Part shown: positions 1 through 64,000 of the stretch, one piece after another
Position numbering within the stretch: position 1 is the stretch's first letter
How the letters are laid out: the number at the start of each line of letters is the position of its first letter
NCBI GenBank assembly: GCA_965263035.1
Contig: OZ253580.1
Coordinates: forward strand, 1,920,001 to 1,984,000
Source: Acidobacteriota bacterium
GTDB taxonomy: Bacteria > Acidobacteriota > UBA6911 > RPQK01 > JAJDTT01
Direction of reading: 5' to 3'
Length of the DNA: 64,000 bases
Translations under genes and position numbers: made by a program
Notes under the pieces: generated by a model
The model's database searches: none
Seen by the model: only the letters and a program-made list of their open reading frames with translations
What the model was told of the DNA's origin: nothing

Positions 1-954
1 GAAGTTGGTGACGATCAGGTCCAGGCGTCCGTCCCCGTCGTAATCGCCGAAGTCCACTCCCATTCCGGCTCGGGCATGACCATCCTCGTTGTAGGCGACG
101 CCGGCCAGGAAACCGACTTCCTGGAAGGTGCCATCCCCCTGGTTGTGAAAGAGGAAATCGGCCACGGTGTCGTTGGCCACGAACAGGTCCATCCAGCCGT
201 CGTGATCATAGTCGGCGAAAGCGACCCCCAGAGACTTGCCGCGCGCTCCTGCAATTCCGCTGACTTCGCTCACGTCGGAGAAGGTCCCGTCGCCGTTGTT
301 GCGGTAGAGGACATTGGGATCACCCTGGAAGGCGCTGGGATGGCAATAGGACCGAAAGCCCCCACCCGAGCAAGGAGGATTCACTGCGGTGTCGAACAGG
401 ACGTAGTTGCAGACGAAGAGATCCAGGAGGCCGTCCCGGTCAAAATCGAAAAATCCGGCGCTGGTGGCCCAGTGCCCCGGGTTCCGGACTCCTGCCGAAT
501 CGGTCCCGTCGACAAAGGTCCCGTCCCCGTTGTTGACCAGCAGGACGCTTCTCAGGTAGCCGGTGACGTACAGGTCCGGGTCGCCGTCGTTGTCGTAGTC
601 TCCCGCCGCCGCCCCCATGCCGAAGAGTCCCCTGAGATCGATCCTGGACCGGGCCGTGACCTCGGTGAAGGTTCCACCGCCGTCGTTTCGATACATCTGG
701 CTGTTGGGATCGGTAGCCGGTTTCGGCTCCGGCAGACTCGATCCGTTGACCAGGAAGATGTCCTGGTCGCCGTCCCGGTCATAGTCGAGAAAGGCGGCTC
801 CCGGTCCCGCGATCTCAGGAAAATAGAATTCACCGGCGGCCCCGTTGAAGTGCCGGAAACGAATCCCCGCCTCCGTCGTAATATCCGTGAATTGGACCGG
901 CGCCGCCGGCAGCCAGATCCAATGCAGCATCGCCGGCAGGGCGATCCGGGTCAA
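1..954 (-). CDS. CRTAC1/ASPIC-UnbV family FG-GAP repeat protein (N-terminal part; runs off the window)
   Basis: Manual minus-strand translation from TTG 954 (or ATG 930): ..PVQFTDITTEAGIRFRHFNGAAGEFYFPEIAGPGAAFLDYDRDGDQDIFLVNG.., with repeated DxDxDG motifs. The track ORF 76..1065(+) is its antisense shadow. Confidence 0.85.
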   Translation of the reverse strand, partial: MTRIALPAMLHWIWLPAAPVQFTDITTEAGIRFRHFNGAAGEFYFPEIAGPGAAFLDYDRDGDQDIFLVNGSSLPEPKPATDPNSQMYRNDGGGTFTEVTARSRIDLRGLFGMGAAAGDYDNDGDPDLYVTGYLRSVLLVNNGDGTFVDGTDSAGVRNPGHWATSAGFFDFDRDGLLDLFVCNYVLFDTAVNPPCSGGGFRSYCHPSAFQGDPNVLYRNNGDGTFSDVSEVSGIAGARGKSLGVAFADYDHDGWMDLFVANDTVADFLFHNQGDGTFQEVGFLAGVAYNEDGHARAGMGVDFGDYDGDGRLDLIVTNF

Positions 955-967
955 GAGCCGGATCGTC

Positions 968-2359
968 CTACTTCGATCCAAAGACGGAGAAGTCGTCGCC
1001 GACCCCTGCATAGATGTGGAATCTTTCCTTGCGCGAACGTTCCTGCTGCAGCTCCAGCCGCTTGAATTCCCGGAGCAGCCGTTGGGCCTCCGTCCGGCGT
1101 CCCAGTTTGGCGTTGACCTGCGCCGCCTTGTAGTGTGCGGAAATGTGATCTTCCTGCAAGATCAGGACCCGGCTCAGGAGACTCAGGCTACTCGCGTAGT
1201 CGCCCTCTTGAAAGCGGATGAGGGCCTGATAGTAGAGGGTCTCCACCCGGTCCGGCTCCCGCCGGCGAACCTGCTCGAAGTAGGGCTTGGCCTCGGTCTC
1301 GAGTCCCTGCTTGTAGAGGCTGACGCCCAGGTGGTGAGCCGCGTCGTTGGAATCCGGGTCCAAGCTCAACACCTTGCGGAGCTCGGCGGCGGCTTCGTCG
1401 AAGCGCCCCTGCATGCCGTAGGCAAGGGCCAGGTGAAGGTACCCCTGGGGATCCTGGGGACGCATCCGAATGGACTCCTGGAACGAGTCGATAGCCTGGT
1501 TGACCTTCCGCGCCAGACCGTAGCCGATCCCCATGGAGCTGACGATTTCGGGATCTCTCCCCTGGCGTTCCGCGGCTTCGCGGAGAATCGTGACGGCGCC
1601 CGAATAGCGGCCGCTGTCCAGCAGCATCAGCCCCAGGGCATGGAGTCCTTCCCCGTCAAGGGCAAACAGACGGCGCAACCGGCGGGTCGTTACCGCAGCC
1701 TCCGCCTCCCTACCCAACTTGAACTGGGTCTTGGCCAGATGCAGAAGCAGCTCCGGATCCTCAGGCGCCTGACCCAGCGCCCGGACGGTGTTCTCCAGGG
1801 CCGCTTCAATGTCTCCCACGTCGTAGAGCAAGCTGGCCAATCCCTTCAATGACGGGAGATGGACCGGGTTCCAATGGAGCACCCGCTCGAATTGGCGCCG
1901 GGCTTCCGGGAGATGATCGGTCTTGGCGTAGAGGCGGGCCAGGTTGCTTCGGGCGTCGATGAAATCATCGCGGAGGCTCACGGCCCGCTCGAAGTAGGCG
2001 ATGGACCGCTCCGCCTGTCCGCGCAGGTCGGCGATGATCCCGGCCACGTTCAATGCCTGGGGGATTTCCGGAAAATCGGCAAGAAGCCTTCGGATCTTCT
2101 CGTCGGCTCCGGCGTAGTCCCCCGACTCCAGCAAGGCGATGGCGCTCCCATAGAGTGCCTGCGCCTGAGCCCGATCCTGTCCCAGAAGCATGGACCCGGC
2201 ACCGGGCACGATAAAGAGAAGCGCCAGGAGCATTGGCGCAAAGCCACACCTGCCCGCAACGTGGGCATGGAAGCGATCGGTCTGGGACCTGGGATTCGGA
2301 ATCGGCCTGAAGCCTGAGTTTCGGAAACAGACGGCTGGGGAAGGAATAAAGTCTTTCAA
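968..2359 (-). CDS. Tetratricopeptide-repeat protein, probably secreted (true start may be downstream, near MLLALLFIV)
   Basis: Multiple TPR-like helices (ARSNLARLY, GYLHLALAYGMQGRFDEA, AHYKAAQV) and a hydrophobic signal-like segment. It lies between the TonB receptor and CRTAC1 genes. Confidence 0.85.
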   Translation of the reverse strand: MKDFIPSPAVCFRNSGFRPIPNPRSQTDRFHAHVAGRCGFAPMLLALLFIVPGAGSMLLGQDRAQAQALYGSAIALLESGDYAGADEKIRRLLADFPEIPQALNVAGIIADLRGQAERSIAYFERAVSLRDDFIDARSNLARLYAKTDHLPEARRQFERVLHWNPVHLPSLKGLASLLYDVGDIEAALENTVRALGQAPEDPELLLHLAKTQFKLGREAEAAVTTRRLRRLFALDGEGLHALGLMLLDSGRYSGAVTILREAAERQGRDPEIVSSMGIGYGLARKVNQAIDSFQESIRMRPQDPQGYLHLALAYGMQGRFDEAAAELRKVLSLDPDSNDAAHHLGVSLYKQGLETEAKPYFEQVRRREPDRVETLYYQALIRFQEGDYASSLSLLSRVLILQEDHISAHYKAAQVNAKLGRRTEAQRLLREFKRLELQQERSRKERFHIYAGVGDDFSVFGSK

Positions 2360-2448
2360 AAGGCTCTATCCCTTTTCACAGGCGGTCTTGTCGATCCGGA
2401 TCTATCGGATACGCGGGTGAGGGGACCGAGGCCCCTCACCCGCACCAT

Positions 2449-5400
2449 TCAGAATGAAAATCTCAGTCCAAACTGGAAGATCCGTCCGGGCAGGGCGCTC
2501 GAAACCACGCCGAAACTGGCTCGCTCCAGTCGACTTCCCGGTTTGCCGAAGTTCACGTTGTTGAAGAAATTGAAGGAGTCGAACCGAAGCTGGAACTTGG
2601 CCCGCTCGTTGAATTGAGGAACGTAGAAGTTCTTGGCCACGGAGAAATCGAAGTTGATGTAGCCGTCGGTATCCAGAAAATGGACGCCGCTGTTGCCGAA
2701 GGTGCCCAGCGCCGGCATCTGGAAACACTTGGCGCCGAACCATTGGTTGATGGCCCGCCCCCCGTTTCCGTCACAGGTGCGATCGGGCCGCTTGTTGGTG
2801 GCGATCTGCTCGGTGTTGGAAGGATCGAACGAGGTCGTGGGATGGAAGCCGAAACCGCTCTGCAGGCTGCCGATCCCCGAGAGCTGCCAGCCCCCGAACA
2901 GGTTCCGGGTGAAGGTGCTCATATCCTGCATCCTGGGCGTCTCGTAGATGAAACTGGTGACGAATCGTTGGCGCACGTCGAAGGTGCTGCGGCCCTTGTC
3001 CGGCTTGCCCGGCACATAGGCCCGGGACCCCTTGTTGTCGAAGGAATCCCAGTCCAGCGACTTGGAGTAGGTATAGGCCGCGGTGAAGCTCAAGCCGCCG
3101 CTCAACCGCTTGCGCAGGCTCGTCTCCAACCCGTGATAGTAGGCTTGGCCTTCGCCCTGGTCGGTCAGAATCCAGGCGTAGTTCTTGAAGGGCCGCTTGG
3201 TGATCCGGCACGCGCTCCCGCATTCCGGCTGCTGCGGATTGCGAAGGACGTTGATGTTGCGGCGCTTCGACATGTGAATGCCGTGGGAGCCGACGTAGGC
3301 GATCTCGGTGAACAGGTCGGAGCCCCAGGTCTTCTGCATGCTCAGCGTCCAGACCTGCTGGTAGGGATCCCGCCGCTGGGTCTCACTGTTCATGATGAAG
3401 AAGACGTTGGGACCCATGATGGAGGTCGGCTCGATAGCCGGCGGGTCCGGGAGTTGCCCCGTGGTGCTCAGGGTGGGCGACAGGAGGTCACTGATGTAAT
3501 TCTGCCCGACCCCGACACTGGGTCCGATGGAGTCCCAGCCTCGATCGTTGCCCGGCACGTCATCGTAGAAGACGCCGAAGCTGCTGCGGATGGCGAGATC
3601 GTCGCGCCCGCCCGGCGTCCAGGCAAAACCGATCCGCGGCGCGAAGTCATTGCCGTCGATGTCCACCAGTCTCGGCTTGTCCGGCGTGGCCTGGATCGTG
3701 CTTCCGTCACCCTCTTGAATGAAAAGCATGATGAGGTGGTCCTCGTCGGTTTCCCAGGGGTAGACCTGATACCTCATGCCCAGGGACAGAGTGAAGTTCT
3801 GAGCCAGCTTGATGTCATCCTGAATGAATCCGTTGTACCAGATGGCATGCTTCTTGACCGGGCTCTGGTAATTGACCCCGTCGATGCTGCTGGGATGCCC
3901 CAACAGAAAGTCGGCGAAATTGTGCCCGCTGAAATTGTTGTTGAAGGTGAACCTCCCGGCGTGGCCGCTCACGATGGCCAGATCCTGGCGCTTTCTCCGC
4001 ACCTCGGCGCCCAGCATGACCTGATGTTTGCCTTCGATCCAGTTCACGTTGACCAGGTAGTGCTGATCCTTCTGAACCGGTTCTTCGCAGTTGTTGCTCC
4101 AGGTTCCGAAGCCACCCACTCCGCCGATGCCCAGGGACAGGACGCGGTTGCACACGGGAACCGTGTTGATGTTCTTGACGCCGAAGACCTGACCCCAATC
4201 GGTCTCCGTGTCCTGGGACCGGCCGGCGGCGGAGAAATCCACCCGGTTGAGGCCTCCCTTGAGGTTGAGGGTCAGTGCGGGACCGAAGACGTGAACCCAA
4301 TCGATCACCATGTTGTCCGCGTGCAACGGGCGCGTCGAGTCCTCCCGAATGATTCGGTCCTCCAGCCGGTCCGACCGGCTGTAGGAATAGCGGCCGAAGA
4401 ACTTGTCGTTTTCGGAGGCCGCGTAGTCGAAGCGCACCAGCACCTTGTTTTCGTCCACGACAGTCAGCGTGGGGCCGATGTAGTTCAACGCTGCACCGGG
4501 ATGGGTGGGACCCGGAATGAATCCCCTTTCCATCCAGGTCTGAGCGAAACCGTCGATTCGAGAACTCGGGACCTGGTTGTTGTTGAAGGGGTTTCCGGTC
4601 ATGGGGTCGACCAGTTGGGTGTCGGGGAGGAGGTCGGAGAAGTCTCCGTTCAGCCATCCGGCATGGGGAACGCTCCCTCTCCCGGTTCCGGACTCCCGGC
4701 CGCGGATCCCCTCGTAGCTTCCGTACCAGAACAACTTGTCGGAGAGAATCGGGCCACCCACCTCGAAACCGTACTGGTTGCGCAGAATCTCCGGGCTGCC
4801 GACGTCGAAGAAATTGCGGGCGTTGGTGTTGTCGTTCTGGTGCGCCTCCCAGAGCGTGCCGTGAACTTCGTTGGTGCCCGATTTGGTCACCACGTTGATG
4901 ACGGCGGCGTTGTCGTAGTTGCCGGCAAAATAGCCCTTCTGGACCTTGAACTCCCGTAACGTCTCCACCGCCGGGATCGTGGCCACCAGACCGATGTAGA
5001 ACTCCTTGCTGGGAATGCCGTCGAAGAGGACGTTGGTCGACACGTGCCTCTGCCCAGAAATGGCCACCTGCAGGTTGCTCCGGTTGGCGTAGGACGAACC
5101 GAACTCGCCGGTGGGCAGCTCGGGCGTCACTCCGGCGGTGATGCTGGCCAGGGTCATGAAGTTCTTCTCACCCGAGGGGAGCTCGAGAATCTCGGTCTCT
5201 CCGACCACTTCACCCAGTGAGGGCTCCTCCGACTCGACGACGTTGCGGGACGCCTGCACCGTCACCTGCTCTGCGATCGCGCCCACGTCGAGGGCCACAT
5301 CCCGTCTCACGACGCTGTCGACCCGGACCTCGATCCCACTGATCACCGTGGTCTTGAAACCGGGCAAGGAGGCCGTGAGATCGTAGATGCCGGGGGGAAG

Positions 5401-5661
5401 GTTGGGGACTCGATAGAGTCCCTGGTCGTTGACCACCGCCACCGAATCCACGCCCGTGGCCGTATTCGTGGCCGTGACCTCCGCTCCGGGAAGCACCGCG
5501 CCCGAAGTGTCGGCCACGTTGCCGGTGATGGTGCCTGAGATCTGCTGGCCCAGGACACCGGCAGAAGCCATCAGCACGAGAGCCACCACCAGTCCGAGCT
5601 GCGAGTTTTTGCTTGCCATTGATCCGAATCTCCAGAAAGGCGAGTCATACGGGGGACGCAT
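2449..5661 (-). CDS. TonB-dependent receptor with N-terminal carboxypeptidase-regulatory-like domain
   Basis: 1070 aa with a signal peptide, GTITGNVADTSGAVLPGAEV, VINVVTKSGTNEVHG, DGNDFAPRIGFAW and C-terminal GRIFQFGLRFSF. Confidence 0.93.
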   Translation of the reverse strand: MRPPYDSPFWRFGSMASKNSQLGLVVALVLMASAGVLGQQISGTITGNVADTSGAVLPGAEVTATNTATGVDSVAVVNDQGLYRVPNLPPGIYDLTASLPGFKTTVISGIEVRVDSVVRRDVALDVGAIAEQVTVQASRNVVESEEPSLGEVVGETEILELPSGEKNFMTLASITAGVTPELPTGEFGSSYANRSNLQVAISGQRHVSTNVLFDGIPSKEFYIGLVATIPAVETLREFKVQKGYFAGNYDNAAVINVVTKSGTNEVHGTLWEAHQNDNTNARNFFDVGSPEILRNQYGFEVGGPILSDKLFWYGSYEGIRGRESGTGRGSVPHAGWLNGDFSDLLPDTQLVDPMTGNPFNNNQVPSSRIDGFAQTWMERGFIPGPTHPGAALNYIGPTLTVVDENKVLVRFDYAASENDKFFGRYSYSRSDRLEDRIIREDSTRPLHADNMVIDWVHVFGPALTLNLKGGLNRVDFSAAGRSQDTETDWGQVFGVKNINTVPVCNRVLSLGIGGVGGFGTWSNNCEEPVQKDQHYLVNVNWIEGKHQVMLGAEVRRKRQDLAIVSGHAGRFTFNNNFSGHNFADFLLGHPSSIDGVNYQSPVKKHAIWYNGFIQDDIKLAQNFTLSLGMRYQVYPWETDEDHLIMLFIQEGDGSTIQATPDKPRLVDIDGNDFAPRIGFAWTPGGRDDLAIRSSFGVFYDDVPGNDRGWDSIGPSVGVGQNYISDLLSPTLSTTGQLPDPPAIEPTSIMGPNVFFIMNSETQRRDPYQQVWTLSMQKTWGSDLFTEIAYVGSHGIHMSKRRNINVLRNPQQPECGSACRITKRPFKNYAWILTDQGEGQAYYHGLETSLRKRLSGGLSFTAAYTYSKSLDWDSFDNKGSRAYVPGKPDKGRSTFDVRQRFVTSFIYETPRMQDMSTFTRNLFGGWQLSGIGSLQSGFGFHPTTSFDPSNTEQIATNKRPDRTCDGNGGRAINQWFGAKCFQMPALGTFGNSGVHFLDTDGYINFDFSVAKNFYVPQFNERAKFQLRFDSFNFFNNVNFGKPGSRLERASFGVVSSALPGRIFQFGLRFSF

Positions 5662-5937
5662 AGAGGGCGTTTTCCCCGAGAAGATCAGGCAGCCAGAGAA
5701 ATCTGGAAAACCAGAGAAAACTGGAAACCTACAAAAGAACCGAGGGAATTTTGAGTGTGCCCAGGGACCATTGTCAAGACCAAGGGAAATTTTCGTTCAG
5801 CACCGGTCCCGGTACGCTATGGCCATCCTGCCGGACAGGTCCGTGAACCCAAACTCATGGAGTTATTCGGTGACTGATGGACAACCCCCGACCGAACCCA
5901 CAGAATCCGGGAAACCCCGGAAGGTGAAGCCATTCCG

Positions 5938-6447
5938 ATGTTGAAACTCTTCGTCTACGGCACCCTCAAACGAGGCTACGGGAACCACAATCGTTACTGC
6001 CCGGGAGCCTTGGATATCCGGGACGCGCAAGTTCTCGGCCGACTTTACGACGGACCGGGCTTCCCGGTTCTCGAGGTGCCCGGCGAGGATGTCCTGGCCT
6101 GCGGAACCGCGGATCCCCTCGCCGACGTCGGAACGCAAACGCGCCTCTCCGGCCGGGTCGGAAAGTACCCCCGGCCGGTTCCGGAAGGCACCATAACGGG
6201 GCGCTGGGGAACCGTGTACGGGGAACTCCTCAGCTTCGACGACCCGGAATCCCGGTTGCCGGCCATCGACCGGCTGGAGGGCTTCCGTCCGAACGGCTCC
6301 AGCCTCTACCGGCGGGTACTGGTGCCGGTCACGGTGGGCGGCGTCCGCGAGCTCGCCTGGGTCTACACTCTCGAAGCGATGGACATCAAACACCGCCGGA
6401 TCCGGTCCGGCCGCTGGCCCGAGCGGCGGTCTACCGGCCCCGAATGA
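5938..6447 (+). CDS. Gamma-glutamylcyclotransferase (AIG2-like) family protein
   Basis: LFVYGTLKRG, VYGEL, IDRLEG, LYRR and AWVY motifs. Confidence 0.88.
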   Translation: MLKLFVYGTLKRGYGNHNRYCPGALDIRDAQVLGRLYDGPGFPVLEVPGEDVLACGTADPLADVGTQTRLSGRVGKYPRPVPEGTITGRWGTVYGELLSFDDPESRLPAIDRLEGFRPNGSSLYRRVLVPVTVGGVRELAWVYTLEAMDIKHRRIRSGRWPERRSTGPE

Positions 6448-6500
6448 GTTGCTTTCGATTCGCCGCTATCCCGTGGATGCCGAACTGCCCCCCGGGCCGT

Positions 6501-7340
6501 TTATCTCACCCAGAACCGATACAGCGGTTTGACGTCTTCCGGCAGGGATTCGTAGACGCTCCTTCTCACCGGCGGCAATTCGTAGTTCTTTCCGCCGGTC
6601 TCCACGACCATGGCGGTGTGCTCGGGAGTGCCGATCATGGTGGGATTCAGATTGAGCCACCAGGGAGCGTAACGAATCAGGATGGCGACCCTGGGCTCCC
6701 GGCTCCGGTTGGGTGCGACCGCGTGCCAGAGCCGGCTGTCACTCACGAACACGCTCCCGGCGGGACCGCAGACGTTCATCTCCGTCGGGTAGGGGTCGTC
6801 TTCGGGGACCGAATTCCCCCTGCCGGCCGGGTTGCTGGACATCCGGTGACTCCCGGGAACGACCAGGGTGCCGCCTGTCTCGGCGCTGAAAGGAGACAGC
6901 ATCCAGATGGTCGAGATGTGCATCATGGCGTCCGGGTAGGGCGCGCGAACGTGGGAGGCGTTGGTTCGATTGTAGGGCCAGTCCGCGTGCAGATAGCCGC
7001 GCCCGTTTCCCGGATTGTTGATCACGCAGTCGGTGCAGGAAATCCGGACCCACGGGCCGAAGAAGGCTTCGGCCAGATCCAGGATCCGCCGGTCGGCCAG
7101 GTAGGGCGCGAAGGCCTGGGTCTCGTTGATCACCTGCCGGAGATTGGCGACCCCCATGACTCCGATCCGGTGTCCCCGGGCCCGGGTCGCGGCCAGTTCG
7201 GCTTCGGCTTCCTCGTGCCGCCGGGCCTGGGCCTCGAAGACGCTCTTCCGGACCTCGTCGACCTGCTCACTCGGGATGATTCCTTCGATGACACAGAACC
7301 CGTCCACCTGCAATCGGCGGATCCTCTCCTCCGTGGTCAT
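6501..7340 (-). CDS. Phytanoyl-CoA dioxygenase (PhyH) family 2OG-Fe(II) oxygenase
   Basis: Start ATG 7340 (MTTEERIRRLQVDGF) with a GGAGG RBS. HxD (LHADWP), GGTLVVPGSH and distal His (RLWHAV). Confidence 0.9.
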   Translation of the reverse strand: MTTEERIRRLQVDGFCVIEGIIPSEQVDEVRKSVFEAQARRHEEAEAELAATRARGHRIGVMGVANLRQVINETQAFAPYLADRRILDLAEAFFGPWVRISCTDCVINNPGNGRGYLHADWPYNRTNASHVRAPYPDAMMHISTIWMLSPFSAETGGTLVVPGSHRMSSNPAGRGNSVPEDDPYPTEMNVCGPAGSVFVSDSRLWHAVAPNRSREPRVAILIRYAPWWLNLNPTMIGTPEHTAMVVETGGKNYELPPVRRSVYESLPEDVKPLYRFWVR

Positions 7341-7376
7341 TCGAACCTCCGTGGCCGACCGGCCGAGGCTTCCTTG

Positions 7377-7534
7377 CAGTCCGTGGTGAAAGTCCCGCGA
7401 GCACCGAGACCGTTCCTGCGCCCGCCGGACAAGGCGCGATTCGGGAGCATACCGCGAGTATGTGACCGAATCGCAACGCAGTCCGCCGGGATGCAGGGAC
7501 GGTCGAATGCCGTGACGACTTTTGCCACGGGCTG
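7377..7534 (-). mobile_element. MITE family A, copy 1 (158 bp)
   Basis: Near-identical reverse complement of 45300-45457 and 53068-53225. Imperfect 18-bp TIRs CAG(C/T)CCGTGG..AAAGTC. Confidence 0.88.
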
Positions 7535-7555
7535 CCTGGCCTGCCGAACGAAGAG

Positions 7556-9205
7556 TCAGGAATCGGCGGGAACGATTCTGAACCTGACCCTCTCTCCGAC
7601 GTCTCGCCGCTGGATCTTGTCCTCGACTCTGACGACAAGGCTGTAATCCCCGGCTTCCATGCCGTCCAACTTGAACACCAACGCTGCCGCCACCCGGTCG
7701 CTGAAGCGGGAGAAGAGATGCGTGGCGGGACCGTCGATGAGCTCCTCTCCTCTGGAATTCACGATGGACGCCGAAATGTCCAGGTCGACCAGGTCGCGGC
7801 TCTGGTCGACGTCGAAGCTGTAAACCTCGAAGTAGACCCCGAGCCGGTCCCCGGGACTGAACCGCCGCGCCTGGACCGGATACACCTTCCAACCCAGCGC
7901 CGTCAGGAAGGGGCTGGGCAGGGTTTCGCCTTCAGCTTTGACGATCGTGTCCGAGAGCACCAGGGACGAAAGGGCGAGCCCGTCGGGAACCGTTACCGGT
8001 AGTTGCAGCCGCTGCTGCAGGTGTCCGATCTTCTGGCTCCCCAAGTCCTTGGCGATCAGATCGAGTTTGTAGATGCCGGGCGGCAGGGGGAGGATCTTCT
8101 GGAAGGATTTCTGTCCCTTCGCCTCCGTGGCGGCGCCCCGCCGGTCGTCGTAGATCGTCTCCTCGAACTCACTGACGATCCGGCCTCCCATGCTCTTCAC
8201 CGAGCCGTACAGATTCACGGTCGCCCGAGGCACGGCTCCGGCCGAGGGATTCTCATAGGTCAGTTCCGTGAGCGGCAGAAATACGGTGATGGGAACCAGG
8301 AACGATTTTCCCGTCAGCCTGGTGTAGGAATTGACGGCGTTAAACGGCAGTTCGTCGTAACTGATGTTGGTCGCGACCGCGGCCTTGAGATCCTTGAACT
8401 GGATCCGAGGCGCCTGTTGCAGGCGGAAGAACCGATCCAGTCTGAGGAACGGATTCTGCGAATGCTTGTGAACCGCATCGAACTCGCCGCCGACCGACCG
8501 CATCGGGTCCATGGCGCGGATCCGCCCCGCCCGGGTGTCGAGGCCCATCCGCTCGAACAGCGTCAGGCCCGCCCCGTCCATGTAGAGGAGAGCGTCCTTC
8601 TCCTCCGGCCTCAGGGCCATCCGGTACTCCCCGGTCATGGTCTTGTCGACGAACTCGATTTCGATTCCGCTCCCGATGTGCTCCACATGGCCGTAGTACC
8701 ACTTTTCCATGGGATAGACGGCAGTGGTCCCGCCTCCCTCCTCGATATCCCGGTAGTAGGTCTGGCCGGCGCCGTAGCGATCCACCGAGGTGGGAGCCCC
8801 CAGGGCGATGTAGATCCGTCCCCGGTCCGACTTCCATCCCGGAATCCCGCCGCTGTGAAACCGTTCGTTGGAGTAGGCGATCCGGCGGTAGTGCTCGGTC
8901 TTGAACTCGTTGAACGAGTTGGAGGGATCGGGATCGCGGCGGCGCCAGAACTGCTCGATGAAGCTCTCCTTCTCCTCGGTGCTGGTCAACTTGGAAAAGA
9001 CGGCCTTCTCTTCCGGCGAGATGATGTAGACCACGTCCTGATTCAGCCACTTGGCGAAGGGATCCGCCTTTTCCTCGGCCTGACGGTCCTGAGCGGCGGA
9101 GGGTAGAGCAGAAAACACCGTACCGAAAAAGACCAGACAGATGGGCAGGAGGCGGGTCCGGCGAACCCGAGAGTGATGAGTGCGCCGCAGTGGGGACCAA
9201 TTCAT
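7556..9205 (-). CDS. GWxTD domain-containing protein
   Basis: KWLNQDVVYIISPEEK, FIEQFWRRRDP, EHYRRIAYSNERF, GWKSDRGRIYI. Start ATG 9205 overlaps the upstream stop (ATGA). Confidence 0.92.
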   Translation of the reverse strand: MNWSPLRRTHHSRVRRTRLLPICLVFFGTVFSALPSAAQDRQAEEKADPFAKWLNQDVVYIISPEEKAVFSKLTSTEEKESFIEQFWRRRDPDPSNSFNEFKTEHYRRIAYSNERFHSGGIPGWKSDRGRIYIALGAPTSVDRYGAGQTYYRDIEEGGGTTAVYPMEKWYYGHVEHIGSGIEIEFVDKTMTGEYRMALRPEEKDALLYMDGAGLTLFERMGLDTRAGRIRAMDPMRSVGGEFDAVHKHSQNPFLRLDRFFRLQQAPRIQFKDLKAAVATNISYDELPFNAVNSYTRLTGKSFLVPITVFLPLTELTYENPSAGAVPRATVNLYGSVKSMGGRIVSEFEETIYDDRRGAATEAKGQKSFQKILPLPPGIYKLDLIAKDLGSQKIGHLQQRLQLPVTVPDGLALSSLVLSDTIVKAEGETLPSPFLTALGWKVYPVQARRFSPGDRLGVYFEVYSFDVDQSRDLVDLDISASIVNSRGEELIDGPATHLFSRFSDRVAAALVFKLDGMEAGDYSLVVRVEDKIQRRDVGERVRFRIVPADS

Positions 9206-10062
9206 TCGACCTTGGCCTCCTCCTGCAGTTGGTAGAGCGATTTCCACATGCCGTCATAGGTGGGAATCAGAGGCGGCGGCCCCCCGAAACGGGCGAAACG
9301 GGACGGCCTGCCGCGCAGCATCTGGCCGGTCATGCCGTACGACGTCATTTCTCCGAAGTAGATCGGGTAGCAGTCGGTGGCCTGGTACCCATAGATCAGA
9401 GTGCGGCGCGGGTGCTCGGACCGGTTGGGAAGCGACGAGTGGGGCGTGATGCAGTGCAGGAGGATGACGCTTCCGGAAGGGCCGGCCAAGGACACCGGCT
9501 GACCGAAGCGGCCGCTGCTGAGATCCTCGGTGACCATGCCCGCGAACTGGCCATCGGCCCCCGTGTGGTCGAAGAAGTGGGTGTGGTGCCGTGGCAGGAC
9601 CTGCAGGCAGCCGTTCTCCTCGGTGGCATCGTCCACGTAAATCAACACCGCCACCTGGTCGTCGTTGGTGGAGGGGAAGTAGGCCATGTCCTGGTGCCAC
9701 TTGACGACCGATCCCACCCGGGCCGGCTTCATGTTGAGCTTGCTGTATTGCGCCGCGAAGTTGGGGCCGATCAACGGTTCCAGGCAATCCAGCAGGCGCG
9801 GCTCGGACCCGATCCGGCGAAAGGTCTCGTGCCGGTCGAAGGGTTCGTAGATCCTTCGCGGAACCGGACGTCCATCCTGCAGCTCGGGCTCCAGTTCCAG
9901 GACGTCGCTCCAGTCACCGCTCGCCAGCGCCGTTTCCGAGACTTCCCGGATGGCCCGATCGACAGCCGCCATATCGTCCGCGCCGAAGAACCCCGGCAGG
10001 AGCAGGTAACCCTCTCGCCGATAACTGTCCACCTGGTCGTCCGAGAGACGCGCGATCGTCAT
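9202..10062 (-). CDS. Phytanoyl-CoA dioxygenase (PhyH) family protein
   Basis: KLNMKP, WHQD, DDATEENGCLQVLP and TPHSSLPNRS motifs. Confidence 0.92.
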   Translation of the reverse strand: MTIARLSDDQVDSYRREGYLLLPGFFGADDMAAVDRAIREVSETALASGDWSDVLELEPELQDGRPVPRRIYEPFDRHETFRRIGSEPRLLDCLEPLIGPNFAAQYSKLNMKPARVGSVVKWHQDMAYFPSTNDDQVAVLIYVDDATEENGCLQVLPRHHTHFFDHTGADGQFAGMVTEDLSSGRFGQPVSLAGPSGSVILLHCITPHSSLPNRSEHPRRTLIYGYQATDCYPIYFGEMTSYGMTGQMLRGRPSRFARFGGPPPLIPTYDGMWKSLYQLQEEAKVE

Positions 10063-10170
10063 GTTTCACCTTTCGTACCGGAAGAGCGCATTCTGGAAGC
10101 CACGCACCGGCCTTGATGTTGATTTGGTTACCTTCCATTATCGTGGCAACCGAGTGATGCCCGCAAGAGG

Positions 10171-11571
10171 ATGTCCCGCATGATTTCCCGGCGCCGGTTT
10201 CTTCAGCTGGCTGCCCAGGGGACGGTCAGTTGCTCCGCGATCCGCGGTACCGTCTCGGCCCTCACCGCAGAATCGGCCGTGGAGCACCTGCTCTGCATGC
10301 CGCCCCACCAATTGGCCAAACTGGAAGAAGCCCGCAAGCGGGGGTTGATGGAACTCGCTCCCGTCAGTCTTCCTCCCGATCCAGGCGCTCTCAACAACCA
10401 CTTCGGATGGCCCGTCGCCGCCCGAACAGGCGACACGCTCATCGTGGTGCACCGCCGGATTCCGGGACATTGGAAGGGACTGGAGCGCACCGACGACCGG
10501 CACAGCTACACCATGGTGGTGCGATCGACGGACGGCGGGAAGACCTGGACCGAGCCTTTCGACCTGCGCCAGGTGATGAGGAGGGAAGACCGCTACCGCG
10601 GCGGTCACATCCCGCTGGCCCACCGCTACAAGTTCGCCCGCGACCAGGATCCGACGCTCGGCTACAAGATCCACCTGAACGCCATTGGGACCACGGCGGA
10701 CGGCGGAGTGGTCCTGGTGAGCGACCACGGCGTCTTTCGCAGCGACGACCGGGGCAGGAACTGGGTCCATTTCTCCCGGGCCATGAGGGAGGACACCACT
10801 CCGGGTCCGGTGCTCTACATCGGTCCGCGCCTGTTCGAGCACCCGGCCTACGGACTCGTGGTGGCGGGACACTCCAACCTGGTGACCGATCAGTACAAGG
10901 AGGGATTGCATCCGCCGGACACGACGGGCGGAAGTGTCCGCATCGCCGACAAGATCCACTTCCGCTACTCACGAGACGGAGGACGGACCTGGGCCGAGGA
11001 GGAGCAGTCTCTGCCCTCCTTCGTGCGTCCCGCCGAGCCGGTCGCCCTGCTGCACGGGAACCGGCTGGCCATCGTGACCCGCAGCTACGATCCCGCCTCC
11101 TACGACGAGGGGACGGACACCTCGGTCTACGCGCAACTCTGGTCCGAGCGAGGCTGGCTTCCCCTCAAATCCAGGCATTCCGGTATCCGCGTCGCCGGCA
11201 GGCGTGGACGGCAGGATACGGCCGACATCGATTTCAATCCGGTCACCGGAAGGATCGAGGCGGTGGTGTCGGCGCGGGCGGGCAGCGGGCCGGGACGTCC
11301 CCACCCGGGGAAGATGTCCCTGAACCTCTGGAGCATCGACCCGGGGGACTTCTTCTCGGGAAGCTCTCGCTGGCGCTTCGACTGCGCGCTCTTCGCGCGC
11401 CGGGAGGCACTGGGCAGGATCGACGGCCTCCACCCGGGAGCTTCCGTCATCGATTCCGAGCGCGGCGTCCAGCACATCTTCGTCTACCTGGGCTATCCGG
11501 CCGGTCCGGCCGGCGTCTTCCGGCTGACGCGCACGCTCGATACCGTCGCCCTGAAGGCCTTCCTGGGCTGA
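10171..11571 (+). CDS. Tat-exported BNR/Asp-box (sialidase-like) protein
   Basis: SRRRFL Tat motif. Asp-boxes STDGGKTW, SDDRGRNW and SRDGGRTW. Confidence 0.82.
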   Translation: MSRMISRRRFLQLAAQGTVSCSAIRGTVSALTAESAVEHLLCMPPHQLAKLEEARKRGLMELAPVSLPPDPGALNNHFGWPVAARTGDTLIVVHRRIPGHWKGLERTDDRHSYTMVVRSTDGGKTWTEPFDLRQVMRREDRYRGGHIPLAHRYKFARDQDPTLGYKIHLNAIGTTADGGVVLVSDHGVFRSDDRGRNWVHFSRAMREDTTPGPVLYIGPRLFEHPAYGLVVAGHSNLVTDQYKEGLHPPDTTGGSVRIADKIHFRYSRDGGRTWAEEEQSLPSFVRPAEPVALLHGNRLAIVTRSYDPASYDEGTDTSVYAQLWSERGWLPLKSRHSGIRVAGRRGRQDTADIDFNPVTGRIEAVVSARAGSGPGRPHPGKMSLNLWSIDPGDFFSGSSRWRFDCALFARREALGRIDGLHPGASVIDSERGVQHIFVYLGYPAGPAGVFRLTRTLDTVALKAFLG

Positions 11572-11610
11572 CGGATTGGTTCCGGCGGCGAACGGATCTC
11601 GGCGCGGGAG

Positions 11611-12339
11611 TCACTTCTTCCTGGGCTTCGACGGGCGCATCTCGACCCGGCTGACCAGGCACCGCGGATGTTGGGTCAGGATGCCGATGACCACCTCCGC
11701 CACGTCCTCGGGAGCCAGCTTCCACGAATCTCCGCTCCCGTCCTGCGACGACCGCGACTTGGTGTTGACGCTCCCCGGCATGATGTAGGCGACGCGGATG
11801 TCGTCGTGCCGGACCTCCTCCATCAGAGCTTCGCTCAATCCCGTCAACCCGAACTTGGAGGCGTTGTAGGCCGATCCTCCGGCGAAGGCGTTCTTGCCGG
11901 CGAGGCTGCTGATGTTGATGATGAACCCGCCGCCGGTCTTCTTCATCTCCGGGACCGCGAAGTGACAGCCGTAGAAGACACCGTCCAGATTGGTGCCGAT
12001 GGTGGTCCGCCACTCCTCCACCGTCATCTCCTCAACGCTCTTGAAGGCGCGCAAAGCGGCGGCATTGTTGATCAGAATGTCGATCCGCCCGAGCCGGGCG
12101 ACACTGGAACGGATGAGCGCCCGGACCTGCTCCGGTTCCCTGACGTCACAGGTTTGTCCCAGGACCGATCCCGTGCCGCTGCCGCGGAGCGAATCGACCG
12201 CCGCTTCGACGTCTTTTCCGTTGCGGGCGCAGATCATCACTCCCGCACCCGCGCGAACCAGGGCTCGGGCCACGGCGTACCCGATCCCTCGCGAACCGCC
12301 CGTCACCACAGCCCGTTTGCTCGAAAGTGTCATCGTCAT
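11611..12339 (-). CDS. Short-chain dehydrogenase/reductase (SDR)
   Basis: TGGSRGIG, NNAA, INISS and YNASK motifs. Start set to ATG 12339. Confidence 0.92.
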   Translation of the reverse strand: MTMTLSSKRAVVTGGSRGIGYAVARALVRAGAGVMICARNGKDVEAAVDSLRGSGTGSVLGQTCDVREPEQVRALIRSSVARLGRIDILINNAAALRAFKSVEEMTVEEWRTTIGTNLDGVFYGCHFAVPEMKKTGGGFIINISSLAGKNAFAGGSAYNASKFGLTGLSEALMEEVRHDDIRVAYIMPGSVNTKSRSSQDGSGDSWKLAPEDVAEVVIGILTQHPRCLVSRVEMRPSKPRKK

Positions 12340-12535
12340 AAGGAACTCCAGAAACCGCGAAACCGTCCCGGCTGACCTGACCGCCGGCCGCCACCGTCTT
12401 CCATAGTAGTATAGACCGCACTTTTTGAGAGCCGCAGACCCGGCGCCATGGTCGATTGGACGGGACAAGCGTCGGCGGCTGGACAGCCGCCATTCCCGAC
12501 TCGCCCTCCGCGGTCTATTGGAAAGGACGGCTCAC

Positions 12536-13657
12536 ATGGATCGGCGACACTTCCTGACCACCTCCAGCAGCTTGGCGGCGATTTCGGCGCTCGCGGCTTG
12601 CGGCCCTCCCGGGGCTTCACCCACCGGCGCCAAGGCGATCCGGAAGCCTTTGAAGATGCACGTCGGGACCCAACGCTCCAGCACCACTCCCGAGATGCTC
12701 CAGTTCTTCAAACGCCATGGCGTCGATCACTGCTGCGGCTGGCCTCCGGTCAAGGAGGGGGAACCCCGGCGAGACTGGGAGTTCGACGAGATCGCCCAAC
12801 AGAAGGAACTCTGCGCCCGGCACGGTCTCAGCATGGACATGATCGGGGTGCCCTTCATGACGCCCCTTCACATCGACCGGAACCCGCGGGCCGGCATACT
12901 CCTCGGCGAGAACCCGGACCGCGACCGGGAGATCGAGTACGTCCGGAATCTCATCGTCGCCTGCGACCGGGCCGAAGTTCCCTGCTTCAAGTACAACCTG
13001 CGCATTCTGGGGACCATGCGCACCGGACGCACACCCGGAGGCCGGGGCGGGTCCTCCTACAGCACCTGGAAGCTGAATGAGGCCCGGCAGGAACCGCCGC
13101 TGACCCGGGCGGGACCGGTGCCTGCCGAGGTGTTCTGGGAACGGATCGACTACTTCCTGGAGCGGGTGATCCCGGTGTGCAACGAATACCGGGTCCGTGC
13201 CGCCTGTCATCCGCACGATCCGGGCGTCCCGCCCGAGGGCTTTCAGGGCGTGGACCGGGTGTTGGGAACCCCCGAAGGGCTAAAGAAATTCGTGTCGCTG
13301 CACGAGAGTCCCTTCCACGGCCTGAATCTCTGCCTGGGGACCACCGCCGAGATGCTCCGCGATCCGAACCGGGAGATCCATGACATCGTCCGCTACTTCG
13401 GAGAACTCGGGAAGATCTTCAACATCCACTTCCGCAACATCCGCGGCGGACGGGACGACTTCATGGAGGTGTGGCCGGACGAAGGGGACATGAACATGGT
13501 GGAGCTGGCCCTGACGCTGGCCCGGGTGGACTATCCCTACATGGTGATGCCCGACCACGTGCCGCTCCACCCGGACGATCCCGGCGCCAAGCAAGGGTTC
13601 GCCTTCGGATACGGCTATATCAAGGCCATTCTGCAGACGATCGAACTCCTCGCCTGA
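12536..13657 (+). CDS. uxuA: Mannonate dehydratase (UxuA) family protein with Tat/lipoprotein-like signal
   Basis: YFLERVIPV, CHPHDP, HGLNLCLGT, IHFRNI, DEGDMNM and MPDHVP motifs. N-terminus MDRRHFL..LAACG. Confidence 0.82.
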   Translation: MDRRHFLTTSSSLAAISALAACGPPGASPTGAKAIRKPLKMHVGTQRSSTTPEMLQFFKRHGVDHCCGWPPVKEGEPRRDWEFDEIAQQKELCARHGLSMDMIGVPFMTPLHIDRNPRAGILLGENPDRDREIEYVRNLIVACDRAEVPCFKYNLRILGTMRTGRTPGGRGGSSYSTWKLNEARQEPPLTRAGPVPAEVFWERIDYFLERVIPVCNEYRVRAACHPHDPGVPPEGFQGVDRVLGTPEGLKKFVSLHESPFHGLNLCLGTTAEMLRDPNREIHDIVRYFGELGKIFNIHFRNIRGGRDDFMEVWPDEGDMNMVELALTLARVDYPYMVMPDHVPLHPDDPGAKQGFAFGYGYIKAILQTIELLA

Positions 13658-13680
13658 GGGGAAAGGAGGCAACGGAGTCC

Positions 13681-13704
13681 GGCGGCAAGAAAGCCGCCGC
13701 TCCC
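13681..13704. repeat. REP-like palindrome between convergent genes
   Basis: GGCGGCAAGAAAGCCGCCGCTCC; its reverse complement recurs near 49722-49744. Confidence 0.6.
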
Positions 13705-13709
13705 AGCGG

Positions 13710-15965
13710 CTAGGAAGGCGTCGCTCCCGGCGGCTGGCGGGAGGAGAACCGGCGCAAGACGTTGTCGGTGATGCGCGACACCACGTTGTCGTAACCGTTG
13801 TAGGAAAGGCTGCCGCACCAGGCGATCGATCCCACCGAGAAGACGGCTCCGCCGCGGGGCCCTTCGAAGTAGACCATGTCCGATCGGATCAGCGGGCTCT
13901 TGTCGCCGAACAGAGGACCGCTCAGATCGTGGAGATCTTCCAGCACGCACTGGTAACCGGCGGAGTGGCCGAAAGAGGTCGCCAGCACCAGGGCGTGGGC
14001 CGGACTGCCCAGATCCAGATCGAATCGATCGAGCTCAAAACCGGCGGCGCCATATCGGAAGGCCAGTGATTCGAAGTCGCCGATCAGCTCGTCCGCGCCG
14101 ATCCCCTCGAAGATGAAGGCGGCCCTGGGGTCGAAGCTGTCCGGCCGGCGGCGATAGGGACGGCCCGTTCCCGTCCCCTGGGACGCCATTCCCACGCCGA
14201 CCAGCTTCTGCGGCGCCCGGTTCCGGAAGCGCCAGAGGCCGCCGAGTTCACCCGTCGTACTGTGATAGTACTGCCCCGGTTCGGCCTCGCAGCTTCTGGT
14301 GCCGGCCCAGCGTCGCACTTCGATGACGTGGGACCGCTCGGGATCGACGGTGGTCACCCAGTAGAAGCCGTTTCCCCCCAGGTACATGAAGCGTCCTCCC
14401 CGAGCCTGGTACGCCTGTAGGGCGTCGCTCATCCGCCGGGTCCAATATTCGGGGTGGGTGCCGCTGACGATGACCCTGTAGGGCGAGAGCAGTTCGACAC
14501 CTTCGTGATGCAGGTCCTCGTCGGTGATCACGTCGTAGCGGTGCGACTTGGCCTCCAGCCAGTCCACCAGGTGGAGGTCGGCGCTGAACTGATGGGGTGA
14601 ACCTGCACCCAGGGAGAGCGGGGGCAGACGGTGTCCCGGCCTCATGTTGACGATGGGCCTGAGGCGGGAAGAGTAATGGACGCTGCTCCCGTCGGTATGC
14701 AGATCGTACAGGCTGTGGAGCCGTTCATTGACGATGAACTGGTCCGCGGGCCGTGAAGAGCCGGGCTTCAGGCCCTTGACCTCCATCCGGTCCGGGTTGT
14801 TGAACTTCTGGTTGGCGTAGGCGAGATAGCTGAAGGTGGGCGCCAGGAAGGCAATGTCGGCAGTCCTGGTGCCTTGCCGGGGCCGGACGAAGAAGGGGAT
14901 ATGGTCCTCGGCGTCCGAGGCGGTCAACCTGGCGGCGTAGACACCGCTGGGGAGGTCTCTCGGGACCGCAAACTCGAAGTCGACGTCCCACCCGGCATCC
15001 TCCAGGTCGTCGTCATGGAAGTGGATCGCCCCGTATTCGTCGGGAGCCGCCTTGAAATCGACTTCGTCGCCGGTCCAGTCGTGGCCGGTCACGGCTCTCG
15101 CCGGCAGGTTCACGGTGTGTCCGTGCAGGCCGTGCGGACCCGTGTCCGTGACCGCTCGTCCCGAAGGGCCGAGGGAGAAATCCCAGGCCGCAAGCAAACC
15201 CTCACGGGCGGCGCCAGGCGCCCAGCCCCGCTTGAGCCCCTCGATCCCACCGGGCTCCAGGGCCCGTCCGTAAAGGCAGGGACCGTCGATCTTGCCGTTG
15301 AAATGCCCCGTCACCTGCGCCCGGGATCCGTCCGGCCGCTTCCAGCAGGCTCCCATCAGGAGGGGGAAGGAACGGGCAACGATGCCGCCCCCCGCGGCCG
15401 GGTCGCTCACCACCGCTCCCGACCGATCTCCCGGCCATCGGGTGAGGGGCTCCTGCCAGAGCCGCACGCTGCCTTTGGCGGCGTCCCAGGTGGCCGCCAC
15501 GAAGTACCATTGCGACGGCGTCAGCGCCGCATCGGTCCGGAATTTCTCCACCCGGCCGTGTCCGTCGCCAATCCACAAACTCAGCCCCCGGTCCCCGTCG
15601 ATGAACAGGCCGTAACCAGCCTGATCCGATTCGGACCATTGGGTCAGAATCCCCTGCCCCGCCTTGTCCGGTGTCGTGGGACGGATCCAGGCCTGAACCG
15701 TGAACCCGTTCGCGAAGTCGAGGGCCGACGGATCGGGGACCATGAGATACGAGCCGCGATGGAGCTCCTGGACCCGGCCCGGGTACTCCCCGTTCGCGGG
15801 AGCCGCCACCGGCTCGGACTTGACGCCGGGCCCCTTGGGGTTGTCGTCGCCGTGAATCAGACGCACGATCTCGGCCCGATAGGCGGACGCTTGGCAACTG
15901 ACCATGAACCGGACCGTCTCGCCCTGCTGGACGCTGAGCCGGTCGCCGTAGCCGACAATCTTCAT
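13710..15965 (-). CDS. N,N-dimethylformamidase large (beta) subunit family protein with LamG-like insert
   Basis: GYGDRLSV, AIHFHDDDLEDAGW, TFSYLAYAN, SLYDLHTDGS, GTHPEYWT, MYLGGNGFYW and GAVFSVGSIAWCGSL. Confidence 0.88.
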   Translation of the reverse strand: MKIVGYGDRLSVQQGETVRFMVSCQASAYRAEIVRLIHGDDNPKGPGVKSEPVAAPANGEYPGRVQELHRGSYLMVPDPSALDFANGFTVQAWIRPTTPDKAGQGILTQWSESDQAGYGLFIDGDRGLSLWIGDGHGRVEKFRTDAALTPSQWYFVAATWDAAKGSVRLWQEPLTRWPGDRSGAVVSDPAAGGGIVARSFPLLMGACWKRPDGSRAQVTGHFNGKIDGPCLYGRALEPGGIEGLKRGWAPGAAREGLLAAWDFSLGPSGRAVTDTGPHGLHGHTVNLPARAVTGHDWTGDEVDFKAAPDEYGAIHFHDDDLEDAGWDVDFEFAVPRDLPSGVYAARLTASDAEDHIPFFVRPRQGTRTADIAFLAPTFSYLAYANQKFNNPDRMEVKGLKPGSSRPADQFIVNERLHSLYDLHTDGSSVHYSSRLRPIVNMRPGHRLPPLSLGAGSPHQFSADLHLVDWLEAKSHRYDVITDEDLHHEGVELLSPYRVIVSGTHPEYWTRRMSDALQAYQARGGRFMYLGGNGFYWVTTVDPERSHVIEVRRWAGTRSCEAEPGQYYHSTTGELGGLWRFRNRAPQKLVGVGMASQGTGTGRPYRRRPDSFDPRAAFIFEGIGADELIGDFESLAFRYGAAGFELDRFDLDLGSPAHALVLATSFGHSAGYQCVLEDLHDLSGPLFGDKSPLIRSDMVYFEGPRGGAVFSVGSIAWCGSLSYNGYDNVVSRITDNVLRRFSSRQPPGATPS

Positions 15966-16097
15966 TCGGACCTCTCCGCTCTCACGTTGACATCCCCCAG
16001 CGCGGGGCGTCTAATGTGGATCAGTTTCATAAAAGGGGTCGTGAATAACCACGACTCGTCCGACCCCAATTCCATTTGGTTCAGGAAGGTTAGCACA

Positions 16098-17114
16098 ATG
16101 GCAGAAGCGAAAGGCAAGCTGAAACGGGATCGTTTCTACACCGAAGACGACGCCGACCTCGGGCTGATCAAGGACCGTCCGATCGCGGTTCTTGGCTACG
16201 GCAGCCAGGGGCACGCCCAGGCCCAGAACATGAGGGACCAGGGTCTCGACGTGATCATCGGCAACGTCGAAGACCGCTTCGCGGAACAGGCCCGGGGCGA
16301 CGGGTTCGAAGTCGTTCCCATCGCCGAAGCCGTCCAGCGCGGCCGGGTGATCCTGATGCTGATTCCCGACGAGGTGCAGCCCGCCGTCTACAGGACCGAC
16401 ATCGGACCGCACCTGACCCCGGACCACACGCTGGTGTTCGCCAGCGGATACGCCGTGCATTTCGGACTCATCACCCCGCCCGACTTCCTGGACGTGATTC
16501 TGGCCGTTCCCACCTGCGTGGGAGCCATCGTCCGTGAACGCTATGCCCGGGGCCAAGGAGTCTTCGGTCACTTCGGCGTCCACCAGGACGTTACGGGACA
16601 GGCCCACGATCTCGCCCTGGCGGTCGCCATGGGGATCGGCATCCTGCGCTTCGGCGCCACCGAAACCACGTTCGGCGACGAGGTCGCGGTCAATCTGTTC
16701 GCCGAGACCGCGGGCCTGAGCGGCATGATCAAATACCTCCTGACCGCCTTCGAGGTCCTGGTGGAAGCCGGCTTTTCGGCCGAGAAGGCCTACGGCGAGA
16801 CCTTCTACGAGATTCAGTTCCTCACCGAGTCCATATGCCGAATGCCCTTCGGCCAGGCGGTCGCCTTCGGATCGCCCACCGCCACCTACCTGGCGCTGAC
16901 CAAGACCGGCGACGTGGTCACCGAGGACGTTCGGGAGCGGATGCACCAGATGCTGACCCGCATCCAGGCCGGTGAGCTGGTGCGCGACTGGAACCTGGAG
17001 CAGCTGGCCGGCTGCCCGGTCCTGAACCAGTGCCGGCGGCAGATCCTGGAACACCCCATCAGCGAGGTGGAGCAACTCTTTCTGGAGAGGAAGATGGCGT
17101 CGGGCGGCGTCTAG
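16098..17114 (+). CDS. ilvC: Ketol-acid reductoisomerase-like protein (divergent class I KARI paralogue)
   Basis: ATG 16098; IAVLGYGSQGHAQAQNMRDQG and LIPDEVQ. Several active-site motifs deviate from the canonical enzyme (see findings). Confidence 0.78.
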   Translation: MAEAKGKLKRDRFYTEDDADLGLIKDRPIAVLGYGSQGHAQAQNMRDQGLDVIIGNVEDRFAEQARGDGFEVVPIAEAVQRGRVILMLIPDEVQPAVYRTDIGPHLTPDHTLVFASGYAVHFGLITPPDFLDVILAVPTCVGAIVRERYARGQGVFGHFGVHQDVTGQAHDLALAVAMGIGILRFGATETTFGDEVAVNLFAETAGLSGMIKYLLTAFEVLVEAGFSAEKAYGETFYEIQFLTESICRMPFGQAVAFGSPTATYLALTKTGDVVTEDVRERMHQMLTRIQAGELVRDWNLEQLAGCPVLNQCRRQILEHPISEVEQLFLERKMASGGV

Positions 17115-17189
17115 ACGTGGGTCTTGGTCCCCCATCGCATCCACTCTACCGGCGTCCTGATCGACCTGTAACCCGGTCCTGGTTTCGGA

Positions 17190-18275
17190 TCAGGGCGTGC
17201 TTCCCCAAACCTCGGCCAAATGGCCGCTCCACCCCAGGATGAACATCGCAGAAATCAGGATCATGACGGCGATGCCCATGACTTCGAGCGGTTTCCTGCC
17301 GCTCCCGGCCCATTCGCCGCTGAGCGCGCCCCAGAGATTGGCGCTCAGGATTCCCATCGAGGAGAGCATGGGGAAGCCGATCACCTCACCCAGGTTGCCG
17401 ATCTTCCAGGTGCCGACCCCGTAAAGCAGCAGCCCCATGGGGCCCAGGAGTCCCATGCCCAGGCCGATGACGTAGTCCCGGGAGGGTGGCAAGAACAGCC
17501 CCCAGGTCTTTTTCTTGGTGATGACGTAGGCGCAGTAGGCCGCATTGACCAGGGAGCCGGCCGTCATCCCGATGGCCCAGATCACGTTCAGGGCCAGAAA
17601 GGGAAGGGTGCCGCGTTGCTCGGCCAGTTCCGCCAAGGGAGCCCCGTAGGCGAAACTCAGATTGATCATGGGGTTGAGGAGGCCTGAAAGAACGGCCGCG
17701 ATCACGCCGTACTTGACGTGAATGTCGAGCCGCCACTGCTTGACCTCGCCGCCCGCCGAGCCGGCGTCCGCCGGGGCCATGTGTTTGTCCTTGAGGTGCC
17801 CGGCCCAGGAACAGAACACGACTCCCACCACCGCCAGCAGGACGCCGCCCATGATGATCCGTCCCTGCATGGTGAAGACATCGTCGGGGTGGAGCAGCAC
17901 CAGGGGAGACAGGGACCCGACCGCCGCCCCCAACCCGGTGGCGATGGCGTAACTCAGGCCCATGCCCGCCATCTTCAGGGCGAGTCCGAAGAAGACTGCC
18001 CCGAATCCGAATCCGAAACCGAAGATGAAGACCCGGAAGATATCGAGGCCGGACGCTTCCGCCAGCACGCCCATGAAGTCGTTGACCGTGAAAAAACTCA
18101 GGATCCAGGGAATGAAGCAGAAGGAGATGACCGAATACACCATCCAGAGGTGCTCCCACCTCCAGACCCGGATCCACTTCAGGGCCAGCCCGAGCCCGCC
18201 GTCAATGAAGGCGCCCAGGGAGATCAGGGCAATGCCGGCAACGATATGGGCGGAGTCACCGAACATTTCAATCAC
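17190..18275 (-). CDS. rhaT: L-rhamnose/proton symporter RhaT family transporter
   Basis: WRWEHLW, GMGLSYAIATG and ANLWGALSGEW motifs; about 10 hydrophobic segments. The substrate is not established. Confidence 0.8.
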   Translation of the reverse strand: MIEMFGDSAHIVAGIALISLGAFIDGGLGLALKWIRVWRWEHLWMVYSVISFCFIPWILSFFTVNDFMGVLAEASGLDIFRVFIFGFGFGFGAVFFGLALKMAGMGLSYAIATGLGAAVGSLSPLVLLHPDDVFTMQGRIIMGGVLLAVVGVVFCSWAGHLKDKHMAPADAGSAGGEVKQWRLDIHVKYGVIAAVLSGLLNPMINLSFAYGAPLAELAEQRGTLPFLALNVIWAIGMTAGSLVNAAYCAYVITKKKTWGLFLPPSRDYVIGLGMGLLGPMGLLLYGVGTWKIGNLGEVIGFPMLSSMGILSANLWGALSGEWAGSGRKPLEVMGIAVMILISAMFILGWSGHLAEVWGSTP

Positions 18276-18780
18276 CTGCTTTCAGACTCGCCCGGGTGGG
18301 AAGGGCTTGGGATCACGAACGCCGCCGCACGATGCGGCCGGTCACGATGGTCAGAAGTCTACATGGAGGATCGAGGAAAGAGAAAAAAGAAAAGAGGAAA
18401 GAGAGAAGAGTATTAGGACAAAGACCGGTACGTGCCCCTGGGGGCGCCCCATGTGGGTGCCATCGTTCACTCACCGCGCATCTAAATTCGATTCCTGGTT
18501 CCTCGGAACAGGTGTTTTTTACTATAAATAGCGAAAACACAGCCAGTTTTTACTATTGACAGACAATTTGGCTGAAGAAGAGAGGAACGACCGCGTTACG
18601 GTCGGCGTGGGACCTCCCTGCTGATTCGATGATGCGTTGGGAGGCCGGCGGGTCGAAAGGCGCCGCTCCCAAGGTTGGAAAGCGTTTTCACGCGATGATT
18701 CGCAATTCCCCGGCTCGGGGGTTTCCGATCTGCAATACTGGGGAAACCGACAACCGGCCCGCCGCACTGGAGGACGAGGA

Positions 18781-20085
18781 TTGGGTTCCAGCTACCGACT
18801 GACCCGGCGCGAACTGCTCAGACGCGGGGTCATGACCGCGGGAACGGCGGCGGCGGTGCCCTTCGTGGACGGTTGCGGGCCGGACGGCGACCCCAACCGG
18901 CTCACCCTCCGAACCTGGAGTCCGGACACCCGGGACGCGGCGCTGGCTTCGGAGAGGTGGTGGCATGACGCCTTCATGGCCGCCCATCCTCAGTTACGCG
19001 TGGAGCAGCTGACGGTCCCCTACGACGAGGACACGATCAAGCTCAAGGCCGCGCACCGGGCCGGGACCAGCGTCCCGGACATCCTCTGGACCTACAATCA
19101 GAACCTCTACGCCTACGGCCTCGAAGGGCTGGTCCGCCCCATCAACGACCTCATGTCCCGAATCGGCCTGGACCGGTTCCCACAGCAGGTTCTGGACGGG
19201 ATCCGGGTGGACGGGACCTACTATTCCGTTCCCTTCGTCGGCTTCCCCTTTTTCATCTACTGCCGGAAGGACCTCTACGCCGCCAAGGGACTGCGTCCCC
19301 CCGAAACGCATGAGGAGTTGCTGGAGAACGTGGCCGCCCTCCACGATCCACCCGACCGCTACGGCTACCTGCTGACGAACCAGTACATCGCCGACACCTT
19401 CAACCTCAAGACGGCCATGTGGACCCACGGAGCCTATTTCTTCGACGCCGGGGACAACCTGGCGCTGGACCGGCCCGAGACGCTCCGCGCCTGGGCCTTC
19501 TACAAGGAGCTGGGGAAATACTCCCCGCCCGGTTCGATGGCCCAGGGCGACCTGGAGAGCCGGGAGCTGATGCTGGACGGCCGGGTGGCCCACATGTTCA
19601 CCACCACCAGCTTCGCCGCCGACTTCGCCCCCGAGGACATGATCCGTCAGGGGGCATTCGTGTACCCCATCCAGCCCGGGGCCAAGGGAGCGTCCCTGGA
19701 CTTCAATGCGCTCTCCCTGCCGACCCGGTCGAGGCAACCCGAATTGGCCAAGGACATGATCGGATTCCTCCTGGAGCCGGAGAACTTCCAGGAGTTCCTG
19801 ACCCGAACCGTGGTGGGATGGGTTCCCATGCTGGAAGACGCCTGGACCGGCCGGTATCTGAATCACCCCCGGATCGCGGCGGTGAGGGAGTACCTGGAAG
19901 TGGGCCGGATTTCGCAGAAGACCGGGATCGTCTCCACCGGGTATTTCGGTCCTTCCCGGCACTCCGGAGTCCTGATCGCCACCGACGTCGAAAAACAGAT
20001 CGGGGACCGCCTGGTGGTCTTCGACCAGAGTCCCGAGGAGGTCCTGGAATGGGCCGACTCGGTGCTGCGGAAAGCACTTGCCTAG
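18781..20085 (+). CDS. Sugar ABC transporter substrate-binding lipoprotein (Tat signal; start uncertain)
   Basis: TRRELL..VDGC signal; DGTYYSVPF and YCRKDLY motifs; first gene of an ABC operon. Confidence 0.85.
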   Translation: MGSSYRLTRRELLRRGVMTAGTAAAVPFVDGCGPDGDPNRLTLRTWSPDTRDAALASERWWHDAFMAAHPQLRVEQLTVPYDEDTIKLKAAHRAGTSVPDILWTYNQNLYAYGLEGLVRPINDLMSRIGLDRFPQQVLDGIRVDGTYYSVPFVGFPFFIYCRKDLYAAKGLRPPETHEELLENVAALHDPPDRYGYLLTNQYIADTFNLKTAMWTHGAYFFDAGDNLALDRPETLRAWAFYKELGKYSPPGSMAQGDLESRELMLDGRVAHMFTTTSFAADFAPEDMIRQGAFVYPIQPGAKGASLDFNALSLPTRSRQPELAKDMIGFLLEPENFQEFLTRTVVGWVPMLEDAWTGRYLNHPRIAAVREYLEVGRISQKTGIVSTGYFGPSRHSGVLIATDVEKQIGDRLVVFDQSPEEVLEWADSVLRKALA

Positions 20086-20243
20086 GAGTCTGCGCCGTAG
20101 GAATGATCGTAGCGAGAAAGTGGGGAATCGAGGCCAGATTTTCTCGATTTGGAGGTGCATAGTCGTTCTATTCGCCGAGAAATCGAGGAAATATGGACCG
20201 ATTCACCGCTTTCGCAGTAGATCAATTTCTGCGGCGCAGGCTC
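20086..20243 (+). mobile_element. MITE family B, copy 1 (158 bp, CTAG TSD)
   Basis: Ends GAGTCTGCGC..GCGCAGGCTC, flanked by CTAG at 20082-85 and 20244-47. An inverted near-copy lies at 49879-50037. Confidence 0.9.
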
Positions 20244-20262
20244 CTAGAGTTTCGGATCCTGG

Positions 20263-21147
20263 ATGCGCGCCGCAGGCTTGAAGCACAGCGTCTACGTGCA
20301 GATCGCCGGAGTGGTCCTGACCGCTCCCGCCATTCTGCTGCTGTCGCTGGTGGTCGTGCTCCCGTTCATCACCGCGGCTTGGTGGAGCCTCTCGCCCGAA
20401 CCGGGTTCGGATCCGACCCTGGCCGGCTATCGCTGGCTCCTGAACCCCGCGTTTTTCGCAGCCTTCAAGAACAGCCTCACCATCGGCGTGTTCTCGGTTC
20501 TCCTGGAGCTCTTGATCGCCATTCCGGCGGCGATCCTGCTCAACCAGGCCATCCCGGCCCGCGGCTTCTGCCGGGCGGCCCTGATGCTGCCCTGGGCGGT
20601 TCCCACCATTGCCGTGGCCGCCGCGTTCCTGTGGCTTGCCAACACCAACTACGGGCTGTTCAACCAGTTGGGACTCGGCCTGGGGCTGCTGGAGGCTCCC
20701 ATCGCGTTTCTGGGATCTCCGGCGCTGGCCCTGCCCAGCGTAACCGTCGCCCACGCCTGGAAGGGCCTGCCGCTGGTCTTCGTCATCATTCTGTCGGCTC
20801 TCCAATCGCTGCCTCCCGAACTGATGGAAGCGGCCCGGGTGGACGGCGCCGGCCGGATGGCTCAGTTCACCCATGTGATTCTGCCCCATCTCAAGCCCTC
20901 CATCGCCCTGGCGGCGGTGCTCTCGGGAATCTACAACTTCTCCCTCTTCGACATCACCTTCCTGCTGACCGGGGGCGGACCGGCGGGTGAGACCACGACC
21001 CTTCCCCTGCTGCTCTACACCCAGGAGTTCAAGGCTCTGGACACGGGGCGGGCGGCGGTGGTGGGAGTCTCGATCTTTGCCGCCGGCCTGATGGCGCTGG
21101 CGGCTCTCGGGTGGAGTTCTTTCGCCCCGAAGTCCCGGAGAACCTGA
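20263..21147 (+). CDS. Carbohydrate ABC transporter permease
   Basis: EAA motif ELMEAARVDGA; LPWAVP; transmembrane segments. Confidence 0.92.
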   Translation: MRAAGLKHSVYVQIAGVVLTAPAILLLSLVVVLPFITAAWWSLSPEPGSDPTLAGYRWLLNPAFFAAFKNSLTIGVFSVLLELLIAIPAAILLNQAIPARGFCRAALMLPWAVPTIAVAAAFLWLANTNYGLFNQLGLGLGLLEAPIAFLGSPALALPSVTVAHAWKGLPLVFVIILSALQSLPPELMEAARVDGAGRMAQFTHVILPHLKPSIALAAVLSGIYNFSLFDITFLLTGGGPAGETTTLPLLLYTQEFKALDTGRAAVVGVSIFAAGLMALAALGWSSFAPKSRRT

Positions 21148-22049
21148 TGGGCACAGGTATCCGAGGAGTCCTCGGCTCAGGCGCCGCACGGACGATCCCT
21201 GCTGCCTCCGCCGCCCGGCGCCGGCGCTCCCGCATGCTGGCGTTTCTGGCGCTGGTCATGACCCTGGCGATTCTCTTCCCGTTTCTCTGGATCGTGCTCT
21301 CCTCCTTCCGGGACCCCCAGAACTTCCTGACACTGGATCTGCGAGACGCCCTGCCCCGGAGCCTGGACCTCTCCAGCTACCGGCTGGCTCTGGGCCGGAC
21401 CGATCTCTTCAGGTGGGTGGCGAACAGCCTGCTGGTGGCGGCTTCGACGACGATGCTGTCGCTGCTGGTCTCGGCCCCGGCGGCCTTCGCCCTGAGCCGG
21501 CTCGAATTCCGAGGCCAGGCTGCCGTGCAGTGGTTCAGCATGATCAGCTACGCCGTGCCCTCCATCATCATCGTGGTTCCGCTGTTCCTGATCCTGGTGA
21601 AGCTGGGCCTGAACAACTCCTATGCCGGCCTGATCCTGGTCCACGCCACCTTCACCATCCCCTTCTCCACCTGGGTCCTGCGCGACTTCTACCGGTCGAT
21701 TCCGCCCGACCTGGAGGAGGCGGCCTACGTCGACGGAGCCGGTCTGTTCCAGGTGCTCCGATACATCGTCCTCCCCTTGTCGGTCCCGGGCCTGCTGGCT
21801 GCGGGCGCCTACGCCTTCATCCTGTCCTGGAACGACTTCCTGTTCGCCCTCGTGATCATGGACGAAGCGGCCGCGTATACTGCCCCGGTGGGCGTGCACG
21901 CCTATTTCACCGGCCGGTTCCTGGGGGAGTCGACCTGGGCCCAGCTGATGGCCGCGTCCTCCATCGTCAGTCTCCCCAGTGTCCTCCTCTTCGGGTTCTT
22001 CCAGCGTTACCTGGTGTCCGGATACCTGAGGTCGGGTGTGAAGGGATGA
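21147..22049 (+). CDS. Carbohydrate ABC transporter permease
   Basis: DLEEAAYVDGA and FILSWNDFLFA. ATG 21147 overlaps the preceding TGA. Confidence 0.92.
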   Translation: MGTGIRGVLGSGAARTIPAASAARRRRSRMLAFLALVMTLAILFPFLWIVLSSFRDPQNFLTLDLRDALPRSLDLSSYRLALGRTDLFRWVANSLLVAASTTMLSLLVSAPAAFALSRLEFRGQAAVQWFSMISYAVPSIIIVVPLFLILVKLGLNNSYAGLILVHATFTIPFSTWVLRDFYRSIPPDLEEAAYVDGAGLFQVLRYIVLPLSVPGLLAAGAYAFILSWNDFLFALVIMDEAAAYTAPVGVHAYFTGRFLGESTWAQLMAASSIVSLPSVLLFGFFQRYLVSGYLRSGVKG

Positions 22050-22064
22050 AGGAGGAGCCGACCG

Positions 22065-23159
22065 TTGGCTGAAGTCGGACTGAAGGGGGTCACCAAGACC
22101 TATTCGGGAGACGTCCTGGCGGTGTCGGACCTGACGCTGCAGGTGGAGCACGGCCAGTTCGCGGTTCTCCTGGGGCCTTCCGGATGCGGCAAGTCCACGA
22201 CGCTGCGCCTGATCGCCGGGCTGGAAGAACCGGACCGGGGCGAGATCCTCATCGGCGGCGAGGTGGTCAATCACCTGCCTCCCCAGAAACGGGACCTGGC
22301 CATGGTGTTCCAGTCCTACGCCCTCTATCCCCACATGAGCGTCGCTCGGAACATGGGATTCGGCTTGAAGATGCGGGGGGTACCCGCCGCCGAGAGCCGG
22401 GACCGGGTCCGGGCCGCCGCCCGGCTCCTGGGCCTGGACGAGCTGCTGGAACGCTACCCGAGCCAGCTTTCCGGGGGACAGAAGCAACGGGTGGCGCTGG
22501 GCCGCGCCATCGTGCGCAAGCCGGCGGTGTTCCTGCTGGACGAACCGCTCTCCAACCTGGATGCCCAACTTCGGACCGAGACCCGGATCGAGCTGCTGAA
22601 ACTGCAACGTCAATTGAACGGCACCTTCATCCTGGTGACCCACGACCAGGTGGAGGCGATGATGCTGGCGGACGTCATCGCCGTGATGAAGGACGGGACG
22701 CTGCAGCAGACGGGGACGCCGGAGGAGATCTACGCCAAACCGGCCAACCTGTTCGTGGCCGGGTTCGTCGGCTCCCCGCCCATGAACCTCGTTCCCGGGG
22801 ATCTGGTCAGGGAGGACGGCGCCTGCTCCTTCCGGGGGGAGTTCTCCCTCGGCCTGCCTCAGCTGAATCAGAGGCAGCGGAGCCCCGAGCCGGCCTTACC
22901 CATCGTCCTGGGCTTCCGTCCCGAGGCGGCGCATGTCTCCTCCAGCGGCGACATGCGTTTGCGGGTCGAGCTGGTGGAGAACCGCGGAAGCCAGAAATTC
23001 CTCTACGGCTCCGCGGAAGGGGGGCAGAGGCTGAGTGTCGCGGCGGACCCCGGCTCTTCGGTCCGATCCGGGGAGACCATTTCCATTACGATCACTCTGG
23101 AACACCTCCTCTTCTTCGACGCCGCGACCGGAAACCGGATCGGCCCGGAAACGATTTGA
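22065..23159 (+). CDS. ABC transporter ATP-binding protein (MalK/UgpC type)
   Basis: GPSGCGKS, LSGGQKQRVA, LLDEPLSNLDA and VTHDQ. Confidence 0.95.
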   Translation: MAEVGLKGVTKTYSGDVLAVSDLTLQVEHGQFAVLLGPSGCGKSTTLRLIAGLEEPDRGEILIGGEVVNHLPPQKRDLAMVFQSYALYPHMSVARNMGFGLKMRGVPAAESRDRVRAAARLLGLDELLERYPSQLSGGQKQRVALGRAIVRKPAVFLLDEPLSNLDAQLRTETRIELLKLQRQLNGTFILVTHDQVEAMMLADVIAVMKDGTLQQTGTPEEIYAKPANLFVAGFVGSPPMNLVPGDLVREDGACSFRGEFSLGLPQLNQRQRSPEPALPIVLGFRPEAAHVSSSGDMRLRVELVENRGSQKFLYGSAEGGQRLSVAADPGSSVRSGETISITITLEHLLFFDAATGNRIGPETI

Positions 23160-23327
23160 AGCGAGCGGCATCCCTCGTCCTTCCATCCTCATTGTTCAGG
23201 ACGCTCCGATTCGTCTCGATCCCCAACGGCGGGAAAAGGGGACCCGGCGGAAGAAGGGGACTGTGACCTTCTCTACTGTCGCAGCGTACGGCTATGAGCG
23301 TAGCCAACCGTCCTGTGTACTATCCTC

Positions 23328-23795
23328 GTGACTATGGAGATCCGTCCCGCAGCACTATCCGATCTCGATACCGTCGTTGAATTCAACGCGCGTCTGGCGC
23401 AGGAATCGGAAGGAGTACATTTGGACAAGGACCGACTGAGAGCGGGGGTCGCTACGCTGTTGCGTGACGAGTCACTGGGCCTTTACTTCATAGCGGAGTC
23501 AGAGTCCGGCCCGGCCGGGCAGCTGGCGCTGACATACGAATGGAGCGACTGGAGGAACGGCATGTTCTGGTGGCTTCAAAGTGTCTACGTGCGCCCGGAA
23601 TTCCGCCGCAAAGGGGTTCTGCGCGCTCTCTACGGCCACGTTCTGGAGATGGCGAAGGACCGCAGCGTGTGCGGGATCCGACTGTACGTCGAGAAGGAAA
23701 ACCTCACTGCTCAAGAGGCGTACCGACAGCTGGGAATGGCCCGGGCAGTGTTTCACATGTACGAAGTTGATTTCGTGATCGCCCGAGAGCACTAA
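23328..23795 (+). CDS. GNAT family N-acetyltransferase
   Basis: TYEWSDWRNG, QSVYVRPEFRRKGV and RLYVEKEN. Confidence 0.92.
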   Translation: MTMEIRPAALSDLDTVVEFNARLAQESEGVHLDKDRLRAGVATLLRDESLGLYFIAESESGPAGQLALTYEWSDWRNGMFWWLQSVYVRPEFRRKGVLRALYGHVLEMAKDRSVCGIRLYVEKENLTAQEAYRQLGMARAVFHMYEVDFVIAREH

Positions 23796-23967
23796 GTCGT
23801 GACTCGATGGACGAAGTGAAGTAGGCGGACGCCGCAAGAGCGCCTCCCACAGTTTCACTGCGGCATTTCCATACGCACCTTCACGACACATAAGGAATCA
23901 GCTGTGACAAAGGAGAAGGGGAGGGTTACCTTCTCTACGAGTTTGACCACCACAGCGGCCCCACGGG

Positions 23968-25273
23968 TCATTCCCCCCTTCGTATCACCGGCACGCCGCC
24001 AGACGGTGCAAATGTAATGCCCCGTCGCACCACCCGAACCGGATGGCGCGGGTCCGGCCGCAGGGTCACGCGAGTCAACACGCGGGCCAGTACGATCTTC
24101 ATCTCATAGCTGGCGAGCGCCGCGCCGAGGCAGTGCCGCACTCCACCACCAAACGGAAAAAATCTATAGGGATCGACTCGCCGCCCCACAAATCGGGCCG
24201 GATTGAACAACTCCGGCTCGGACCACAGTTCGGGGCGCCGGTGAGTGAGGTAGATGCATGGAGTGGCGACACTGCCCGCCGGCAGCTCGTAGTCTCCAAT
24301 ACACATGTCCGTTTCAAGATGACGGACGACAATGGGCACGACTGGGTTGAGGCGCGCCGTCTCTTTGATGACGGCGTCCAGATATCTGAGTTCGCCGATT
24401 TGCTCTGCTGTCAGCTTGGATGTATGAGGCCCGTTTCCGCTCACCGATGCCACCTCGGCTTGCGCGGTTGCCAGCACGTTCGGGTTTTGCAACAGATGGT
24501 GAATCACCCAGGCCATCGAGGTGGCGGCGGTTTCATGACCGGCTACGAGTACCGTCATCAATTCATCCCGAATCTCCTCATTGCTCATGGGCCGACCGTC
24601 GTCGTAGCGCGCGGCGACGAGCATGGCCACAATGTCGTTCCGCTCTTCCTGCTTTGACTCTTTGCGACGGGCTATCTCGTGGTACAACAATCGATCGATA
24701 CGGCGAAGTTGAGTCACGCGTTTCCAGAACGTGAGCGGTCCCCAGTTGAAGTTCATCCAGCGGATCAACAGCGTTCGCAGACGCGACAGCAGCGCAGCAT
24801 CATGGACGCCGAAAACGATGCGCAGGATAGCGTCCAGGGTGATGTTCTGCAGGCGCGGGTGAAGTCGGAAAAGACATTCCGACCGGCCAGGCATCGATCG
24901 ATCGATCGGCCATTTCACACATGATGTCGCCGTAGAGCCGGAGGCGCTCGCCGTGAAACGGCGGCAGGAGCAGCTTTCGCTCGCGCTGGTGTCGAGCACC
25001 GTCGAGCAGCAGTATCGAGTTGGGGCCCACGAGCGGTTTGAAAATCCTCTTTTGGGCCTGCCCGGCCCGCAGGTGTTCGGGGTCGCCGGTGAAAACTTGC
25101 TTGATGGCTGCCGGGTCGGTGAAAAATACCATCGGCGGAAGGCCGATCAGGCGAATGGTGAAGGCGTCGCCATAAGCCTCGGCACATGCCCGCATGAATG
25201 GGATGGGACGGAAGATCCAGTTGTACGTCTGCAAGAGGCGCGGGACTTTCGGTCCAGGCGGCAACTCGGCCAT
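23968..25273 (-). pseudogene. Cytochrome P450, frameshifted near 24865
   Basis: N-half LPPGPK..LLPPFHGERL (24800..25273) and C-half AGHETA, ETAR, FFPFGGGVRHCLG (23968..24999) are in different frames. Removing one base gives ..SFPLHPRLQNITLD. Confidence 0.85.
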
Positions 25274-25380
25274 ATAACCAGTCTATCCCGCTTTTCCTAC
25301 CACTGGAGCAATCCGGTGAGCTTTTCGATGCTCGCAGGGACGACACCATGGGCGGCAGAAGGGGACAGTTACCTTCTCCT

Positions 25381-25620
25381 TTTTTTGACGCCCTGGTTGC
25401 CCGGCACGCCGCCGTGCTCGATCCCTTCCAGTCGGTGCGGGGAGTGCGGCATCCGTTCGGGCAAGGGTGGATCCCCGAGGTGAGGATCCGCCAGGCCCGG
25501 AAGGTTTTCGCCTACATCGAGGGGGCCGGGCTCATCGATGCGTCCATGGTCTCGCCCCCGTTCCGGGCTGGAGAGCGCCGCTTCATCTCACTGACCCATC
25601 GGCGGCTGTCGCCTCACGCC
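25381..25620 (+). pseudogene. Tyrosine recombinase fragment, apparently internally deleted
   Basis: FFDALVARHAAVLDPFQSVRGV..PEVRIRQARKVF is joined directly to AYIEGAGL..FRAG..LT. The AYIEGAGL segment is shared with the fragment at 34622. Confidence 0.6.
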
Positions 25621-26002
25621 AGACCACAGAGGGACATAAGGAGAAGGGGACAGTTACTTTCTCTACGAGTTTGTGGGGACTCCACCCAGGGAGCGGACTC
25701 GGAGCCGGCGCCCGAGCGAGTACAATTTCAACAGCGGATGAGATTCAAAGCGATCCTCAAACGCAGATGTCCACGATGTTTGCGTGGGCAGGTTTTCGCC
25801 TCGGCATTTCGTATGAGGCGGAACTGCGGTGTCTGCGACCTGAGATTCGAACGTCACGAACCAGGGTACTTTGTGGGTGCACTCTACTTCGCCTACGGAT
25901 TGGCGGTGCTGTTGGGCACTCCTCCTGCTGCCTATCTCTGGTGGCAGGGATTTTCGATAGAGGTTAACGCGCTTGTGATCACGGGAGAACTGATTATTTT
26001 AT

Positions 26003-26140
26003 GGGGCTTATATACCTAAGTGCCATTGGCATACAGTTCTGGCACCACGCTTTCCCCAACGAGATACGTTCCGGTGCCCAGGGCAAGAACCCCAGCCCTG
26101 AGAATGTTCAGGGCGGCATTGTGGTCCCTGTCCATTCCAA
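26003..26140 (-). ncRNA. Putative TnpB omega-RNA scaffold overlapping the tnpB 3' end (boundaries approximate)
   Basis: A near-identical nucleotide block is shared with 57160-57216, and a stem (26041-46/26073-78) co-varies between the two copies. Its position matches known TnpB guide-RNA loci. Confidence 0.55.
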
Positions 26141-27191
26141 GTCCGCAGGCCCTGCACCGGAAGGTTTCGCTCCGTCCTGGATCGTGGCGGGCGCCGCACC
26201 GGTGGCAGTCCTGCGATGTATATGCGGGATTCACTTCTACGAACTTCCGACCGGCCCATTCTGCCTTGTACTGGAGTTGATTCCGCAGAAGCCCCCATGA
26301 TTGCGTCATTATTTCTCGATTCAGCCCCTTCTTCTTCGAGCCCTTCGTCACCATCCCTTGGATGTTCAGTTTCTCCACAGCGATCAGACCGTGCTCACGA
26401 ATGATCCTGGTGGAGAGACGATGGCAGGCATTACGGTTTCGGACCGATTCCCGGTGACGGAGCCGAGATAGCTGTACGATCCGTTTCCGTCTGGTCTTGG
26501 AAATCTTCTTGCACCTGGAGACCTTTCTCTGCTGCTTTCGGATCTCCCCCCAGTCCCGTCGATTCCGTTCGATCCTCTCACCCGTGGACAGCACCGCTCG
26601 CTTGCGGACTCCCAGGTCGATCCCCACCGAAGACTCGCATTTCGGTAGCGGCGGCTTCTCCACCTCGTAGGTCAGGTCCACATACACCCGGTTCGGCTTG
26701 CGGACAATCCGCAACGCTTTCAACGGGCATCCGTCCGGCAACGGCCGGGAGGGAAATATCCGGATCGTCGGAAAGCCCTTGGGCCGGATGGCGTAGCCCC
26801 GAGCGCGCTTCTTCACCAGGGTCGCTTTGGGGTCGACGACGTCGATGGTCTCCATCCTCGCAATGGGCCGGAATCGAGGATACCCCGGCTTCTCCCCCGC
26901 CTTGCAGCGACGGAAGAACGCCTTGAAGGCCCGGTCCAACCGAACCAGCATCCCCCGCTCCGCCTTGACCGCCACTGACCCGAGCCCCTCCGGATCCTCC
27001 TTCCTTTTGGAGGTCAACCCCTTCATCTGATCGTACAGGGTCACGCCGCGTTGCTCGGATTCCCAGGCCGTCCTGTGTTCCTCCAGTGCAGCGTTGTACA
27101 GCCGATTCAGGATGGACCTCACCCCGTCCAACCGCCGGATTCCACCCTTGGACAGCTTGGCTCTGCACTGGATAGTTGCGTGGCCTTTCAT
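26016..27191 (-). CDS. tnpB: RNA-guided endonuclease TnpB
   Basis: RLYNAAL, KPGYPRF, RuvC motifs GIDLG / IAVEKL / DRDHNAALNI, YTSQDC and zinc finger CHRC..CRAC. Confidence 0.95.
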   Translation of the reverse strand: MKGHATIQCRAKLSKGGIRRLDGVRSILNRLYNAALEEHRTAWESEQRGVTLYDQMKGLTSKRKEDPEGLGSVAVKAERGMLVRLDRAFKAFFRRCKAGEKPGYPRFRPIARMETIDVVDPKATLVKKRARGYAIRPKGFPTIRIFPSRPLPDGCPLKALRIVRKPNRVYVDLTYEVEKPPLPKCESSVGIDLGVRKRAVLSTGERIERNRRDWGEIRKQQRKVSRCKKISKTRRKRIVQLSRLRHRESVRNRNACHRLSTRIIREHGLIAVEKLNIQGMVTKGSKKKGLNREIMTQSWGLLRNQLQYKAEWAGRKFVEVNPAYTSQDCHRCGARHDPGRSETFRCRACGLGMDRDHNAALNILRAGVLALGTGTYLVGESVVPELYANGT

Positions 27192-27484
27192 GGTAGGAAT
27201 TGTAAACCATCAGCCTGAATTCTCGGCACTTAGGCATATAATCCCCTATTTTATCTCCCTGGATCTTTCAGTACTCTCGAATCCTGTTCCTGCACTTGGA
27301 CCAGCTATTCGATCCCACCTAACTCGGGTGCGCTACTCAAGCTGCCCTACCAAGCTAGCCACGTCGCGGTAGCCCACAGACTCCCATCCACACGGGAGAA
27401 GGGGACAGTTACCTTCTCTACTTGGTGCAGATTGGTGCAGATTTGGTTTTAAAGGCAGCTTGGAGTCATGGCACGTTGTTTCAA

Positions 27485-28354
27485 TCATCGCCCCAGCGCC
27501 AACAGTCGGCGCACGAGTTGTTGACCTTCCAGAGATAGTCCTGGGGATACGGCTAGGTGTTGGGTTCTCGCGACTTGGTCACGGATGGAGCGCACGCGCG
27601 CCTCTGCGAATCCCCGGTCCAGCCCACATGGTGTCCGCTGCACCGCACGCTGCCACAGTTTCTGCACAACCACGAACACGTGCAGCGCGTGGAGCACACC
27701 CTGCACTTTCCGTTCGCAACTCCGCCATGGTGAGAAGGCGACCGTTTTCGCGCGGCCTGATTCGATAAGTTGAATCCGACGTTCAACCAACGACAGTTGC
27801 AAGTGCATCGTTTCGTGGACCAGCGCTTCCGCCGCCCGCTCGATCCTTACGCGAGTCTCGTGGTCTGGCAGGGAGAGGAACACAGAAAAAGGCAGGTTCG
27901 GCCGGCTGTAGCTGCAATCCACCTCGGGGGACGGTGCCTTGAGCAGGTGGACGCAACGCACCAACTGTCCGATGGAGGAGGACAACTCCGGCCAAACAGC
28001 ATGAACAAGGTGCCAAGCTTGTCGTAGGACGCCAATATCCGCCGAAACCGCATAGTCGTCGACTTCGCGCAACGAGAGACCCACAGCGTTAAACTCGGCG
28101 ACAGCTCGGGAGGGAAGGCACTCAAGCAGAACGAGGCCGCCCTTCGCTCCCACTGGCGAGTCGACCTTTCCAACGATCCGCCTCGCTTCGTTGGCGGATC
28201 GCGTCATCATGCGCACCGTGCCGTAGGACTCGAAGTCGAGACCAAGCGGACCCAGGAAGTCGGTGACACCGATCTGGCGCAGTGTCGCAGGCAGGGCCGC
28301 CGTCCAGTAAACGGGATGCAGCAGAATGTCTTCTACAGGATGAACAGCACCCAC
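27485..28354 (-). CDS. aKG-HExxH family peptide-modifying enzyme (putative beta-hydroxylase)
   Basis: SYSRPNLPFSVF, EALVHETMHLQL, FSPWR..R..GVLHALHVF; last gene of the RiPP operon. Confidence 0.85.
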   Translation of the reverse strand: MGAVHPVEDILLHPVYWTAALPATLRQIGVTDFLGPLGLDFESYGTVRMMTRSANEARRIVGKVDSPVGAKGGLVLLECLPSRAVAEFNAVGLSLREVDDYAVSADIGVLRQAWHLVHAVWPELSSSIGQLVRCVHLLKAPSPEVDCSYSRPNLPFSVFLSLPDHETRVRIERAAEALVHETMHLQLSLVERRIQLIESGRAKTVAFSPWRSCERKVQGVLHALHVFVVVQKLWQRAVQRTPCGLDRGFAEARVRSIRDQVARTQHLAVSPGLSLEGQQLVRRLLALGR

Positions 28355-28363
28355 GGTAGGCTA

Positions 28364-28951
28364 CTATCTATCGACTGCATGAAACGAATACACGATGGAG
28401 TATCGCTCACCACGGACTACCTCGCTAACTGCATGATGCGAGCGGTGAGATATCTCGAAGATCAAGGCTTGTTTCGACGCCGGTGCGAGAACCACCCGCA
28501 CATCTTCAGGTTCACGGCCACCGAAGAGCAGCAAGTGACCACCGTCGCCAGCAGCCCAGCCACGATTCAACTGCAATATCAGGCGATGGGTCTCGCCCCC
28601 CTCGAGATAGTCGTCGTGGATCCGAATACGCTGCCCTGCCGTGAGTCGATGGGCTATCATGTCGACGGTCGTCCGGAGTCTCCTCTGGAACAGTTCCGAA
28701 ATCAGCTCACGCATCGCGGCAAAGGTCATGTCGGTGGCCAATTGCGCGATGTCGGAGGGCAACTCTATGTTGCGCATGTCGAATTCGTGTTGAGAATAGA
28801 ATGATTCCTCCGTGAGATTCCACGGAGCTGCACGCTCGAACCACGACAAGGTGGCCTGCTCGACGTCGCTGCGCAAAACTTTCGGCACGACGGAAAACGG
28901 AAAGGGATCCGTTTCGAGGCGGGCACTCGACAAGTCAACAACGGGTCGCAT
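28364..28951 (-). CDS. yhhC: 2OG-Fe(II) oxygenase, YhhC-like RiPP tailoring enzyme
   Basis: FYSQHEF, IRIHDD, ETHRLILQLN, SHHAVSEV and RYSIVYSF; its start overlaps the rSAM gene stop. Confidence 0.85.
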   Translation of the reverse strand: MRPVVDLSSARLETDPFPFSVVPKVLRSDVEQATLSWFERAAPWNLTEESFYSQHEFDMRNIELPSDIAQLATDMTFAAMRELISELFQRRLRTTVDMIAHRLTAGQRIRIHDDYLEGGETHRLILQLNRGWAAGDGGHLLLFGGREPEDVRVVLAPASKQALIFEISHRSHHAVSEVVRGERYSIVYSFHAVDR

Positions 28952-30087
28952 CAGCCTGGAAGGTGAGCGTCCAGGTATCGCCGAACGTGTGAAATCAGAA
29001 ACAGGTGATCAGTGCAGTACACCGAAGGGTTGTCGAAACCCCGTTCGTCGCTCCAACGGTATAGCGGCATCCCTCCGCCACAAACCGAAAGTTCTGGGCA
29101 ATGTAGGCACTGCCTGGCGGTAGGCTGCTGCATCTCGGCATGCTCTCGAAAGGCGGCTGTCCGCGCGATTTCCTGCAATGAATGAGAATGGACTGACCAC
29201 GGTTCATTGTACCGATCTGCGCCGTCGGATGTACTCTTGAGCGTGTCGTTCTTCGTGACAGTCCCATCGGTATCGATTATAAGGATCGCGTGCAAATCTT
29301 GTCCCATCCCCTCCTTCGTTGCCGATCCTCCGAGCAAAAGTTTCACCAAATCATCCAGCACGCGGATCGGTACCGGATCGGGGTCACTCATGTAGACATC
29401 GAAAAGGCCCGCGAGCCATGCCCCTGCCTTGTGCGAATCGAATCCAGTCTTTCCCGGCGGCAGCCGCGAGTGGTTCCCGTCGGGCAAAAGAAAGCTCATC
29501 CCGGGTACACCGAGCCCTCGCAGGAACCAGTAGACTTCGCTGGGATCGCTCGACGGTTCGACGACGCTCAGCGTGCCCGAAAACAACTGTTCGACGGCCG
29601 GGTGCCGTTGCAAGCGACGAATGCCGTCGAGCGTGACCTCGAAGGTCCCTCGCTGATCGAATCGCACGCGGCGAGAATCGTTGATCTTCGCCGGTCCGTC
29701 GAGGCTCACCGAAACCGTGGCGCCGCTGTCCGCAAGAATGTCCAGCCGCCGGTCACTGAGGAGTGTCCCGTTCGTCTGCACCGACAGGGTGCACCCCACG
29801 GGAAGGCAGGTTCGGAGCCCCGTCAGCAACCGTGTCAGCAGTGCTTCTCCTAGCAGCAGTGGCTCGCCGCCGTGAAGTACGACGGCAAAGTCGCGATCTT
29901 GCGCCTGCCGCAATTCGTCGAGACGACGGACTATCGCATCGATCGTCGACTTTGACATGGCGGGCGGCTGACGTCGCCACCCTTGGTCACCCAGCTGGTA
30001 AACGTAACAATAACTGCACGCGATGTTGCAGCGGCTGGCCGTCTTCAGCAGGACGGTGTCGATGGAGACAGTTTTGCCGCCCGACAT
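28951..30087 (-). CDS. yhhB: Cyclophane-forming radical SAM/SPASM peptide maturase, YhhB-like
   Basis: LKTASRCNIACSYCYVY, LHGGEPLL, QTNG, VSLDGP and SPASM CLHC..CGGG..NPSVYC. Confidence 0.92.
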   Translation of the reverse strand: MSGGKTVSIDTVLLKTASRCNIACSYCYVYQLGDQGWRRQPPAMSKSTIDAIVRRLDELRQAQDRDFAVVLHGGEPLLLGEALLTRLLTGLRTCLPVGCTLSVQTNGTLLSDRRLDILADSGATVSVSLDGPAKINDSRRVRFDQRGTFEVTLDGIRRLQRHPAVEQLFSGTLSVVEPSSDPSEVYWFLRGLGVPGMSFLLPDGNHSRLPPGKTGFDSHKAGAWLAGLFDVYMSDPDPVPIRVLDDLVKLLLGGSATKEGMGQDLHAILIIDTDGTVTKNDTLKSTSDGADRYNEPWSVHSHSLQEIARTAAFREHAEMQQPTARQCLHCPELSVCGGGMPLYRWSDERGFDNPSVYCTDHLFLISHVRRYLDAHLPG

Positions 30088-30097
30088 GGCGTCCCGT

Positions 30098-30322
30098 TCA
30101 TCGATTGTGCCGGTTGTGCACGCGGTCGTATAGGGTTGTGAATGAGGACTCTGCCGTCGCTTCCATGCGCACCTCCTCCACGAGTCGACGAAGCGCTGGG
30201 CTCAACTCGGCGCCGGCGGGAATATCAAGTCGGCCCTCAACGAGGGCATTCTCCAAAGATCTCGAGGTAGTCAACGACTCTTGCATCTTCATGGCTGCGC
30301 TCCATGCATTTTTTGATGTCAT
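30098..30322 (-). CDS. yhhA: Triceptide RiPP precursor, YhhA-like
   Basis: Leader SPALRRLVEEVR and core ..LYDRVHNRHNR* (YxRxHxRHxR); lies 10 bp upstream of the rSAM gene. Confidence 0.9.
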   Translation of the reverse strand: MTSKNAWSAAMKMQESLTTSRSLENALVEGRLDIPAGAELSPALRRLVEEVRMEATAESSFTTLYDRVHNRHNR

Positions 30323-30461
30323 ATGTTGGACAAGCTTCTACTCTACCACCAAATCAACCGATGATCCATCATGACCGCCCGTAAATCATTGAAAAAAAAG
30401 ATCGATTATCTATAAAGTGTGTCCTAAGTTACTTACAATAAACGATTGCTATTTTCCATTA

Positions 30462-31214
30462 TCACTTTTCTACGTCGATGGCACTCAGATAGACGCGGGC
30501 CATGGCACTGTAAGGGGCTTCGCATCGTGCGAACGAGTCCACCGTGCAGCGCACGTTGTGACTGAGAGTTTCACACGTGTTTGGGTCTCGCACGACGGCG
30601 CACAGACACTCCAAGATACTAAGTGTGCGCTGCCGCTGCTCCTGCAATATTGGCCGATTCAACTTGAGCAAGGTAACGGTCACGCGACCCCTTTCCGTTC
30701 TCGGCTGGCAGGCGGACCCGAAGAAAGTGATATGTTCGCCCGAATCCGTATCGACATAGGGATTCAAGAGCAATGGCGACTCCCTGTTGAGAGGCGCAAG
30801 GTGATTTCGGGCTCGTTGTTCCGGATCCTTGAGCGGAAAGTAATCGGATTTCATCCGGTTGCAATCTTCGCACGCAAAAACGAGGTTGTCCCACCGGTAA
30901 GCCAGCCAATAGTAGCCTGGATAGATCTTATCGCCCGCCTTGTGCTGGCGAACCCTGCCCTTCGGGCGGAAATGATCGATCCGGCCTGGAGAAGTCTTCG
31001 ACTCGCAGTAGCAGCACTTATTGTGCTGGAGTCTATTGAGAACTTCTCTGACTTGGGGGGATCCGTAGATGTGATTGGAAAACGTAAATTTCAGTTCGCC
31101 AGAATCATACGCAGCCGGATCCTCAACGTACGCCTCGCAGTTTTGTTGGGTCTTGGCATTTCCGCGATTCAGAAGTACCCGAGGAGTTTCGTTCGGCTTG
31201 TCCCGACGAATCAC
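30462..31214 (-). CDS. HNH endonuclease (PtuB/retron-effector-like)
   Basis: HNKCCYCE, IDHFRPK, YYWLAYRWDNLVFACEDCN, KSDYFP and LLLNPY; overlaps the ATPase stop. Confidence 0.88.
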   Translation of the reverse strand: MIRRDKPNETPRVLLNRGNAKTQQNCEAYVEDPAAYDSGELKFTFSNHIYGSPQVREVLNRLQHNKCCYCESKTSPGRIDHFRPKGRVRQHKAGDKIYPGYYWLAYRWDNLVFACEDCNRMKSDYFPLKDPEQRARNHLAPLNRESPLLLNPYVDTDSGEHITFFGSACQPRTERGRVTVTLLKLNRPILQEQRQRTLSILECLCAVVRDPNTCETLSHNVRCTVDSFARCEAPYSAMARVYLSAIDVEK

Positions 31215-32557
31215 TTCCGGTCCACTTGCCTCGCCCGAATGCCCGCCGCCGCCTGCCGAATGATTTTCATTGCTTCTAGGTCCTCGGGACGCTCCATCAT
31301 AGGCAGTGAAGACACCTCGGCGGCAATATCCCGCAGGCGTGCGCTTTCTTGCGGGGTAATGGAATTCTCCTCAAGCAGCTTCTCCCTTTCCTTCATGAGA
31401 GCCTCGACTCGTAGCGATCGCGCGGTCTCCAGGCCGAAGAGACTGACCAGAATCTGGTCAAAGCGCCACCCCTCGACGACCTCTGGTTCGTTTTCGATGA
31501 CAACGTGAGCGCCAGCCTCCGTCTGTCTGAGCACAGCTACATTTACATCGCTCATGGAGGTGATCATCAGCGGACTATGAGTAGTCGCTACGAACTGAAC
31601 GTTCGTGAAGTGATCAGAGAGCTGCTTCATGATTGTGCGCTGCCAGCGTGGATGAACGTGCAGGTCGATCTCATCAATCAACACCACGGCCGGCTCCTCA
31701 AGCGGCTTCGCGCTTTCTGGGTACCGCTTGACGAGTCTCCAGGCCAAATCAACGATCCACGCGGTGACCGTGCGGTGGCCGAGACTCAGGCCACCCAGCG
31801 GGACATCCCCGTACCGGGTTCGAAATCTGAGCCTACCGCCATGTTCCTGCGGGTCCCGGATATCGATGTCGCTGGCTGCATCGATGAAAGGAAGAATATC
31901 GACCAACGCGCATTTCATACTATCCAGACGGGCTTTCGACTTCGCGTTGCCCTTATGAGCCGAGTAGTCGAGCTGTGACAACACATCGGCGGCATCGATA
32001 AGCTCTATGCTGTCTGTCTGAAGTAGGTCAACCGGTTCCGCCTTAGACAACTTGGCGGCATTCTGATTCCCCATATGCCGATTTGCCGGATAGGGAATGA
32101 CGAACGGGTCTACCGTCTTCTCGGGCTCGTTTACGGTTCGCCGTACGTCTTCGAGCTTGTTGTTTTTTGCGTCCAGCGTGATTCCGGTTTTTACCCGCGC
32201 GGTCGACGATCGGAGTGACTCTAAAGTAGGGCTTTCGACCATCTCCGCTTGCAGTGCAGTGCGGCTGGCACCGTCACGGAACAACCTCTCCATGTCGGGA
32301 GTATCCCGATCGTACAGACATGGTTGGATACCTGTCGGCCCACCCGCGGGTTGATAGTATGGCACCGGACGCATCCATGATAGACATTGCAGGAGGGTCG
32401 TTTTGCCAACCCCGTTGTCGCCCACAAGCAAGGTCCAACGGGCTGGGCGATTGTTCGAGGCGGCAAGGTCCAGCACCTGCTTTTCCGCAAAGCAACGCAC
32501 GTTCTCGATCTCGAGACTGAGGAAGTAGATCGCTTTCCGGCAGCATTTGGCTGACAT
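31211..32557 (-). CDS. ABC/AAA ATPase (PtuA-like)
   Basis: IENVRCF, Walker A GDNGVGKT, LSLG, VLIDEIDLHVHPRWQ and QFVATTHSP. Start set to ATG 32557. Confidence 0.9.
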   Translation of the reverse strand: MSAKCCRKAIYFLSLEIENVRCFAEKQVLDLAASNNRPARWTLLVGDNGVGKTTLLQCLSWMRPVPYYQPAGGPTGIQPCLYDRDTPDMERLFRDGASRTALQAEMVESPTLESLRSSTARVKTGITLDAKNNKLEDVRRTVNEPEKTVDPFVIPYPANRHMGNQNAAKLSKAEPVDLLQTDSIELIDAADVLSQLDYSAHKGNAKSKARLDSMKCALVDILPFIDAASDIDIRDPQEHGGRLRFRTRYGDVPLGGLSLGHRTVTAWIVDLAWRLVKRYPESAKPLEEPAVVLIDEIDLHVHPRWQRTIMKQLSDHFTNVQFVATTHSPLMITSMSDVNVAVLRQTEAGAHVVIENEPEVVEGWRFDQILVSLFGLETARSLRVEALMKEREKLLEENSITPQESARLRDIAAEVSSLPMMERPEDLEAMKIIRQAAAGIRARQVDRK

Positions 32558-32778
32558 TCGAATCTCTAGATGATCGGTGAATATACACCGAGGACGGTCC
32601 ACGCCGCCAAGTGTGTCGCATTTTACCGCAGGTCGACACACCGCCCGGCACATTCCGCTCGGAAAGTGATCGCGGTCATCCGATACTAGGAAGTAACCCC
32701 CACCCCAGCAGGGCTAAGAAATAAGGAAGCGATGAGGCTGATATTTTCTCCAAGCGAGCAAGGAGAAGATATCCGATC

Positions 32779-32840
32779 GGCAAGAGAAAGCGTTACAGTC
32801 CGAAGTTCAAGTTTCAGGTGGTTCTGGAGATTCTGCGTCA
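32779..32840 (+). pseudogene. Short remnant of an IS3-family OrfA N-terminus
   Basis: Translates as GKRKRYSPKFKFQVVLEILR, with no continuation. Confidence 0.5.
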
Positions 32841-33399
32841 CCCGGACCTTCCAGGGGCACTCCCTCACATTCTCGAAGTGGAAGATGACGGAAGAGGGAG
32901 AAGGGGACAGTTACCTTCTCTACTCGCGCTCGAATCCTGTTCCTGCACTTGGACCAGCTTTTCGATCCCACGTAACTCGGGTGCGCTACTCAAGCCTCCC
33001 TACCAAGCTAGCCACGTCACGGTAGTCCACAGACTCCCATCCAGGCCGAGAGAACAACCCTGGGCCCGATTTTTTCGGGAGAAGGGGACAGTTATCTTCT
33101 CTCTTCCTCGTCCGATGACTGGAAGCCTGAAAACGCCCGGAAAGACACGCTGTCACCAGAGCCGGACTTGGCCGGCCCTCTTCTCGGCCCGTTCCCGCTA
33201 GCGCGCTTGGCTCCTCACATACGCGAGGAACGCATGGGACCGATCGGCTGGTCGATCCGTGAGAATGCCATAGCGGCGACCGTATACCGTCCGCGCCGCC
33301 CGCAGTGGCTGATGAAGACGGCAGATGTTGTACTCGACGGCGCATGGTACGGGTATGGACACCGGTTGAGCCGTCTCCTGGAATCGTAAAAAATGGGCC

Positions 33400-33903
33400 A
33401 TGATGACCGACTACCTCATCCGGCCTGAGACGGACGGCGACCGGGAGGGAATCACAGGGCTTCTGCTCGCGGCTTTCCCCACTTCCTCCGAAGCCCGCCT
33501 CGTGCAGCGACTCCGCAAGGACGGCGATGTCGTGTTCTCGCTGGTCGCCGTGGAGGCTTCGGATGTCATCGGCCATGCCCTTTTCTCAAGACTGCGCGCA
33601 CCGGACGCGGCGCTCTCCCTGGCGCCGGCCGCAGTCGCGGCAAACCGCCGCCGCCGGGGGATTGCCGCCGCAATGATCGAGGCTGGACTTGAACGGGCAA
33701 GGGCGGAGTGCTGGGCGGCAGGCGTCGTGCTTGGCGATCCGTCCTATTACCGGCGCTTCGGTTTTAGCCGGAAGGCTGTGCGGGGCATGTCATGCCGATA
33801 TGCCGGGCCGGGTCTGATGGGCCTCGCCCTCTCCGGGGACGGCCTGGACGGACCGCGTATCGAACATGCGTCCGCCTTCTCATCGATCCGGGATTCCAAC
33901 TGA
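33400..33903 (+). CDS. GNAT family N-acetyltransferase (YhbS-like)
   Basis: IRPET, EARLVQRLR, VIGHALFS and VVLGDPSYYRRFGF. Confidence 0.88.
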   Translation: MMTDYLIRPETDGDREGITGLLLAAFPTSSEARLVQRLRKDGDVVFSLVAVEASDVIGHALFSRLRAPDAALSLAPAAVAANRRRRGIAAAMIEAGLERARAECWAAGVVLGDPSYYRRFGFSRKAVRGMSCRYAGPGLMGLALSGDGLDGPRIEHASAFSSIRDSN

Positions 33904-34025
33904 GACACTGCCCTCGGGTGAGAATGCCGACCGCGTACCGCAACCCGGAATTTGCGGTGGATCTTGCCCATCCGCCCCAGAGCGGTAGAGTCCTCGTCAA
34001 GTTGACTCCAAGTCTGTCAAATCCC

Positions 34026-34149
34026 TCAGTCAATTTCGAACGTTACTGAAGTGCGGACGGAGTTGGCGATGAAGCACTCTTTGTGTGCAAGTTCGTGGAT
34101 CTTCTCCAACCCTTCCGGAGATGGAGGCAGGGATCCAAAGGAGACCTTG
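34026..34149 (-). pseudogene. 3' fragment of an OsmC-family gene
   Basis: Homologous to 40930-41053; similarity stops just before the hairpin repeat at 34158. Confidence 0.8.
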
Positions 34150-34183
34150 AGAAGCGGGAGAAGGGGACAGTCACCTTCTCCAG

Positions 34184-34552
34184 GAGGCTGTCCGAGAACA
34201 GAACTGTCACCGACGCTCCCAAATCTCGGGGGATCTGATCATCAGGAGAGTGTCGGATGCCCCCCGGGTTCAAGGCCTACCCGCAAGATTACTATCAGAG
34301 TCAGCAGTTTCCGGCCGACGTATTCGACTTGTTGCCGGAGGATCACAAGTGTTTCCTCTACCGGGATCTGTTCCGGCAGCTGGACACGACGGAAGTGGAC
34401 GCCCAGTACAGCTCCCAGGGTCAGCGGGCCTACGCGCCCCGGCAGATCGGCTCGATATTGATCTACGCTTACAGCCACGGGGTGTTCAGTTCCCGACAGA
34501 TCGAGCGGCGTTGCCGGGAGGATCTGGGGTTCCCGTACATCGCGGGTAAGAA
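34184..34552 (+). mobile_element. Truncated IS1182-family element (left end plus transposase N-terminus)
   Basis: GAGGCTGTCC end; ORF from 34257 LLPEDH..AYAPRQ..LIYAYSHGVFSSRQIERRCREDLGF, cut at the repeat at 34556. Confidence 0.8.
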
Positions 34553-34621
34553 CGGGAGAGGGGGACAGTTACCTTCTCTACGCCGTCCCCACTTGCTCCA
34601 TAGCCGATCCTGGGGACTCTG

Positions 34622-34972
34622 CTGCTGGCCTCCATCGAGACCACCCACGTCATCGGTCTTCGCGACCGGGCCGTCCTGGGGACCCTGATCTACACGGGCG
34701 GCCGCGTCGGAGCCATCACCCGGCTGCGGATCCAGGATCTGCGCGACCAGGGCAACCAGCGCTCGCTTCTGTTTGCCGAGAAGAACGGCAAAGCCCGGGA
34801 GACCCCCGTGCGCCATGATCTGGACCGATGGCTCACGGCCTACATCGAAGGGGCCGGGCTCAGCGCCGCGCCCAAGGGGTCGGTGAAGTTTCGGGCCGGA
34901 CTGCGGCGCTGCAGCTCCCTCACCGATCGGCCGATGTCTCCCCATCCCGTTCTTCACGCTGCCGATCCATAA
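34622..34972 (+). pseudogene. Tyrosine recombinase internal fragment
   Basis: Manual translation: LLASIETTHVIGLRDRAVLGTLIYTGGRVGAITRL..EKNGKARETPVRHDL..AYIEGAGL. It has the catalytic Arg region but no HxxR or Tyr. Confidence 0.8.
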
Positions 34973-35009
34973 CTTCTGATTATATCTCGGGCTCCATCCC
35001 GGAGTTCAT

Positions 35010-36677
35010 CTACTCATCTTCGTCTGAAGCGTCGCTATCAGCAATGGTCGCTGCCGTCCGCTCCGTCGGCAGCTTTACGTTCTGTGCTCTCATAAATGTC
35101 CGCTCACCATCTATTAGGGTCTCCAGCCGATCTCGGATTAGACCCGCTCGGTCGCCGTTTCGTAACAAATGGACTGCTTCCGCTGGGAAGCCGTGTCTCG
35201 GTAGTAGCTCCATCAGAACGTCGTCACTCAAGTCAGCCAGGGCGCCGAACGCTTGACCAACGTGGCCACTGTCGAGGAACATGCGATTCGCGGGGCTACT
35301 AAAAAGTTCCCCGATTATCCGCGAGCTGGAAAACACATATCCCACAGCCTTAGTTCCTAAGGTAGAAAGCAGCTGACCCGGATCGAGGTTGCCCTCACCA
35401 CTAAGCGCACGAGGCTGAAGCGACGCAAGGTAGAGCAAAAAGGCACGTACGCGGGCGCTTCGACCATCGAAGCGATCGGGAAACGGCCGAGCCGGTGCGT
35501 CGAAGTCTACAACTCTGAACCCAGTCCCCTTGCCCCTAGCAAGGTTTCGGATCTCGCTCAACGCTTGAGTAGCTTGCGCAGTGTTGACTCCTCCAAACCA
35601 GCCGGTGAATGACGTCACCCAGAACCAGCGGTTCAGCAACTTGACCACTTCGGCGGACGGCGTTGGGCACCACCGGAAAAACTCACCGAGCAGCACAAGC
35701 TGGAGCCCATAGGGCAGCAATCGATCGGATGTAACGCCCAGGTCCTTGAGAAAGATCAGCGCACCTCTGATTCCTTTCGCCGCGATGTCGAAGGCTTCTG
35801 GAAGCTTCGTCCGGACCTCCGGCTTGACCATGAGGTCCGCCCAGTCTTTCGCGTAGATATCTCGGTCGAGGGCTGCAAGCACCGACCTGAGAAGGAGGAC
35901 ACGATCGAGATTGCCAAACCCCTTTCTGTCGAGCTCTTCCTTGAACTCGTCCAGCTTCTCGGCAAGATGGAACTCCCCTTCTCGGTAGGTCAGCGCGGAG
36001 ACCATCTCGTCGGCCGTCATCTTGCGCCCCTTGCGGTTGAGTCGGGCGAAGACTGTGACGGCACTGTCGAGGTCCGCCTCGCGGATATGAATAAGCGGGA
36101 GCTGATAGTCTCGAAACGCGTTCGCGAGGCGATCTGCTTCGTTGATCCAGCGTAGTATCCGCATGTCGGAAACTCCCGATTCGATGATGCGGCGGCACGC
36201 GGTAAAGAATCCGGCGGTGTTGAGCAGGCTCCCCACCGGGAAATGCTGTGGCTCGACCCCACCCGTGGGTGATCGGAGGAACTCCTGGTTTTCGAGGTCG
36301 CAGTACACGCGCCAGTCAACTTGATCCACGATCGATTCCGCCTTTTCAGGTAACCGCAGCGTGCCTACGAGGGTCGACACGCGCTGCTGACCGTCGAGCA
36401 GGTAGCCAACGAGCCCATCCGGGCGAGGACTGATGTCGATCGGCCCGACGCGCTGGTTGGTCTCGATAGTTTCCTCTGTGTCCCAGACGAGGATAGAGCC
36501 GATCGGAAAACCGCGCAAAACGCTGTCGAGCAACGCGTGCAGGTCTGGTTGCTTCCACACGAAAGCACGTTGGAACCTCGGCACGCGGATTTTTCCAGCC
36601 GCTATGCGTTCCACGAGTTTGCCCAGAAAAACAACTTCTGGGACGACCTCTGTGCGAGCCTGCCTACCGTTGGACAT
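35010..36677 (-). CDS. DUF262 (GmrS/ParB-like) domain protein
   Basis: VPRFQRAFVW, LLDSVLRGFPIGSILVW, LLDGQQR and VFARLNRKG. Confidence 0.9.
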   Translation of the reverse strand: MSNGRQARTEVVPEVVFLGKLVERIAAGKIRVPRFQRAFVWKQPDLHALLDSVLRGFPIGSILVWDTEETIETNQRVGPIDISPRPDGLVGYLLDGQQRVSTLVGTLRLPEKAESIVDQVDWRVYCDLENQEFLRSPTGGVEPQHFPVGSLLNTAGFFTACRRIIESGVSDMRILRWINEADRLANAFRDYQLPLIHIREADLDSAVTVFARLNRKGRKMTADEMVSALTYREGEFHLAEKLDEFKEELDRKGFGNLDRVLLLRSVLAALDRDIYAKDWADLMVKPEVRTKLPEAFDIAAKGIRGALIFLKDLGVTSDRLLPYGLQLVLLGEFFRWCPTPSAEVVKLLNRWFWVTSFTGWFGGVNTAQATQALSEIRNLARGKGTGFRVVDFDAPARPFPDRFDGRSARVRAFLLYLASLQPRALSGEGNLDPGQLLSTLGTKAVGYVFSSSRIIGELFSSPANRMFLDSGHVGQAFGALADLSDDVLMELLPRHGFPAEAVHLLRNGDRAGLIRDRLETLIDGERTFMRAQNVKLPTERTAATIADSDASDEDE

Positions 36678-36681
36678 GACG

Positions 36682-37644
36682 CTAGACTTCCTTCCGAATC
36701 AGGGAGATGCCACGCTCAAGGTCACCTTGTCCGCGGCTAAGAAGTTCAATCTTGGCCTGCACGTTGCAGAGATTCCAGCACTTGTACACATTCCGTCCAA
36801 ACCCACTAGAGAGGAGCGTTTGGACGGCCGAGCACAGTCCCTGAAACAGTGTCTTCTCAATCGCAGAGGGCGTTTCGGGCAAGCCATGCTTCATGTCGAA
36901 GAAGTTCTTCTGATCGTCGTTGAGACTGTCCCATGCTTCAACCAACCGGCCATGGTCTGCGCCTGCGTTCTCCCGCTCACTGAGGAGGATTCGCGGGAGG
37001 TAGTTCTCGGCCTCCCGTTTGGCCAGAACCCAGCAGGACAGACCCAGCTTCCCGCATACATGACGCAACCTTCGAGCTGTTGCGCTGCTCGTAGCGGCGG
37101 GATCCTTCCTGCCGCTATCGATGATGGCCACCAACCGTGGGCGAAACGGGATCCCCTGCACCCGACGTTTGATCTCCTCCAGCATTTGTCCCTGGCCGCC
37201 CAAGCTGTCAATTCGGATAGGATCTCCATTCTGATTCCACAGGCGAAAAAGGGCTTTGTCGAGCTCCTTCACGACGCGCTTCACGAACGCACCATCACTG
37301 ATCCGATTCTCGACCAGAATCACGAACGGTTCCTCGGCAAGGCGGGTAGCGTTCTCTGGCTCAAGTTCATCCGCAGCAGCTGGATGTGCCGTTACGCGTA
37401 CGCGTCTCCCGTGCGGGGCCAAGGTCCAGGCACTACGCCGGATCGATGCGACGAGTAATTGGCGCACCCAATCGCCTTGGGTTCCACGGTCACCAATCCA
37501 CGTCGTGGCCTGGAAGGCATTGGGATCCAACTGACACGTTGTGTCCCACACGTGCCAGCCATCTTCGATCTTGTACAGAATACGATCCAACCAGCTGTGG
37601 GCATCCGGATCATTCGCTGCGCTGAAGTCGATCTCGATGCGCAT
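36682..37644 (-). CDS. Hypothetical protein with TOPRIM-like (OLD/AriB-like) motifs
   Basis: ILVENRISD, LGGQG, AIIDSG and KREAENYLP; 4-5 bp spacing from both neighbours. Confidence 0.65.
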   Translation of the reverse strand: MRIEIDFSAANDPDAHSWLDRILYKIEDGWHVWDTTCQLDPNAFQATTWIGDRGTQGDWVRQLLVASIRRSAWTLAPHGRRVRVTAHPAAADELEPENATRLAEEPFVILVENRISDGAFVKRVVKELDKALFRLWNQNGDPIRIDSLGGQGQMLEEIKRRVQGIPFRPRLVAIIDSGRKDPAATSSATARRLRHVCGKLGLSCWVLAKREAENYLPRILLSERENAGADHGRLVEAWDSLNDDQKNFFDMKHGLPETPSAIEKTLFQGLCSAVQTLLSSGFGRNVYKCWNLCNVQAKIELLSRGQGDLERGISLIRKEV

Positions 37645-37649
37645 CGAGT

Positions 37650-38882
37650 TTATCCCGCTGGCCGAGCGGCGCGCCGAATGGCCAGGATCTCCTCATAGTC
37701 CTCGATGAAGACGCCATCCGGCCAGCTGTCCAATTCACCACTCTCGCTCATTCTGATTTTCCGCAGAATTGATCCACGCCCTGGCTCCGTGCGAATCCAG
37801 TAAACAATGATATTTTCGGCCGGCAGTCGCCCCTCCGCAATCCAGCGTCTCGCGCGGAGTAGGAACATCTCCGAGTGAGTCTCGACGACCAGAGGCCGGG
37901 CGGGTCCTGCGAGGTTATCGAGCAAAAGCTCCGCGATATCCGCGTGGGCTGCTGGATGGAGCTCAGCCTCCGGATGCTCGATGATGTCGACACCCGGCCC
38001 TGCCTTGCGGGCCGTCAGTGCCGTCACCACGACCGGCAGAACCTGCGAGAGCCCCTGGCCCGATTGCACGAGTCGCACGTTGGCGTCGCGGGCCGGCGCT
38101 CCAACCACTAGTTCAGAGTAGATGCCCTGCGCCACAACATCGATACTCACCCCGAAGGTCCTGCGATACCATTCCCGAACGGATTTCCTCAGCTCATCGT
38201 CCGCCGCCAGCGCCAGGGGCGTATCCTGCCCGTTCGGCCCAAGAACCCTAGGCGAGTGTTCTACCCTGGTGAACGGCGACGCGAGAAGGCTACGTGGGCA
38301 CTGCAAATAGCGAACGCCGCGGGCCCAAGCTCTGAGGGCATCGACTTGCGCACCGGCCCAGTTCGCAAGATTGTCCGGATGGCCGGGGATCAGCCCTCGC
38401 CAACCGATCTGCCGCGGGGCCTGCTCTGCTCCCGAGACACAAACTTGGTAGGGGGATCGTTCGTCGAACCCTTGCCGTTGCACCACGATCTCATCGCCGC
38501 CTCTCCTGAGGCTCCAGTGCGAAATCTGGCGCTCGGATGGCCGGGCCGGCGCTACCACATTCCGAACGGTGGCCGAGAACGATAACTCGCTGCTCCCGTC
38601 CGCCAGGCCGGCGGACAATCTCAGCCGACCATGCACGGTGCGCCCGGTCACTAAGTCCTCGAACGTCTCCCCGTGGCGGATTCCACCAGACTCCAGCGGA
38701 AGCGGCTCCGAGGTGTCCTCCCCTAAAGGGGCCAAGCCGCCCGCTAACAACTGAATCACCTGAGCCAGAGCCGTTTTACCCGAATTATTGGATCCCACCA
38801 GGATGGTCAGAGGAGCGAGTTCCACCTTGGCCAACTCAGCGTAGCCCTTATAACGTTCGACACTGAACTCTCGGAGTTCCAT
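37650..38882 (-). CDS. ABC/AAA ATPase with DUF3696-like C-terminus
   Basis: ATG 38882; GSNNSGKT, GQGLSQVLP, IIEHPEAELHP, VETHSE and WPDGVF. Confidence 0.9.
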   Translation of the reverse strand: MELREFSVERYKGYAELAKVELAPLTILVGSNNSGKTALAQVIQLLAGGLAPLGEDTSEPLPLESGGIRHGETFEDLVTGRTVHGRLRLSAGLADGSSELSFSATVRNVVAPARPSERQISHWSLRRGGDEIVVQRQGFDERSPYQVCVSGAEQAPRQIGWRGLIPGHPDNLANWAGAQVDALRAWARGVRYLQCPRSLLASPFTRVEHSPRVLGPNGQDTPLALAADDELRKSVREWYRRTFGVSIDVVAQGIYSELVVGAPARDANVRLVQSGQGLSQVLPVVVTALTARKAGPGVDIIEHPEAELHPAAHADIAELLLDNLAGPARPLVVETHSEMFLLRARRWIAEGRLPAENIIVYWIRTEPGRGSILRKIRMSESGELDSWPDGVFIEDYEEILAIRRAARPAG

Positions 38883-39102
38883 TGCCGAATTACCATAGCA
38901 ACTCGTGGCAGAAGGGGCCAACTGTAAGGTGTCGGCTGTCGCCGCGTTTGTCACGCAGAACGGAAGAGGGAGAAGGGGACAGTTACCTTCTCTACTCGCG
39001 CTCGAATCCTGTTCCTGCACTTGGACCAGCTTTTCGATCCCACGTAACTCGGGTGCGCTACTCAAGCCTCCCTACCAAGCTAGCCACGTCACGGTAGTCC
39101 AC

Positions 39103-39989
39103 TCCTGGGACTGAAGACCATCTACCCGAAGCCGAGAACCAGCACGGCCCGGCCGGAACACCGCGTCTACCCCTATCTGCTCCGGGGCCTGAAGATCGAC
39201 GAACCCCATCAGGTCTGGTGCGCGGACATCACGTATATCCCGGTCTACAAAGGGTATTTGTACCTGGTGGCGGTGATGGACCGGGCCAGTCGGTACGTAC
39301 TGTCGTGGCGGTTGTCCAACACCCTGGACAGCGAGTTCTGTGTCGAGGCTTTGGAAAGGGCGCTCTCCCAAGGGGTCCCGACGATCTTCAACACGGATCA
39401 GGGGGCGCAGTTGACGAGCCGGGTGTTCACCGAGCGGGTGCAGGCGTCCGGGGCGCGGTGCTCGATGGACGGTCGCGGTCGTTGCCTGGACAACGTGTTC
39501 ATCGAACGGCTGTGGCGGTCGCTGAAGTACGAAGCCGTGTACCTGCGGGAACTGGTGGACGGATTCGAGGCGTCACGGGTGATCGGGGAGTGGATGGAGT
39601 TCTACAACGGGGAGCGGCCGCACTCGGCGCTGGGTGGGCGGACCCCACGGGAAGCTCACCACGGGAGGGAGGCAGCGTGAAGTCGGGACACCGGAGCTCC
39701 GGATACGCCCTGGGGAGCGTCGAGTCAAGCCTCCGGCTCCTCCGCCTCGCTGCGGCCCTTCGGGTGACTCGACGCTCCCCAGGGCGTGAAGATCTGTCAT
39801 GGCCGGAAGGGGACTTCCGGCCCTCTCGGACCGGAAACGACCACTTACATCACCACAACCAAGCGGCAAGCTGGCGTCGCTCGGCGGCGCCATGTCCCCT
39901 GGATTTGAGGGCGGAATTTCACTATCGGAGTCTACTTTTCCCTACCTTAATTTGGCCCTCAAATGGTCCAACGAACCAGGACCGCCTCA
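39103..39989 (+). mobile_element. IS3-family remnant (OrfB integrase core plus right end)
   Basis: VWCADITYI, YLVAVMD, FNTDQGAQ, DNVFIERLWRSLKYE and YNGERPHSAL; ends ..GGACCGCCTCA. The 5' half is missing. Confidence 0.88.
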
Positions 39990-40303
39990 GGGCAGTTATC
40001 TTCTCTCTTCCTCGTCCGATGACTGGAAGCCTGAAAACGCCCGGAAAGACACGCTGTCACCAGAGCCGGACTTGGCCGGCCCTCTTCTCGGCCCGTTCCC
40101 GCTAGCGCGCTTGGCTCCTCACATACGCGAGGAACGCATGGGACCGATCGGCTGGTCGATCCGTGAGAATGCCATAGCGGCGACCGTATACCGTCCGCGC
40201 CGCCCGCAGTGGCTGATGAAGACGGCAGATGTTGTACTCGACGGCGCATGGTACGGGTATGGACACCGGTTGAGCCGTCTCCTGGAATCGTAAAAAATGG
40301 GCC

Positions 40304-40807
40304 ATGATGACCGACTACCTCATCCGGCCTGAGACGGACGGCGACCGGGAGGGAATCACAGGGCTTCTGCTCGCGGCTTTCCCCACTTCCTCCGAAGCCC
40401 GCCTCGTGCAGCGACTCCGCAAGGACGGCGATGTCGTGTTCTCGCTGGTCGCCGTGGAGGCTTCGGATGTCATCGGCCATGCCCTTTTCTCAAGACTGCG
40501 CGCACCGGACGCGGCGCTCTCCCTGGCGCCGGCCGCAGTCGCGGCAAACCGCCGCCGCCGGGGGATTGCCGCCGCAATGATCGAGGCTGGACTTGAACGG
40601 GCAAGGGCGGAGTGCTGGGCGGCAGGCGTCGTGCTTGGCGATCCGTCCTATTACCGGCGCTTCGGTTTTAGCCGGAAGGCTGTGCGGGGCATGTCATGCC
40701 GATATGCCGGGCCGGGTCTGATGGGCCTCGCCCTCTCCGGGGACGGCCTGGACGGACCGCGTATCGAACATGCGTCCGCCTTCTCATCGATCCGGGATTC
40801 CAACTGA
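40304..40807 (+). CDS. GNAT family N-acetyltransferase (duplicate of 33400..33903)
   Basis: Identical 167-aa translation. Confidence 0.88.
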   Translation: MMTDYLIRPETDGDREGITGLLLAAFPTSSEARLVQRLRKDGDVVFSLVAVEASDVIGHALFSRLRAPDAALSLAPAAVAANRRRRGIAAAMIEAGLERARAECWAAGVVLGDPSYYRRFGFSRKAVRGMSCRYAGPGLMGLALSGDGLDGPRIEHASAFSSIRDSN

Positions 40808-40929
40808 GACACTGCCCTCGGGTGAGAATGCCGACCGCGTACCGCAACCGGGAATTTGCGGTGGATCTTGCCCATCCGCCCCAGAGCGGTAGAGTCCTCG
40901 TCAAGTTGACCCCAGGTTTGTCAAATCCC

Positions 40930-41376
40930 TCAGTCGATCTCGAACGTTACTGAAGTGCGGACGGAGTTGGCGATGAAACACTCCTTGTGTGCAAGTTCGT
41001 GGATCTTCTCCAACCCTTCGGGAGATGGTGGCAGGGATCCAAAGGAGACCTTGGGATGGAGAACCACACGAGTCACGGCCAACTTCCCATCCGCGTTCTT
41101 CTCCAGGAATCCTACCGCTGCATCCTGGTAGCGATCCACGACCAGCCGCTTTCGAGCAGCGATCGCGAGAAAGGTGAGCATATGACAACTCGCGAGTGAC
41201 GCAACATATGCCTTTTCGGGATCGACCAGGTTCGGATTCCCAAAGAAGGCGGGCGCTGCGGACGCACTGACTCGAACCCCACCCTCAAACTTCCAAGTGT
41301 GATCGCGGGAGTAGGACCGGTACTTGAATTCGACAGAGCCCCTTTCCCATTCCACTGTCGCGTGATGCTCCGACAT
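40930..41376 (-). CDS. OsmC/Ohr family protein
   Basis: YSRDHTW, VDPEKAYVASLASCHMLTFL and AHKECFIANSV (two Cys). ATG 41376. Confidence 0.92.
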   Translation of the reverse strand: MSEHHATVEWERGSVEFKYRSYSRDHTWKFEGGVRVSASAAPAFFGNPNLVDPEKAYVASLASCHMLTFLAIAARKRLVVDRYQDAAVGFLEKNADGKLAVTRVVLHPKVSFGSLPPSPEGLEKIHELAHKECFIANSVRTSVTFEID

Positions 41377-41660
41377 GTCTCGATTCCTCTGATCTGTGGT
41401 GAAATTACCTTTCCCGTCCTCCACGGCCGATTTCGGCTGGGAGCCCCACAAGACGACCCCTCTTCAAACGCGATGACAAATGCGAGGCTAAGGCCCTATA
41501 CCCTACTCCCTTGCCCCGACCGAGATCGCCGATCGCAGGCCTCGTCATGCACTCGATTATTTCGTGGACCCAGCTTGACTGAAATCGCGTGGTGCAGTCG
41601 CCAAGTCCCGACTCGCCGCCGCGCTTGAAGCCCTGGAACATCCGGCGCATCATGATCGCC

Positions 41661-44600
41661 ATGAGACAAATTTCATTTTCCCGTATTCAACCGGCTGCGA
41701 TTCAGCCTCAGACAGTCCAACCCGCGAATCGAAGCAGGCTCCACGGGTTTCTGATGCTCGTGACTCTGCTTCTGCCTCTCGCCTGCACGGGCGGTCCGGA
41801 TGAGGAACGGGAAGAGTGGCGGCGGATCACCGATATCTCCAGAAATCCGGATCAGCTCCGCGAGTACCTGAAACCGATACCGGCGCTGGATCCGGCCGAA
41901 TCCCTGAAGACCATCGAGGCCGCCGAGGGCTTCCGGGTGGAACTGGCTGCCCACGAGCCTCAGGTGGTGGAACCGTTGTCCGCCACCTTCGACGAGAACG
42001 GGCGCATGTACGTGGCCGAGTTCTACGGCTACCCGCGCCAGCCGCGGCCCGGCGAGGCCGGCACGGGCCGGATTCGGATGTTGGAGGACCGGGACGGAGA
42101 CGGCTACTACGAAACGGCCCAGGTCTTTGCCGACAAGCTGGTCTGGCCCACCGGCGTGGCGGTCTGGAAAGGGGGGCTCTTCGTCTCGGCGCCGCCGGAC
42201 GTCCTCTACTTCAAGGACACGGACGGCGACGGCCGGGCCGACGTCCGGAAGCAGATCTATACCGGTTTCGGCGTCACCAACGAGCAGCAGATGCTCAACA
42301 ACATCATGTGGGGCGTCGACCACAAGATCTACGCCTCCACCGGCGGCAACGGCGGCTACATTCGTCCGGGAGGCCAGCCCGAGGCCGAGCCCGTCTCCGT
42401 CTACAACCGGGACTTCCGCTTCAGTCCGGTGAGCCTCGAAATGGAGCTCACCAACCAGACCTTTCAGTTCGGGTACACCTTCGACGAGTGGTTCAACCGC
42501 TACGTCTGCCGGGCGGGATCCTTCGGCCGGCATGTGGTCATGCCGCCCGGATACCTGGAGCGGAACCCCTACCTCTTCTTCGACCTCCACGGGTACCTGA
42601 CCATGGGTTCCATGGAGGTCAACCCGCTGACCCAGGGACGGCTCCCCATCTACCGGAGCAGCCCCATCGAACGGTGGCGCAAGATTCGGGAGGCCCGGCG
42701 GATCTTCGCGGGAAGAATCGCGCGGCTCGAAGAGGGCGGCCGGGAGAACTACCAGGAGTTCGCCGCCGCTTGGGCGGGAGTGAAAGTCTACACCGGACAC
42801 GCGTATCCGGAGGAGTACCGGGGCAATATCTTCACCGGAGCCGCCACTGCCAATCTGTTCCACCGGCGCGTCCTGGAACCCGACGGTGTCACCTTCAAAG
42901 CGGTTCGCCGCGAACCCGAAGGCAAGGAATTCCTTCGTTCCAGCCACAACTGGTTCCGTCCCATCAACTCGGTCAACGCTCCCGACGGGACTCTCTACGT
43001 GCTGGACATGTGCCGCGAACTGGTTGAGCACGGCCACGTCCCGGAACGGGTTCTCGAGCATCTGGATTTCTCCCGAGGTTCCGAACACGGACGGATCTAC
43101 CGGGTGGCGCCGCTCGATTTCAAGACGCCTCCGGCACCCCGGCTGGGCGAGGCCGGCATTCAGGAGCTGGTGGGACATCTGGAGCACCCTGGCGGCTGGT
43201 GGCGGGAGACGGCGCACCGGCTCATCTTCGAGCGCCAGGACAAAGCCGCGGTGCCGCTGCTGCGGCGCCTGCTGAAGGAGAGCGAGCGTCCGCTGGCCCG
43301 GATGCACTCCTTCTGGTCGCTCCACGGATTGGGCGCTCTCCGGAACGAGGACGTGGCCCGGGCGTTGTCCGATTCCTCCCCCGGGGTCCGGGAGCACGCC
43401 GTGCCGCACGCGGAGCAGCGGATGAAGCGTTCCGGACGGCTCTTCCGGAAGATCCTGGAGCTGGCCGGGGACGAGAATCCCCGGGTGCGCCTGCGGGTAG
43501 CCCTGGCTCTGGGAGAGATCGGGGACCGGCGGGTTCTCCCGGCCCTGGTGAAGATCGCCCGCAGCGATGCCGGAGACCGCTGGATCCGAAACTCGGTCCT
43601 GAGCTCCAGCACCCGCCTGGCCGACCGGCTCTTCACGAAGCTGGCGGACCTGGAAGAGTTTCAGCAGGAGCCGCTCGCGGGACAGTGGCTGCCTCCGTTG
43701 GCCCGCGTCGTCGGGGGCCGGGGCAAAGCCTCGGAACTCCGCCGTCTGACCCGAGCGGCGGCCACCCACGCAGCGCTGGCCTCACAGCCGGACCTGCAGT
43801 TGGCCATCGTGACCAGCCTCGCCGAGGGACTCGCCATCGACGGCCGGACTTTCACCCGCCTCAACAACATCCATCCGGCAGCCACCCGCATGATCCGCAC
43901 GCACTTCGAGGCCGCTCTCGCGGCGGCTGCCGACATTGAGGTCCCCGAAGAAAAACGCCTGGCGGCGATTCGGCTGATCCGGCACGCCACTCTTGAAGAG
44001 GTCCAGGAGGCCCTGACGAATCTGATCGATCCCCGGCAGCCCCAAGCGGTGCAGCTCGCCTCCATCGAGGCTCTGGCCGGCTACGACGATTCGGAGATCG
44101 CCCCGCTCCTGCTGGAGTCGTGGGGCGCCCAGACGCCCAAAGTCCGGGGCGGCGTCCTTTCGGGAGTGCTGTCGCGGGCGGAATGGACCCGCGCCCTGCT
44201 GGACGCCATCGAGTCCGAGACGGTGCCGGCCCACCAGATCGACGCCAAACGCCGCGAGCTCCTGACGAACCACAACGACCAGGGGATCCGCGACCGGTCT
44301 CTGCAACTCTTCGAGGCCTCCACGCCCGGTGACCGGCTGGAGGTTCTGGCCAACTACCAGGCCTCCTTGACGCTGCCGGGAGACCGGGGACGCGGCGAGA
44401 AGGTCTACCGCCGCGAATGCATCAAGTGCCATCGGTTGGGCTCCACCCGGCATCTGGTCGGTCCGAATCTTATCGTGGCCGGCTACCAGGACCGGGATAC
44501 GCTCCTGACCAGCATCCTGGATCCGAACCGGGTCGTGGAGCCCCAGTTCACCCAGTACGTGGTGACCGACCGGAAGGGCCGTCTCTACACCGGCCTCATG

Positions 44601-44873
44601 GCCCAGGAGACGGCAGCCAGCATCACCCTGGTGGAGAGCGAGGAGTTGCAGAACACTCTGCTGAGGAAGGACATCCATGAGATTCGAGCCACCGGGCAGT
44701 CCCTGATGCCGGAGGAGCTGGAAGAAACCATTTCGCAACAGGAGATGGCGGACCTGATGACCTTCATCCTGGACTACCAATACGATATCGGCGCCGAGGG
44801 CGGAGGTTACGGTCCCGGGGAGGAGGTCTACGGAGTGCCCCTCGAGACGCGCCGTTTCACCTCGGGGCCGTGA
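41661..44873 (+). CDS. PVC-type heme-binding membrane-bound dehydrogenase-like protein (beta-propeller, HEAT repeats, cytochrome c); start uncertain
   Basis: GFRVELAAHEP, EDRDGDG, WFRP..APDGTLYVLDM, HEAT-like repeats, CIKCH, ILDPN and SLMPE. Confidence 0.9.
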   Translation: MRQISFSRIQPAAIQPQTVQPANRSRLHGFLMLVTLLLPLACTGGPDEEREEWRRITDISRNPDQLREYLKPIPALDPAESLKTIEAAEGFRVELAAHEPQVVEPLSATFDENGRMYVAEFYGYPRQPRPGEAGTGRIRMLEDRDGDGYYETAQVFADKLVWPTGVAVWKGGLFVSAPPDVLYFKDTDGDGRADVRKQIYTGFGVTNEQQMLNNIMWGVDHKIYASTGGNGGYIRPGGQPEAEPVSVYNRDFRFSPVSLEMELTNQTFQFGYTFDEWFNRYVCRAGSFGRHVVMPPGYLERNPYLFFDLHGYLTMGSMEVNPLTQGRLPIYRSSPIERWRKIREARRIFAGRIARLEEGGRENYQEFAAAWAGVKVYTGHAYPEEYRGNIFTGAATANLFHRRVLEPDGVTFKAVRREPEGKEFLRSSHNWFRPINSVNAPDGTLYVLDMCRELVEHGHVPERVLEHLDFSRGSEHGRIYRVAPLDFKTPPAPRLGEAGIQELVGHLEHPGGWWRETAHRLIFERQDKAAVPLLRRLLKESERPLARMHSFWSLHGLGALRNEDVARALSDSSPGVREHAVPHAEQRMKRSGRLFRKILELAGDENPRVRLRVALALGEIGDRRVLPALVKIARSDAGDRWIRNSVLSSSTRLADRLFTKLADLEEFQQEPLAGQWLPPLARVVGGRGKASELRRLTRAAATHAALASQPDLQLAIVTSLAEGLAIDGRTFTRLNNIHPAATRMIRTHFEAALAAAADIEVPEEKRLAAIRLIRHATLEEVQEALTNLIDPRQPQAVQLASIEALAGYDDSEIAPLLLESWGAQTPKVRGGVLSGVLSRAEWTRALLDAIESETVPAHQIDAKRRELLTNHNDQGIRDRSLQLFEASTPGDRLEVLANYQASLTLPGDRGRGEKVYRRECIKCHRLGSTRHLVGPNLIVAGYQDRDTLLTSILDPNRVVEPQFTQYVVTDRKGRLYTGLMAQETAASITLVESEELQNTLLRKDIHEIRATGQSLMPEELEETISQQEMADLMTFILDYQYDIGAEGGGYGPGEEVYGVPLETRRFTSGP

Positions 44874-44888
44874 CATTAAGACGAGCGC

Positions 44889-44980
44889 TGGGAGCGGGGG
44901 TTTTTAACCCCCGATTGGGAGCGGCGGTTTCCAACCGCCGATTCTTGGGTTCATGGGGGACAAGAATGTCCCCCCTCCCA
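44889..44980. repeat. REP-like palindrome cluster
   Basis: TGGGAGCGGGGGTTTTTAACCCCCG, TGGGAGCGGCGGTTTCCAACCGCCG and GGGGGACAAGAATGTCCCCCCTCCCA. Confidence 0.7.
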
Positions 44981-45065
44981 GGGGATCCTGAACAAATTTC
45001 GCGCTACAAATTTTCGGCGAAACTCTGACTTTGATGTTCCGTCGCAAAAGGATCAGAATGCGAGA

Positions 45066-45299
45066 GTGTTTTCCGACCAGAAACGAACGATCATCTACTT
45101 TGACGCCGAAGTCCACCAGTCATTGCGACTTAAATCGATCGAGACTGGGCGGAGTCTCTCCGACTTTGTCAATGAGGCTGTCCGCCTCGCGCTAGACGAA
45201 GACTCTGAGGATTTAGCCGCATTCGAGGAAAGAGCCGCTGAAGAGAACATCTCGTTCGAAGACGTGGTGGAAGACATGGCACGGCGGGCCCTGATTTAA
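45066..45299 (+). CDS. CopG/ribbon-helix-helix protein (antitoxin-like)
   Basis: KRTIIYFD..HQSLRLKS..SLSDFVNEAVR..EDSEDLAAFEER..ISFEDV. Confidence 0.78.
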   Translation: MFSDQKRTIIYFDAEVHQSLRLKSIETGRSLSDFVNEAVRLALDEDSEDLAAFEERAAEENISFEDVVEDMARRALI

Positions 45300-45457
45300 C
45301 AGCCCGTGGCAAAAGTCATCACGGCATTCGACCGTCCCTGCATCCCGGCGGACGGCGTTGCGATTCGGGCACATACTCCCGGTATGCACCCGAATCGCGC
45401 CTTGTCCGGCGGCCGCAGGAACGGTCTCGGTGCTCGCGGGACTTTCACCACGGACTG
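45300..45457 (+). mobile_element. MITE family A, copy 2 (TTAA TSD)
   Basis: TTAA at 45296-99 and 45458-61; TIRs CAGCCCGTGGCAAAAGTC and GACTTTCACCACGGACTG. Confidence 0.92.
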
Positions 45458-45540
45458 TTAAGTCTCTGACCCGGCCATCGACCATAACGGAGAGCGAGAT
45501 GCGATTTCCTAAGAGGCCGACCGCCGGTCGCTGACGATTT

Positions 45541-48303
45541 ATGAAGACGATCACCACCCTCTGGACCCTGCTGCCGTTTCTCGTCACCTTGGAATTCGCT
45601 CAAGGCGCCGAGTTCAAGATCGTGCATGAGGGATTCGATAGCTTCTCCAAGGGCAGCTTCGAACATGCAGGACAGGACATCTACGTCTCCCGCGGCGGCC
45701 GCCTCCAGTTGATTCGACGCTGGGACCTGAACAACGACGGCTACTACGACCTCCCCTTCGCCAGCACCCACAACGTGATGGTGGGCAGCGTCGACGCTCT
45801 GGGCTACCTGCAGACCAACCGCGGTTACCGGTCGATCCTCTCGCCCTTGCACCGGTCCCTGGCCCTGTACGACCTGTGGCTGCAGGAGGAGAAGAGCCGC
45901 TCCAGCACGCTCCGGCTTGCGGCCGACCGCCCCAGCGCCGTCCTCTTCAGCGACGTCGATGGTGACGGCCATCCCGACATCGTCTTCGCTTCCTCGGGGC
46001 TGGGGGACACCCCCTTCTCCGACAGCCTCATCTACTGGGGGTCCGAATTCGGCTACCGGCGCGAGTCCCGCTCCGCACTGCCTACGGCGGGGGCCCGGGA
46101 CGTGGCCGTGGGAGACCTGAACCAGGACGGCCGGCAGGACGTGGTCTTCGCCAACCGGACAGGCCCGGGCCGGGCGAATCCGGGGTCCTACATCTACTGG
46201 GGGTCCAACGATTTCTATGGGGAACGTCATCGCAGCGCCGTGCCCACCGAGGGCGCCGTTGGCTGCCGGATCGCCGATCTGGACGCAGACGGCCACCCTG
46301 ACCTGGTCTTCGCCACCGCTGGCGAAGAGGGAGGACTCGAGATCTACTGGGGACGCGAGAAGGGGCCCGATCCGGAGTCGGCGGCGCGGTTTCAGATCCC
46401 CGGCCTGGTATCGCTGGAGACCGCCCGGACCGGGGATCGGACCACGGTGCTGGCAGCGCTGTCGCAGACGAAGCTGCAACTCTTCGAGTTCCAGTCCCGC
46501 CGGCCGGTCCTGCGGAAGACCGTGAACCGGGGCGGAGCGAGGGTCCGTCTGACGGACCTGGACGGGGACGGCAGGCTGGAGATCATCTTGGCCGGCGGGG
46601 ACGCCTCGGCGGTCATCTGGGGCAAGGACGGCTCGGAAACTCCCGTACCGACACTCAACGCCAGGGATGTGGCCGTCTCCGATCTCAACCGGGACGGCTT
46701 TCCCGAGCTCATCTTCGCCAACTACTCCGAGGGAACGTACGGCAACCTGGACGTCTCCTCTTATGTCTACTGGGGAAGCGTTCATGGGTATGCCGACGCG
46801 CGCCGGACTGACCTCCAGACCTTCGGCGCCGCCGCCGTGGCCGTCGGCGACCTGAACGGCGACAACCGGCAGGACCTGCTCTTCGGAAACACGGGAAGCG
46901 GGATCTCCGGGGGCAAGGACGAATTCGTCTACGTCTACTGGGGACGACCCCACCGCGGCTATTCTCCCGCCTTCGTCAGCCGCTATCCCTGCGTCATGGC
47001 CATGGGCGTCGCCATGGTCGATCTGGATGACGACGACCATGCGGAGTTGCTGGTGGCCAATTCGGGACGGCACTACTCGGGCTTGCCCGGAGCCAGCTAC
47101 CTGTACTGGGGGACCCCTGACGGACCCGCGGTGGAGAAACGCAGCGAATTCGACCTCAACGAGAACGGTTCCTGGGAGATCGCCGACCTGAATCGGGACG
47201 GCTGGCTGGACATCGTGGGATTCGATTTCGACACGCTTTTCCTCGCCTGGGGAGGCCCCCGGAAATTCTCGGATCCCGACCGCCAGATCCGGATTCCCGG
47301 CGTGGCCCACCTGGGCCAGAACTGCCGGCTGCTCGATATCGACCGGGACGGCTGGCTGGACATCCTGGCCGCCGACATCGGAAGTCCCTACAGCAAGATT
47401 CTGCTGGGCGGACCCGAAGGCTATTCGTCCGAACGGGTCCAACTGTTGAAGGAGCCGGGAATCGGCAACGTGGAGGTGGCGGACCTGGACGCCGACGGCT
47501 GGCTGGATCTGGTCCTGCTGCGGCCCTATTCCAGGGATGACGGGGTGGACCGGGCCGACTCCTGGATCAAGATCTACCATGGGAACGACCGCGGGCTGGA
47601 GACCGAACCCAGGTTCGAGTTTCCCACCGTGGGGGCCATCGACGTGGTGGCGGCGGACTTGAACGGGGACGACCGCCTCGATCTGGCCGTCTCCCAATAC
47701 GAGTCCCGCAGCCACCGGAAGCTTCCGGTCCTGCTCTTCTGGAACGACGAGCAAGAGGGATTTTCGGGGCGGCGCCGCACCGACCTGCCGGGCGAGTCCC
47801 CTTCGGCTCTGATGGCGGCGGACATGGACTACGACGGGCACACCGATCTGCTGGTGGTGAACCACAAGCTCTCGGTGGGCGAAGACAACCACAGTGCCGA
47901 GAGCTATCTCTACTGGGGCGCTCAGGACGGATTCTCGGTCGCGAATCGGAGCTACTTGCCGGCACCGGGCCCGCATTTTCTGCAGAACGTGGATGTGGGC
48001 AACCTGGCGACCCGGAAACCCGAAGCGTCCTTCACCTCGCCGGCGCTCGATTTTTCCGCATGGCCGAAAGAGGTCAAGCTGACCTGGCAGGGAGAAACCC
48101 CGCGAGGATCCCGGATCCTCCTTCTGGCCCGTTTTGCACCCGACCGCGGCGGTCTTGAGAACGCCGTCTGGAAAGCGGTCCCGGAATCCGGCCGGCTCTC
48201 GCGAGGGGAGGGTGATTCCTGGCTCCAATACCGGGCCACGCTGATCGCCGGTATGGGTTACGCCTCCCCCTATCTGACCCGGGTGACGATTCGGGCCGAC
48301 TAA
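45541..48303 (+). CDS. Secreted FG-GAP/VCBS repeat protein
   Basis: Signal peptide; many DLNxDGxxD(L/I)V and SYIYWG repeats. Confidence 0.88.
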   Translation: MKTITTLWTLLPFLVTLEFAQGAEFKIVHEGFDSFSKGSFEHAGQDIYVSRGGRLQLIRRWDLNNDGYYDLPFASTHNVMVGSVDALGYLQTNRGYRSILSPLHRSLALYDLWLQEEKSRSSTLRLAADRPSAVLFSDVDGDGHPDIVFASSGLGDTPFSDSLIYWGSEFGYRRESRSALPTAGARDVAVGDLNQDGRQDVVFANRTGPGRANPGSYIYWGSNDFYGERHRSAVPTEGAVGCRIADLDADGHPDLVFATAGEEGGLEIYWGREKGPDPESAARFQIPGLVSLETARTGDRTTVLAALSQTKLQLFEFQSRRPVLRKTVNRGGARVRLTDLDGDGRLEIILAGGDASAVIWGKDGSETPVPTLNARDVAVSDLNRDGFPELIFANYSEGTYGNLDVSSYVYWGSVHGYADARRTDLQTFGAAAVAVGDLNGDNRQDLLFGNTGSGISGGKDEFVYVYWGRPHRGYSPAFVSRYPCVMAMGVAMVDLDDDDHAELLVANSGRHYSGLPGASYLYWGTPDGPAVEKRSEFDLNENGSWEIADLNRDGWLDIVGFDFDTLFLAWGGPRKFSDPDRQIRIPGVAHLGQNCRLLDIDRDGWLDILAADIGSPYSKILLGGPEGYSSERVQLLKEPGIGNVEVADLDADGWLDLVLLRPYSRDDGVDRADSWIKIYHGNDRGLETEPRFEFPTVGAIDVVAADLNGDDRLDLAVSQYESRSHRKLPVLLFWNDEQEGFSGRRRTDLPGESPSALMAADMDYDGHTDLLVVNHKLSVGEDNHSAESYLYWGAQDGFSVANRSYLPAPGPHFLQNVDVGNLATRKPEASFTSPALDFSAWPKEVKLTWQGETPRGSRILLLARFAPDRGGLENAVWKAVPESGRLSRGEGDSWLQYRATLIAGMGYASPYLTRVTIRAD

Positions 48304-48323
48304 CCACTCCAGGAGAAGCAGAT

Positions 48324-49694
48324 ATGTCCGACAGTTGGCTGACCGCCTACGTCGAGCGGGGTCCCAGATGCCGAGAACTCTTCGAGCAGGCGAAGCGTAA
48401 TACCGCCGGTGGCGTCGGTCACGACCTGCGATTTTCGTTTCCCTTCCCCCGCTATATCGATCACGCCGTGGGGTCCCGAATGTGGGACGCGGATGGAAAC
48501 GAGTACATCGACTACGGCATGGGAAACGCGGCCTGTCTGCTGGGCCACTCCCCTCCCGAAGTGCTGAACGCCGTCCGCGAGGTGATCGGCAACGGACTCC
48601 ACTTTGGAATGGATCACCCGGTCCAGGTCGAGTGGGCCGGCCTGATCCAGCAGTTGATTCCCTCAGCCGCGCGCGTTCGTTTCGTCAACTCCGGGACGGA
48701 AGGTTCGATGCTGGCGTTGAGAGTTGCCCGGGCATTCACCCGGCGCACCAAGGTACTCCGTTTCGAGGGCCATTTCAGCGGCTGGCACGACTACGTGGGC
48801 AAGGGCGCCATGCCTCCATTCGACGAATCGATCTCAGCCGGCATCCCTCCCGCCACCCTGGACACCATCGTGGTGATTCCTGCCGATCTTGACCTGGTGG
48901 AGGAGACGCTCCGCAACGATCCCGACATTGCCGCCGTGATGCTGGAGCCGTCCGGCGCGTCGTGGGGCCGGGTCCCTCTGAGTCCCGATTTCAACCACGA
49001 GCTGCGCCGCCTGACCGCGGATCACGGGGTGCTGTTGATCTACGACGAAGTCATCACCGGCTTTCGGTACAGTCCGGGCGGCTACCAGGGACTCGTGGGA
49101 ATCACACCCGACATGAGCGTTCTGGGAAAGATCATGGCGGGCGGACTCCCCGCCGGAGCCCTGGTGGGCCGGACCGACATCATGAGCTTGTTCGATTTCA
49201 CGGGAGATCCCCGCCACGATCGGCACGAGAGGATCCAGCATCTCGGCACTTTCAACGCCAACCCCCTTTCGGCGGCAGCCGGGATCGCCACCCTGAAACA
49301 GGTCGCGACCGGCCGGCCCCAAGCCCAAGCCGACCGCATGGCCGCGCTGCTTCGCGACGGCATGGAGGAGATTCTGGAAAGGGAGCGGGTGGCCGGTTAC
49401 GCCTACGGAGACTCTTCCGGTTTCCATGTCTACCTGGAAGCCCACCCCGGTTCGGGCGCCACCGATCGCGTTGCGGTTCGAACCACCGACGCCACCCGGC
49501 TGAAGGGGATACCCGGAAAGGTCGTGTCCGCGTTTCAAAAGAATCTTCAAATCAGAGGCGTCGATGTACTCTCCTTCACGGCAGGAGTGACCTCCGCCGC
49601 CCATTCGGAAGAAGACATCGGTGAGACCCTCAACGTCTTTCAGGACACCATCCGGACACTGGTCCACGACAAGATCATCGCCCAACTGGCCTGA
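48324..49694 (+). CDS. Class III aminotransferase (glutamate-1-semialdehyde aminomutase-like)
   Basis: WDADGNEYID, RFVNSGTE, LIYDEVITGFR, LGKIMAGGLP and GTFNANP. Confidence 0.92.
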   Translation: MSDSWLTAYVERGPRCRELFEQAKRNTAGGVGHDLRFSFPFPRYIDHAVGSRMWDADGNEYIDYGMGNAACLLGHSPPEVLNAVREVIGNGLHFGMDHPVQVEWAGLIQQLIPSAARVRFVNSGTEGSMLALRVARAFTRRTKVLRFEGHFSGWHDYVGKGAMPPFDESISAGIPPATLDTIVVIPADLDLVEETLRNDPDIAAVMLEPSGASWGRVPLSPDFNHELRRLTADHGVLLIYDEVITGFRYSPGGYQGLVGITPDMSVLGKIMAGGLPAGALVGRTDIMSLFDFTGDPRHDRHERIQHLGTFNANPLSAAAGIATLKQVATGRPQAQADRMAALLRDGMEEILERERVAGYAYGDSSGFHVYLEAHPGSGATDRVAVRTTDATRLKGIPGKVVSAFQKNLQIRGVDVLSFTAGVTSAAHSEEDIGETLNVFQDTIRTLVHDKIIAQLA

Positions 49695-49707
49695 CAAGAA
49701 GTTGCCA

Positions 49708-49779
49708 TTGGAGCGCGACGTGGAGCGGCGGCTTTCTTGCCGCCGATTGGGGGGTCAAGGGGGGCGAAAGCCCCCCTCC
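49708..49779. repeat. REP-like palindrome cluster
   Basis: TGGAGCGGCGGCTTTCTTGCCGCCG and GGGGGGCGAAAGCCCCCCTCC. Confidence 0.6.
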
Positions 49780-49878
49780 GCGCTTCCTTCAAGCGATCCC
49801 TGTTTCCGCACGAATAAAGGAACAATCGTCAGCTTCAACTATGCTGGGAAGAAGGAGGCGAAAAATGACCCACCCTAG

Positions 49879-50037
49879 GAGCCTGCGCGGCAGAAATTGA
49901 TCTACTGCGAAAGCGGTAGAATCGGTCCATATTTCCCCGATTTCTCGGCGAATAGAACGACTATGCACCTCAAAATCGAGAAAATCTGGCCTCGATTCCC
50001 CGCTTTCTCGCTACGATCATTCCTACCGCGCAGACTC
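49879..50037 (-). mobile_element. MITE family B, copy 2 (CTAG TSD)
   Basis: Reverse-complement near-copy of 20086-20243; CTAG at 49875-78 and 50038-41. Confidence 0.9.
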
Positions 50038-50108
50038 CTAGCAAGCACCAGAATCCAGACCACCGAGTTTCGCGCCTGCCCTTCACCCCATATCTACGAC
50101 GAGCCCAT

Positions 50109-51893
50109 TTGTACTCAGCCGCCCTGTTCCTGGCGGCCATCCTGACCGGACCGGTCTCCGCCCAACGAATCCTCCCCCTTCCGGGAGACAACCTGCTGTC
50201 CGGCAAGGAGGCAACTTTCTCCGTCCCACCGAACTGCAGCCACTGCGGTACCGCCGACAAATCCGACCTGACCGACGGAAAACTCTGGCAATCGGACAGC
50301 GGGACAAACTTCTGGGACCACGAGGGATCCGTCGGATGGGACCTTGGCTCCCTACCCGGAGTGATGATCGGGTTCGACCTGGGAACGGTCCATCCGATCG
50401 AAACCCTTGGCCTCCACACCGCGTCGGGAAACCCGGACATCAAAATCCCAACCGCCGTGCTGGCCTACGTGTCGGACGACGGCGAGACCTGGCGCTTCGT
50501 CACCGACCTGGTCAACGAAGTCCTCCCTGAAGGAGCTTCCGTTCGCCGCCGCTTCGTGTCGGGAGACTATTGGACCGGAGGACTGCGAGTCGGCGGACGG
50601 TACCTGGCCTTCTACGTCGTCAATCGCGGTGGCCGCACCTTCATCGACGAAATCGAAGCCCTCCGGGGCAGCCGAAACCCCGCAGACGCGATCTTCAACG
50701 ACGACGCCATCGGCAAGGACCAGCTCGAAACCGACGCCCTGAACCGGGCCCATGGTGCAACACCCCAGGCGGGTTCATTCAGTCACATGAGCACCTGGAT
50801 CCGGAAGAGCTACTCCGACGCGATTCTGCAGACGAAGCCGGCGGAAGAGCGAAGGATGGACAACCTGGAACGGTACGTGGCCATCGACAACAAGGGCAAC
50901 TGGCCCAACCTGACGCTCATGCCGGACGGTTCCATCGTGGCGACGGTCTTCGGCGAACCCGCCCACGGCTTGTGGGAAGGCAGCACCGAATGCTGGATCA
51001 GCCGGGACGGCGGCAAGACCTGGTCCTTTTTGAGCGTGGCGGCGCCTCACGCACCCGGGACCAATCACATGATCTACGGAGCCGGCCTGACTCACGGCGG
51101 CGCCCTGGTCGTCCTGGCCGGCGGCTGGGGCAACGTCCCGTCCCGAGGGGGCGAACCGCCCGTTCCCAACAAGAAGAGATTCCTTCTGACGCCCAGAATC
51201 TGCCGTTCCGAGGACGGCGGCAGGACCTGGACCCGCACGGAGATGAAGGTGCCGCCTCAGATGGAGGACCCGATTCCCTACGGCGATATCGTACTGCTTC
51301 CGGGCCGGCGACTCGCTATATCGTGTTATTCCCACGGTCCCGGAGATCTCGCCAGGAATACGGCCTGGATCTTCTTCAGCGACGACGACGGACGGACCTG
51401 GGGCAACCCTCGCCTGATCGCCGCGGACAGCTACAACGAAACGGCACTGTTGCCTCTGGACGGCGCGAAGATGCTCGCCGCCAGCCGCACCATCCGATGG
51501 GGCGGGATGAAGGATGAGCATCTGGAGCTGTTCGCCTCCGGCGACGGCGGGCAGACGTGGAAGGGGCGAGGACCCGTTTCCTTGCCGAAGGAGATTCCCG
51601 CGGACCTGTTGAGACTGCGGGACGGCTCGATCCTCCTCTCCTACGGCTCACGCCTTCGCGGAGCGCTCGGGGTCCATGCGCGGATCAGCCGGGACGATGG
51701 TCTCACCTGGGATGCTCCCCGGGTCCTCTTCAAGACAGCCGCTCACGTCTCCAGCAGCGGAGCCGGCGGAGTCGACGGCGGTTACCCTTCGAGCGTCCAG
51801 TTGGACGACGGCACCATCCTCACCGCTTACTACTGTTCCCGCCTCCCCTGGCACCAGCGGTATCACATGGGCGTGGTCTTCTGGCAGGATTGA
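50109..51893 (+). CDS. Secreted sialidase-like BNR protein with N-terminal discoidin-like domain
   Basis: DLTDG..FDLG N-domain; Asp-boxes SRDGGKTW, SEDGGRTW, SDDDGRTW and SRDDGLTW; GYPSSVQLDDGTILTAYY. Confidence 0.82.
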   Translation: MYSAALFLAAILTGPVSAQRILPLPGDNLLSGKEATFSVPPNCSHCGTADKSDLTDGKLWQSDSGTNFWDHEGSVGWDLGSLPGVMIGFDLGTVHPIETLGLHTASGNPDIKIPTAVLAYVSDDGETWRFVTDLVNEVLPEGASVRRRFVSGDYWTGGLRVGGRYLAFYVVNRGGRTFIDEIEALRGSRNPADAIFNDDAIGKDQLETDALNRAHGATPQAGSFSHMSTWIRKSYSDAILQTKPAEERRMDNLERYVAIDNKGNWPNLTLMPDGSIVATVFGEPAHGLWEGSTECWISRDGGKTWSFLSVAAPHAPGTNHMIYGAGLTHGGALVVLAGGWGNVPSRGGEPPVPNKKRFLLTPRICRSEDGGRTWTRTEMKVPPQMEDPIPYGDIVLLPGRRLAISCYSHGPGDLARNTAWIFFSDDDGRTWGNPRLIAADSYNETALLPLDGAKMLAASRTIRWGGMKDEHLELFASGDGGQTWKGRGPVSLPKEIPADLLRLRDGSILLSYGSRLRGALGVHARISRDDGLTWDAPRVLFKTAAHVSSSGAGGVDGGYPSSVQLDDGTILTAYYCSRLPWHQRYHMGVVFWQD

Positions 51894-51963
51894 AGGTCTA
51901 CTGCCCGAAGATCCTAAGCCCAGGTTGGGCTCCACGAAAGGAGGATTTCAGGTGGCTTCCACC

Positions 51964-53067
51964 ATGGTGAAGGGCATGGCTTGGACTGCGGCTTTGCTCG
52001 TCGTGGTCTGCGCCGTTCTCCATTTCGTACCCGGTGCGTCCTCCCGGCGGCCGAACGTCATCCTGATTCTGACCGACGACCAGGGTTACGGCGACGTGGG
52101 CGTCCACGGCAACGACGTCCTGCGGACGCCGAACCTGGACCGTCTGGCCCGGGAAGGGGTCCGAATCAAGGAATTCTATGTGACCCCGCTCTGCGCGACG
52201 ACCCGGGCCGGCCTGCTCACGGGCCGGTACAACCAGCGAACCGGCGTCCTCTGGCCGTTTCTGGGGGCTGAAGTGCTGAGACACCGGGAGGTGACCCTGG
52301 CCGAAGCCTTGAAGGACGCCGGATACCAAACCGCGCTGATCGGGAAGTGGCACCTGGGCAGGTACGGAAAATACGGTCCCCTGACCCACGGTTTCGACGA
52401 GTTTCTGGGATTCCGGGACGGCATGATCGACGATTATTTCGACACCGCCCTGGAGCACAACGGCCTTCCGGTGCGGATCAGCAACTACATCACCGACGCC
52501 TTGACCGACGCCGCCCTCCGTTTCGTCGAGTCCAACCGGAGCCGCCCCTTACTTCCTCTTCCTGTCCTACAACGCTCCCCACATTCCCAACCAGGTCCCC
52601 CTGAAGTACGAGCAGGAATACACCGAGAAGGGCCTGTCTCCCCACCTGGCCAAGGTCTACGGCATGATCACCTGCCTGGACGATGGGATCGGGCGCATCC
52701 TCGAGTCCTTGGAGAAGCTGGGTTTGGAGGAAAATACGATCGTCGTCTTCCTGTCGGACAACGGCCCCCAGATGGAAAGCAGCCGCCAGATGCAGCAATT
52801 CCGGTCTCGAGAGTGGCACCGGATGGACGCCATGTGGAAGGGGGTCGGCCGCTACAACGCGAACCTGCGGGGAGAAAAGGCCACCGTCTACGAGGGAGGG
52901 ATCCGTTCGCCGTTCTTCGCACGCTGGGTGGGCCAGCTCCCGGCGGGAAAGACCCTGGACCTGGCGGCCTCCCATATCGACCTGCTTCCGACCCTTCTGG
53001 ACCTCTGTGAGGTTCCGCTCCCGGAAGGGCCGGCATTGGACGGCCGGAGCCTGGCTCCGCTTCTTAA
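51964..53067 (+). pseudogene. Arylsulfatase, frameshifted (~52550) and truncated by MITE A
   Basis: RPNVILILTDDQGYGD, CATTR, GKWHLG; a frameshift precedes FLSYNAPH, FLSDNG, KATVYEGGIR and LDGRSL, then the MITE follows. Confidence 0.88.
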
Positions 53068-53225
53068 CAGCCCGTGGCAAAAGTCATCACGGCATTCGAC
53101 CGTCCCTGCATCCCGGCGGACGGCGTTGCGATTCGGGCACATACTCCCGGTATGCACCCGAATCGCGCCTTGTCCGGCGGGCGCAGGAACGGTCTCGGTG
53201 CTCGCGGGACTTTCACCACGGACTG
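53068..53225 (+). mobile_element. MITE family A, copy 3
   Basis: Near-identical to 45300-45457. TTAA on the left only. Confidence 0.9.
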
Positions 53226-53431
53226 ATATGCAACCGGATCTTGCACCGCAGTGCGAGGAGGTTGCGCAATGGAATAATCCCGGAAAACTGACGCGTGAGA
53301 ACGAGGTGCCGCGGGAATGCCTTTCCGGTCTGAGCGCAACCACACAGCCCATGAGCGTCAGCTTCGGACCATGTCCTCCGCGGTAAGTTGACCGGGTCCG
53401 GCGTTGAACCTATTCTGCCCCAGGAGGAGAA

Positions 53432-54871
53432 ATGAAAAGAGTTGTTCTGGCTTGCCTGCTGCTGTCACTGCCGTTGCTGGGCGGAAAATCCGTCGTCGAC
53501 GTCGGCTCCGACCGTCAGCTTTTTCTGGACCGGGATCTCATCGACGAGATGCGCGGCGCCGAATTCGAGCAGCACCGGCCGGTGCTGCGCGAAGAGGTCC
53601 TGCGTTACGACAAACCGTGGGAGGGGGACACCTCATGGCATCCCATCGTGATCCGGGACGGGGAGCGCTTCCGGATGTGGTACCGGGTCTCCCAAGGCAA
53701 CCATGACGGCGTGGCCCAGACGGCCTACGCCGAGAGCAAGGACGGGATTCATTGGGAGCGCCCCTCGCTGGGGTTGGTGGAGTCGAAGGGCTCGACCGAC
53801 AATAACCTGATCTGGCCCACGGTCGGCAACCAGGGGATCAACATGTGCGTCTTCAAGGACCCGAACCCCGGCGTGCCGGAGGGGGAAAGGTACAAGGCCA
53901 TCGTCCAGACCCGGGACATCCACGGGCTGGTCTCTGCGGACGGGCTGCATTGGGAACCGATCCAGCCCGAACCCCTGATCCGGCGCCTCCAGGACCAGGT
54001 CAACGACGGTCCTCATGCCGCCTTCTGGGATCCCTGGCAGTCCCGGTACGTCATCTACAAGCGCGGCTGGTGGGGAGCCACCCCGGAAAAGCAACTGGAC
54101 GCCTCGGGAACCAGCGGAGAGGCCAATCGGACCATTCGCCGTTTCACCTCCCGGGACTTCCTCACCTGGGACGGCCCCGAATGGGTGGAGATCCCCTTCG
54201 GGACCCACCCCCGGGAACAGTTCTACACCAGCGCCGCCATTCCCTATCCCTGGGCCCGGAACGTCTACCTCATGTTTCCCATGCGCTTCATCCTGGACCG
54301 GGAAGGCGAGGGCTGGCCCTTTCCCGGCCTCTCGGACATCGCCCTGCTCAGCAGCCGCGACGGGCTCCATTGGCAGCGGACCTTCCGCGAAGCCTGGATC
54401 CGTCCCGGACTCGACCGGAACAACTGGCACGAACGGGCCATGTCCTTCGGCTCGGGCCTGGTCCGGACCGCTCCGGGAGAGCTCTCCATGTACATGACCC
54501 ACAACTACCGGACCCCCGATGCCCACATCCGGCGGGTGACGCTGCGGCAGGACGGGTTCATCTCGGTCCATGCCCCCGATCTGGGAGGGGAGTTCACGAC
54601 CCGGCCGTTGCAATTCAAGGGGAGCCGCCTGCGGATCAACTACTCCACCTCGGTGACGGGATCGGTCCGGGTGGAGGTGCTCAACCACTTCTCCCGTCCC
54701 GTCCTCGGCTTCAACCTGAAGGACAGCAGCGAGATCTACGGGGATGAGCTGGACCGGGTCGTCAGTTGGGGGGAGAACGAAGACCTGAGCGCGCTGGAGG
54801 GGCAGACGGTTCGCCTCCGTTTCGTGCTGCGGGACGCGAACCTCTATTCCTTCCAGTTCGGTGCGCCGTAG
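53432..54871 (+). CDS. Secreted glycoside-hydrolase-like beta-propeller protein
   Basis: RQLFLD, FRMWY, YAESKDGIHWERP, SRDGLHW, LRQDGF and DANLYSFQF. Confidence 0.72.
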   Translation: MKRVVLACLLLSLPLLGGKSVVDVGSDRQLFLDRDLIDEMRGAEFEQHRPVLREEVLRYDKPWEGDTSWHPIVIRDGERFRMWYRVSQGNHDGVAQTAYAESKDGIHWERPSLGLVESKGSTDNNLIWPTVGNQGINMCVFKDPNPGVPEGERYKAIVQTRDIHGLVSADGLHWEPIQPEPLIRRLQDQVNDGPHAAFWDPWQSRYVIYKRGWWGATPEKQLDASGTSGEANRTIRRFTSRDFLTWDGPEWVEIPFGTHPREQFYTSAAIPYPWARNVYLMFPMRFILDREGEGWPFPGLSDIALLSSRDGLHWQRTFREAWIRPGLDRNNWHERAMSFGSGLVRTAPGELSMYMTHNYRTPDAHIRRVTLRQDGFISVHAPDLGGEFTTRPLQFKGSRLRINYSTSVTGSVRVEVLNHFSRPVLGFNLKDSSEIYGDELDRVVSWGENEDLSALEGQTVRLRFVLRDANLYSFQFGAP

Positions 54872-54876
54872 GGGCC

Positions 54877-54969
54877 TGGAGCGGCGGATTTCCGGTCGCC
54901 GATTCCATAGAAGAATTGGAGGACTGAAGTTTCCCCTCCCATATGGGGGACAAGACTGTCCCTTCCTAC
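54877..54969. repeat. REP-like palindrome cluster (degenerate)
   Basis: TGGAGCGGCGGATTTCCGGTCGCC and GGGGGACAAGACTGTCCCTTCC; resembles 44889-44980. Confidence 0.55.
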
Positions 54970-55068
54970 TGGTCCCTGGGTACATTCTACGGAACAAAAT
55001 TCGAGGCAAGCCCATTCAAATCAATGATGTGAAGCGAAGAATCAAGTCAGACAGGCTGGAAGTTCAGT

Positions 55069-55281
55069 CTAAAGGAGATCCTTGAACCGTTGCACCGTCA
55101 AGCCAGCATCTTGAACGACGCCACCCATCGTATAGGCATTAACCGGATTGTGGCGAGGAATTGTGAGTAGCCGCCTTCCGTCGCTCATGACCACGTGCTT
55201 ACCTTGATTCACGATCTGGAAACCAGCTTTCTCAAGCGCACGAACCGCCCGAAGGTGATTAATTCCTGGGATCTTCGGCAC
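55069..55281 (-). CDS. hicA: HicA family toxin
   Basis: VRALEKAGF..QGKHVVM..LTIPRHNP..DAGLT. GTG 55281. Confidence 0.88.
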   Translation of the reverse strand: MPKIPGINHLRAVRALEKAGFQIVNQGKHVVMSDGRRLLTIPRHNPVNAYTMGGVVQDAGLTVQRFKDLL

Positions 55282-55282
55282 G

Positions 55283-55480
55283 CTAGACGGCGACCTCAAC
55301 CTCTCGGGTTTGTTGTCCCTCAGAGATTTTCTTTACCGCCGTCAGGTACTCCTGAATCGCAGACCTAATATTTTCGAGGGCTTCCGCTTCTGTCTTACCC
55401 TGTGACCAGCACCCGGGAAGTCCAGGACACGAAATGCTATAGCCTTCTTCCGATCGCATAAGAACTACTCGGTATTTCAT
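55283..55480 (-). CDS. hicB: HicB family antitoxin (short form)
   Basis: EEGYSISCPGLPGCWSQGKTEAEALENIRSAI. Confidence 0.9.
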   Translation of the reverse strand: MKYRVVLMRSEEGYSISCPGLPGCWSQGKTEAEALENIRSAIQEYLTAVKKISEGQQTREVEVAV

Positions 55481-55597
55481 ATTCTATCCATTCTGCACCG
55501 AAGACCTTTGATCATACAGCCGACTTCTGCCTGGACTTTCTCTGTTTTTCTGGAGGTTCAATCCCCGTTTCCGGGCGGTTGGGGAGTGCGCCCCCTT

Positions 55598-57055
55598 CTA
55601 CGTCCCCGATTCCGGCCCCACCGGAGCCCAGCGGAAGCACCCGTACTGCGACTCGTAAAGATTGTAGTCTCCGGTACTTCGAGCGATCTCCCACATGCCC
55701 GCGGCCATCTCCCGGCACAGCGGCCCGCGGCTCCCGGCCAGGTTGTGCAGCTCGTGTGGGTCCCGCTCCAAGTCGTAGATCTCGTCTTCATCGAAGGCGT
55801 TGAAGACGTACTTGTGCCGCCCACGCCAGAGGACCCTCTGAGTGTAGGCCATCCGCTGTCCCTGCATCTCGGCGTAGGCTTGTGAATCCCAGCCGGAGCC
55901 GTCTCCCCCCAACAGCGGACGCAGCGAACGGCCGTGGCAGGAAAAGCCCTCTCCCAGCATCAGCTCCATCAGGGTCGGAGCCACGTCCAGCAGGCTGACG
56001 ATCCCGGGGGCCTCCTGCCCCGGTCTCACCCCCGGACCCTTCAGGATCAAAGGCACACGATACGCTTCCTCGAAGGCGGGGACCCCCTTGAGCATCAGGC
56101 GATGGGCGCCCATGTAGTCGCCGTGGTCCGAAAGAAACAGGACCAGCGTATTCTCCGACTGCCCCGTCTCCTCCAAGACCCTCAAGACCCGTCCGACCTG
56201 GTCGTCGATGAGGGAGCAGAAGGCGTAGTAGCAGGCGGTGGCCTCGGCGAAGTCGGACCATTGCATCTGGTCCCAGACCCGTTGCATCCGCCGGTAGATG
56301 CCGGGCCGATGGGCCAGATCATCCTGGAAACTGGGGGGAGGCGCCAGGGCGCGGGCGTCGTAGAGACGCCGGTACTCCCGCGGTACGACGTACGGATCGT
56401 GGGGTCCGACGGTACTCAGGAAGAGGCACCAGGGCTGCTCCTGCCGGGCCGACCCGGTCAGAAAGTCGATCCCGCGAGAGTAGACGTAGTGCTCGCCGGT
56501 GCCCTCCACCGGCTCGTCCACGACGCCGTGCAATAGCAGGTCCCGATACCCGCGGTGGCGAACCATGCCCCTCCGCTCCCAGCGGCGGTCCGATTCGGGA
56601 AGACCCAGACTCCGGCGTCGCTCCAGGTAACCGGTGTTGGGGACCCTCCGGCACCCCACTTCGGCCGCCTCGAAGCTCTCCATCAGCTCATAGGAATCGA
56701 ACCCGAACTGCTCCAGCCGGTTCGAGCGCTCGATGTGCCATTTTCCGAAGTAGCCGGTGCGATACCCGGCCTCCCGCAGCCGCCGGCTCCAGAACGGAAG
56801 CCCCGCCTTCAGATCGGCGCGATAGGGCTCCACCGTATGGGTGCAGTCGACCATGCCGTGGCTGTGGGGCAGGAGCCCCGTCATCAAGCTGGCCCGGCTG
56901 GGCGAGCAGATGGGGTTAGTGGAGTAGCAGCGCAGGAAACGGGTCCCCCGGGCGGCCAGATGGTCCAGGTTGGGGGTCCGGCAGGGAGAGGCAGGACCCA
57001 CCGTGTCGGCACGCTGCTGATCGGTCATCAGCACCAGCAGATTGGGTCGGGGCAA
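55598..57055 (-). CDS. Sulfatase
   Basis: TTG 57055 with AGGAGG RBS; PNLLVLMTDQQR, CSPSRAS, GKWH and SDHGD. Confidence 0.92.
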   Translation of the reverse strand: MPRPNLLVLMTDQQRADTVGPASPCRTPNLDHLAARGTRFLRCYSTNPICSPSRASLMTGLLPHSHGMVDCTHTVEPYRADLKAGLPFWSRRLREAGYRTGYFGKWHIERSNRLEQFGFDSYELMESFEAAEVGCRRVPNTGYLERRRSLGLPESDRRWERRGMVRHRGYRDLLLHGVVDEPVEGTGEHYVYSRGIDFLTGSARQEQPWCLFLSTVGPHDPYVVPREYRRLYDARALAPPPSFQDDLAHRPGIYRRMQRVWDQMQWSDFAEATACYYAFCSLIDDQVGRVLRVLEETGQSENTLVLFLSDHGDYMGAHRLMLKGVPAFEEAYRVPLILKGPGVRPGQEAPGIVSLLDVAPTLMELMLGEGFSCHGRSLRPLLGGDGSGWDSQAYAEMQGQRMAYTQRVLWRGRHKYVFNAFDEDEIYDLERDPHELHNLAGSRGPLCREMAAGMWEIARSTGDYNLYESQYGCFRWAPVGPESGT

Positions 57056-57081
57056 GCGTCCTCCTGTTGCGCAAGCTACCT

Positions 57082-58324
57082 GGGGCTTATATATCTGACT
57101 TGACGTCAGCACACCGTTCCGGCGCCACGTTCGGCCCGCTGGCCCACGTTTCGGCACCCAGGGCAAGAACCCCCGCCCTGAGAATGTTCAGGGCGGCATT
57201 GTGGTCCCTGTCCATTCTGAGATCACAGGCTGAGCAGTGATACGTCTCGCTCCTTCCCGGTCGATTCCGGGCGCCACAACGGTGACAGTCCTGCGATGTG
57301 TATTGTGGGTTGACTTCCACGAACCCCCGACCGGCCCACTCTGCCTTGTACTGGAGTTGATTCCGCAGCAGCCCCCATTGCTGTGAGAGCATCTCTCGAT
57401 TCAGGCCCTTCCGCTTCAGGCCCTTCGTCGACATCCCCTTGATGTCCAACTTCTCCACCGCAATCAGTCCGTTCTTGCGGATGATCGCAGTGGTCTGCCG
57501 GTGACAGGCGTTCCGGTTGCGGACACCCTCCCGGTAACGCATTCCCGCCAACCGGCGGACTCTCTTCTTCCTCCGGTTGGACCCCCGCCGGCATCGGGCA
57601 ATCCTCCTCTGTTGCCGCCGGATCTCCGGCCAGTCCCGAGTGTTGCGTTCGATTCGTTCCCCGGTGGACAAAACCGCCCGCTTGCGGACACCCAAGTCGA
57701 TTCCGACCGCCGAGGCACACTTCGGCAGCGGCTGCTTCTCGACTTCATAGGTCAGATCCACATACACCCGATTCGCCTTGCGCACGATCCTCAATGCTTT
57801 CAGTTCACCCTCGGGCAAGGGTCGGGTGGGGAACATCCGAATCGTCGGAAAGCCCTTGGGACGGATGGCGAATCCCCGGGCCCGCTTCTTCACCATCGTC
57901 GTCTTGGGATCGACGATATCAATGGTCTCCATCCTGGAGATCGGTCGGAACCGGGGATACCCAGGATCCTCTCCCGCCTTGCAGCGCCGGAAAAAGGCCT
58001 GGAAGGCTCGTTCCAGGCGAAACAACATCCCCCTTTCGGCCTTGACGGCAATGGCCCCGAGCCCGGTCGGATCGTTTCTCCTCTGCTGCGTCAAACCCCG
58101 CAACTGGTCATACAGAGTCACGGATTTCTCTTCCTTCTCCCAGGCGTCCTTTCGCTCCTCCAGGGCGGAGTTGTAGAGGCGGTTCAAAACCGATCGGATC
58201 CAATCCAGACGCCGAAGCCCAGCCTTGGACATCTTGGCTCGGCACTGAAATATTGTATGATACGTCAATACAGGTATGTTAACACATCTTAGTGACAATC
58301 TATCAAGTTAGATATTTAAGCCCC
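57082..58324 (-). mobile_element. TIR-bounded, TnpB-only element, copy 2 (1243 bp)
   Basis: TIRs GGGGCTTATATATCTGACTTGA and GGGGCTTAAATATCTAACTTGA (20/22). No clean 8-bp TSD. Confidence 0.88.
57087..58298 (-). CDS. tnpB: RNA-guided endonuclease TnpB (start uncertain, possibly TTG 58268)
   Basis: GIDLG / IAVEKL / DRDHNAALNI and CHRC..CSAC; close paralogue of 26016..27191. Confidence 0.95.
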   Translation of the reverse strand: MSLRCVNIPVLTYHTIFQCRAKMSKAGLRRLDWIRSVLNRLYNSALEERKDAWEKEEKSVTLYDQLRGLTQQRRNDPTGLGAIAVKAERGMLFRLERAFQAFFRRCKAGEDPGYPRFRPISRMETIDIVDPKTTMVKKRARGFAIRPKGFPTIRMFPTRPLPEGELKALRIVRKANRVYVDLTYEVEKQPLPKCASAVGIDLGVRKRAVLSTGERIERNTRDWPEIRRQQRRIARCRRGSNRRKKRVRRLAGMRYREGVRNRNACHRQTTAIIRKNGLIAVEKLDIKGMSTKGLKRKGLNREMLSQQWGLLRNQLQYKAEWAGRGFVEVNPQYTSQDCHRCGARNRPGRSETYHCSACDLRMDRDHNAALNILRAGVLALGAETWASGPNVAPERCADVKSDI

Positions 58325-58475
58325 TACCACACTATTTAATTGGGCTGTCCCTGTGTTCCAGCCCTCGACCCAGTCTACCAAGCCTCGACCTTCGGCTTGG
58401 CATTCGGTAGAAAAGTCCTGTCCGAGCGTCCCCTTTTGGGATCGTGAATTCCTTTCGCTTTCGTGAGGAGGCAGA

Positions 58476-60116
58476 TTGTCAAGAGGCAAAAAACAGGCCG
58501 CCGCGCTCTTGCTGGCCCTTCTGGCGGGCATCGCTGTGGGTGGGACCCTGCAGAAATCAGGCTATCTGATGCTTCCGGGCTGGCAGACGCCAGCCCGGAC
58601 AGGTTTCGAAGCCACCCCAGGCATCTCGGTGCAGGCCGCCGTTCCACAGGTGGTGGAGGAGGCTACGCTCTTCGCCTTCGACAACGTCTCGATTCCTTTT
58701 CACCGGAACCTGTACCTCTGGAAGCATCCCCGGAACCCCGTCATCAGCCGGGAGGAGGGTCGGCCGGATGAAGCCCGGGCTCAATATCTGGGAACCGTGC
58801 TGCGTCACGAAGGCCGATTCAGAATGTGGTACGTGGCTGCCGACAGGGAGAGCTTCCGTGCCTTCAGCACGCAGGATCTCATGACCGGCTGGAGGGTGGC
58901 GTATGCGGAGAGCGAGGATGGCGTCCACTGGAGAAAACCCAACTTGGGCCTGGTCGAATACGCCGGAAATCGCGACAACAACCTGGTTCTGGTGGACCCG
59001 CCCGAGTTGAGCGTGATCGCGGGGCTGACCATCCTCTACGAACCGGAGGACCCGGATCCCTCCCGGCGATTCAAGATGATGGCCGCCGCCCCTGCCGAGA
59101 GGACGAAGACCACGGCGGTTCCGCTTTACAGCGGCGACGGCCTGCGCTGGCGGCCGGCCAGGGAGACGAAGCTGATCCGGAAACGCGAGGGGAAGTGGCT
59201 CGCCTGGAGGGTGCCGGAGGAAAATCTCGCGATTCCCGAGTTCCTGGAACATGCCGGGCTCTACAAATGGGATGGAATGTACTACATCGCCGGGCAGCAG
59301 GTCGCTCCCTGGGTGTGGCTGTGGGACGGCAAGCCCTCCGGTCGAGTGATGTCCATCTTCCGGTCATCGGATTTCGTCGAATGGTCGGATACGAAGTCCC
59401 TGTCGTTCGTACGCTACGGCTACCGCTCGATGCCGACCAATGCGGGGGAAGAGTCTCACGAGCCCGCCAGCGTCTGGAATCGCGGCAATGTGCTGCTGGG
59501 GACCTACGGACAGTTTCACGGTGTTCCCGGGTCGCCGTCCCATCCCATGGATCTGGGTCTGCTCATCAGCAACGACGGCATCCATTTCCGGGAGCCGGTT
59601 CCCGATTTCATTTTCCTGCCTCGGGGAGAACCACAGAGTTGGGAAGGTGGAGGACTGCTCCAGGGGCAGGGATTCGAGAATGTGGGGGACGAGACCTACA
59701 TCTGGTATGGCGGTTGGGACAACGACGTCACCCGGCCCGATACCTACGGGGAGATCGGATTGGCGCGCTGGCGCAGAGATGGCTTCGGGTCCTTGTCAGT
59801 CAAGAATCCGGAGCTTCCGGCGGCGTTCGTCACCAGTCCCATCCAGGCCCGGGGAGCGGTCACGATTCAACTCAACGCGGAGGGACTCTCGGACCGGGCC
59901 TGGTTGCGGGTCGAGCTTCTGGATCGGGGAGAGCGGCCGCTTCCGGGATATTCGGGCAGTGACTCTGCGGCCGTCTACAAATCGGGTTTGAGGGAGTCGG
60001 TCTCCTGGAAGGACAAGCAGAGGATCCCGGGACTCTCGAGTGGGTTCAAGATCCGGGTCAACTTCGAAGGGGAGAGACAGGACATCAGACTCTACGCCCT
60101 CTACGTCGGCGGGTGA
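58476..60116 (+). CDS. Glycoside-hydrolase-like beta-propeller protein
   Basis: FRMWY, YAESEDGVHWRKPNLG, SNDGIHF and WRRDGF; same broad family as 53432..54871. Confidence 0.72.
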   Translation: MSRGKKQAAALLLALLAGIAVGGTLQKSGYLMLPGWQTPARTGFEATPGISVQAAVPQVVEEATLFAFDNVSIPFHRNLYLWKHPRNPVISREEGRPDEARAQYLGTVLRHEGRFRMWYVAADRESFRAFSTQDLMTGWRVAYAESEDGVHWRKPNLGLVEYAGNRDNNLVLVDPPELSVIAGLTILYEPEDPDPSRRFKMMAAAPAERTKTTAVPLYSGDGLRWRPARETKLIRKREGKWLAWRVPEENLAIPEFLEHAGLYKWDGMYYIAGQQVAPWVWLWDGKPSGRVMSIFRSSDFVEWSDTKSLSFVRYGYRSMPTNAGEESHEPASVWNRGNVLLGTYGQFHGVPGSPSHPMDLGLLISNDGIHFREPVPDFIFLPRGEPQSWEGGGLLQGQGFENVGDETYIWYGGWDNDVTRPDTYGEIGLARWRRDGFGSLSVKNPELPAAFVTSPIQARGAVTIQLNAEGLSDRAWLRVELLDRGERPLPGYSGSDSAAVYKSGLRESVSWKDKQRIPGLSSGFKIRVNFEGERQDIRLYALYVGG

Positions 60117-60159
60117 AGGGATCGGACGCCGTCCCGGCGGGGTCGACTTTGGACCACAC

Positions 60160-60256
60160 GCCGGCCGCCTCTCCCATGTGGGCGGCTAGGAGGCCGGCCT
60201 TCCCAATGGGCGACTGGAAATCGCCCCTCCCGGTGGGCGATTAGAAATCGCTCCCC
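60160..60256. repeat. Tandem REP-like palindromes between convergent genes
   Basis: Units TGGGCGGCTAGGAGGCCGGCCTTCCC, TGGGCGACTGGAAATCGCCCCTCCC and TGGGCGATTAGAAATCGCTCCC. Confidence 0.68.
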
Positions 60257-61806
60257 AGATCCCGCAGGATGGCGTGGGCCGCATTGTGACCGGGCGCGCC
60301 CGAGACCTCGCCGCCCGGGTGGGTGCCGGCGCCGCAGAGCCACAGGTCCCGGATCGGTGTCTTGTACTCGGCCCAGCCAGTGAGCGGCCGGCGGGAGAAG
60401 ACCTGACTCGGCGTCATGTCCAGGTGGTGGATGTTGCCGTCGGTCAGGTAGACGCGGCGTTCCAAATCCAAAGGCGTCAGGAGCATCCAGTCCGCGATGG
60501 CCTCCCGAAAGTTGGGAGCGTATTCCGCGACCGCGTCGATAAGAGCCTCTCCCGCCTCCTCCCGCCGCTCGTCCCAGGTGCCTCGGGCGAGCCGGACAGG
60601 GGCGTACTCGGCGAAGATGGACAGGACGTGCTTGCCCGGCGGGCAGATGCTGCGGTCATAGATCGAGGGGATCTGGATGGACATGACGGGCTGCCTCGAG
60701 GGGCGGCCCCGCCGGGCGTCCCGCCACGCCCGCCGCACGTAGTCGATGGAGGGGCAGATCCAGACGCGGGTCGTGATGCGCGGATCGTAGTCCCTGCCCA
60801 GATACGAGGAGAAGTCGGGCAGCTCGTTCATGGCGGCGTGGAACTTGAAGTATCCGATCTCGGTCCGCCGGCCGCGGACCCTTCGGCGGAAGCCTGAGGG
60901 GAGATGTTCGGGTTCGACCAGATCCAGGAAGGTGCGCTTGGGATCGGCGTTGGAGACGACCCGACGGCTGCGGATCGTCTCTCCGCCGGTCAATTCGACG
61001 CCTTGCGCCCGGTTGTCCTCCACCAGGACGCGGCGGACCTCGCACCCGGTCCGAATGGTCCCGCCCTGGCTCTTCAGATAACCGGCCATGGCCCGCGTGA
61101 CGGAGCCCATCCCCCCCTTGACGATGCCGACGATGCGCCGTTCCGGTTCCACGTCGCCCGGCAGGAACGCCGCCGGCAGGGAGCTGCCGATGGAGTGGGG
61201 GTCGCCATGGTCTCCGGAATGGATCACCGCGGCCCGGACATGCTCCGACTCGAAAAACTCCTCTACGAGATCGGCGTGGCTGGTGATCAGGACTTTTTTG
61301 AAGATCTCCAGGTTGCCCGTCTCCCTGGCCCGCCCCACCAGATCGGGGTAGGTGGGAGGCGGCGTGAGCACATAGGGATGCACGATGGAATGGAACCGTT
61401 CCCAGAACCGGTTCCAGCGCCGGTAGCTCTCCGCGTCCCGCCGGGAGAAGGCGCTGATGGCCTCCGCATTGCGCTCCGGGTCCTGGTGCAGCACCAGGTA
61501 CCGGCCGTCGGGGTAGGGACGAAACGCGAAGGGTTCGAGTTGAAAGACCTCGAAACCGTAGCGGTGCAGCTCCAGGTCTTCCGCAATCCTGGGGTGCAGT
61601 GCGTAGAGCATGAAGGAACAACTGGAGAAGTGGAAACCGGGGAAGAGTTCCTCCGTGACACAGGCCCCACCGACTATCGAGCGCCGCTCCAGGACCTGGA
61701 CCTCCAGACCCGCCCGCGCCAGATAACTGCCCGCGACCAGTCCGTTGTGCCCCGCCCCGATGATGAGGACGTCGACTTCCCTCGCTTTTCCGTTGGCCGC
61801 TTTCAT
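60241..61806 (-). CDS. Phytoene-dehydrogenase-like FAD-dependent oxidoreductase
   Basis: IIGAGHNGL, GGACVTEE, VSNADPKRT and LCGAGTHPGGEVSGAPGHNAA. Confidence 0.92.
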   Translation of the reverse strand: MKAANGKAREVDVLIIGAGHNGLVAGSYLARAGLEVQVLERRSIVGGACVTEELFPGFHFSSCSFMLYALHPRIAEDLELHRYGFEVFQLEPFAFRPYPDGRYLVLHQDPERNAEAISAFSRRDAESYRRWNRFWERFHSIVHPYVLTPPPTYPDLVGRARETGNLEIFKKVLITSHADLVEEFFESEHVRAAVIHSGDHGDPHSIGSSLPAAFLPGDVEPERRIVGIVKGGMGSVTRAMAGYLKSQGGTIRTGCEVRRVLVEDNRAQGVELTGGETIRSRRVVSNADPKRTFLDLVEPEHLPSGFRRRVRGRRTEIGYFKFHAAMNELPDFSSYLGRDYDPRITTRVWICPSIDYVRRAWRDARRGRPSRQPVMSIQIPSIYDRSICPPGKHVLSIFAEYAPVRLARGTWDERREEAGEALIDAVAEYAPNFREAIADWMLLTPLDLERRVYLTDGNIHHLDMTPSQVFSRRPLTGWAEYKTPIRDLWLCGAGTHPGGEVSGAPGHNAAHAILRDLGSDF

Positions 61807-61968
61807 CCTTATTTCTTTGTCCCGGTCTCTTGCTACCTGAGGGGAGGCCCTCTCGCTTCAGGCGCCCCTCCCAACCGAGTCAGGGTCGAGGTTCGGAGAC
61901 CGCATTCTGAAGTGGTTTGACCGCAGACTCAATTCCTGTGAGGATGCGGGTTCGTGTCTTCCAGCCGA

Positions 61969-64000
61969 GTGTCCGACACAACCTACATATTCCTCGTCGT
62001 CCTTCCTTGGATCCTGCCGGGTGGAACCATGTTCGGGGCGGAACTCCGGGTGCTTCCGGAATCGGAACGGACCGGCGGCGAAGTCCGGGTGCTGCGGGAT
62101 CATCTCCGGCCCCTCGTCCATGCCGCACTGGACCGGCGATTGCGGGCGTATGAGGAACTGAAGACCGCGGAGCAGATCCATGCCTACCAGCAACGCCTGC
62201 GGGCGGAGTTCATCGGGAGCCTGGGCGGCTTCCCGGACCGCACCCCCCTGCGGCCCCGAATCGTAGGCCGACTTGAGGGCGACGGATTCCGAGCCGAAAA
62301 GCTGATCTACGAGAGCCGGCCCGGCTTCCACGTGACGGCGGTCCTGTACCTGCCGGAGGCCGAACCACCCTATCCCGGCGTCCTGCTCCCCTGCGGTCAC
62401 AGCGAGAACGGCAAGGCAGCCGAACTCTACCAGCGGGCGGCCATCCTGATGGCCAGGAACGGCCTGGCGGTGCTCTGCTACGACCCCATCGGCCAGGGCG
62501 AACGGAAGCAGATTCTGCAGGACGGCGCGGATCGGGCGGAGACGGTGAAGGGCCGATTCCGTCCCACCGGCGAACACAATCTGGCCGGCGTCGCCCCCAT
62601 TCTGCTGGGTCAGAACCTGGCGACCTATCGCATCTGGGACGGCATCCGCAGCATCGACTACCTGGCGGGCCGGGACGACATCGACGAGTCGCGCATCGGC
62701 TGCACCGGGAACTCGGGCGGCGGCCTCATGACCGCCTACCTGATGGCGCTCGACGAGAGAATCGTGGCTGCGGCATCAAGCTGTTTCATCACCACCACCC
62801 GCCGCAAGAACGACGACCCCGGACCGGGCGACGCCGAACAGAACATCTACGCCCAGACCGCCTATGGCATGGATCACGCGGACTACATTCTGATGCGAGC
62901 GCCGAAGCCAACGTTGATTCTGGCCGCTACACGTGACTTCGTGCCCATCGCCGGCGCCTGGGAGACGTTCCGGCAGGCCAAGCGGCTCTACACCCGGTTG
63001 GGCGTGCCGGAGCGGGTCGACCTGGTGGAAGCGGACGAAGAACACGGGTTCTCCCTGCATCTGCGCACCGGCGCCTGCCGCTGGATGCGGCGATGGCTGC
63101 TGAACCGGGTCGACGAGGTGACCGAGTCCGACTTCGGCGTCTTCTCCGACCGGCAGCTTCAATGCACTTCCCAGGGACAGGTCCTGCTGCTGGAGGGTGC
63201 GAGATCGGTTTTCCAACTCTATCGTGCCGAGGAGGCGAGGCTCCGGCGGCATCGGGAGCCGTCCTGGCGCCGGATGACCGGCGAAGAACGAAGGGCCAAG
63301 GTGAGGGAGACGGCGGGCATCCGTCCCTTCTCGGAGATCCCGACACCGGAAACCCAAGCGTCGGGTACGGTCCAGCGCACCGGCTACCGCATCGAGAAGC
63401 TGATCCTGAAGTCCGACGGCGGATTTCCGCTGCCGGCGCTACGGTTTGTCCCCGGGAGATTCAGTGGGGAGTCGACCCTGTATCTGAACGGGCGGGGCAA
63501 GCAGGCCGACGCCGGTCCGGGAGGTCCCATCGAGTCGCTGGTGCTCAGCGGGCATCAGGTGCTGGCCGTGGATCTGACAGGCTTGGGAGAGACCGAGTCC
63601 ACGGCGTGGCGGTACGACCCCAAATACATCGGAAACAATTCGGCCGAGTACTTCATCGCCTACATGCTGGGGCGTTCGCTGGTCGGCATGCGGGCCGAAG
63701 ACGTGCTTGTCTGCGCGCGTCACCTGAATGCCCAAAGCGGGGAGGCGAAGGGAGTGAACCTGGTCGCCGTGGGGAGGGCGGGGGTTGCTGCGCTCCACGC
63801 CGCAGCTGTCGAGCCGCAGCTGTTTCTCCGGGTCGACATCCGTGACTCCGTTGATAGTTGGCGGCGTGTCGTCGAAACCGAATTGACCGTCGACCAGCTC
63901 GAAAACACGGTGCACGGGGCGCTCCGACGGTACGATCTGGAAGACTTGGCGCGGCTGGCCGGGAGGGACCGGGTCGTCTTCGAGAGGATCCGGACCGCGT
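61969..64000 (+). CDS. Acetylxylan-esterase-like double alpha/beta hydrolase (not in the ORF track; runs off the window)
   Basis: Manual translation from GTG 61969: EKLIYESRPGFHVTAVLYLP, PCGHSENGK, YDPIGQGER, nucleophile elbow GCTGNSGGG and GDAEQN. Confidence 0.85.
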   Translation, partial: MSDTTYIFLVVLPWILPGGTMFGAELRVLPESERTGGEVRVLRDHLRPLVHAALDRRLRAYEELKTAEQIHAYQQRLRAEFIGSLGGFPDRTPLRPRIVGRLEGDGFRAEKLIYESRPGFHVTAVLYLPEAEPPYPGVLLPCGHSENGKAAELYQRAAILMARNGLAVLCYDPIGQGERKQILQDGADRAETVKGRFRPTGEHNLAGVAPILLGQNLATYRIWDGIRSIDYLAGRDDIDESRIGCTGNSGGGLMTAYLMALDERIVAAASSCFITTTRRKNDDPGPGDAEQNIYAQTAYGMDHADYILMRAPKPTLILAATRDFVPIAGAWETFRQAKRLYTRLGVPERVDLVEADEEHGFSLHLRTGACRWMRRWLLNRVDEVTESDFGVFSDRQLQCTSQGQVLLLEGARSVFQLYRAEEARLRRHREPSWRRMTGEERRAKVRETAGIRPFSEIPTPETQASGTVQRTGYRIEKLILKSDGGFPLPALRFVPGRFSGESTLYLNGRGKQADAGPGGPIESLVLSGHQVLAVDLTGLGETESTAWRYDPKYIGNNSAEYFIAYMLGRSLVGMRAEDVLVCARHLNAQSGEAKGVNLVAVGRAGVAALHAAAVEPQLFLRVDIRDSVDSWRRVVETELTVDQLENTVHGALRRYDLEDLARLAGRDRVVFERIRTA

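Follow-up and report, generated by a model that had tools for sequence, protein, structure and literature searches.

What kind of sequence element separates the unrelated genes of an 18-kb island in which one short repeat recurs on a single strand? The question arises from a stretch of 64,000 nucleotides (the window) from the genome of an Acidobacteriota bacterium, an uncultured soil organism. A preliminary description of the window read the interval as an integron-like cassette island built on 11 co-oriented hairpin sites and proposed that it captures and shuffles stress and defence genes. All of these sites indeed lie on the + strand (23251-40005): ten are full copies of GAGAAGGGGACAGTYACCTTCTC, and the one at 39990 is only a half copy, truncated by an insertion sequence (IS). 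Searching with the previously quoted 26-mer at up to 3 mismatches returned nine + strand matches (starting at 23251, 23913, 25641, 27396, 32898, 33079, 34158, 34556 and 38970) against 0.00 expected from 100 shuffles; repeat family D3 contributes the copy at 25353-25388, which brings the total of full copies to 10, and a position-weight scan of the rest of the window (~46 kb) gave no further copy at >=18 bits. The island and its flanks are laid out below, where G numbers denote the genomes compared and G000 is this genome.

22065-23159, +: MalK-like ABC ATPase, conserved left flank, syntenic in 8/8 same-genus genomes
23251-23276, +: repeat copy 1 (AAGAAGGGGACTGTGACCTTCTCTAC), 25.8 bits
23328-23795, +: GNAT acetyltransferase, GNAT1
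23913-23938, +: repeat copy 2, 24.2 bits
23968-25273, -: cytochrome P450 in two overlapping frames, frameshift near 24864
25356-25381, +: repeat copy 3, without the CTAC tail, 30.8 bits
25390-25629, +: tyrosine-recombinase fragment, 326-aa family
25641-25666, +: repeat copy 4, left border of the DUF983 unit
25739-27320, +: DUF983 gene, interrupted by a TnpB IS (Pfam DUF983 on the intact G007 orthologue)
26000-27246, -: TnpB-only IS, IS200/IS605 family, 1247 bp
27396-27421, +: repeat copy 5, right border of the DUF983 unit, 35.0 bits
27485-30087, -: unknown gene, 2OG-Fe(II) oxygenase and radical-SAM gene
30462-32653, -: Septu defence pair PtuB and PtuA (258 and 457 bits)
32898-32923, +: repeat copy 6, fused to a DUF983 3' tail
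33079-33104, +: repeat copy 7 (family D1), start of the 1064-bp duplicated block 33086-34149
33168-33903, +: small ORF and GNAT2, first copy
34036-34149, -: OsmC 3' fragment
34158-34183, +: repeat copy 8 (GTCAC variant), truncating OsmC and leaving its 3' fragment, 36.3 bits
34257-34555, +: IS1182-family transposase head (DUF772)
34556-34581, +: repeat copy 9, junction of the IS1182 (DUF772) head and an integrase middle fragment
34604-34969, +: tyrosine-recombinase middle fragment
34947-38958, -: PDC-M55 C/B/A candidate defence module, 4 kb, 99% identical to the G007 copy
38970-38995, +: repeat copy 10 (family D2), same sequence as copy 6 including the DUF983 tail
39103-39989, +: IS3-family element, 3' part (rve)
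39990-40005, +: half repeat, 3' half only (GGGCAGTTATCTTCTC), cut by the IS3-family fragment
39990-41451: second small ORF and GNAT2 (40304-40807, +) and complete OsmC (40930-41451, -)
41589-44873, +: DUF7133/HEAT/cytochrome c protein, conserved right flank, syntenic in 8/8 same-genus genomes

The repeat has a conserved 9-bp centre between two inverted arms of 7 bp each, and consensus copies carry the 7-bp stem ascribed to them earlier (GAGAAGG/CCTTCTC). Its predicted hairpin is only modestly stable: the commonest copy folds at -5.6 kcal/mol (z -1.3), and the strongest, at 34158, reaches -9.1 kcal/mol (z -2.8). Stem covariation did not rise above column shuffles, and Rfam held no match to the repeat. 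Copies 2 and 4 have ~40 nt in common when their flanks are counted. Most of the cargo had been named correctly (GNAT, P450, two integrase fragments, DUF983, DUF772/IS1182, IS3 rve, GNAT with OsmC), with the TnpB-only IS that splits DUF983 overlooked; the repeat is no part of that element. What had been described as HNH plus ATPase is the Septu pair in full (PtuA/PtuB), what was called a "DUF262 operon" is PDC-M55, a candidate defence module with all of A/B/C present, and the "RiPP" genes encode the radical-SAM enzyme and the 2OG oxygenase, the RiPP label being putative. The supposedly separate GNAT/OsmC cassettes turned out to be one segmental duplication (33086-34149 and 39990-41053), and one inter-repeat unit belongs to a 6.9-kb segmental duplication. 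Several "cassettes" amount to pieces of genes, IS remnants or a single large duplication; the genes between repeats run in either direction, the GC3 of the island is below that of its flanks, and the right end (...CA) of the IS3-family fragment adjoins the half repeat at 39990.

One comparison is with chromosomal integrons and with attC clusters that lack an integrase. Like these, the island has polar arrays of a short hairpin-capable site, small accessory genes (toxin-antitoxin, GNATs, defence) separated by the sites, and a hypervariable locus between conserved flanks; unlike them, it has no IntI, a ~26-nt site without R/L boxes, genes in both directions, multi-gene modules and gene fragments, and many arrays per genome. 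The lack of intI and of attC R-boxes had been recognised at the outset, and both points stand: TIGR02249 scores at most 78.7 bits in the genome, where the cut-off is 265, and the sites do not resemble attC. The island is thereby ruled out as an integron, and "integron-like" is an analogy only.

The motif is a genus-wide extragenic repeat. This genome holds 130 copies at >=18 bits once both-strand doubles are merged (157 raw matches, against 3 in a reversed-genome control), and crude gene calls, which take up 83% of the genome, contain just 25 of the 130. Far from being scattered in random orientation, the copies are clustered and locally co-oriented: 91/130 (70%) lie in 16 arrays, 84% have a neighbour within 10 kb (34% under random placement), and 69 of 84 adjacent pairs point the same way (p = 2e-9). 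Orientation is independent of the neighbouring genes (63/130 and 54/130) and of the replichores, and tandem copies are spaced 20-70 bp apart. The sequence 3' of the core differs between array copies, of which the ...AGTYAC type accounts for 89/130, and the copies beside transposase genes (...AGTCTR, 15/130); CTAC follows 12/130 copies. Each of the eight same-genus genomes carries the motif (28-109 copies), and other genera of the order have 0-5 copies. In G297, of the same class, 23 exact copies of the 14-mer core sit inside long terminator-like hairpins followed by T runs, with the look of bidirectional terminators.

Comparison among species places the repeat where gene content changes. The locus is syntenic in 8/8 species, with an insert that ranges from 1.2 kb (without a repeat) to 39 kb; in G001 it is filled by GNAT2 and OsmC alone. 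Of 55 homology breakpoints, 28 have a repeat within 60 bp in one genome or the other; counting the window's repeats alone, random island positions come that close 8.5% of the time. Inter-species breakpoints do map to the motif. We also took 17 loci from relatives: collinearity with this genome holds on both sides of 2/45 repeats (4%) and of 293/537 controls drawn from the same accessory loci (55%). Among low-copy duplicated segments, 16/152 end within 20 bp of a repeat against 3.2% by chance, a modest, threefold enrichment. The repeat-DUF983-repeat unit has at least four different pairs of left and right neighbours (G000, G002/G003, G006, G007), with homology beginning at the repeat (copy 4 for the G006 and G007 units). 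At two core loci devoid of the repeat, GNAT1 and DUF983 are inserted or absent as single genes in G001, G004 and G005, and GNAT1 occupies such a locus in all three; in the G000 lineage both genes lie between array repeats and are missing from those two loci. The 4-kb PDC-M55 module has been exchanged between species, its G007 copy not being bounded by repeats, and the distance from repeat to gene varies among species for the same gene. Public contigs yielded only repeat-induced joints with sides of <30 letters.

The suggestion that the motif is linked to REP-associated tyrosine transposases (RAYTs) was right in substance, since the core GGGGACAG fits the GGGGWSAS of the repeats of TIRYT/RAYT-like genes. 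A multi-copy RAYT-fold gene, surrounded by inverted repeats with the same core, co-occurs with the motif across genomes. It encodes 311 aa and is present in 4 copies in this genome and in 6-11 in 7/8 sister species. The protein scores 29.5 bits with Pfam Y1_Tnp (cut-off 23), aligns with positions 3-145 of 146 of NF047646 ("REP-associated tyrosine transposase"), and shows no variation in its HUH motif and tyrosine among 15 homologues. By fold, its AF2 model (pLDDT 85) matches 4ER8 best (E 6e-6), the E. coli RAYT in complex with a REP hairpin, and next IS200, ISDra2 and IS608 TnpA. In gene orientation, a core-bearing repeat lies 150-360 bp upstream of 4/4 copies in this genome, and inverted repeats lie downstream of at least three (800924, 1560685 and 5961195), as they do for 2/2 copies in G023 and, with an altered core, for the single copy in G009. 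Homologues of >=75% identity are found in all 9 genus genomes (1-11 copies each), motif-rich G023 has two (84%), and the set of relatives comprises 21 further genomes, with homologues of <=58% identity or none; in the 270-contig assembly of G297 no close homologue was found, the best reaching 39% identity over 75 residues.

Which known system does this resemble? The IS200/IS605 family, in which IS608 moves by peel-and-paste and non-autonomous derivatives are called PATEs, shares the Y1 HUH fold, by analogy probably the recognition of a hairpin on one strand, and same-strand, same-direction ends that match the geometry of the arrays; unlike it, the autonomous element here has inverted rather than direct ends, a protein of 311 rather than ~130-150 aa, and no conserved target tetranucleotide that we could identify. 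The REP/REPIN-RAYT systems (REPtrons), which Bertels and Rainey in 2011 and Ton-Hoang in 2012 are said to have described, share with this genome a short, high-copy, extragenic palindromic repeat, a cognate gene of RAYT fold between inverted copies of it, IS insertion into the repeat and, for the subfamily present in the window, a complementary-strand GTAG head. As far as the available parts of these sources go, classic RAYTs are single-copy and vertically inherited (Bertels 2017), unlike the multi-copy gene here, and classic REPs are arranged as inverted doublets or alternating BIMEs (Nunvar 2010), unlike these arrays, whose copies run head to tail and are separated by genes; the stem here is also weak, and few copies carry CTAC. 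The nearest match is the TIRtron, whose transposase (TIRYT) constitutes TnpA-REP subclass 2.1 (Quentin 2018). The accessible text of Di Nocera (2013, BMC Genomics 14:522) describes a GGGGWSAS motif in the flanking repeats, a TIRYT group specific to Acidobacteria, and repeat families that occur singly, as dimers and in clusters. The comparison is by description. The likeness extends to a Y1 HUH protein that is RAYT-like and exceeds the classic RAYTs in length, to its gene lying between inverted repeats with a fitting core, and to repeats that also occur away from the gene in all three arrangements; unlike TIRtrons as that text presents them are the multi-copy gene, the ~130 solo repeats, and the long same-direction arrays at hypervariable loci and synteny breakpoints. 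This organisation of the repeat (arrays, polarity, breakpoints) is unusual.

On balance, the motif is probably the REP-like, non-autonomous solo terminal repeat of an acidobacterial TIRtron, at whose copies an enzyme acting in trans may reshuffle genes. The TIRtron would be a multi-copy element that encodes the 311-aa RAYT-class transposase and is bounded by inverted repeats with a GGGGWSAS-type core (AAGGGGACAGT). Its solo copies would have multiplied to ~130 per genome and piled up extragenically, as same-direction arrays at a few hypervariable loci, on the borders of accessory modules (defence, toxin-antitoxin, GNATs, small unknown genes). The transposase most likely recognises the conserved core and the weak hairpin on one DNA strand and may nick or join at the core, which would seed new copies beside old ones in a fixed direction and turn copies into hot spots for deletion, duplication and insertion; such action is proposed to be why the arrays coincide with places of gene-content reshuffling. 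What we observe is the repeat with its clustering, polarity, extragenic and breakpoint positions and its association with the transposase gene; that the 311-aa protein works on copies in the arrays, and that these bring about the rearrangements instead of just marking them, is what we infer. Running counter to this are the difference 3' of the core, the weak hairpin without covariation, the G297 cores without a close enzyme homologue, the modest enrichment at duplicate ends, the PDC-M55 module that moved without repeats at its ends in G007, and classic RAYT hallmarks that are absent (a single vertical copy) or limited to a subfamily (the GTAG head).

A true cassette system would go further: the Y1 transposase would use consecutive same-strand repeats as IS200/IS605-like left and right ends, excise a single-stranded circle with one repeat and re-insert it beside another in a fixed direction, producing integron-like polar arrays of exchangeable gene units. 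We consider this unlikely. It would suit the polarity of arrays around unrelated genes, the repeats at synteny breakpoints, the several contexts of the DUF983 unit and the differing locations of GNAT1 and DUF983 among species, and the E. coli RAYT recognises REP and not its complement (Corneloup 2021, in the part available). However, we found neither a circle nor a pair of empty and filled sites sharing a fixed cut position, many units consist of gene fragments that meet at a repeat (IS1182 head to integrase middle; DUF983 tails), and the variable repeat-to-gene distances, the unit inside the 6.9-kb duplication and the recently exchanged PDC-M55 module all speak against it. The repeat could instead be a passive marker, an ordinary selfish REP-type element that survives in insertion-tolerant intergenic accessory DNA or arrives with imported DNA while IS, integrases or homologous recombination do the rearranging. 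Mobile debris fills the islands (TnpB IS, IS3, IS1182, integrase fragments), and the lower GC3 of the present island than of its flanks, the same variable distances and the merely threefold enrichment at duplicate boundaries point the same way; we nevertheless judge it quite improbable, given the contrast in collinearity between repeats and same-locus controls, a local co-orientation around unrelated genes that passive survival does not predict, and repeats sitting directly on junctions of two different truncated genes.

The inverted arms and 9-bp centre, the two integrase fragments in the island, and a full integrase copy at 5.547 Mb, where a 13-copy array starts with a repeat in place of the last 4 codons, would fit a tyrosine-recombinase site (integron-type or Xer/dif-module-type) of the 326-aa integrase family. 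This is very improbable and largely refuted by the distribution of that family, which is present in motif-poor G009, G010 and G013 and not found (E <= 1e-20) in motif-rich G023 and G297. Intact integrase copies moreover have their own conserved dif-like upstream sequence and no motif, IntI is lacking, and the motif is far shorter than attC and misfits the attC R' box (GTTRRRY). Least credible of all is a gene-expression signal (a terminator, mRNA-stabilising hairpin or operator of neighbouring genes): the motif is extragenic and related cores in G297 have long hairpins with T runs, but here the orientation ignores gene direction, no T run lies 3' of the weak stem, copies stand in close tandem, and Rfam gave no match.

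The gene-capture platform first envisaged has gained some circumstantial support from GNAT1 and DUF983, found elsewhere at repeat-free core loci; it stays hypothetical because several cassettes are fragments, IS debris or a duplication and neither excision nor circle nor insertion of an inter-motif unit was seen. The arrays mark the borders of swappable defence and stress genes at the most changeable loci of the genome, and the repeat may, as a hypothesis drawn from sequence, actively mobilise the cassettes between them.

Matched at three or fewer mismatches, the 26-nt hairpin motif of the preliminary description occurs nine times on the + strand between 23251 and 38995 (none expected, from 100 shuffles), and a repeat finder adds a further copy at 25353–25388. 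Of the 11 co-oriented sites that had been claimed, ten are full copies, all on the + strand; at 39990 only half a copy remains, an IS3-family fragment that carries an rve domain abutting its loop with the right end (…CA), and the DNA beyond this junction proceeds as in the copy at 33079. The remaining ~46 kb of the window holds no extra copy of at least 18 bits against a position-weight matrix built from the genome copies. The 7-bp stem is present as described, but it forms a weak hairpin, the commonest copy folding at −5.6 kcal/mol (z −1.3). Several of these repeats sit exactly where a truncated piece of one gene meets that of another, within an island bounded by two conserved genes.

Features of the island from its left to its right border, with window positions where assigned
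Left border, MalK-like ABC ATPase gene
GNAT acetyltransferase gene (GNAT1)
P450 gene, frameshifted
Integrase fragment, first of two
DUF983 gene, interrupted by a 1247-bp TnpB-only insertion sequence (IS; 26000–27246)
Radical-SAM/2OG-oxygenase group
Complete Septu pair (PtuA 457 bits, PtuB 258 bits)
DUF983 tail, following the Septu pair
Small ORF, a different acetyltransferase gene (GNAT2) and OsmC 3′ fragment, first copy
IS1182 head
Integrase fragment, second of two
34947–38958, complete PDC-M55 A/B/C candidate defence module
DUF983 tail, following the PDC-M55 module
IS3 3′ part, ending at 39989
Small ORF and GNAT2, second copy, then an intact OsmC gene
Right border, DUF7133/HEAT/cytochrome c gene

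The island genes are found on both strands, and the stretches 33086–34149 and 39990–41053 are a single 1064-bp duplication with a spacing of 6904 bp. The TnpB-only IS, of the IS200/IS605 family, has a second, 99.8% identical copy at 1,310,799–1,312,045 of the source genome (G000), which defines its boundaries; these exclude the motif, ruling out that the motif is an end of this IS. The sister species G007 carries at least 12 copies that are 96–98% identical, a greater likeness than that of the flanking core genes (92–93%), which suggests that the IS was exchanged recently between species. Of the four copies or fragments of the IS3-family element, two stop at or within the repeat (window 39989/39990; G000 ~56,715/56,720), a pattern that suggests repeat-targeted insertion; IS1397-type elements are known to insert into REPs. 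The P450 gene runs through two overlapping frames with a shift at ~24864, where a base is missing in the contigs of sequencing run X1; since runs X4, X5 and X7 match the window, the frameshift looks strain-specific rather than an assembly error.

The window (G000:C1:1920001–1984000) belongs to a genome of 6.2 Mb and 62% GC assembled as a single contig, across which the invariant part of the repeat is the 14-nt core AAGGGGACAGTCAC. Conservation is lower in the arms, the conserved unit measures ~26 nt and nothing is conserved outside positions −3 to +21. At a threshold of at least 18 bits there are 130 copies, 56 on the + and 74 on the − strand with both-strand doubles merged (157 raw hits, with 3 in the reversed genome as a control); 105 lie outside and 25 inside crude gene calls, which cover 83% of the genome. 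The copies are clustered and locally co-oriented, as the preliminary description had anticipated: 91 are grouped in 16 arrays of at least three, 84% have a neighbour within 10 kb (34% under random placement), and neighbouring pairs share an orientation in 69 of 84 cases (p = 2e-9), with 10/10 copies in one direction in the window, 13/13 at 5.55 Mb and 18/20 at 2.28–2.31 Mb. The repeats in this genus form polar arrays, not scattered doublets. Two simple rules for their orientation were ruled out: neighbouring genes are co-directional with the repeat in 63/130 cases on the 5′ side and 54/130 on the other, and both array directions occur on both replichores (skew minimum ~2.85 Mb, maximum ~5.8 Mb). 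Array copies read …AGTYAC… (89/130) and contain …AAGGGGACAGTYACCTTCTC…, while the repeats flanking the transposase gene described below read …AGTCTR… (15/130). All seven stem pairs are intact in only 32/130 copies, and stem covariation does not rise above column shuffles. A known RNA family was dropped as an explanation, as Rfam gave no match at E ≤ 1 over window positions 22500–42000. At several arrays, 3′ parts of nearby genes (hundreds of bp to 2.5 kb, 81–98% identical) have been copied with an edge within 20 bp of a repeat, for instance at G000 5,548,291–5,548,766, 5,557,156–5,557,359, 4,271,221–4,271,594 and 4,655,176–4,655,624.

Each of eight other genomes of the genus contains 28–109 copies, and other genera of the order 0–5 (0 in a reversed-pattern control). 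A sample of 401 genomes from the phylum shows the exact 14-mer to be frequent in just three places: this genus; G023, which belongs to a different family of the same order and has 18 copies; and G297, from another family of the class, with 23. In G297 the copies are inverted pairs forming the arms of long perfect hairpins bordered by A and T runs, and these look like bidirectional terminators.

The genes bordering the island are syntenic in all eight sister species, and the DNA between them differs greatly in extent.

Insert between the two flanking genes in each genome
G001, 1.2 kb, GNAT2 and OsmC only, no repeat
G004, 3.9 kb, one repeat
G005, 5 kb, repeats present
G003, 5.3 kb, repeats present
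G000 and G002, 18 kb, repeats present
G007, 39 kb, repeats present
G006 and G008, locus divided over two contigs

With the loci oriented like the window, 39 of their 42 repeats of at least 15 bits point in the same direction. GNAT1, DUF983, the radical-SAM–Septu block, GNAT2–OsmC and PDC-M55 are shared as modules in varying order and copy number. Breakpoints between relatives map to the repeats, as they should if the initial claim about the motif was right: 28 of 55 distinct homology breakpoints at the window locus lie within 60 bp of a repeat in either genome (8.5% of random island positions do, counting the window's repeats alone). In an independent test on 17 loci of relatives, the 245-bp stretches on both sides kept collinearity with G000 at 2/45 repeats, compared with 293/537 control positions taken from these loci at distances above 300 bp from every repeat. 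The arrays fall almost perfectly on the loci at which gene content varies among related species, and these loci hold complete anti-phage systems (Septu, PDC-M55) and toxin–antitoxin genes. One array of G002 (C1:230500–238500), between two core genes, contains three tandem 697-bp units of a repeat plus a HigA-like gene, repeat pairs merely 20–35 bp apart, and, directly behind a repeat, a copy of the final ~19 codons of the lipoprotein gene upstream.

When the ORFs in and around the 16 arrays were all compared with one another, a gene emerged whose 311-aa product is the candidate cognate enzyme of the repeat. It scores 29.5 bits against Pfam Y1_Tnp (cut-off 23) and 46.6 bits against the NCBIfam RAYT model NF047646, below the equivalog cut-off of 80 with nearly the whole length aligned. 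The HUH motif (H63-x-H65) and Y162 are invariant across 15 homologues. In a fold search, its AF2 model (pLDDT 85) matched best to 4ER8, the E. coli RAYT bound to a REP hairpin, followed by the IS200, ISDra2 and IS608 transposases; sequence searches of the PDB with the protein and with its profile gave nothing relevant. The ~130-aa C-terminal extension is helical in the model and has no Pfam domain at E ≤ 1. Database names of relatives are “REP element-mobilizing transposase RayT” or “transposase [Acidobacteriota bacterium]”. The gene is present in four copies in G000, in 6–11 copies in seven of the eight sister species (75–89% identity), in one copy in the fragmented assembly of G008 and in two in G023 (84%); other genomes of the order have homologues of at most 58% identity or none, and a search of G297 found no close homologue. 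A core-bearing repeat lies 150–360 bp upstream, in gene orientation, of all four G000 copies, three of which also have inverted downstream repeats, and homology between these copies begins and ends at the flanking repeats. Inverted-repeat flanks also occur at both G023 copies and at the single copy of the motif-poor relative G009, where the core is altered. The link to RAYT loci drawn in the preliminary description was right. Core-bearing repeats flank a Y1 HUH gene in both G000 and G023. One of the G000 elements is flanked by a 232-bp direct duplication of the adjoining DNA (800,299–800,530 and 802,198–802,429, 96% identity), which far exceeds the usual target duplication.

Two other enzymes were considered. 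A ~326-aa tyrosine-recombinase family has at least six full or nearly full copies in G000 and leaves fragments in the island.

Full or nearly full copies of the ~326-aa tyrosine recombinase in G000
2,087,354–2,088,337
5,655,986–5,656,966
3,683,181–3,684,164
2,913,447–2,914,424, diverged
5,708,243–5,709,223, diverged
5,547,290–5,548,265

The repeated unit is little beyond the gene itself; a dif-like sequence sits immediately before the start codon, as TACGATAAAGTATATTATACGTA in the four closest copies and as a related variant in the two diverged ones, and one copy heads the 5.548-Mb array. As cognate enzyme the family was rejected, since genomes poor in the motif have it while a search of G023 and G297, both rich in the motif, came up empty. 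G000 also has two classic RAYT genes of ~220 aa (2.483 and 3.478 Mb), but their homologues do not track the motif and the repeats at their flanks, also abundant, belong to another family (GGGGACATCCTTGTCCCC and GGGGGTTGAAAACCCCC); they too were rejected. This second REP family borders the RAYT gene at 3,477,700–3,478,480 and occurs genome-wide, with ~88 hits for GGGGACATCCTTGTCCCC at two or fewer mismatches and ~60 for TCGGGGGTTGAAAACCCCCGCTCC at three or fewer.

The locus has the appearance of an integron, as was originally proposed, but not the machinery. The absence of intI is borne out by the whole-genome search, whose best match to the integron integrase (TIGR02249-type) scores 78.7 bits against a cut-off of 265. 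An attC site has paired R″/L″ and L′/R′ boxes, with R′ = GTTRRRY, and spans 57–141 bp, whereas the candidate box of the repeat reads GTTACCT or GTCACCT in a unit of ~26 nt. Integron cassettes mostly hold one promoterless ORF co-oriented with the array; here genes lie on both strands and are about as often against the repeat as with it on its 5′ side. With no IntI in the genome and sites unlike attC, an integron was ruled out. IS200/IS605 elements, with direct subterminal hairpins at either end and a short TnpA, differ in turn from an autonomous element whose ends are inverted and whose protein has 311 residues. The REP–RAYT (REPtron) arrangement shares with our repeat the high-copy, extragenic, palindromic character, but RAYTs are typically single-copy (Bertels et al., 2017) and vertically inherited, unlike the multi-copy gene found here; the other-strand form of the GTAG conserved at the foot of REP hairpins, CTAC, comes after the stem in 7/9 window copies matching the 26-mer and in 12/130 genome-wide. 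RAYTs cleave single-stranded REP, not its complement, at CT/CA near the hairpin (Corneloup et al., 2021). The closest likeness is to the “TIRtrons” described by Di Nocera et al. (2013), in which a RAYT-like gene, encoding a “TIRYT”, is flanked by terminal inverted repeats, many sharing GGGGWSAS, whose families occur as singles, dimers and clusters. Our enzyme has the HUH motif, tyrosine and RAYT fold, its gene is flanked by inverted repeats, and GGGGACAG in these matches the GGGGWSAS consensus. The same authors define a sharply delimited Acidobacteria TIRYT group, which takes in K. versatilis, T. saanensis and others; TIRYTs of the phylum have been published for Koribacter, Terriglobus, Acidobacterium and Granulicella. 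TIRYTs form TnpA-REP subclass 2.1, with C-terminal HTH-type domains (HTH or DnaA-C-like; Quentin et al., 2018). The best reading of the repeat is as a REP-like solo copy of the terminal repeat of an acidobacterial TIRYT element that is itself multi-copy, and so belongs to a known but unstudied kind.

The arrays may themselves make gene-content hotspots, and one account of how they could do so is a hairpin-guided single-strand “cassette” system, independent of integrons, in which a RAYT-class Y1 enzyme moves inter-repeat DNA and recruits genes at ~16 hotspots per genome. The multi-copy transposase would excise DNA between two same-strand repeats, the excised DNA would be re-inserted beside another repeat in a fixed direction, and single core-locus genes together with whole defence systems would be drawn into polar, exchangeable arrays. 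In G001, G004 and G005, GNAT1 is a single-gene insert without a repeat between orthologues of G000 3.930–3.937 Mb, where G000 shows a clean absence; DUF983 in G001 lies, again without a repeat, between orthologues of G000 0.924 and 0.932 Mb; and in G000, G002, G003, G006 and G007 both genes are within the array, between repeats. These placements hint at gene recruitment and imply no direction; among five outgroup genomes searched for GNAT1, two have its right-flank gene alone.

Against so tidy a picture, the distance from repeat to gene varies between species for the same gene, and in G004 a 20-nt repeat takes the place of 14 nt of the G001 spacer with the flanks shared. The PDC-M55 module is 99% identical in G007 (its flanks 90–93%), yet has no repeat at either end there and different neighbours on both sides; G005 has a 78–79% identical version at another locus. 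The ends of low-copy duplicated segments fall no more than 20 bp from a repeat in only 16/152 cases, with 3.2% expected by chance. Four public sequencing runs (Logan contigs) compared with window positions 22500–42000 gave no usable joints, those between repeat positions having sides of 23–28 letters and being repeat-induced; run X1 contains a contig with a repeat 11 letters from the OsmC 3′ end and unrelated DNA upstream, and a weak joint (22-letter side) that skips the TnpB IS. We regard the cassette system, and with it active mobilisation of inter-repeat units, as rather unlikely.

REP/RAYT and TIRYT systems are known, and their effect on genome organisation is still debated; to our knowledge, the TIRYT branch has never been studied experimentally. 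The polar-array arrangement marking gene-content hotspots appears to be new. A full-text literature search turned up no account of repeats of this kind lined up in one direction at such hotspots. Should the enzyme act on the array copies, this genus would be a natural system in which to ask whether hotspots of defence and accessory genes are created by an HUH transposase together with its repeats, a functional parallel to integrons reached via different chemistry. If it is inactive on them, the arrays would still mark hypervariable loci of uncultured Acidobacteriota precisely and in a form that is easy to scan for.

What the first reader, a model, noticed from the sequence alone, without database searches (positions are those of the whole stretch)
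25995..27254. TnpB carried between terminal inverted repeats with an 8-bp TSD: an RNA-guided nuclease on a DDE-type non-autonomous transposon
Seen: the 1244-bp element encodes only TnpB with intact RuvC D/E/D residues. It has 22-bp TIRs (20/22) starting GGGG(C/A)TTATAT and a perfect TATTTTAT duplication. Excising it restores an in-frame DUF983 gene, which fixes the boundaries. Established: IS200/IS605 (Y1 HUH) and IS607 (serine) elements, the usual TnpB carriers, have no TIRs and make no TSD, whereas GG-initiated TIRs with ~8-bp AT-rich TSDs are typical of IS1595-family (e.g. IS1016-group) DDE elements. Inference: TnpB has been recruited by a cut-and-paste DDE element mobilised in trans, where it could cut empty donor sites to favour retention. 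I cannot tell from here whether this pairing is already published.
Basis: partly seen in the sequence, partly recalled or inferred. Interest (0 to 1): 0.92.

Follow-up and report, generated by a model that had tools for sequence, protein, structure and literature searches.

The report
TnpB riding in IS1595-type transposon shell
A guide-RNA nuclease gene (tnpB) sits alone inside a small mobile element whose ends and 8-bp insertion scars match a cut-and-paste IS1595 transposon family found in the same genome, an unusual partner for TnpB.

Summary
Window 26003-27246 is a 1244-bp element that encodes only TnpB (391 aa, with the RuvC residues D/E/D and the zinc finger intact). It has 22-bp terminal inverted repeats (TIRs, 20/22) and a perfect 8-bp target-site duplication (TSD). 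It interrupts a DUF983-like gene. An orthologous empty site in a same-genus genome, and contigs in two public runs, carry exactly one TATTTTAT.

In this genome the same GGGG(A/C)TTATAT termini with 8-bp TSDs flank 12 IS1595-family transposase genes. A second TnpB copy differs at 2 of 1244 nt and has a different TSD. Seven TnpB subfamilies that have diverged to about 75% identity, all within this Acidobacteriota genus, sit in such shells. None has a transposase inside.

TnpB is under purifying selection (dN/dS 0.11-0.23). Its 3' end plus the right TIR shows a conserved RNA fold with 11 compensatory pairs, a likely omegaRNA.

New here: 17 of 18 insertions carry G|A (consensus roughly ARGGG|AWA) directly upstream of the TSD on the TnpB 5' side only. 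Autonomous IS1595 copies show this at 7 of 36 ends. It looks like a transposon-adjacent motif (TAM), the short sequence TnpB needs next to its target.

TnpB associated with DDE transposases, and solo TnpBs moved in trans, were published in 2023. An IS1595 partner is not named in any text I could read. I rate it a new variant of a known kind.

The parts
25738..26002 (+). 5' part of the interrupted DUF983-like gene (ATG at 25738). Its last 8 bases are the left TSD copy.
   Evidence: The Pfam DUF983 match is 20.6 bits, below the 22.6 cut-off.
25995..26002 (.). Left copy of the 8-bp target-site duplication TATTTTAT.
   Evidence: The empty allele in G006 and in runs X13 and X4 carries one copy.
25983..26002 (-). 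Predicted template of the omegaRNA guide. It is the flank that follows the element's right end in TnpB orientation, and it starts with the TSD (ATAAAATA...).
   Evidence: Inference from TnpB biology. RNA-library contigs run from the tnpB 3' part across this end into the flanks of other copies, which is only a weak hint.
26003..26024 (+). Terminal inverted repeat at the TnpB 3' end (right end of the element). It overlaps the last 3 codons and the stop codon of tnpB.
26003..26148 (-). Candidate omegaRNA scaffold: a conserved structured region formed by the last ~146 nt of the element (tnpB 3' end plus right TIR).
   Evidence: 30 pairs, 11 with compensatory changes, 97.2% of cells paired, 0 of 500 shuffles as high; dS is roughly halved in the last ~94 codons. 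No Rfam family matches.
26016..27191 (-). tnpB, 391 aa, with intact D192/E273/D356 and zinc finger.
   Evidence: dN/dS between subfamilies is 0.11-0.23.
27225..27246 (-). Terminal inverted repeat at the TnpB 5' end (left end of the element).
   Evidence: It matches the TIR of the co-resident 1762-bp IS1595 element at 19 of 22 positions; the G007 copies match at 21 of 22.
27247..27254 (.). Right copy of the TSD TATTTTAT.
27255..27259 (-). TAM-like position: GGGAG in TnpB orientation, directly 5' of the TSD. It is this copy's instance of the orientation-specific ARGGG|AWA motif.
   Evidence: Position -1 is G in 17 of 18 insertions and TSD position 1 is A in 18 of 18.
27255..27321 (+). 3' part of the interrupted DUF983-like gene (stop codon TAA at 27319-27321).

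Best explanation
The element is a non-autonomous cut-and-paste transposon. It has an IS1595-family (ISNwi1-like) TIR shell that makes 8-bp TSDs, and its only cargo is tnpB together with the RNA encoded by the tnpB 3' end.

Shown:
- The boundaries, TIRs and TSD.
- Recent transposition.
- The same termini and TSD length around IS1595 transposase genes in the same genome.
- A whole diverged TnpB clade living in such shells.
- Purifying selection on TnpB.
- A conserved RNA fold that reaches the right TIR.

Inferred:
- Co-resident IS1595 transposases move the element in trans.
- The omegaRNA scaffold ends at the right TIR and reads on into the flank, so the guide begins with the TSD.
- TnpB cuts the unoccupied or precisely rejoined site, X-TSD-Y. 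It recognises a purine-rich TAM (about ARGGG) at the 3' end of X. The occupied site has ...AAGCCCC in that position and is spared. The cut forces repair from a filled copy and so favours retention of the element.
For: TIRs and TSD.

Genome-wide picture: 14 of 14 TIR pairs in G000 have perfect 8-bp TSDs that differ between copies. Twelve carry an ORF; the four ORF types (one representative of each scanned) are IS1595-family transposases by Pfam and NCBIfam.

Recent mobility: a second TnpB copy at genome 1310799-1312042 differs at 2 of 1244 nt and has the TSD ATATTCAT. Same-genus G007 has at least 10 copies at 94-98% identity, each with its own TSD.

Possible partners: the A-family TIR matches the 1762-bp IS1595 TIR at 19-21 of 22 positions. 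TIRs of other subfamilies resemble other IS1595 lineages of the genus.

Empty site. A 1245-nt contig in run X1 spans exactly 26002-27246.

Clade: support 100/100.

Selection and RNA: dN/dS is 0.11-0.23, and dS in the last ~94 codons is lower, from about 0.4 to 0.76 of that in the first 300 codons, in 6 of 7 subfamily pairs. The RNA fold has 11 of 30 pairs with compensatory changes, 0 of 500 shuffles reach the observed values, and slid controls give at most 2 such pairs.

Flank motif: G|A occurs at the TnpB 5' side in 17 of 18 insertions, against 7 of 36 ends of autonomous IS1595 copies (Fisher p 1e-7).

No rival transposase: all 9 OrfB_IS605 matches in G000 belong to this clade. The only Y1_Tnp matches are two weak hits (39 and 36 bits) elsewhere in the genome; the one I inspected (L208) is split into two ORFs.
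Against: - No element with both a transposase and tnpB was found. There is no IS1595 transposase within 4 kb of any TnpB relative in loci L045-L104.
- No autonomous copy in G000 has TIRs identical to the TnpB element's.
- The transposase and TnpB do not always occur together. G002 has 12 transposase matches but no TnpB. G005 has 6 TnpB matches (5 near full length) but only one partial transposase match with a stop codon.
- No RNA ends, strand or cleavage activity were observed. The public runs were available only as contigs.
- The flank motif is weak at positions -3 and -4. Its GGG|A core also resembles the element's own terminus GGGGA, so it could reflect target choice rather than a TAM.
- Three TIR pairs without a matching TSD were left out of the count, and only 1 of those 3 has G|A.
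- The terminal hairpin energies are mostly no better than shuffled sequence.
- The RNA structure was derived from the same alignment on which it was scored.
Confidence: 0.78

Rival explanations
1. The TIR shell and trans-mobilisation are real, but TnpB is inert or otherwise-occupied cargo, for example a regulator. In this reading the ARGGG|AWA motif is the target preference of the transposase that moves these elements, not a TAM.
For: The GGG|A core of the motif resembles the element terminus GGGGA. Several transposases are known to target sequences resembling their own inverted repeats; this is recalled, not tested. DSB repair after cut-and-paste excision may make a homing nuclease redundant, an argument made in the review PMC13565253. 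Many copies are degraded.
Against: The motif tracks the TnpB orientation in subfamilies whose two TIRs are nearly identical. The 18 autonomous IS1595 insertions examined show G|A at only 7 of 36 ends, with no orientation rule. The catalytic residues are invariant and dN/dS is 0.11-0.23. The conserved RNA fold at the 3' end is what a working omegaRNA predicts.
Confidence: 0.17
2. It is an ordinary IS200/IS605 tnpB-only (IS1341-type) element moved by a Y1 TnpA. The 'TSD' would then be a repeated TAM or cleavage site, and the 'TIRs' would be chance or hairpin remnants.
For: The TnpB scores 166.8 bits against the NCBIfam IS200_TnpB model, below that model's 425-bit cut-off. Two Y1_Tnp matches exist in G000.
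Against: The 8-bp repeats differ between copies; 16 perfect TSDs were read, of which 15 are different, so they are not a fixed TAM. The empty site holds exactly one copy. The termini are shared with IS1595 transposase-bearing elements. The Y1 matches are weak (39 and 36 bits) and are not next to any tnpB; the one I inspected (L208) is split into two ORFs. IS200/IS605 elements have no TIRs and make no TSDs (PMC13565253, passages read).
Confidence: 0.02
3. TnpB itself, or some unrecognised host factor, moves the element, and the resemblance to IS1595 ends is convergent.
For: No transposase lies inside any copy. G005 keeps 6 TnpB matches (5 near full length) with only a partial IS1595 transposase match.
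Against: The first 11 terminal bases are identical to those of the IS1595 elements, up to 21 of 22 TIR positions match, and the TSD length of 8 bp is the same. No transposition chemistry is known for TnpB; this is recalled.
Confidence: 0.03

Closest known systems
DDE-transposase-associated TnpB branches (DDE-1 to DDE-6) and solo TnpBs with the same ends (Altae-Tran et al., PNAS 2023, PMC10691335; section 9 and passages read)
   Same: A prokaryotic TnpB lies between inverted terminal repeats. The TnpB 3' end is close to the transposon end (13 bp here, within 250 bp there). Solo TnpBs are inferred to be moved in trans.
   Different: The partner family here is IS1595. The main text there names only IS630, and a 2026 review (PMC13565253) lists ISL2, IS630 and IS1031. 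Here no copy contains a transposase, the TSD is a long, variable 8-mer, and a TAM-like motif sits upstream of the TSD. I could not test whether this clade falls inside one of the six branches, because the supplements were closed.
Non-autonomous Fanzor1-only TIR/TSD transposon of Spodoptera frugiperda ascovirus (Yoon et al., NAR 2023, PMC10711439; section 27 read)
   Same: The element encodes only the RNA-guided nuclease, has clear TIRs and TSDs, and is present in few copies. [quoted passage not shown]
   Different: That element is eukaryotic or viral, its transposase family is unknown, and its TSD is assimilated into the scaffold. Here the 8-bp TSD varies between copies, so it is more likely the start of the guide.
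IS1341-group (tnpB-only) IS200/IS605 elements
   Same: tnpB is the only gene, and mobilisation in trans is presumed.
   Different: Those elements have no TIRs and no TSDs, carry subterminal hairpins and insert next to a fixed TAM (PMC13565253). None of these features holds here.
IS1595 family, ISNwi1-like group, including forms with passenger genes
   Same: The termini are GGGGATTAT... and the TSD is 8 bp. An 8-bp TSD for the IS1016 group and the IS1595 family is stated in PMC10045372. The end consensus 'ggnnatTAT' for ISNwi1 and the 'passenger gene' subgroups are recalled from ISfinder and its reviews; I did not see them in any call.
   Different: This element has lost, or never had, the transposase gene. 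Its cargo is a TnpB with its RNA.

Membership tests
TnpB (RNA-guided nuclease, OMEGA system) | Match to the TnpB profile HMMs above their cut-offs | tested here: met
   PF01385 66.5 bits (cut-off 30.5) and PF07282 91.3 bits (cut-off 26.3). NF040570 217.5 bits (cut-off 100). ISDra2 TnpB structures match at E 2e-32.
TnpB (RNA-guided nuclease, OMEGA system) | Intact RuvC D-E-D residues and CxxC...CxxC zinc finger | tested here: met
   D192, E273, D356, C329, C332 and C349 are invariant in 8 relatives. Assigning them as catalytic or zinc-binding residues is recalled.
TnpB (RNA-guided nuclease, OMEGA system) | omegaRNA encoded at the tnpB 3' end and transposon right end, with the guide read from the flank | tested here: inconclusive
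   A conserved fold with 11 compensatory pairs and reduced dS at the 3' end support it. RNA-library contigs cross the right end, but contigs show neither ends nor strand. No Rfam family matches.
TnpB (RNA-guided nuclease, OMEGA system) | RNA-guided, TAM-dependent DNA cleavage | not testable with these tools
   The only evidence is an indirect TAM-like flank motif.
IS1595-family transposon (non-autonomous derivative) | TIRs shared with elements that encode a DDE_Tnp_IS1595 transposase | tested here: met
   The terminal 11 bases are shared, and 19-21 of 22 positions match the 1762-bp element's TIR.
IS1595-family transposon (non-autonomous derivative) | 8-bp target-site duplication of variable sequence | tested here: met
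   14 of 14 TIR pairs, and 13 of 18 TnpB elements. Two more match at 7 of 8 positions by eye, and three more were found by hand. The family's TSD length is stated in PMC10045372.
IS1595-family transposon (non-autonomous derivative) | Encodes its own IS1595 transposase | tested here: not met
   tnpB is the only gene inside the element, and there is no transposase within 4 kb of relatives. It is therefore filed as non-autonomous, not as an IS1595 insertion sequence proper.
IS1595-family transposon (non-autonomous derivative) | Mobilised by an IS1595 transposase | not testable with these tools
   Co-residence with the 1762-bp element in G000 and G007 is only circumstantial.
IS200/IS605 (IS1341 group) | No TIRs, no TSD, subterminal hairpins, insertion 3' of a fixed TAM | tested here: not met
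   TIRs and variable 8-bp TSDs are present. The family's features are taken from PMC13565253.
DDE-associated TnpB branches of Altae-Tran 2023 | Inverted terminal repeats, with the TnpB 3' end within 250 bp of the transposon end | tested here: met
   the stop codon lies 13 bp from the element's end.
DDE-associated TnpB branches of Altae-Tran 2023 | Phylogenetic placement inside one of branches DDE-1 to DDE-6 | not testable with these tools
   The branch sequences are in supplements, which were closed. In my own tree the sister lineages (L067; L118 and L122) are also TIR-bounded solo TnpBs with different TIRs.

The most novel reading that the evidence does not exclude
In these elements the TnpB guide starts with the 8-bp TSD itself, and the TAM (about ARGGG) lies in host DNA just upstream of the TSD. 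TnpB-driven cutting of vacant sites then decides which DDE-made insertions persist. That would explain why 17 of 18 surviving insertions carry the motif on the TnpB 5' side only. If true, this would be a bacterial case in which an RNA-guided nuclease has adapted its homing logic to a cut-and-paste transposon that makes TSDs, and has left a readable TAM footprint in the insertion-site spectrum.
Probability: 0.35. Interest if true: 0.75.

Novelty: new variant of a known kind. Interest (0 to 1): 0.58.

Why it matters
TnpB's accepted role is to rescue scarlessly excised IS605 and IS607 elements. Whether and how it helps cut-and-paste DDE transposons is an open question, which the 2026 review discusses. 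This genus offers a compact natural system in which to test it:
- a 1244-bp element;
- candidate partner transposases in the same genome;
- several diverged subfamilies with matching changes in TIR and RNA;
- empty alleles;
- a predicted TAM.

It also adds IS1595 to the DDE families seen carrying TnpB, and it provides small TnpB/omegaRNA pairs with a possibly G-rich TAM.

Tried and rejected
Rfam scan of 25900-27400. Three chance-level matches, best E 0.88. No known RNA family.

Promoter and terminator scan. Nothing above the shuffled expectation.

Metagenome scan with alignment A1. The peptide patterns were generic, so it returned only distant TnpBs (26-48% identity). No close relatives and no element with both genes turned up. 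Of the 28 loci I scanned for TIRs (27 of the 80 returned, plus L067), only L067 and L118 gave convincing TIRs. L122-L124 have the same motif at the same positions.

Phylum sample. No relatives at E <= 1e-50 outside genus g1 in the 401 genomes searched. This is a sample, so it does not show absence.

Orthologous insertion in G007. I first thought L018 might be the same insertion because it has the same TSD. Its flanks differ, so it is independent.

Public runs. All four were contigs, so they show no RNA ends, strand or expression level. The lack of X13 cover over 26859-27224, and the depth ratio of 955 to 145 in X1, are not used as evidence of expression or copy number.

Terminal hairpin. It is present in the minimum-free-energy fold of 11 of 13 ends, but the energies are mostly within about 1 sd of shuffled sequence. 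Only the between-subfamily co-variation, judged by eye, argues for it.

Literature searches on IS1595 with TnpB. No paper links the two, judging by listings and the passages I read. Supplements of PMC10691335 could hold such a case, but they were closed. The FEMS review of IS families was not held, so the ISNwi1 end consensus is recalled.

Rows dropped from the flank count (n=18). Three TIR pairs without a matching TSD were left out: L008, L021 and L031. Of these, 1 of 3 has G|A at the 5' side, and 3 of 3 have an A after the right end. Copies with decayed or missing ends were also left out (for example L010, L019, L022, L024, L029).
Full report
What is there

Window 26003-27246 is a 1244-bp element. 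It starts with GGGGCTTATATACCTAAGTGCC and ends with the inverted GGGGATTATATGCCTAAGTGCC, a 20 of 22 match. TATTTTAT lies directly outside both ends, at 25995-26002 and 27247-27254. The TIR pattern occurs twice in the window and never in 100 shuffles.

The only ORF with a family match is 26016-27191 on the minus strand, 391 aa. It matches OrfB_IS605 and Cas12f1-like_TNB and NCBIfam guided_TnpB (217 bits). Its best natural structural relative is ISDra2 TnpB, at E 2e-32. D192, E273, D356 and three zinc-finger cysteines are invariant among eight relatives. The stop codon lies 13 bp from the element's end, inside the TIR.

The host gene and the empty site

The element splits a small gene that starts at 25738. 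Removing the element plus one TSD copy gives a 110-codon frame. Orthologues in same-genus genomes G001, G002, G003 and G006 are 110 aa. In G006 the DNA reads ...GAACTGATTATTTTATCTCCCTGG..., exactly the predicted empty site.

In public runs, one contig each in X13 and X4 joins 25994 to 27247, skipping 1252 bases with 8 letters shared. In X1 a 1245-nt contig spans exactly 26002-27246. The DUF983 label is weak: 20.9 bits against a cut-off of 22.6.

The ends belong to an IS1595 family resident in this genome

A scan of the whole 6.2-Mb genome found 30 TIR-like sites, which form 14 pairs. All 14 pairs have perfect 8-bp direct repeats, and the repeats differ between copies.
- Twelve pairs enclose a 314-334-aa ORF. 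The four ORF types match DDE_Tnp_IS1595 (E 1e-35 to 1e-39), the IS1595 zinc ribbon (one above Pfam's cut-off, three just below), and NCBIfam transpos_IS1595.
- Two pairs enclose only tnpB: the window copy, and a copy at genome 1310799-1312042. The second copy differs at 2 of 1244 nt and has the TSD ATATTCAT.

The 8-bp repeats are therefore true target duplications, not a fixed TAM, and the element has moved recently. Its TIRs match those of the eight-copy 1762-bp IS1595 element at 19 of 22 positions. In G007 the left TIR matches at 21 of 22.

A whole TnpB clade lives this way

G000 has 14 TnpB-like matches. All 9 OrfB_IS605 matches in the genome are among them.

Relatives at E <= 1e-20 occur in 5 of 8 other genomes of the genus and in 0 of 32 genomes outside it. 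At E <= 1e-50 they occur in 2 of 401 Acidobacteriota genomes sampled, counting G000. The taxon name comes from the record titles of relatives.

Seven subfamilies, at 75-87% protein identity to the window copy, all carry GGGG(A/C)TTATA-type TIRs whose inner part differs by subfamily. Of 18 distinct TIR pairs, 13 have perfect 8-bp TSDs and two more match at 7 of 8 positions. Three further elements with TSDs were found by hand.

No IS1595 transposase lies within 4 kb of any TnpB relative in loci L045-L104.

In a tree of 35 TnpBs the genus clade is monophyletic (100/100). Its sister (L067, a SAR202 MAG, 45% identity) and the next lineage out (L118 and L122) are also solo TnpBs between inverted repeats, but with different repeats. 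Of the 22 rows outside that clade, I scanned 18 for TIRs and none gave a convincing one; four (L071, L078, L081, L087) were not scanned.

Transposases of this kind occur in 7 of the 8 other genomes of the genus. They do not track TnpB strictly: G002 has 12 transposase matches and no TnpB, and G005 has 6 TnpB matches (5 near full length) and only a partial transposase match.

Is TnpB working?

Between subfamilies dN/dS is 0.11-0.23. In 6 of 7 comparisons dS in the last ~94 codons is lower, from about 0.4 to 0.76 of that in the first 300 codons.

The last 160 nt of 13 elements were aligned. They give an RNAalifold structure of 30 pairs, 11 of them with compensatory changes. In total 97.2% of cells pair, no shuffle out of 500 reaches any of the observed measures, and slid controls give at most 2 compensatory pairs. 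One caveat: the structure was derived from the same alignment on which it was scored.

Next to it, a terminal hairpin pairs the conserved CUGUA with the UAUA of the right TIR, and its sequence changes with the subfamily's TIR. It appears in 11 of 13 minimum-free-energy folds, with weak energies.

This is what an omegaRNA scaffold ending at the right TIR would look like, and it parallels Fanzor1 elements, in which the TIR is part of the scaffold (PMC10711439, section 27). No Rfam family matches. RNA-library contigs in X13 and X17 run from the tnpB 3' part across the right end into the flanks of other copies, but contigs cannot show strand or ends.

A TAM-like footprint

I oriented 18 independent insertions by TnpB and tabulated their flanks:
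- The base just 5' of the left TSD copy is G in 17 of 18.
- TSD position 1 is A in 18 of 18.
- TSD position 2 is A or T in 18 of 18.
- TSD position 3 is A in 14 of 18.
- Position -2 is G in 12 of 18.
- Position -5 is A in 13 of 18.
- The 3' side shows no signal.

Eighteen autonomous IS1595 insertions have G|A at 7 of 36 ends, with no orientation rule (Fisher p 1e-7). Three extra right-end flanks seen in public runs also start with A-W-A.

The motif sits exactly where a TAM should sit if the guide is the right-end flank (TSD plus what follows) and the target is the vacant site. The occupied site has ...AAGCCCC in that position. The competing reading is a target preference for sequences resembling the element's own GGGGA terminus. 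The three TIR pairs without a TSD that I left out show G|A in 1 of 3.

Rivals

An IS605-type reading fails. The TSDs vary, TIRs are present, and the only Y1_Tnp matches are two weak hits elsewhere in the genome, the one I inspected (L208) being split into two ORFs. 'Inert cargo' is not excluded, but it fits poorly with the purifying selection and the conserved RNA fold.

What is known

IS200/IS605 and IS607 elements lack TIRs and TSDs (PMC13565253).

Altae-Tran et al. 2023 (PMC10691335; section 9 read) describe six DDE-associated TnpB branches with inverted terminal repeats, and solo TnpBs with the same ends that are inferred to move in trans. Only IS630 is named in the text, and 'IS1595' occurs 0 times. 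The 2026 review lists ISL2, IS630 and IS1031 as partners, and argues that DDE partners are rare because excision already leaves a break.

Six searches that combined TnpB with IS1595-family names or with TIR/TSD/DDE terms found nothing on this pairing. The supplements were closed.

Verdict

The general kind is published. The new points are the IS1595 partner, the exclusively solo life style across a diverged clade, the co-varying TIR and RNA, and the TAM-like motif upstream of a variable 8-bp TSD. I rate it a new variant of a known kind, of moderate to good interest.

Noticed in passing
window 57082-58324 (tnpB 57108-58259, minus strand): A second TnpB element lies in the same window. It belongs to the B subfamily (75% protein identity) and has TIRs GGGGCTTATATATCTGACTTGA / GGGGCTTAAATATCTAACTTGA (20 of 22). 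Its flanking 8-mers do not match (AGCTACCT versus TACCACAC), perhaps after recombination between copies.
   Followed up: partly
genome 1740263-1742024 and 7 other copies (L002:1001-2762): The 1762-bp IS1595 element carries about 700 bp beyond its transposase gene. ORFs of 233 aa and 127 aa lie there on opposite strands, and neither has a Pfam match. This could be a passenger gene or a non-coding part. The copy at 976200-979730 is itself interrupted by an IS with a DDE_Tnp_1_4 transposase.
   Followed up: partly
window ~25640-25665 and ~27395-27420: The motif GGGGACAGTTAC(T/C)TTCTCTAC is repeated on both sides of the DUF983-like gene. In run X1 a contig differs by a 10-nt insertion at 27421. 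It may be a REP-like intergenic repeat.
   Followed up: no
genome 3477718, 1666522, 6007268, 3980453, 1964912; L208:1144-1830: GGGGGTTAAAAACCCCCGCTCCCA(T/G)C occurs at least five times. One copy lies ~400 bp upstream of a Y1_Tnp-like gene that is split into ORFs of 94 and 127 aa and carries an HVH motif. This suggests a REP/RAYT-type system unrelated to the TnpB elements.
   Followed up: partly
L067:3881-5262 (SAR202 MAG) and L118:3377-4676, L122-L124 (metagenome contigs): The sister lineages of the clade are also solo TnpBs between inverted repeats of other types: GAGACGATTTCACAAAT with a 7-bp direct repeat TGTGTAT, and GTCTCAGTTTGAAATC. The wider TnpB lineage may be specialised for riding in TIR shells and may swap shells.
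   Followed up: partly
L038/L019 versus the window copy: A versus D subfamily: dS is 0.34 in the first 300 codons but 0.85 in the last ~94 codons, the reverse of the other pairs. The D-type TIR also resembles a different IS1595 lineage (L199, about 18 of 23 positions). This suggests modular exchange of the 3' RNA/TIR module.
   Followed up: no
runs X17 and X18: RNA-library runs labelled 'sponge metagenome' hold 45-46% of the element's sampled words. In all, 20 runs from 9 studies hold the element or part of it.
   Followed up: partly

What the first reader, a model, noticed from the sequence alone, without database searches (positions are those of the whole stretch)
57082..58324. A second diverged TIR-TnpB element with co-varying TIRs shows a family, not an accident
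Seen: it has the same size (1243 vs 1244 bp) and layout, with the tnpB stop codon inside the TIR in both copies. The outer TIR (GGGGCTTA.AT) is shared. The inner TIR differs between elements (..CCTAAGTGCC vs ..TCTGACTTGA) yet matches within each element. Inference: the paired ends are under selection for transposase recognition, possibly by different partner transposases. The flanks here (AGCTACCT / TACCACAC) are not an 8-bp TSD, so this copy may be older or rearranged. It sits ~26 bp upstream of the sulfatase start and may alter its expression.
Basis: partly seen in the sequence, partly recalled or inferred. Interest (0 to 1): 0.75.

Follow-up and report, generated by a model that had tools for sequence, protein, structure and literature searches.

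The report
TnpB cargo in IS1595-type transposon shell
This is an old, slightly damaged copy of a small jumping element that carries an RNA-guided nuclease gene (tnpB) between the inverted ends of an IS1595-type cut-and-paste transposon and probably borrows a transposase from other elements in the genome; the kind is known, but its insertion sites hint at how nuclease and borrowed transposase fit together.

Summary
Window 57082-58324 is a 1243-bp element with 22-nt terminal inverted repeats (20/22). It holds one gene, tnpB, whose stop codon lies inside the repeat.

It belongs to a family. I collected 27 distinct TnpB-TIR elements in six subfamilies from this genome and four congeners. 21 of 27 have perfect 8-bp A/T-rich target duplications.

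The same genome holds autonomous IS1595-family (DDE) elements with the same outer repeat and 8-bp duplications. One of them matches the sister subfamily's end at 24/26. So these are transposase-less TnpB cassettes in an IS1595 shell, probably moved in trans.

The inner repeat co-varies within elements (10.2/13 against 5.8/13 between subfamilies).

The 3' 210 nt fold into conserved hairpins with compensatory changes, and RNA contigs hint at an abundant RNA of about 280 nt.

This copy is old. One congener shares it and four have the empty site; only TACC is duplicated. No autonomous partner was found for its repeat subtype.

New here: the flank on the tnpB 5' side is G|A in 20/21 insertions, against 10/36 autonomous ends. 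This may be a TAM.

DDE-borne TnpBs are published. The scan has noted IS1595-shell TnpBs before on other DNA.

The parts
57082..58324 (-). Whole non-autonomous element (subfamily T2), 1243 bp, carrying tnpB in an IS1595-type shell
   Evidence: It is 92-94% identical to three other copies in the genome and one in G006.
57082..57103 (.). Terminal inverted repeat at the tnpB 3' end (right end in tnpB sense). It contains the tnpB stop codon and the last bases of the predicted guide-RNA scaffold.
   Evidence: I1, 22 nt, 91%
58303..58324 (.). Terminal inverted repeat at the tnpB 5' end (left end in tnpB sense)
57087..58298 (-). tnpB open frame (403 aa from TTG at 58298). A TTG at 58268-58266 aligns with the M-K-x-H start of sister subfamilies, so the likely product is 393 aa.
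   Evidence: Pfam PF01385 and PF07282. NCBIfam guided_TnpB, 202.8 bits against a cut-off of 100. ISDra2 TnpB structures, E 1.6e-28. D180/E261/D344 are invariant in alignment A1. dN/dS is 0.15-0.22 against its nearest copies.
57082..57360 (-). Predicted omega-RNA (reRNA) scaffold overlapping the tnpB 3' end
   Evidence: Conserved hairpins: 13 of 46 pairs carry compensatory changes, 95.5% of cells are paired, and 0 of 500 shuffles reach this. RNA contigs confined to 57106-57360 carry a much higher word depth than contigs over the rest of tnpB, and contigs of two studies end at 57360 (a hint only).
57062..57081 (-). Predicted guide portion of the RNA (flank next to the right end). It overlaps the sulfatase ribosome-binding region.
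   Evidence: Inference from TnpB biology. Conservation among near-identical copies ends at the repeat.
57077..57081 (.). Left junction: TACC (duplicated) plus one extra T not present in empty sites
   Evidence: The empty allele in G005 reads AAGCTACCACAC.
58325..58328 (.). Right junction: second copy of TACC
55598..57055 (-). Sulfatase gene directly downstream of tnpB on the same strand. Its start is TTG at 57055-57053, 26 nt from the element end.
   Evidence: Pfam Sulfatase, 1.3e-47. The start was placed by the orthologues' ATG.
26003..27246 (-). Sister element (subfamily T1), 1244 bp, with the 8-bp duplication TATTTTAT at 25995-26002 and 27247-27254. It is 100% identical to a second copy in the genome.

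Best explanation
The element is a transposase-less cassette. It consists of a tnpB gene with its overlapping guide-RNA (omega/reRNA) module, enclosed by the terminal inverted repeats of an IS1595-family (DDE) insertion sequence.

**Shown**
- The repeats and the single tnpB gene.
- A family of such cassettes with 8-bp A/T-rich target duplications.
- Autonomous IS1595 elements with the same ends in the same genome.
- Purifying selection on tnpB.
- A conserved RNA structure at its 3' end.

**Inferred**
- IS1595 transposases encoded elsewhere bind both repeats and move the cassette in trans. This is why the two ends of each subfamily change together.
- The right-hand repeat is also the end of the guide-RNA scaffold and the last codons of tnpB, so it is under three constraints at once.
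- The RNA runs on into the flank, which serves as guide, so TnpB can cut the matching site that lacks the element.

**This copy**
- It is old. It was inserted before G000 and G007 split.
- Its junction is non-canonical: 4 bp duplicated plus 1 extra base.
- It is 93-94% identical to its sisters.
- No cognate autonomous element was found, so it is probably no longer moving.
- Its tnpB frame is still open and under purifying selection.
For: **Architecture.**

**Family and duplications.**
- 18 of 22 repeat pairs in G000 have 8-bp duplications.
- 21 of 27 distinct TnpB-TIR elements have perfect 8-bp duplications.

**IS1595 link.**
- The 1762-bp elements encode PF12762 DDE_Tnp_IS1595 (4.4e-38) and PF12760.
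- G000 has 17 PF12762 matches.
- 18 autonomous copies in G000, G007 and relatives have perfect 8-bp duplications.
- The repeat of the 1762-bp element against the left end of the G007 T1 form is 24/26.
- The two T1 copies in G000 are 100% identical, and G007 has about a dozen at 97-99%.
- An IS1595-family member is reported to make A/T-rich 8-bp direct repeats (PMC12561309; abstract and passages read).

**No transposase in cis.** tblastn with the IS1595 transposase found none in 168 TnpB loci with up to 2.5 kb of flank.

**Co-variation of the ends.**

**RNA module.**
- Structure and compensatory changes.
- dS is lower in the last 60 codons in 7 of 9 comparisons.
- RNA contigs.

**Age of this copy.**
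Against: - Trans-mobilisation was not tested.
- No autonomous element with this copy's inner repeat (ATCTRACTTGA) was found in 15 genomes of the family. A pattern search with up to 2 mismatches hit only TnpB cassettes and solo remnants.
- G005 has 6 cassettes (5 near full length and 1 fragment) but only one broken IS1595 transposase match.
- This copy itself lacks the 8-bp duplication.
- The RNA evidence comes from contigs only. The tool warns that contig depth cannot rank parts of a gene, and no raw reads were available.
- No Rfam family matched.
Confidence: 0.85

Rival explanations
1. It is an ordinary IS200/IS605-type (IS1341-group) TnpB-only element. A Y1 TnpA would move it by single-strand peel-and-paste, and the inverted repeats would be incidental.
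For: The protein scores best against IS200-type TnpB models (NF038281, 153 bits, below its cut-off). G000 has two weak, partial Y1_Tnp matches (36-39 bits).
Against: - That family has neither terminal inverted repeats nor target duplications (PMC13565253, passages read).
- These cassettes have 22-26-nt repeats, and 21 of 27 have 8-bp duplications.
- The ends match IS1595 elements.
- The Y1 matches are partial and far from any cassette.
- Of 127 more distant TnpB loci scanned, one has repeats with a duplication and one further element, fetched twice, has repeats without one. The architecture is therefore specific to this clade.
Confidence: 0.03
2. It is a chance nesting. An IS605-type tnpB element once landed inside an IS1595-derived miniature element, and the two are not a functional unit.
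For: This may well be how the family began. IS1595 elements here do carry foreign ORFs: an Mrr_cat-like ORF sits in the 1762-bp element.
Against: - Six subfamilies only 70-76% identical in DNA all keep the same layout, with the tnpB stop inside the repeat and about 40-65 nt of leader.
- No IS605-type ends lie between the repeat and the gene.
- The unit as a whole has fresh duplications and 100% identical copies.
Confidence: 0.05
3. It is a domesticated copy. TnpB would act here as an RNA-guided regulator of the adjacent sulfatase rather than as part of a mobile element, in the manner of TldR.
For: - The copy is old and fixed in two species.
- It sits 26 nt upstream of the sulfatase, on the same strand.
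- The predicted guide overlaps the sulfatase ribosome-binding site.
- tnpB is still under purifying selection.
Against: - The D-E-D residues are intact.
- The orthologous copy in G007 is largely deleted, so the locus does not need it.
- dN/dS against mobile sisters may simply reflect selection before insertion.
Confidence: 0.04

Closest known systems
DDE-transposase-associated TnpB branches (DDE-1 to DDE-6) and solo TnpBs between the same ends (Altae-Tran et al. 2023, PNAS, PMC10691335; passages read)
   Same: - TnpB sits between inverted terminal repeats.
- The tnpB 3' end lies within 250 bp of the transposon end (5 nt here).
- Solo TnpBs are proposed to be moved in trans.
   Different: - The text I could read names IS630. 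A 2026 review lists ISL2, IS630 and IS1031 (PMC13565253).
- IS1595 occurs 0 times in the main text of the PNAS paper.
- No member here has the transposase in cis (0 of 168 loci).
IS1595 family insertion sequences (Pfam DDE_Tnp_IS1595; ISApl4, PMC12561309)
   Same: - Short terminal inverted repeats.
- A/T-rich 8-bp target duplications.
- The outer repeat is shared with autonomous copies in the same genome.
- A tendency to carry passenger ORFs.
   Different: - There is no transposase gene; the cargo is tnpB plus its RNA.
- The match to the ISNwi1-group end consensus is recalled from ISfinder and was not tested.
IS200/IS605 family, IS1341 group (TnpB-only elements)
   Same: - One tnpB gene in about 1.2-1.3 kb.
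- The guide RNA overlaps the 3' end and reaches the element end.
   Different: That family has subterminal hairpins, no inverted repeats, no duplications, and inserts 3' of a fixed 4-5-nt motif.
IS607 TnpB ISXfa1 (Yoon et al. 2023, NAR, PMC10711439; passages and figure legends read)
   Same: - A G-rich motif 5' of the target: GGG is depleted for ISXfa1, and (G)GG lies 5' of the duplication here.
- A fixed first base after the right end, which in ISXfa1 is part of the RNA scaffold. Here that base is A in 21/21.
   Different: - The transposase is a serine recombinase there and a DDE enzyme here.
- The resemblance rests on flank statistics only.
Fanzor nucleases in eukaryotic cut-and-paste transposons (Bao and Jurka 2013, PMC3627910, search listing only; Yoon et al. 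2023)
   Same: A TnpB-type nuclease and its RNA are embedded in a transposon with inverted repeats and duplications, with the repeat inside the RNA.
   Different: These are eukaryotic or viral hosts, the proteins are larger, and the transposase is often in cis.

Membership tests
TnpB (RNA-guided endonuclease) | OrfB_IS605 and TNB/zinc-ribbon domains above the curated cut-offs | tested here: met
   PF01385 scores 51.9 bits (cut-off 30.5) and PF07282 scores 86.1 bits (cut-off 26.3). NF040570 scores 202.8 bits (cut-off 100). ISDra2 TnpB structures match at E 1.6e-28 over residues 20-362.
TnpB (RNA-guided endonuclease) | RuvC D-E-D catalytic residues present | tested here: met
   D180, E261 and D344 are invariant in six proteins at 46-80% identity. 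Their assignment to the triad rests on the motifs GIDxG, AVE and DRDxNAA, which is recalled knowledge.
TnpB (RNA-guided endonuclease) | Structured guide RNA overlapping the 3' end of the gene and running into the flank | tested here: inconclusive
   The structure and compensatory changes are met. The RNA ends and the guide are only hinted at by contigs.
TnpB (RNA-guided endonuclease) | TAM-dependent RNA-guided DNA cleavage | not testable with these tools
   Only a flank motif is available: G|A in 20/21.
IS200/IS605 (IS1341 group) | No terminal inverted repeats; subterminal hairpin ends | tested here: not met
   22-nt inverted repeats at the very ends, present in all six subfamilies.
IS200/IS605 (IS1341 group) | No target site duplication | tested here: not met
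   21 of 27 family members have perfect 8-bp duplications.
IS200/IS605 (IS1341 group) | A Y1 (HUH) TnpA available | tested here: inconclusive
   G000 has two partial PF01797 matches of 36-39 bits, not near any cassette.
IS1595 family (as a non-autonomous derivative) | Ends shared with elements that encode DDE_Tnp_IS1595 | tested here: met
   The outer 11 nt are shared by all. The T1 left end against the 1762-bp element is 24/26 (G007 form). For T2 only the outer part matches.
IS1595 family (as a non-autonomous derivative) | 8-bp A/T-rich target duplication | tested here: met
   Met for the family: 21/27, and the three other T2 copies in G000. It is NOT met for this copy, which has TACC plus T.
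IS1595 family (as a non-autonomous derivative) | Encodes its own DDE transposase | tested here: not met
   tnpB is the only long ORF with a family match. No IS1595 transposase lies within 2.5 kb in 168 loci.
IS1595 family (as a non-autonomous derivative) | Moved by an IS1595 transposase | not testable with these tools
   Inferred from the ends, the duplications and the identical copies.
DDE-associated TnpB branches of Altae-Tran 2023 | Inverted terminal repeats around tnpB, with the tnpB 3' end within 250 bp of the end | tested here: met
   The stop codon lies 5 nt from the end.
DDE-associated TnpB branches of Altae-Tran 2023 | Falls in one of the branches DDE-1 to DDE-6 of their tree | not testable with these tools

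The most novel reading that the evidence does not exclude
The insertion sites carry the nuclease's signature as well as the transposase's.

**The pattern.** In tnpB orientation the base just 5' of the left duplication is G in 20/21 insertions, and the one before it is G in 13/21. The first duplicated base, which is therefore also the first base after the right end, is A in 21/21. Autonomous IS1595 elements from the same genomes show G|A at only 10 of 36 ends. The right side of the cassettes shows it at 5 of 21.

**The reading.** (G)GG is the TAM of this TnpB. The A is a fixed right-flanking base that belongs to the RNA scaffold. It is predicted to pair with a conserved U, and the one copy with G there keeps a wobble pair. 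This matches what was shown for the IS607 TnpB ISXfa1.

**What would follow.** A TnpB-RNA module with an IS607-like TAM logic has been grafted onto a DDE transposon. Either only insertions that happen to place a TAM next to the left end persist, or orientation is chosen accordingly. That would be the first sequence-level evidence that TnpB gives a retention benefit to a cut-and-paste DDE element in bacteria.
Probability: 0.4. Interest if true: 0.75.

Novelty: new variant of a known kind. Interest (0 to 1): 0.55.

Why it matters
TnpB is the ancestor of Cas12. Its known role is to restore IS200/IS605 and IS607 elements after scarless excision. Why it should ride in DDE cut-and-paste transposons, which leave a break anyway, is an open point raised in a 2026 review (PMC13565253).

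This genus offers a compact natural system for that question. In one genome it has:
- autonomous IS1595 elements;
- their TnpB-carrying passengers in several subfamilies with matched ends;
- empty and filled alleles;
- RNA data;
- an orientation-specific flank motif that makes a TAM prediction directly testable.

It also shows one 22-nt stretch serving at the same time as transposase site, RNA scaffold end and coding sequence.

Tried and rejected
- **Rfam.** The search over 56900-58500 at E up to 1 gave only a chance IRES hit.
- **Metagenome scan.** The scan with alignment A1 returned only relatives of 25-43% identity. It added no further TIR cassettes. The generic TIR/duplication scan of 127 distant loci added one candidate (L053) and one element with repeats but no duplication (L067, fetched again as L131).
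- **Partner for the T2 repeat.**
  - The solo repeat at genome 2001919-2001940 lies beside an unrelated transposase.
  - The hits in G001, G010 and G012 are solo remnants.
  - A further IS1595 element at genome 4587135-4589125 shares only A(T/C)CTGAC in register.
  - The IS1595 genes of G004 showed no clear repeats with my finder.
- **Supplements.** Whether IS1595 is among its DDE branches stays open.
- **Read-through into the sulfatase.** No RNA contig bridged the G000 junction by 31 nt on both sides. Stretches without cover (58358-58411 in all four runs) say nothing.
- **tnpB promoter.** The consensus scan found no promoter on the minus strand.
- **Recombination between two copies as the cause of the missing duplication.** No other copy carries the complementary flanks.
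- **The two 2-event scenarios for the junction.** One is GTGT to A at the right end; the other is loss of GCT at the left end plus T to A. I could not tell them apart.
Full report
**1. The observation**

The region 57082-58324 is bounded by a 22-nt inverted repeat, arms 57082-57103 and 58303-58324, with 20 of 22 bases complementary. It holds one long minus-strand frame, 57087-58298.
- The frame matches Pfam OrfB_IS605 (1.1e-13) and Cas12f1-like_TNB (1.8e-24).
- It matches NCBIfam guided_TnpB at 202.8 bits against a cut-off of 100.
- It matches the solved ISDra2 TnpB at E 1.6e-28.

The stop codon (57087-57089) lies inside the repeat. The second element in the window, 26003-27246, is 1244 bp. 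Its layout is the same, its stop is also inside the repeat, and it has the 8-bp duplication TATTTTAT on both sides. The outer 11 nt of the repeats are shared and the inner parts differ between the two elements. That start is TTG at 57055-57053 behind AGGAGG, and it is ATG at the same place in G001 and G004.

**2. It is a family with the hallmarks of a DDE transposon**

The window's genome (6.2 Mb, one contig) has 14 matches to the element. A scan for paired repeats found 22 pairs, 18 of them with identical 8-bp flanks.

Copies of this subtype (T2):
- genome 1886862-1888089
- genome 2600571-2601949, which carries an internal insertion
- genome 1410204-1410852, a 649-bp internal-deletion derivative

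Each has its own 8-bp duplication.

Adding loci from congeners, I collected 27 distinct TnpB-TIR elements in six subfamilies. DNA identity is 70-76% between most subfamilies (84% for the closest pair) and 92-100% within them. 21 of 27 have perfect 8-bp duplications, and three more differ at one base.

The two T1 copies in G000 are 100% identical. tnpB is under purifying selection: dN/dS is 0.13-0.25 in nine comparisons, and 0.15-0.22 for the window copy against its nearest relatives. D180, E261 and D344 are invariant.

**3. The shell is IS1595**

The same repeat scan turned up elements of 1762, 1512, 1627 and 1531 bp. They have the same outer repeat, GGGGATTATAT, and 8-bp duplications.
- The ORF of the 1762-bp element matches DDE_Tnp_IS1595 (4.4e-38) and its zinc ribbon.
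- G000 has 17 matches to that Pfam family.
- Seven 1762/1763-bp copies are intact.

The 26-nt repeat of the 1762-bp element is 24/26 identical to the left end of the T1 cassettes of G007, and 22/26 identical to those of G000. G007 has four transposase copies 99% identical to the G000 one and about a dozen T1 cassettes at 97-99%.

An IS1595-family member is reported to make A/T-rich 8-bp direct repeats (PMC12561309; abstract and passages read). No IS1595 transposase lies within 2.5 kb of tnpB in any of 168 fetched loci. The cassettes are therefore non-autonomous.

An IS200/IS605 reading fails on two defining features. That family has no inverted repeats and no duplications (PMC13565253). G000 has only two partial, weak Y1 matches, elsewhere in the genome.

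**4. Co-varying ends**

Over the inner 13 nt of the repeats, the left and right ends of the same element agree at 10.2/13 on average (8 representatives). A left end of one subfamily agrees with a right end of another at 5.8/13 (52 pairs). The outer 11 nt stay at 9.1/11 across subfamilies.

This is what one expects if one transposase must bind both ends. The right end carries extra load. It holds the last tnpB codons and, as shown next, the end of a structured RNA.

For the T2 subtype I found no autonomous element with the same inner repeat. A pattern search with up to 2 mismatches in 15 genomes of the family hit only T2 cassettes and solo remnants. A further IS1595 element shares only a 7-nt stretch in register. 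"Different partner transposases" is therefore plausible but shown for T1 only.

**5. The RNA module**

The last 210 nt of 12 distinct elements were aligned (A2). RNAalifold predicts 46 pairs in 7 helices.
- 95.5% of cells are paired, against 89.7% in shuffles.
- 13 pairs carry compensatory changes, against 5.8 in shuffles.
- 0 of 500 shuffles reach any of the five measures.
- Sliding the partners by 1-3 columns drops pairing to 31-48%.

Three hairpins (columns 116-137, 138-143/170-175 and 147-169) are 99-100% paired with whole-stem swaps. They lie in the poorly conserved C-terminal tail of the protein. Synonymous divergence is lower in the last 60 codons in 7 of 9 comparisons. A long-range helix joins the zinc-finger coding stretch to the last bases of the repeat and the first flanking base. 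It rests mostly on invariant columns.

Four metatranscriptome runs from two studies hold related contigs.
- In X19 and X20, contigs confined to 57106-57360 have word depths of 428-4378. Contigs over the rest of tnpB have 14-114.
- Complete contigs of X17, X19 and X20 all end at 57360, while low-depth contigs run across that point.
- The tool warns that contig depth cannot rank parts of a gene.

I take this as a hint of an abundant RNA of about 280 nt from the tnpB 3' end. Rfam has no match.

**6. This copy**

G007 carries, at the same junctions, a remnant with 450 nt of the right part and 17 nt of the left repeat. G005 has the empty site AAGCTACCACAC. G002, G003 and G006 have AAGCTAACACAC.

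The filled site reads AAGC-TACC-T-[element]-TACC-ACAC. Only 4 bp are duplicated and one T is extra. In tnpB sense that extra base is an A directly after the right end. Two scenarios of two events each would derive this from a canonical 8-bp duplication, and I cannot tell them apart.

The insertion predates the split of G000 and G007. The copy is 93-94% identical to its sisters. tnpB, its RNA and the sulfatase lie on the same strand. The predicted guide (57062-57081) overlaps the sulfatase ribosome-binding region, and the native upstream region is displaced by 1.24 kb. Whether expression changes was not testable.

**7. An orientation-specific flank motif**

I oriented the 21 insertions with perfect duplications by tnpB.
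- The base 5' of the left duplication is G in 20 (A in 1).
- The base before it is G in 13.
- The first duplicated base is A in 21.
- The second is A or T in 21.
- The third is A in 15.

On the other side of the cassette the corresponding dinucleotide is G|A in only 5 of 21. Among 18 autonomous IS1595 insertions from G000, G007 and relatives it is G|A at 10 of 36 ends. Fisher tests give 4e-7 and 3e-6.

Further cases agree:
- The 649-bp derivative fits (GG|AAACCCAA).
- So does a cassette on an RNA contig (GGG|AAAAGTTG, loose end at 58324).
- The A after the right end is also present in the three copies whose flanks share no duplication, including this one.
- The one copy with G there has A in its left duplication.

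Autonomous elements have symmetric ends, so a transposase preference should not know the orientation of tnpB. The only consistently asymmetric feature of all six subfamilies is the TnpB-RNA module.

For the IS607 TnpB ISXfa1, a GGG motif was depleted in TAM assays, and the first base after the right end is part of the RNA scaffold (PMC10711439; passages and figure legend read). My reading, at about 40%, is that (G)GG is the TAM here and the A a scaffold base. An unrecognised asymmetry of the transpososome is the main alternative. The insertions come from five related genomes, but their duplications and flanks differ, so they are separate events.

**8. Distribution**

Record titles of close relatives name Acidobacteriota MAGs. 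Two of the laid RNA runs are labelled sponge metagenome and hold contigs 99% alike.
- At E of 1e-90 or better, the protein was found in 2 of 401 sampled genomes of the phylum, both in this genus.
- Within the genus it was not found in G001-G003.
- The nearest outside relative (45% identity, a SAR202 MAG, L053) has different 17-nt repeats and a 7-bp duplication.

**9. What is known**

Altae-Tran et al. 2023 describe six TnpB branches associated with DDE transposases, all with inverted terminal repeats. They also describe solo TnpBs between the same ends, presumably moved in trans (PMC10691335; passages read). IS630 is the family named there. A 2026 review lists ISL2, IS630 and IS1031 (PMC13565253).

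Four full-text searches found no paper that links TnpB to IS1595 ends: TnpB + IS1595; TnpB + TIR + TSD + DDE; IS1595 + RNA-guided; and TnpB + non-autonomous + DDE transposase + in trans.

Earlier notes of this scan describe TnpB cassettes with IS1595-type ends in an archaeon, a phage and other genomes. I did not test them. They suggest the architecture recurs widely.

**10. Verdict**

The kind, TnpB as cargo of a DDE transposon, is published. The IS1595 shell with a partner identified in the same genome, the triple-duty right repeat and the TAM-like flank signature are additions. Novelty: new variant of a known kind. Interest: 0.55.

Noticed in passing
genome 1740263-1742024 and six further copies (outside the window): The 1762-bp autonomous IS1595 element carries a 146-aa ORF behind its transposase. 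The ORF matches the restriction-endonuclease-fold families NA-iREase1 (5.6e-08) and Mrr_cat (1.1e-06). It is a passenger ORF inside the repeats.
   Followed up: partly
window 58226-58261, + strand: Two promoter-like sites overlap the start of tnpB just inside the left repeat. They point outward towards the 546-aa ORF at 58476-60116, which has no Pfam match. This is a consensus scan only.
   Followed up: no
L053:2393-3774 (SAR202 MAG contig): The nearest TnpB outside the genus (45% identity) also sits between perfect inverted repeats, but these are 17 nt long and of a different sequence, with a 7-bp duplication. It may be a second DDE shell for the same TnpB clade.
   Followed up: no
genome 1410204-1410852 (outside the window): A 649-bp internal-deletion derivative of the T2 cassette keeps both repeats, the first 380 nt and the last 275 nt (the predicted RNA module), and has its own 8-bp duplication. 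It is a miniature element that still carries the guide-RNA region.
   Followed up: partly
G005 (congener): G005 has six TnpB matches of subfamily T5 (five near full length, one fragment) but only one IS1595 transposase match, which is partial and has a stop codon. These cassettes may have outlived their partner.
   Followed up: partly
genome 972968-979730 (outside the window): A cluster of IS1595 elements of three repeat subtypes lying side by side within 6.8 kb. The third of them is interrupted by another transposase gene.
   Followed up: no
L067 and L131 (Rhodoblastus MAG and a metagenome contig): A TnpB at 34% identity lies between 22-nt inverted repeats (21/22) with no duplication.
   Followed up: no
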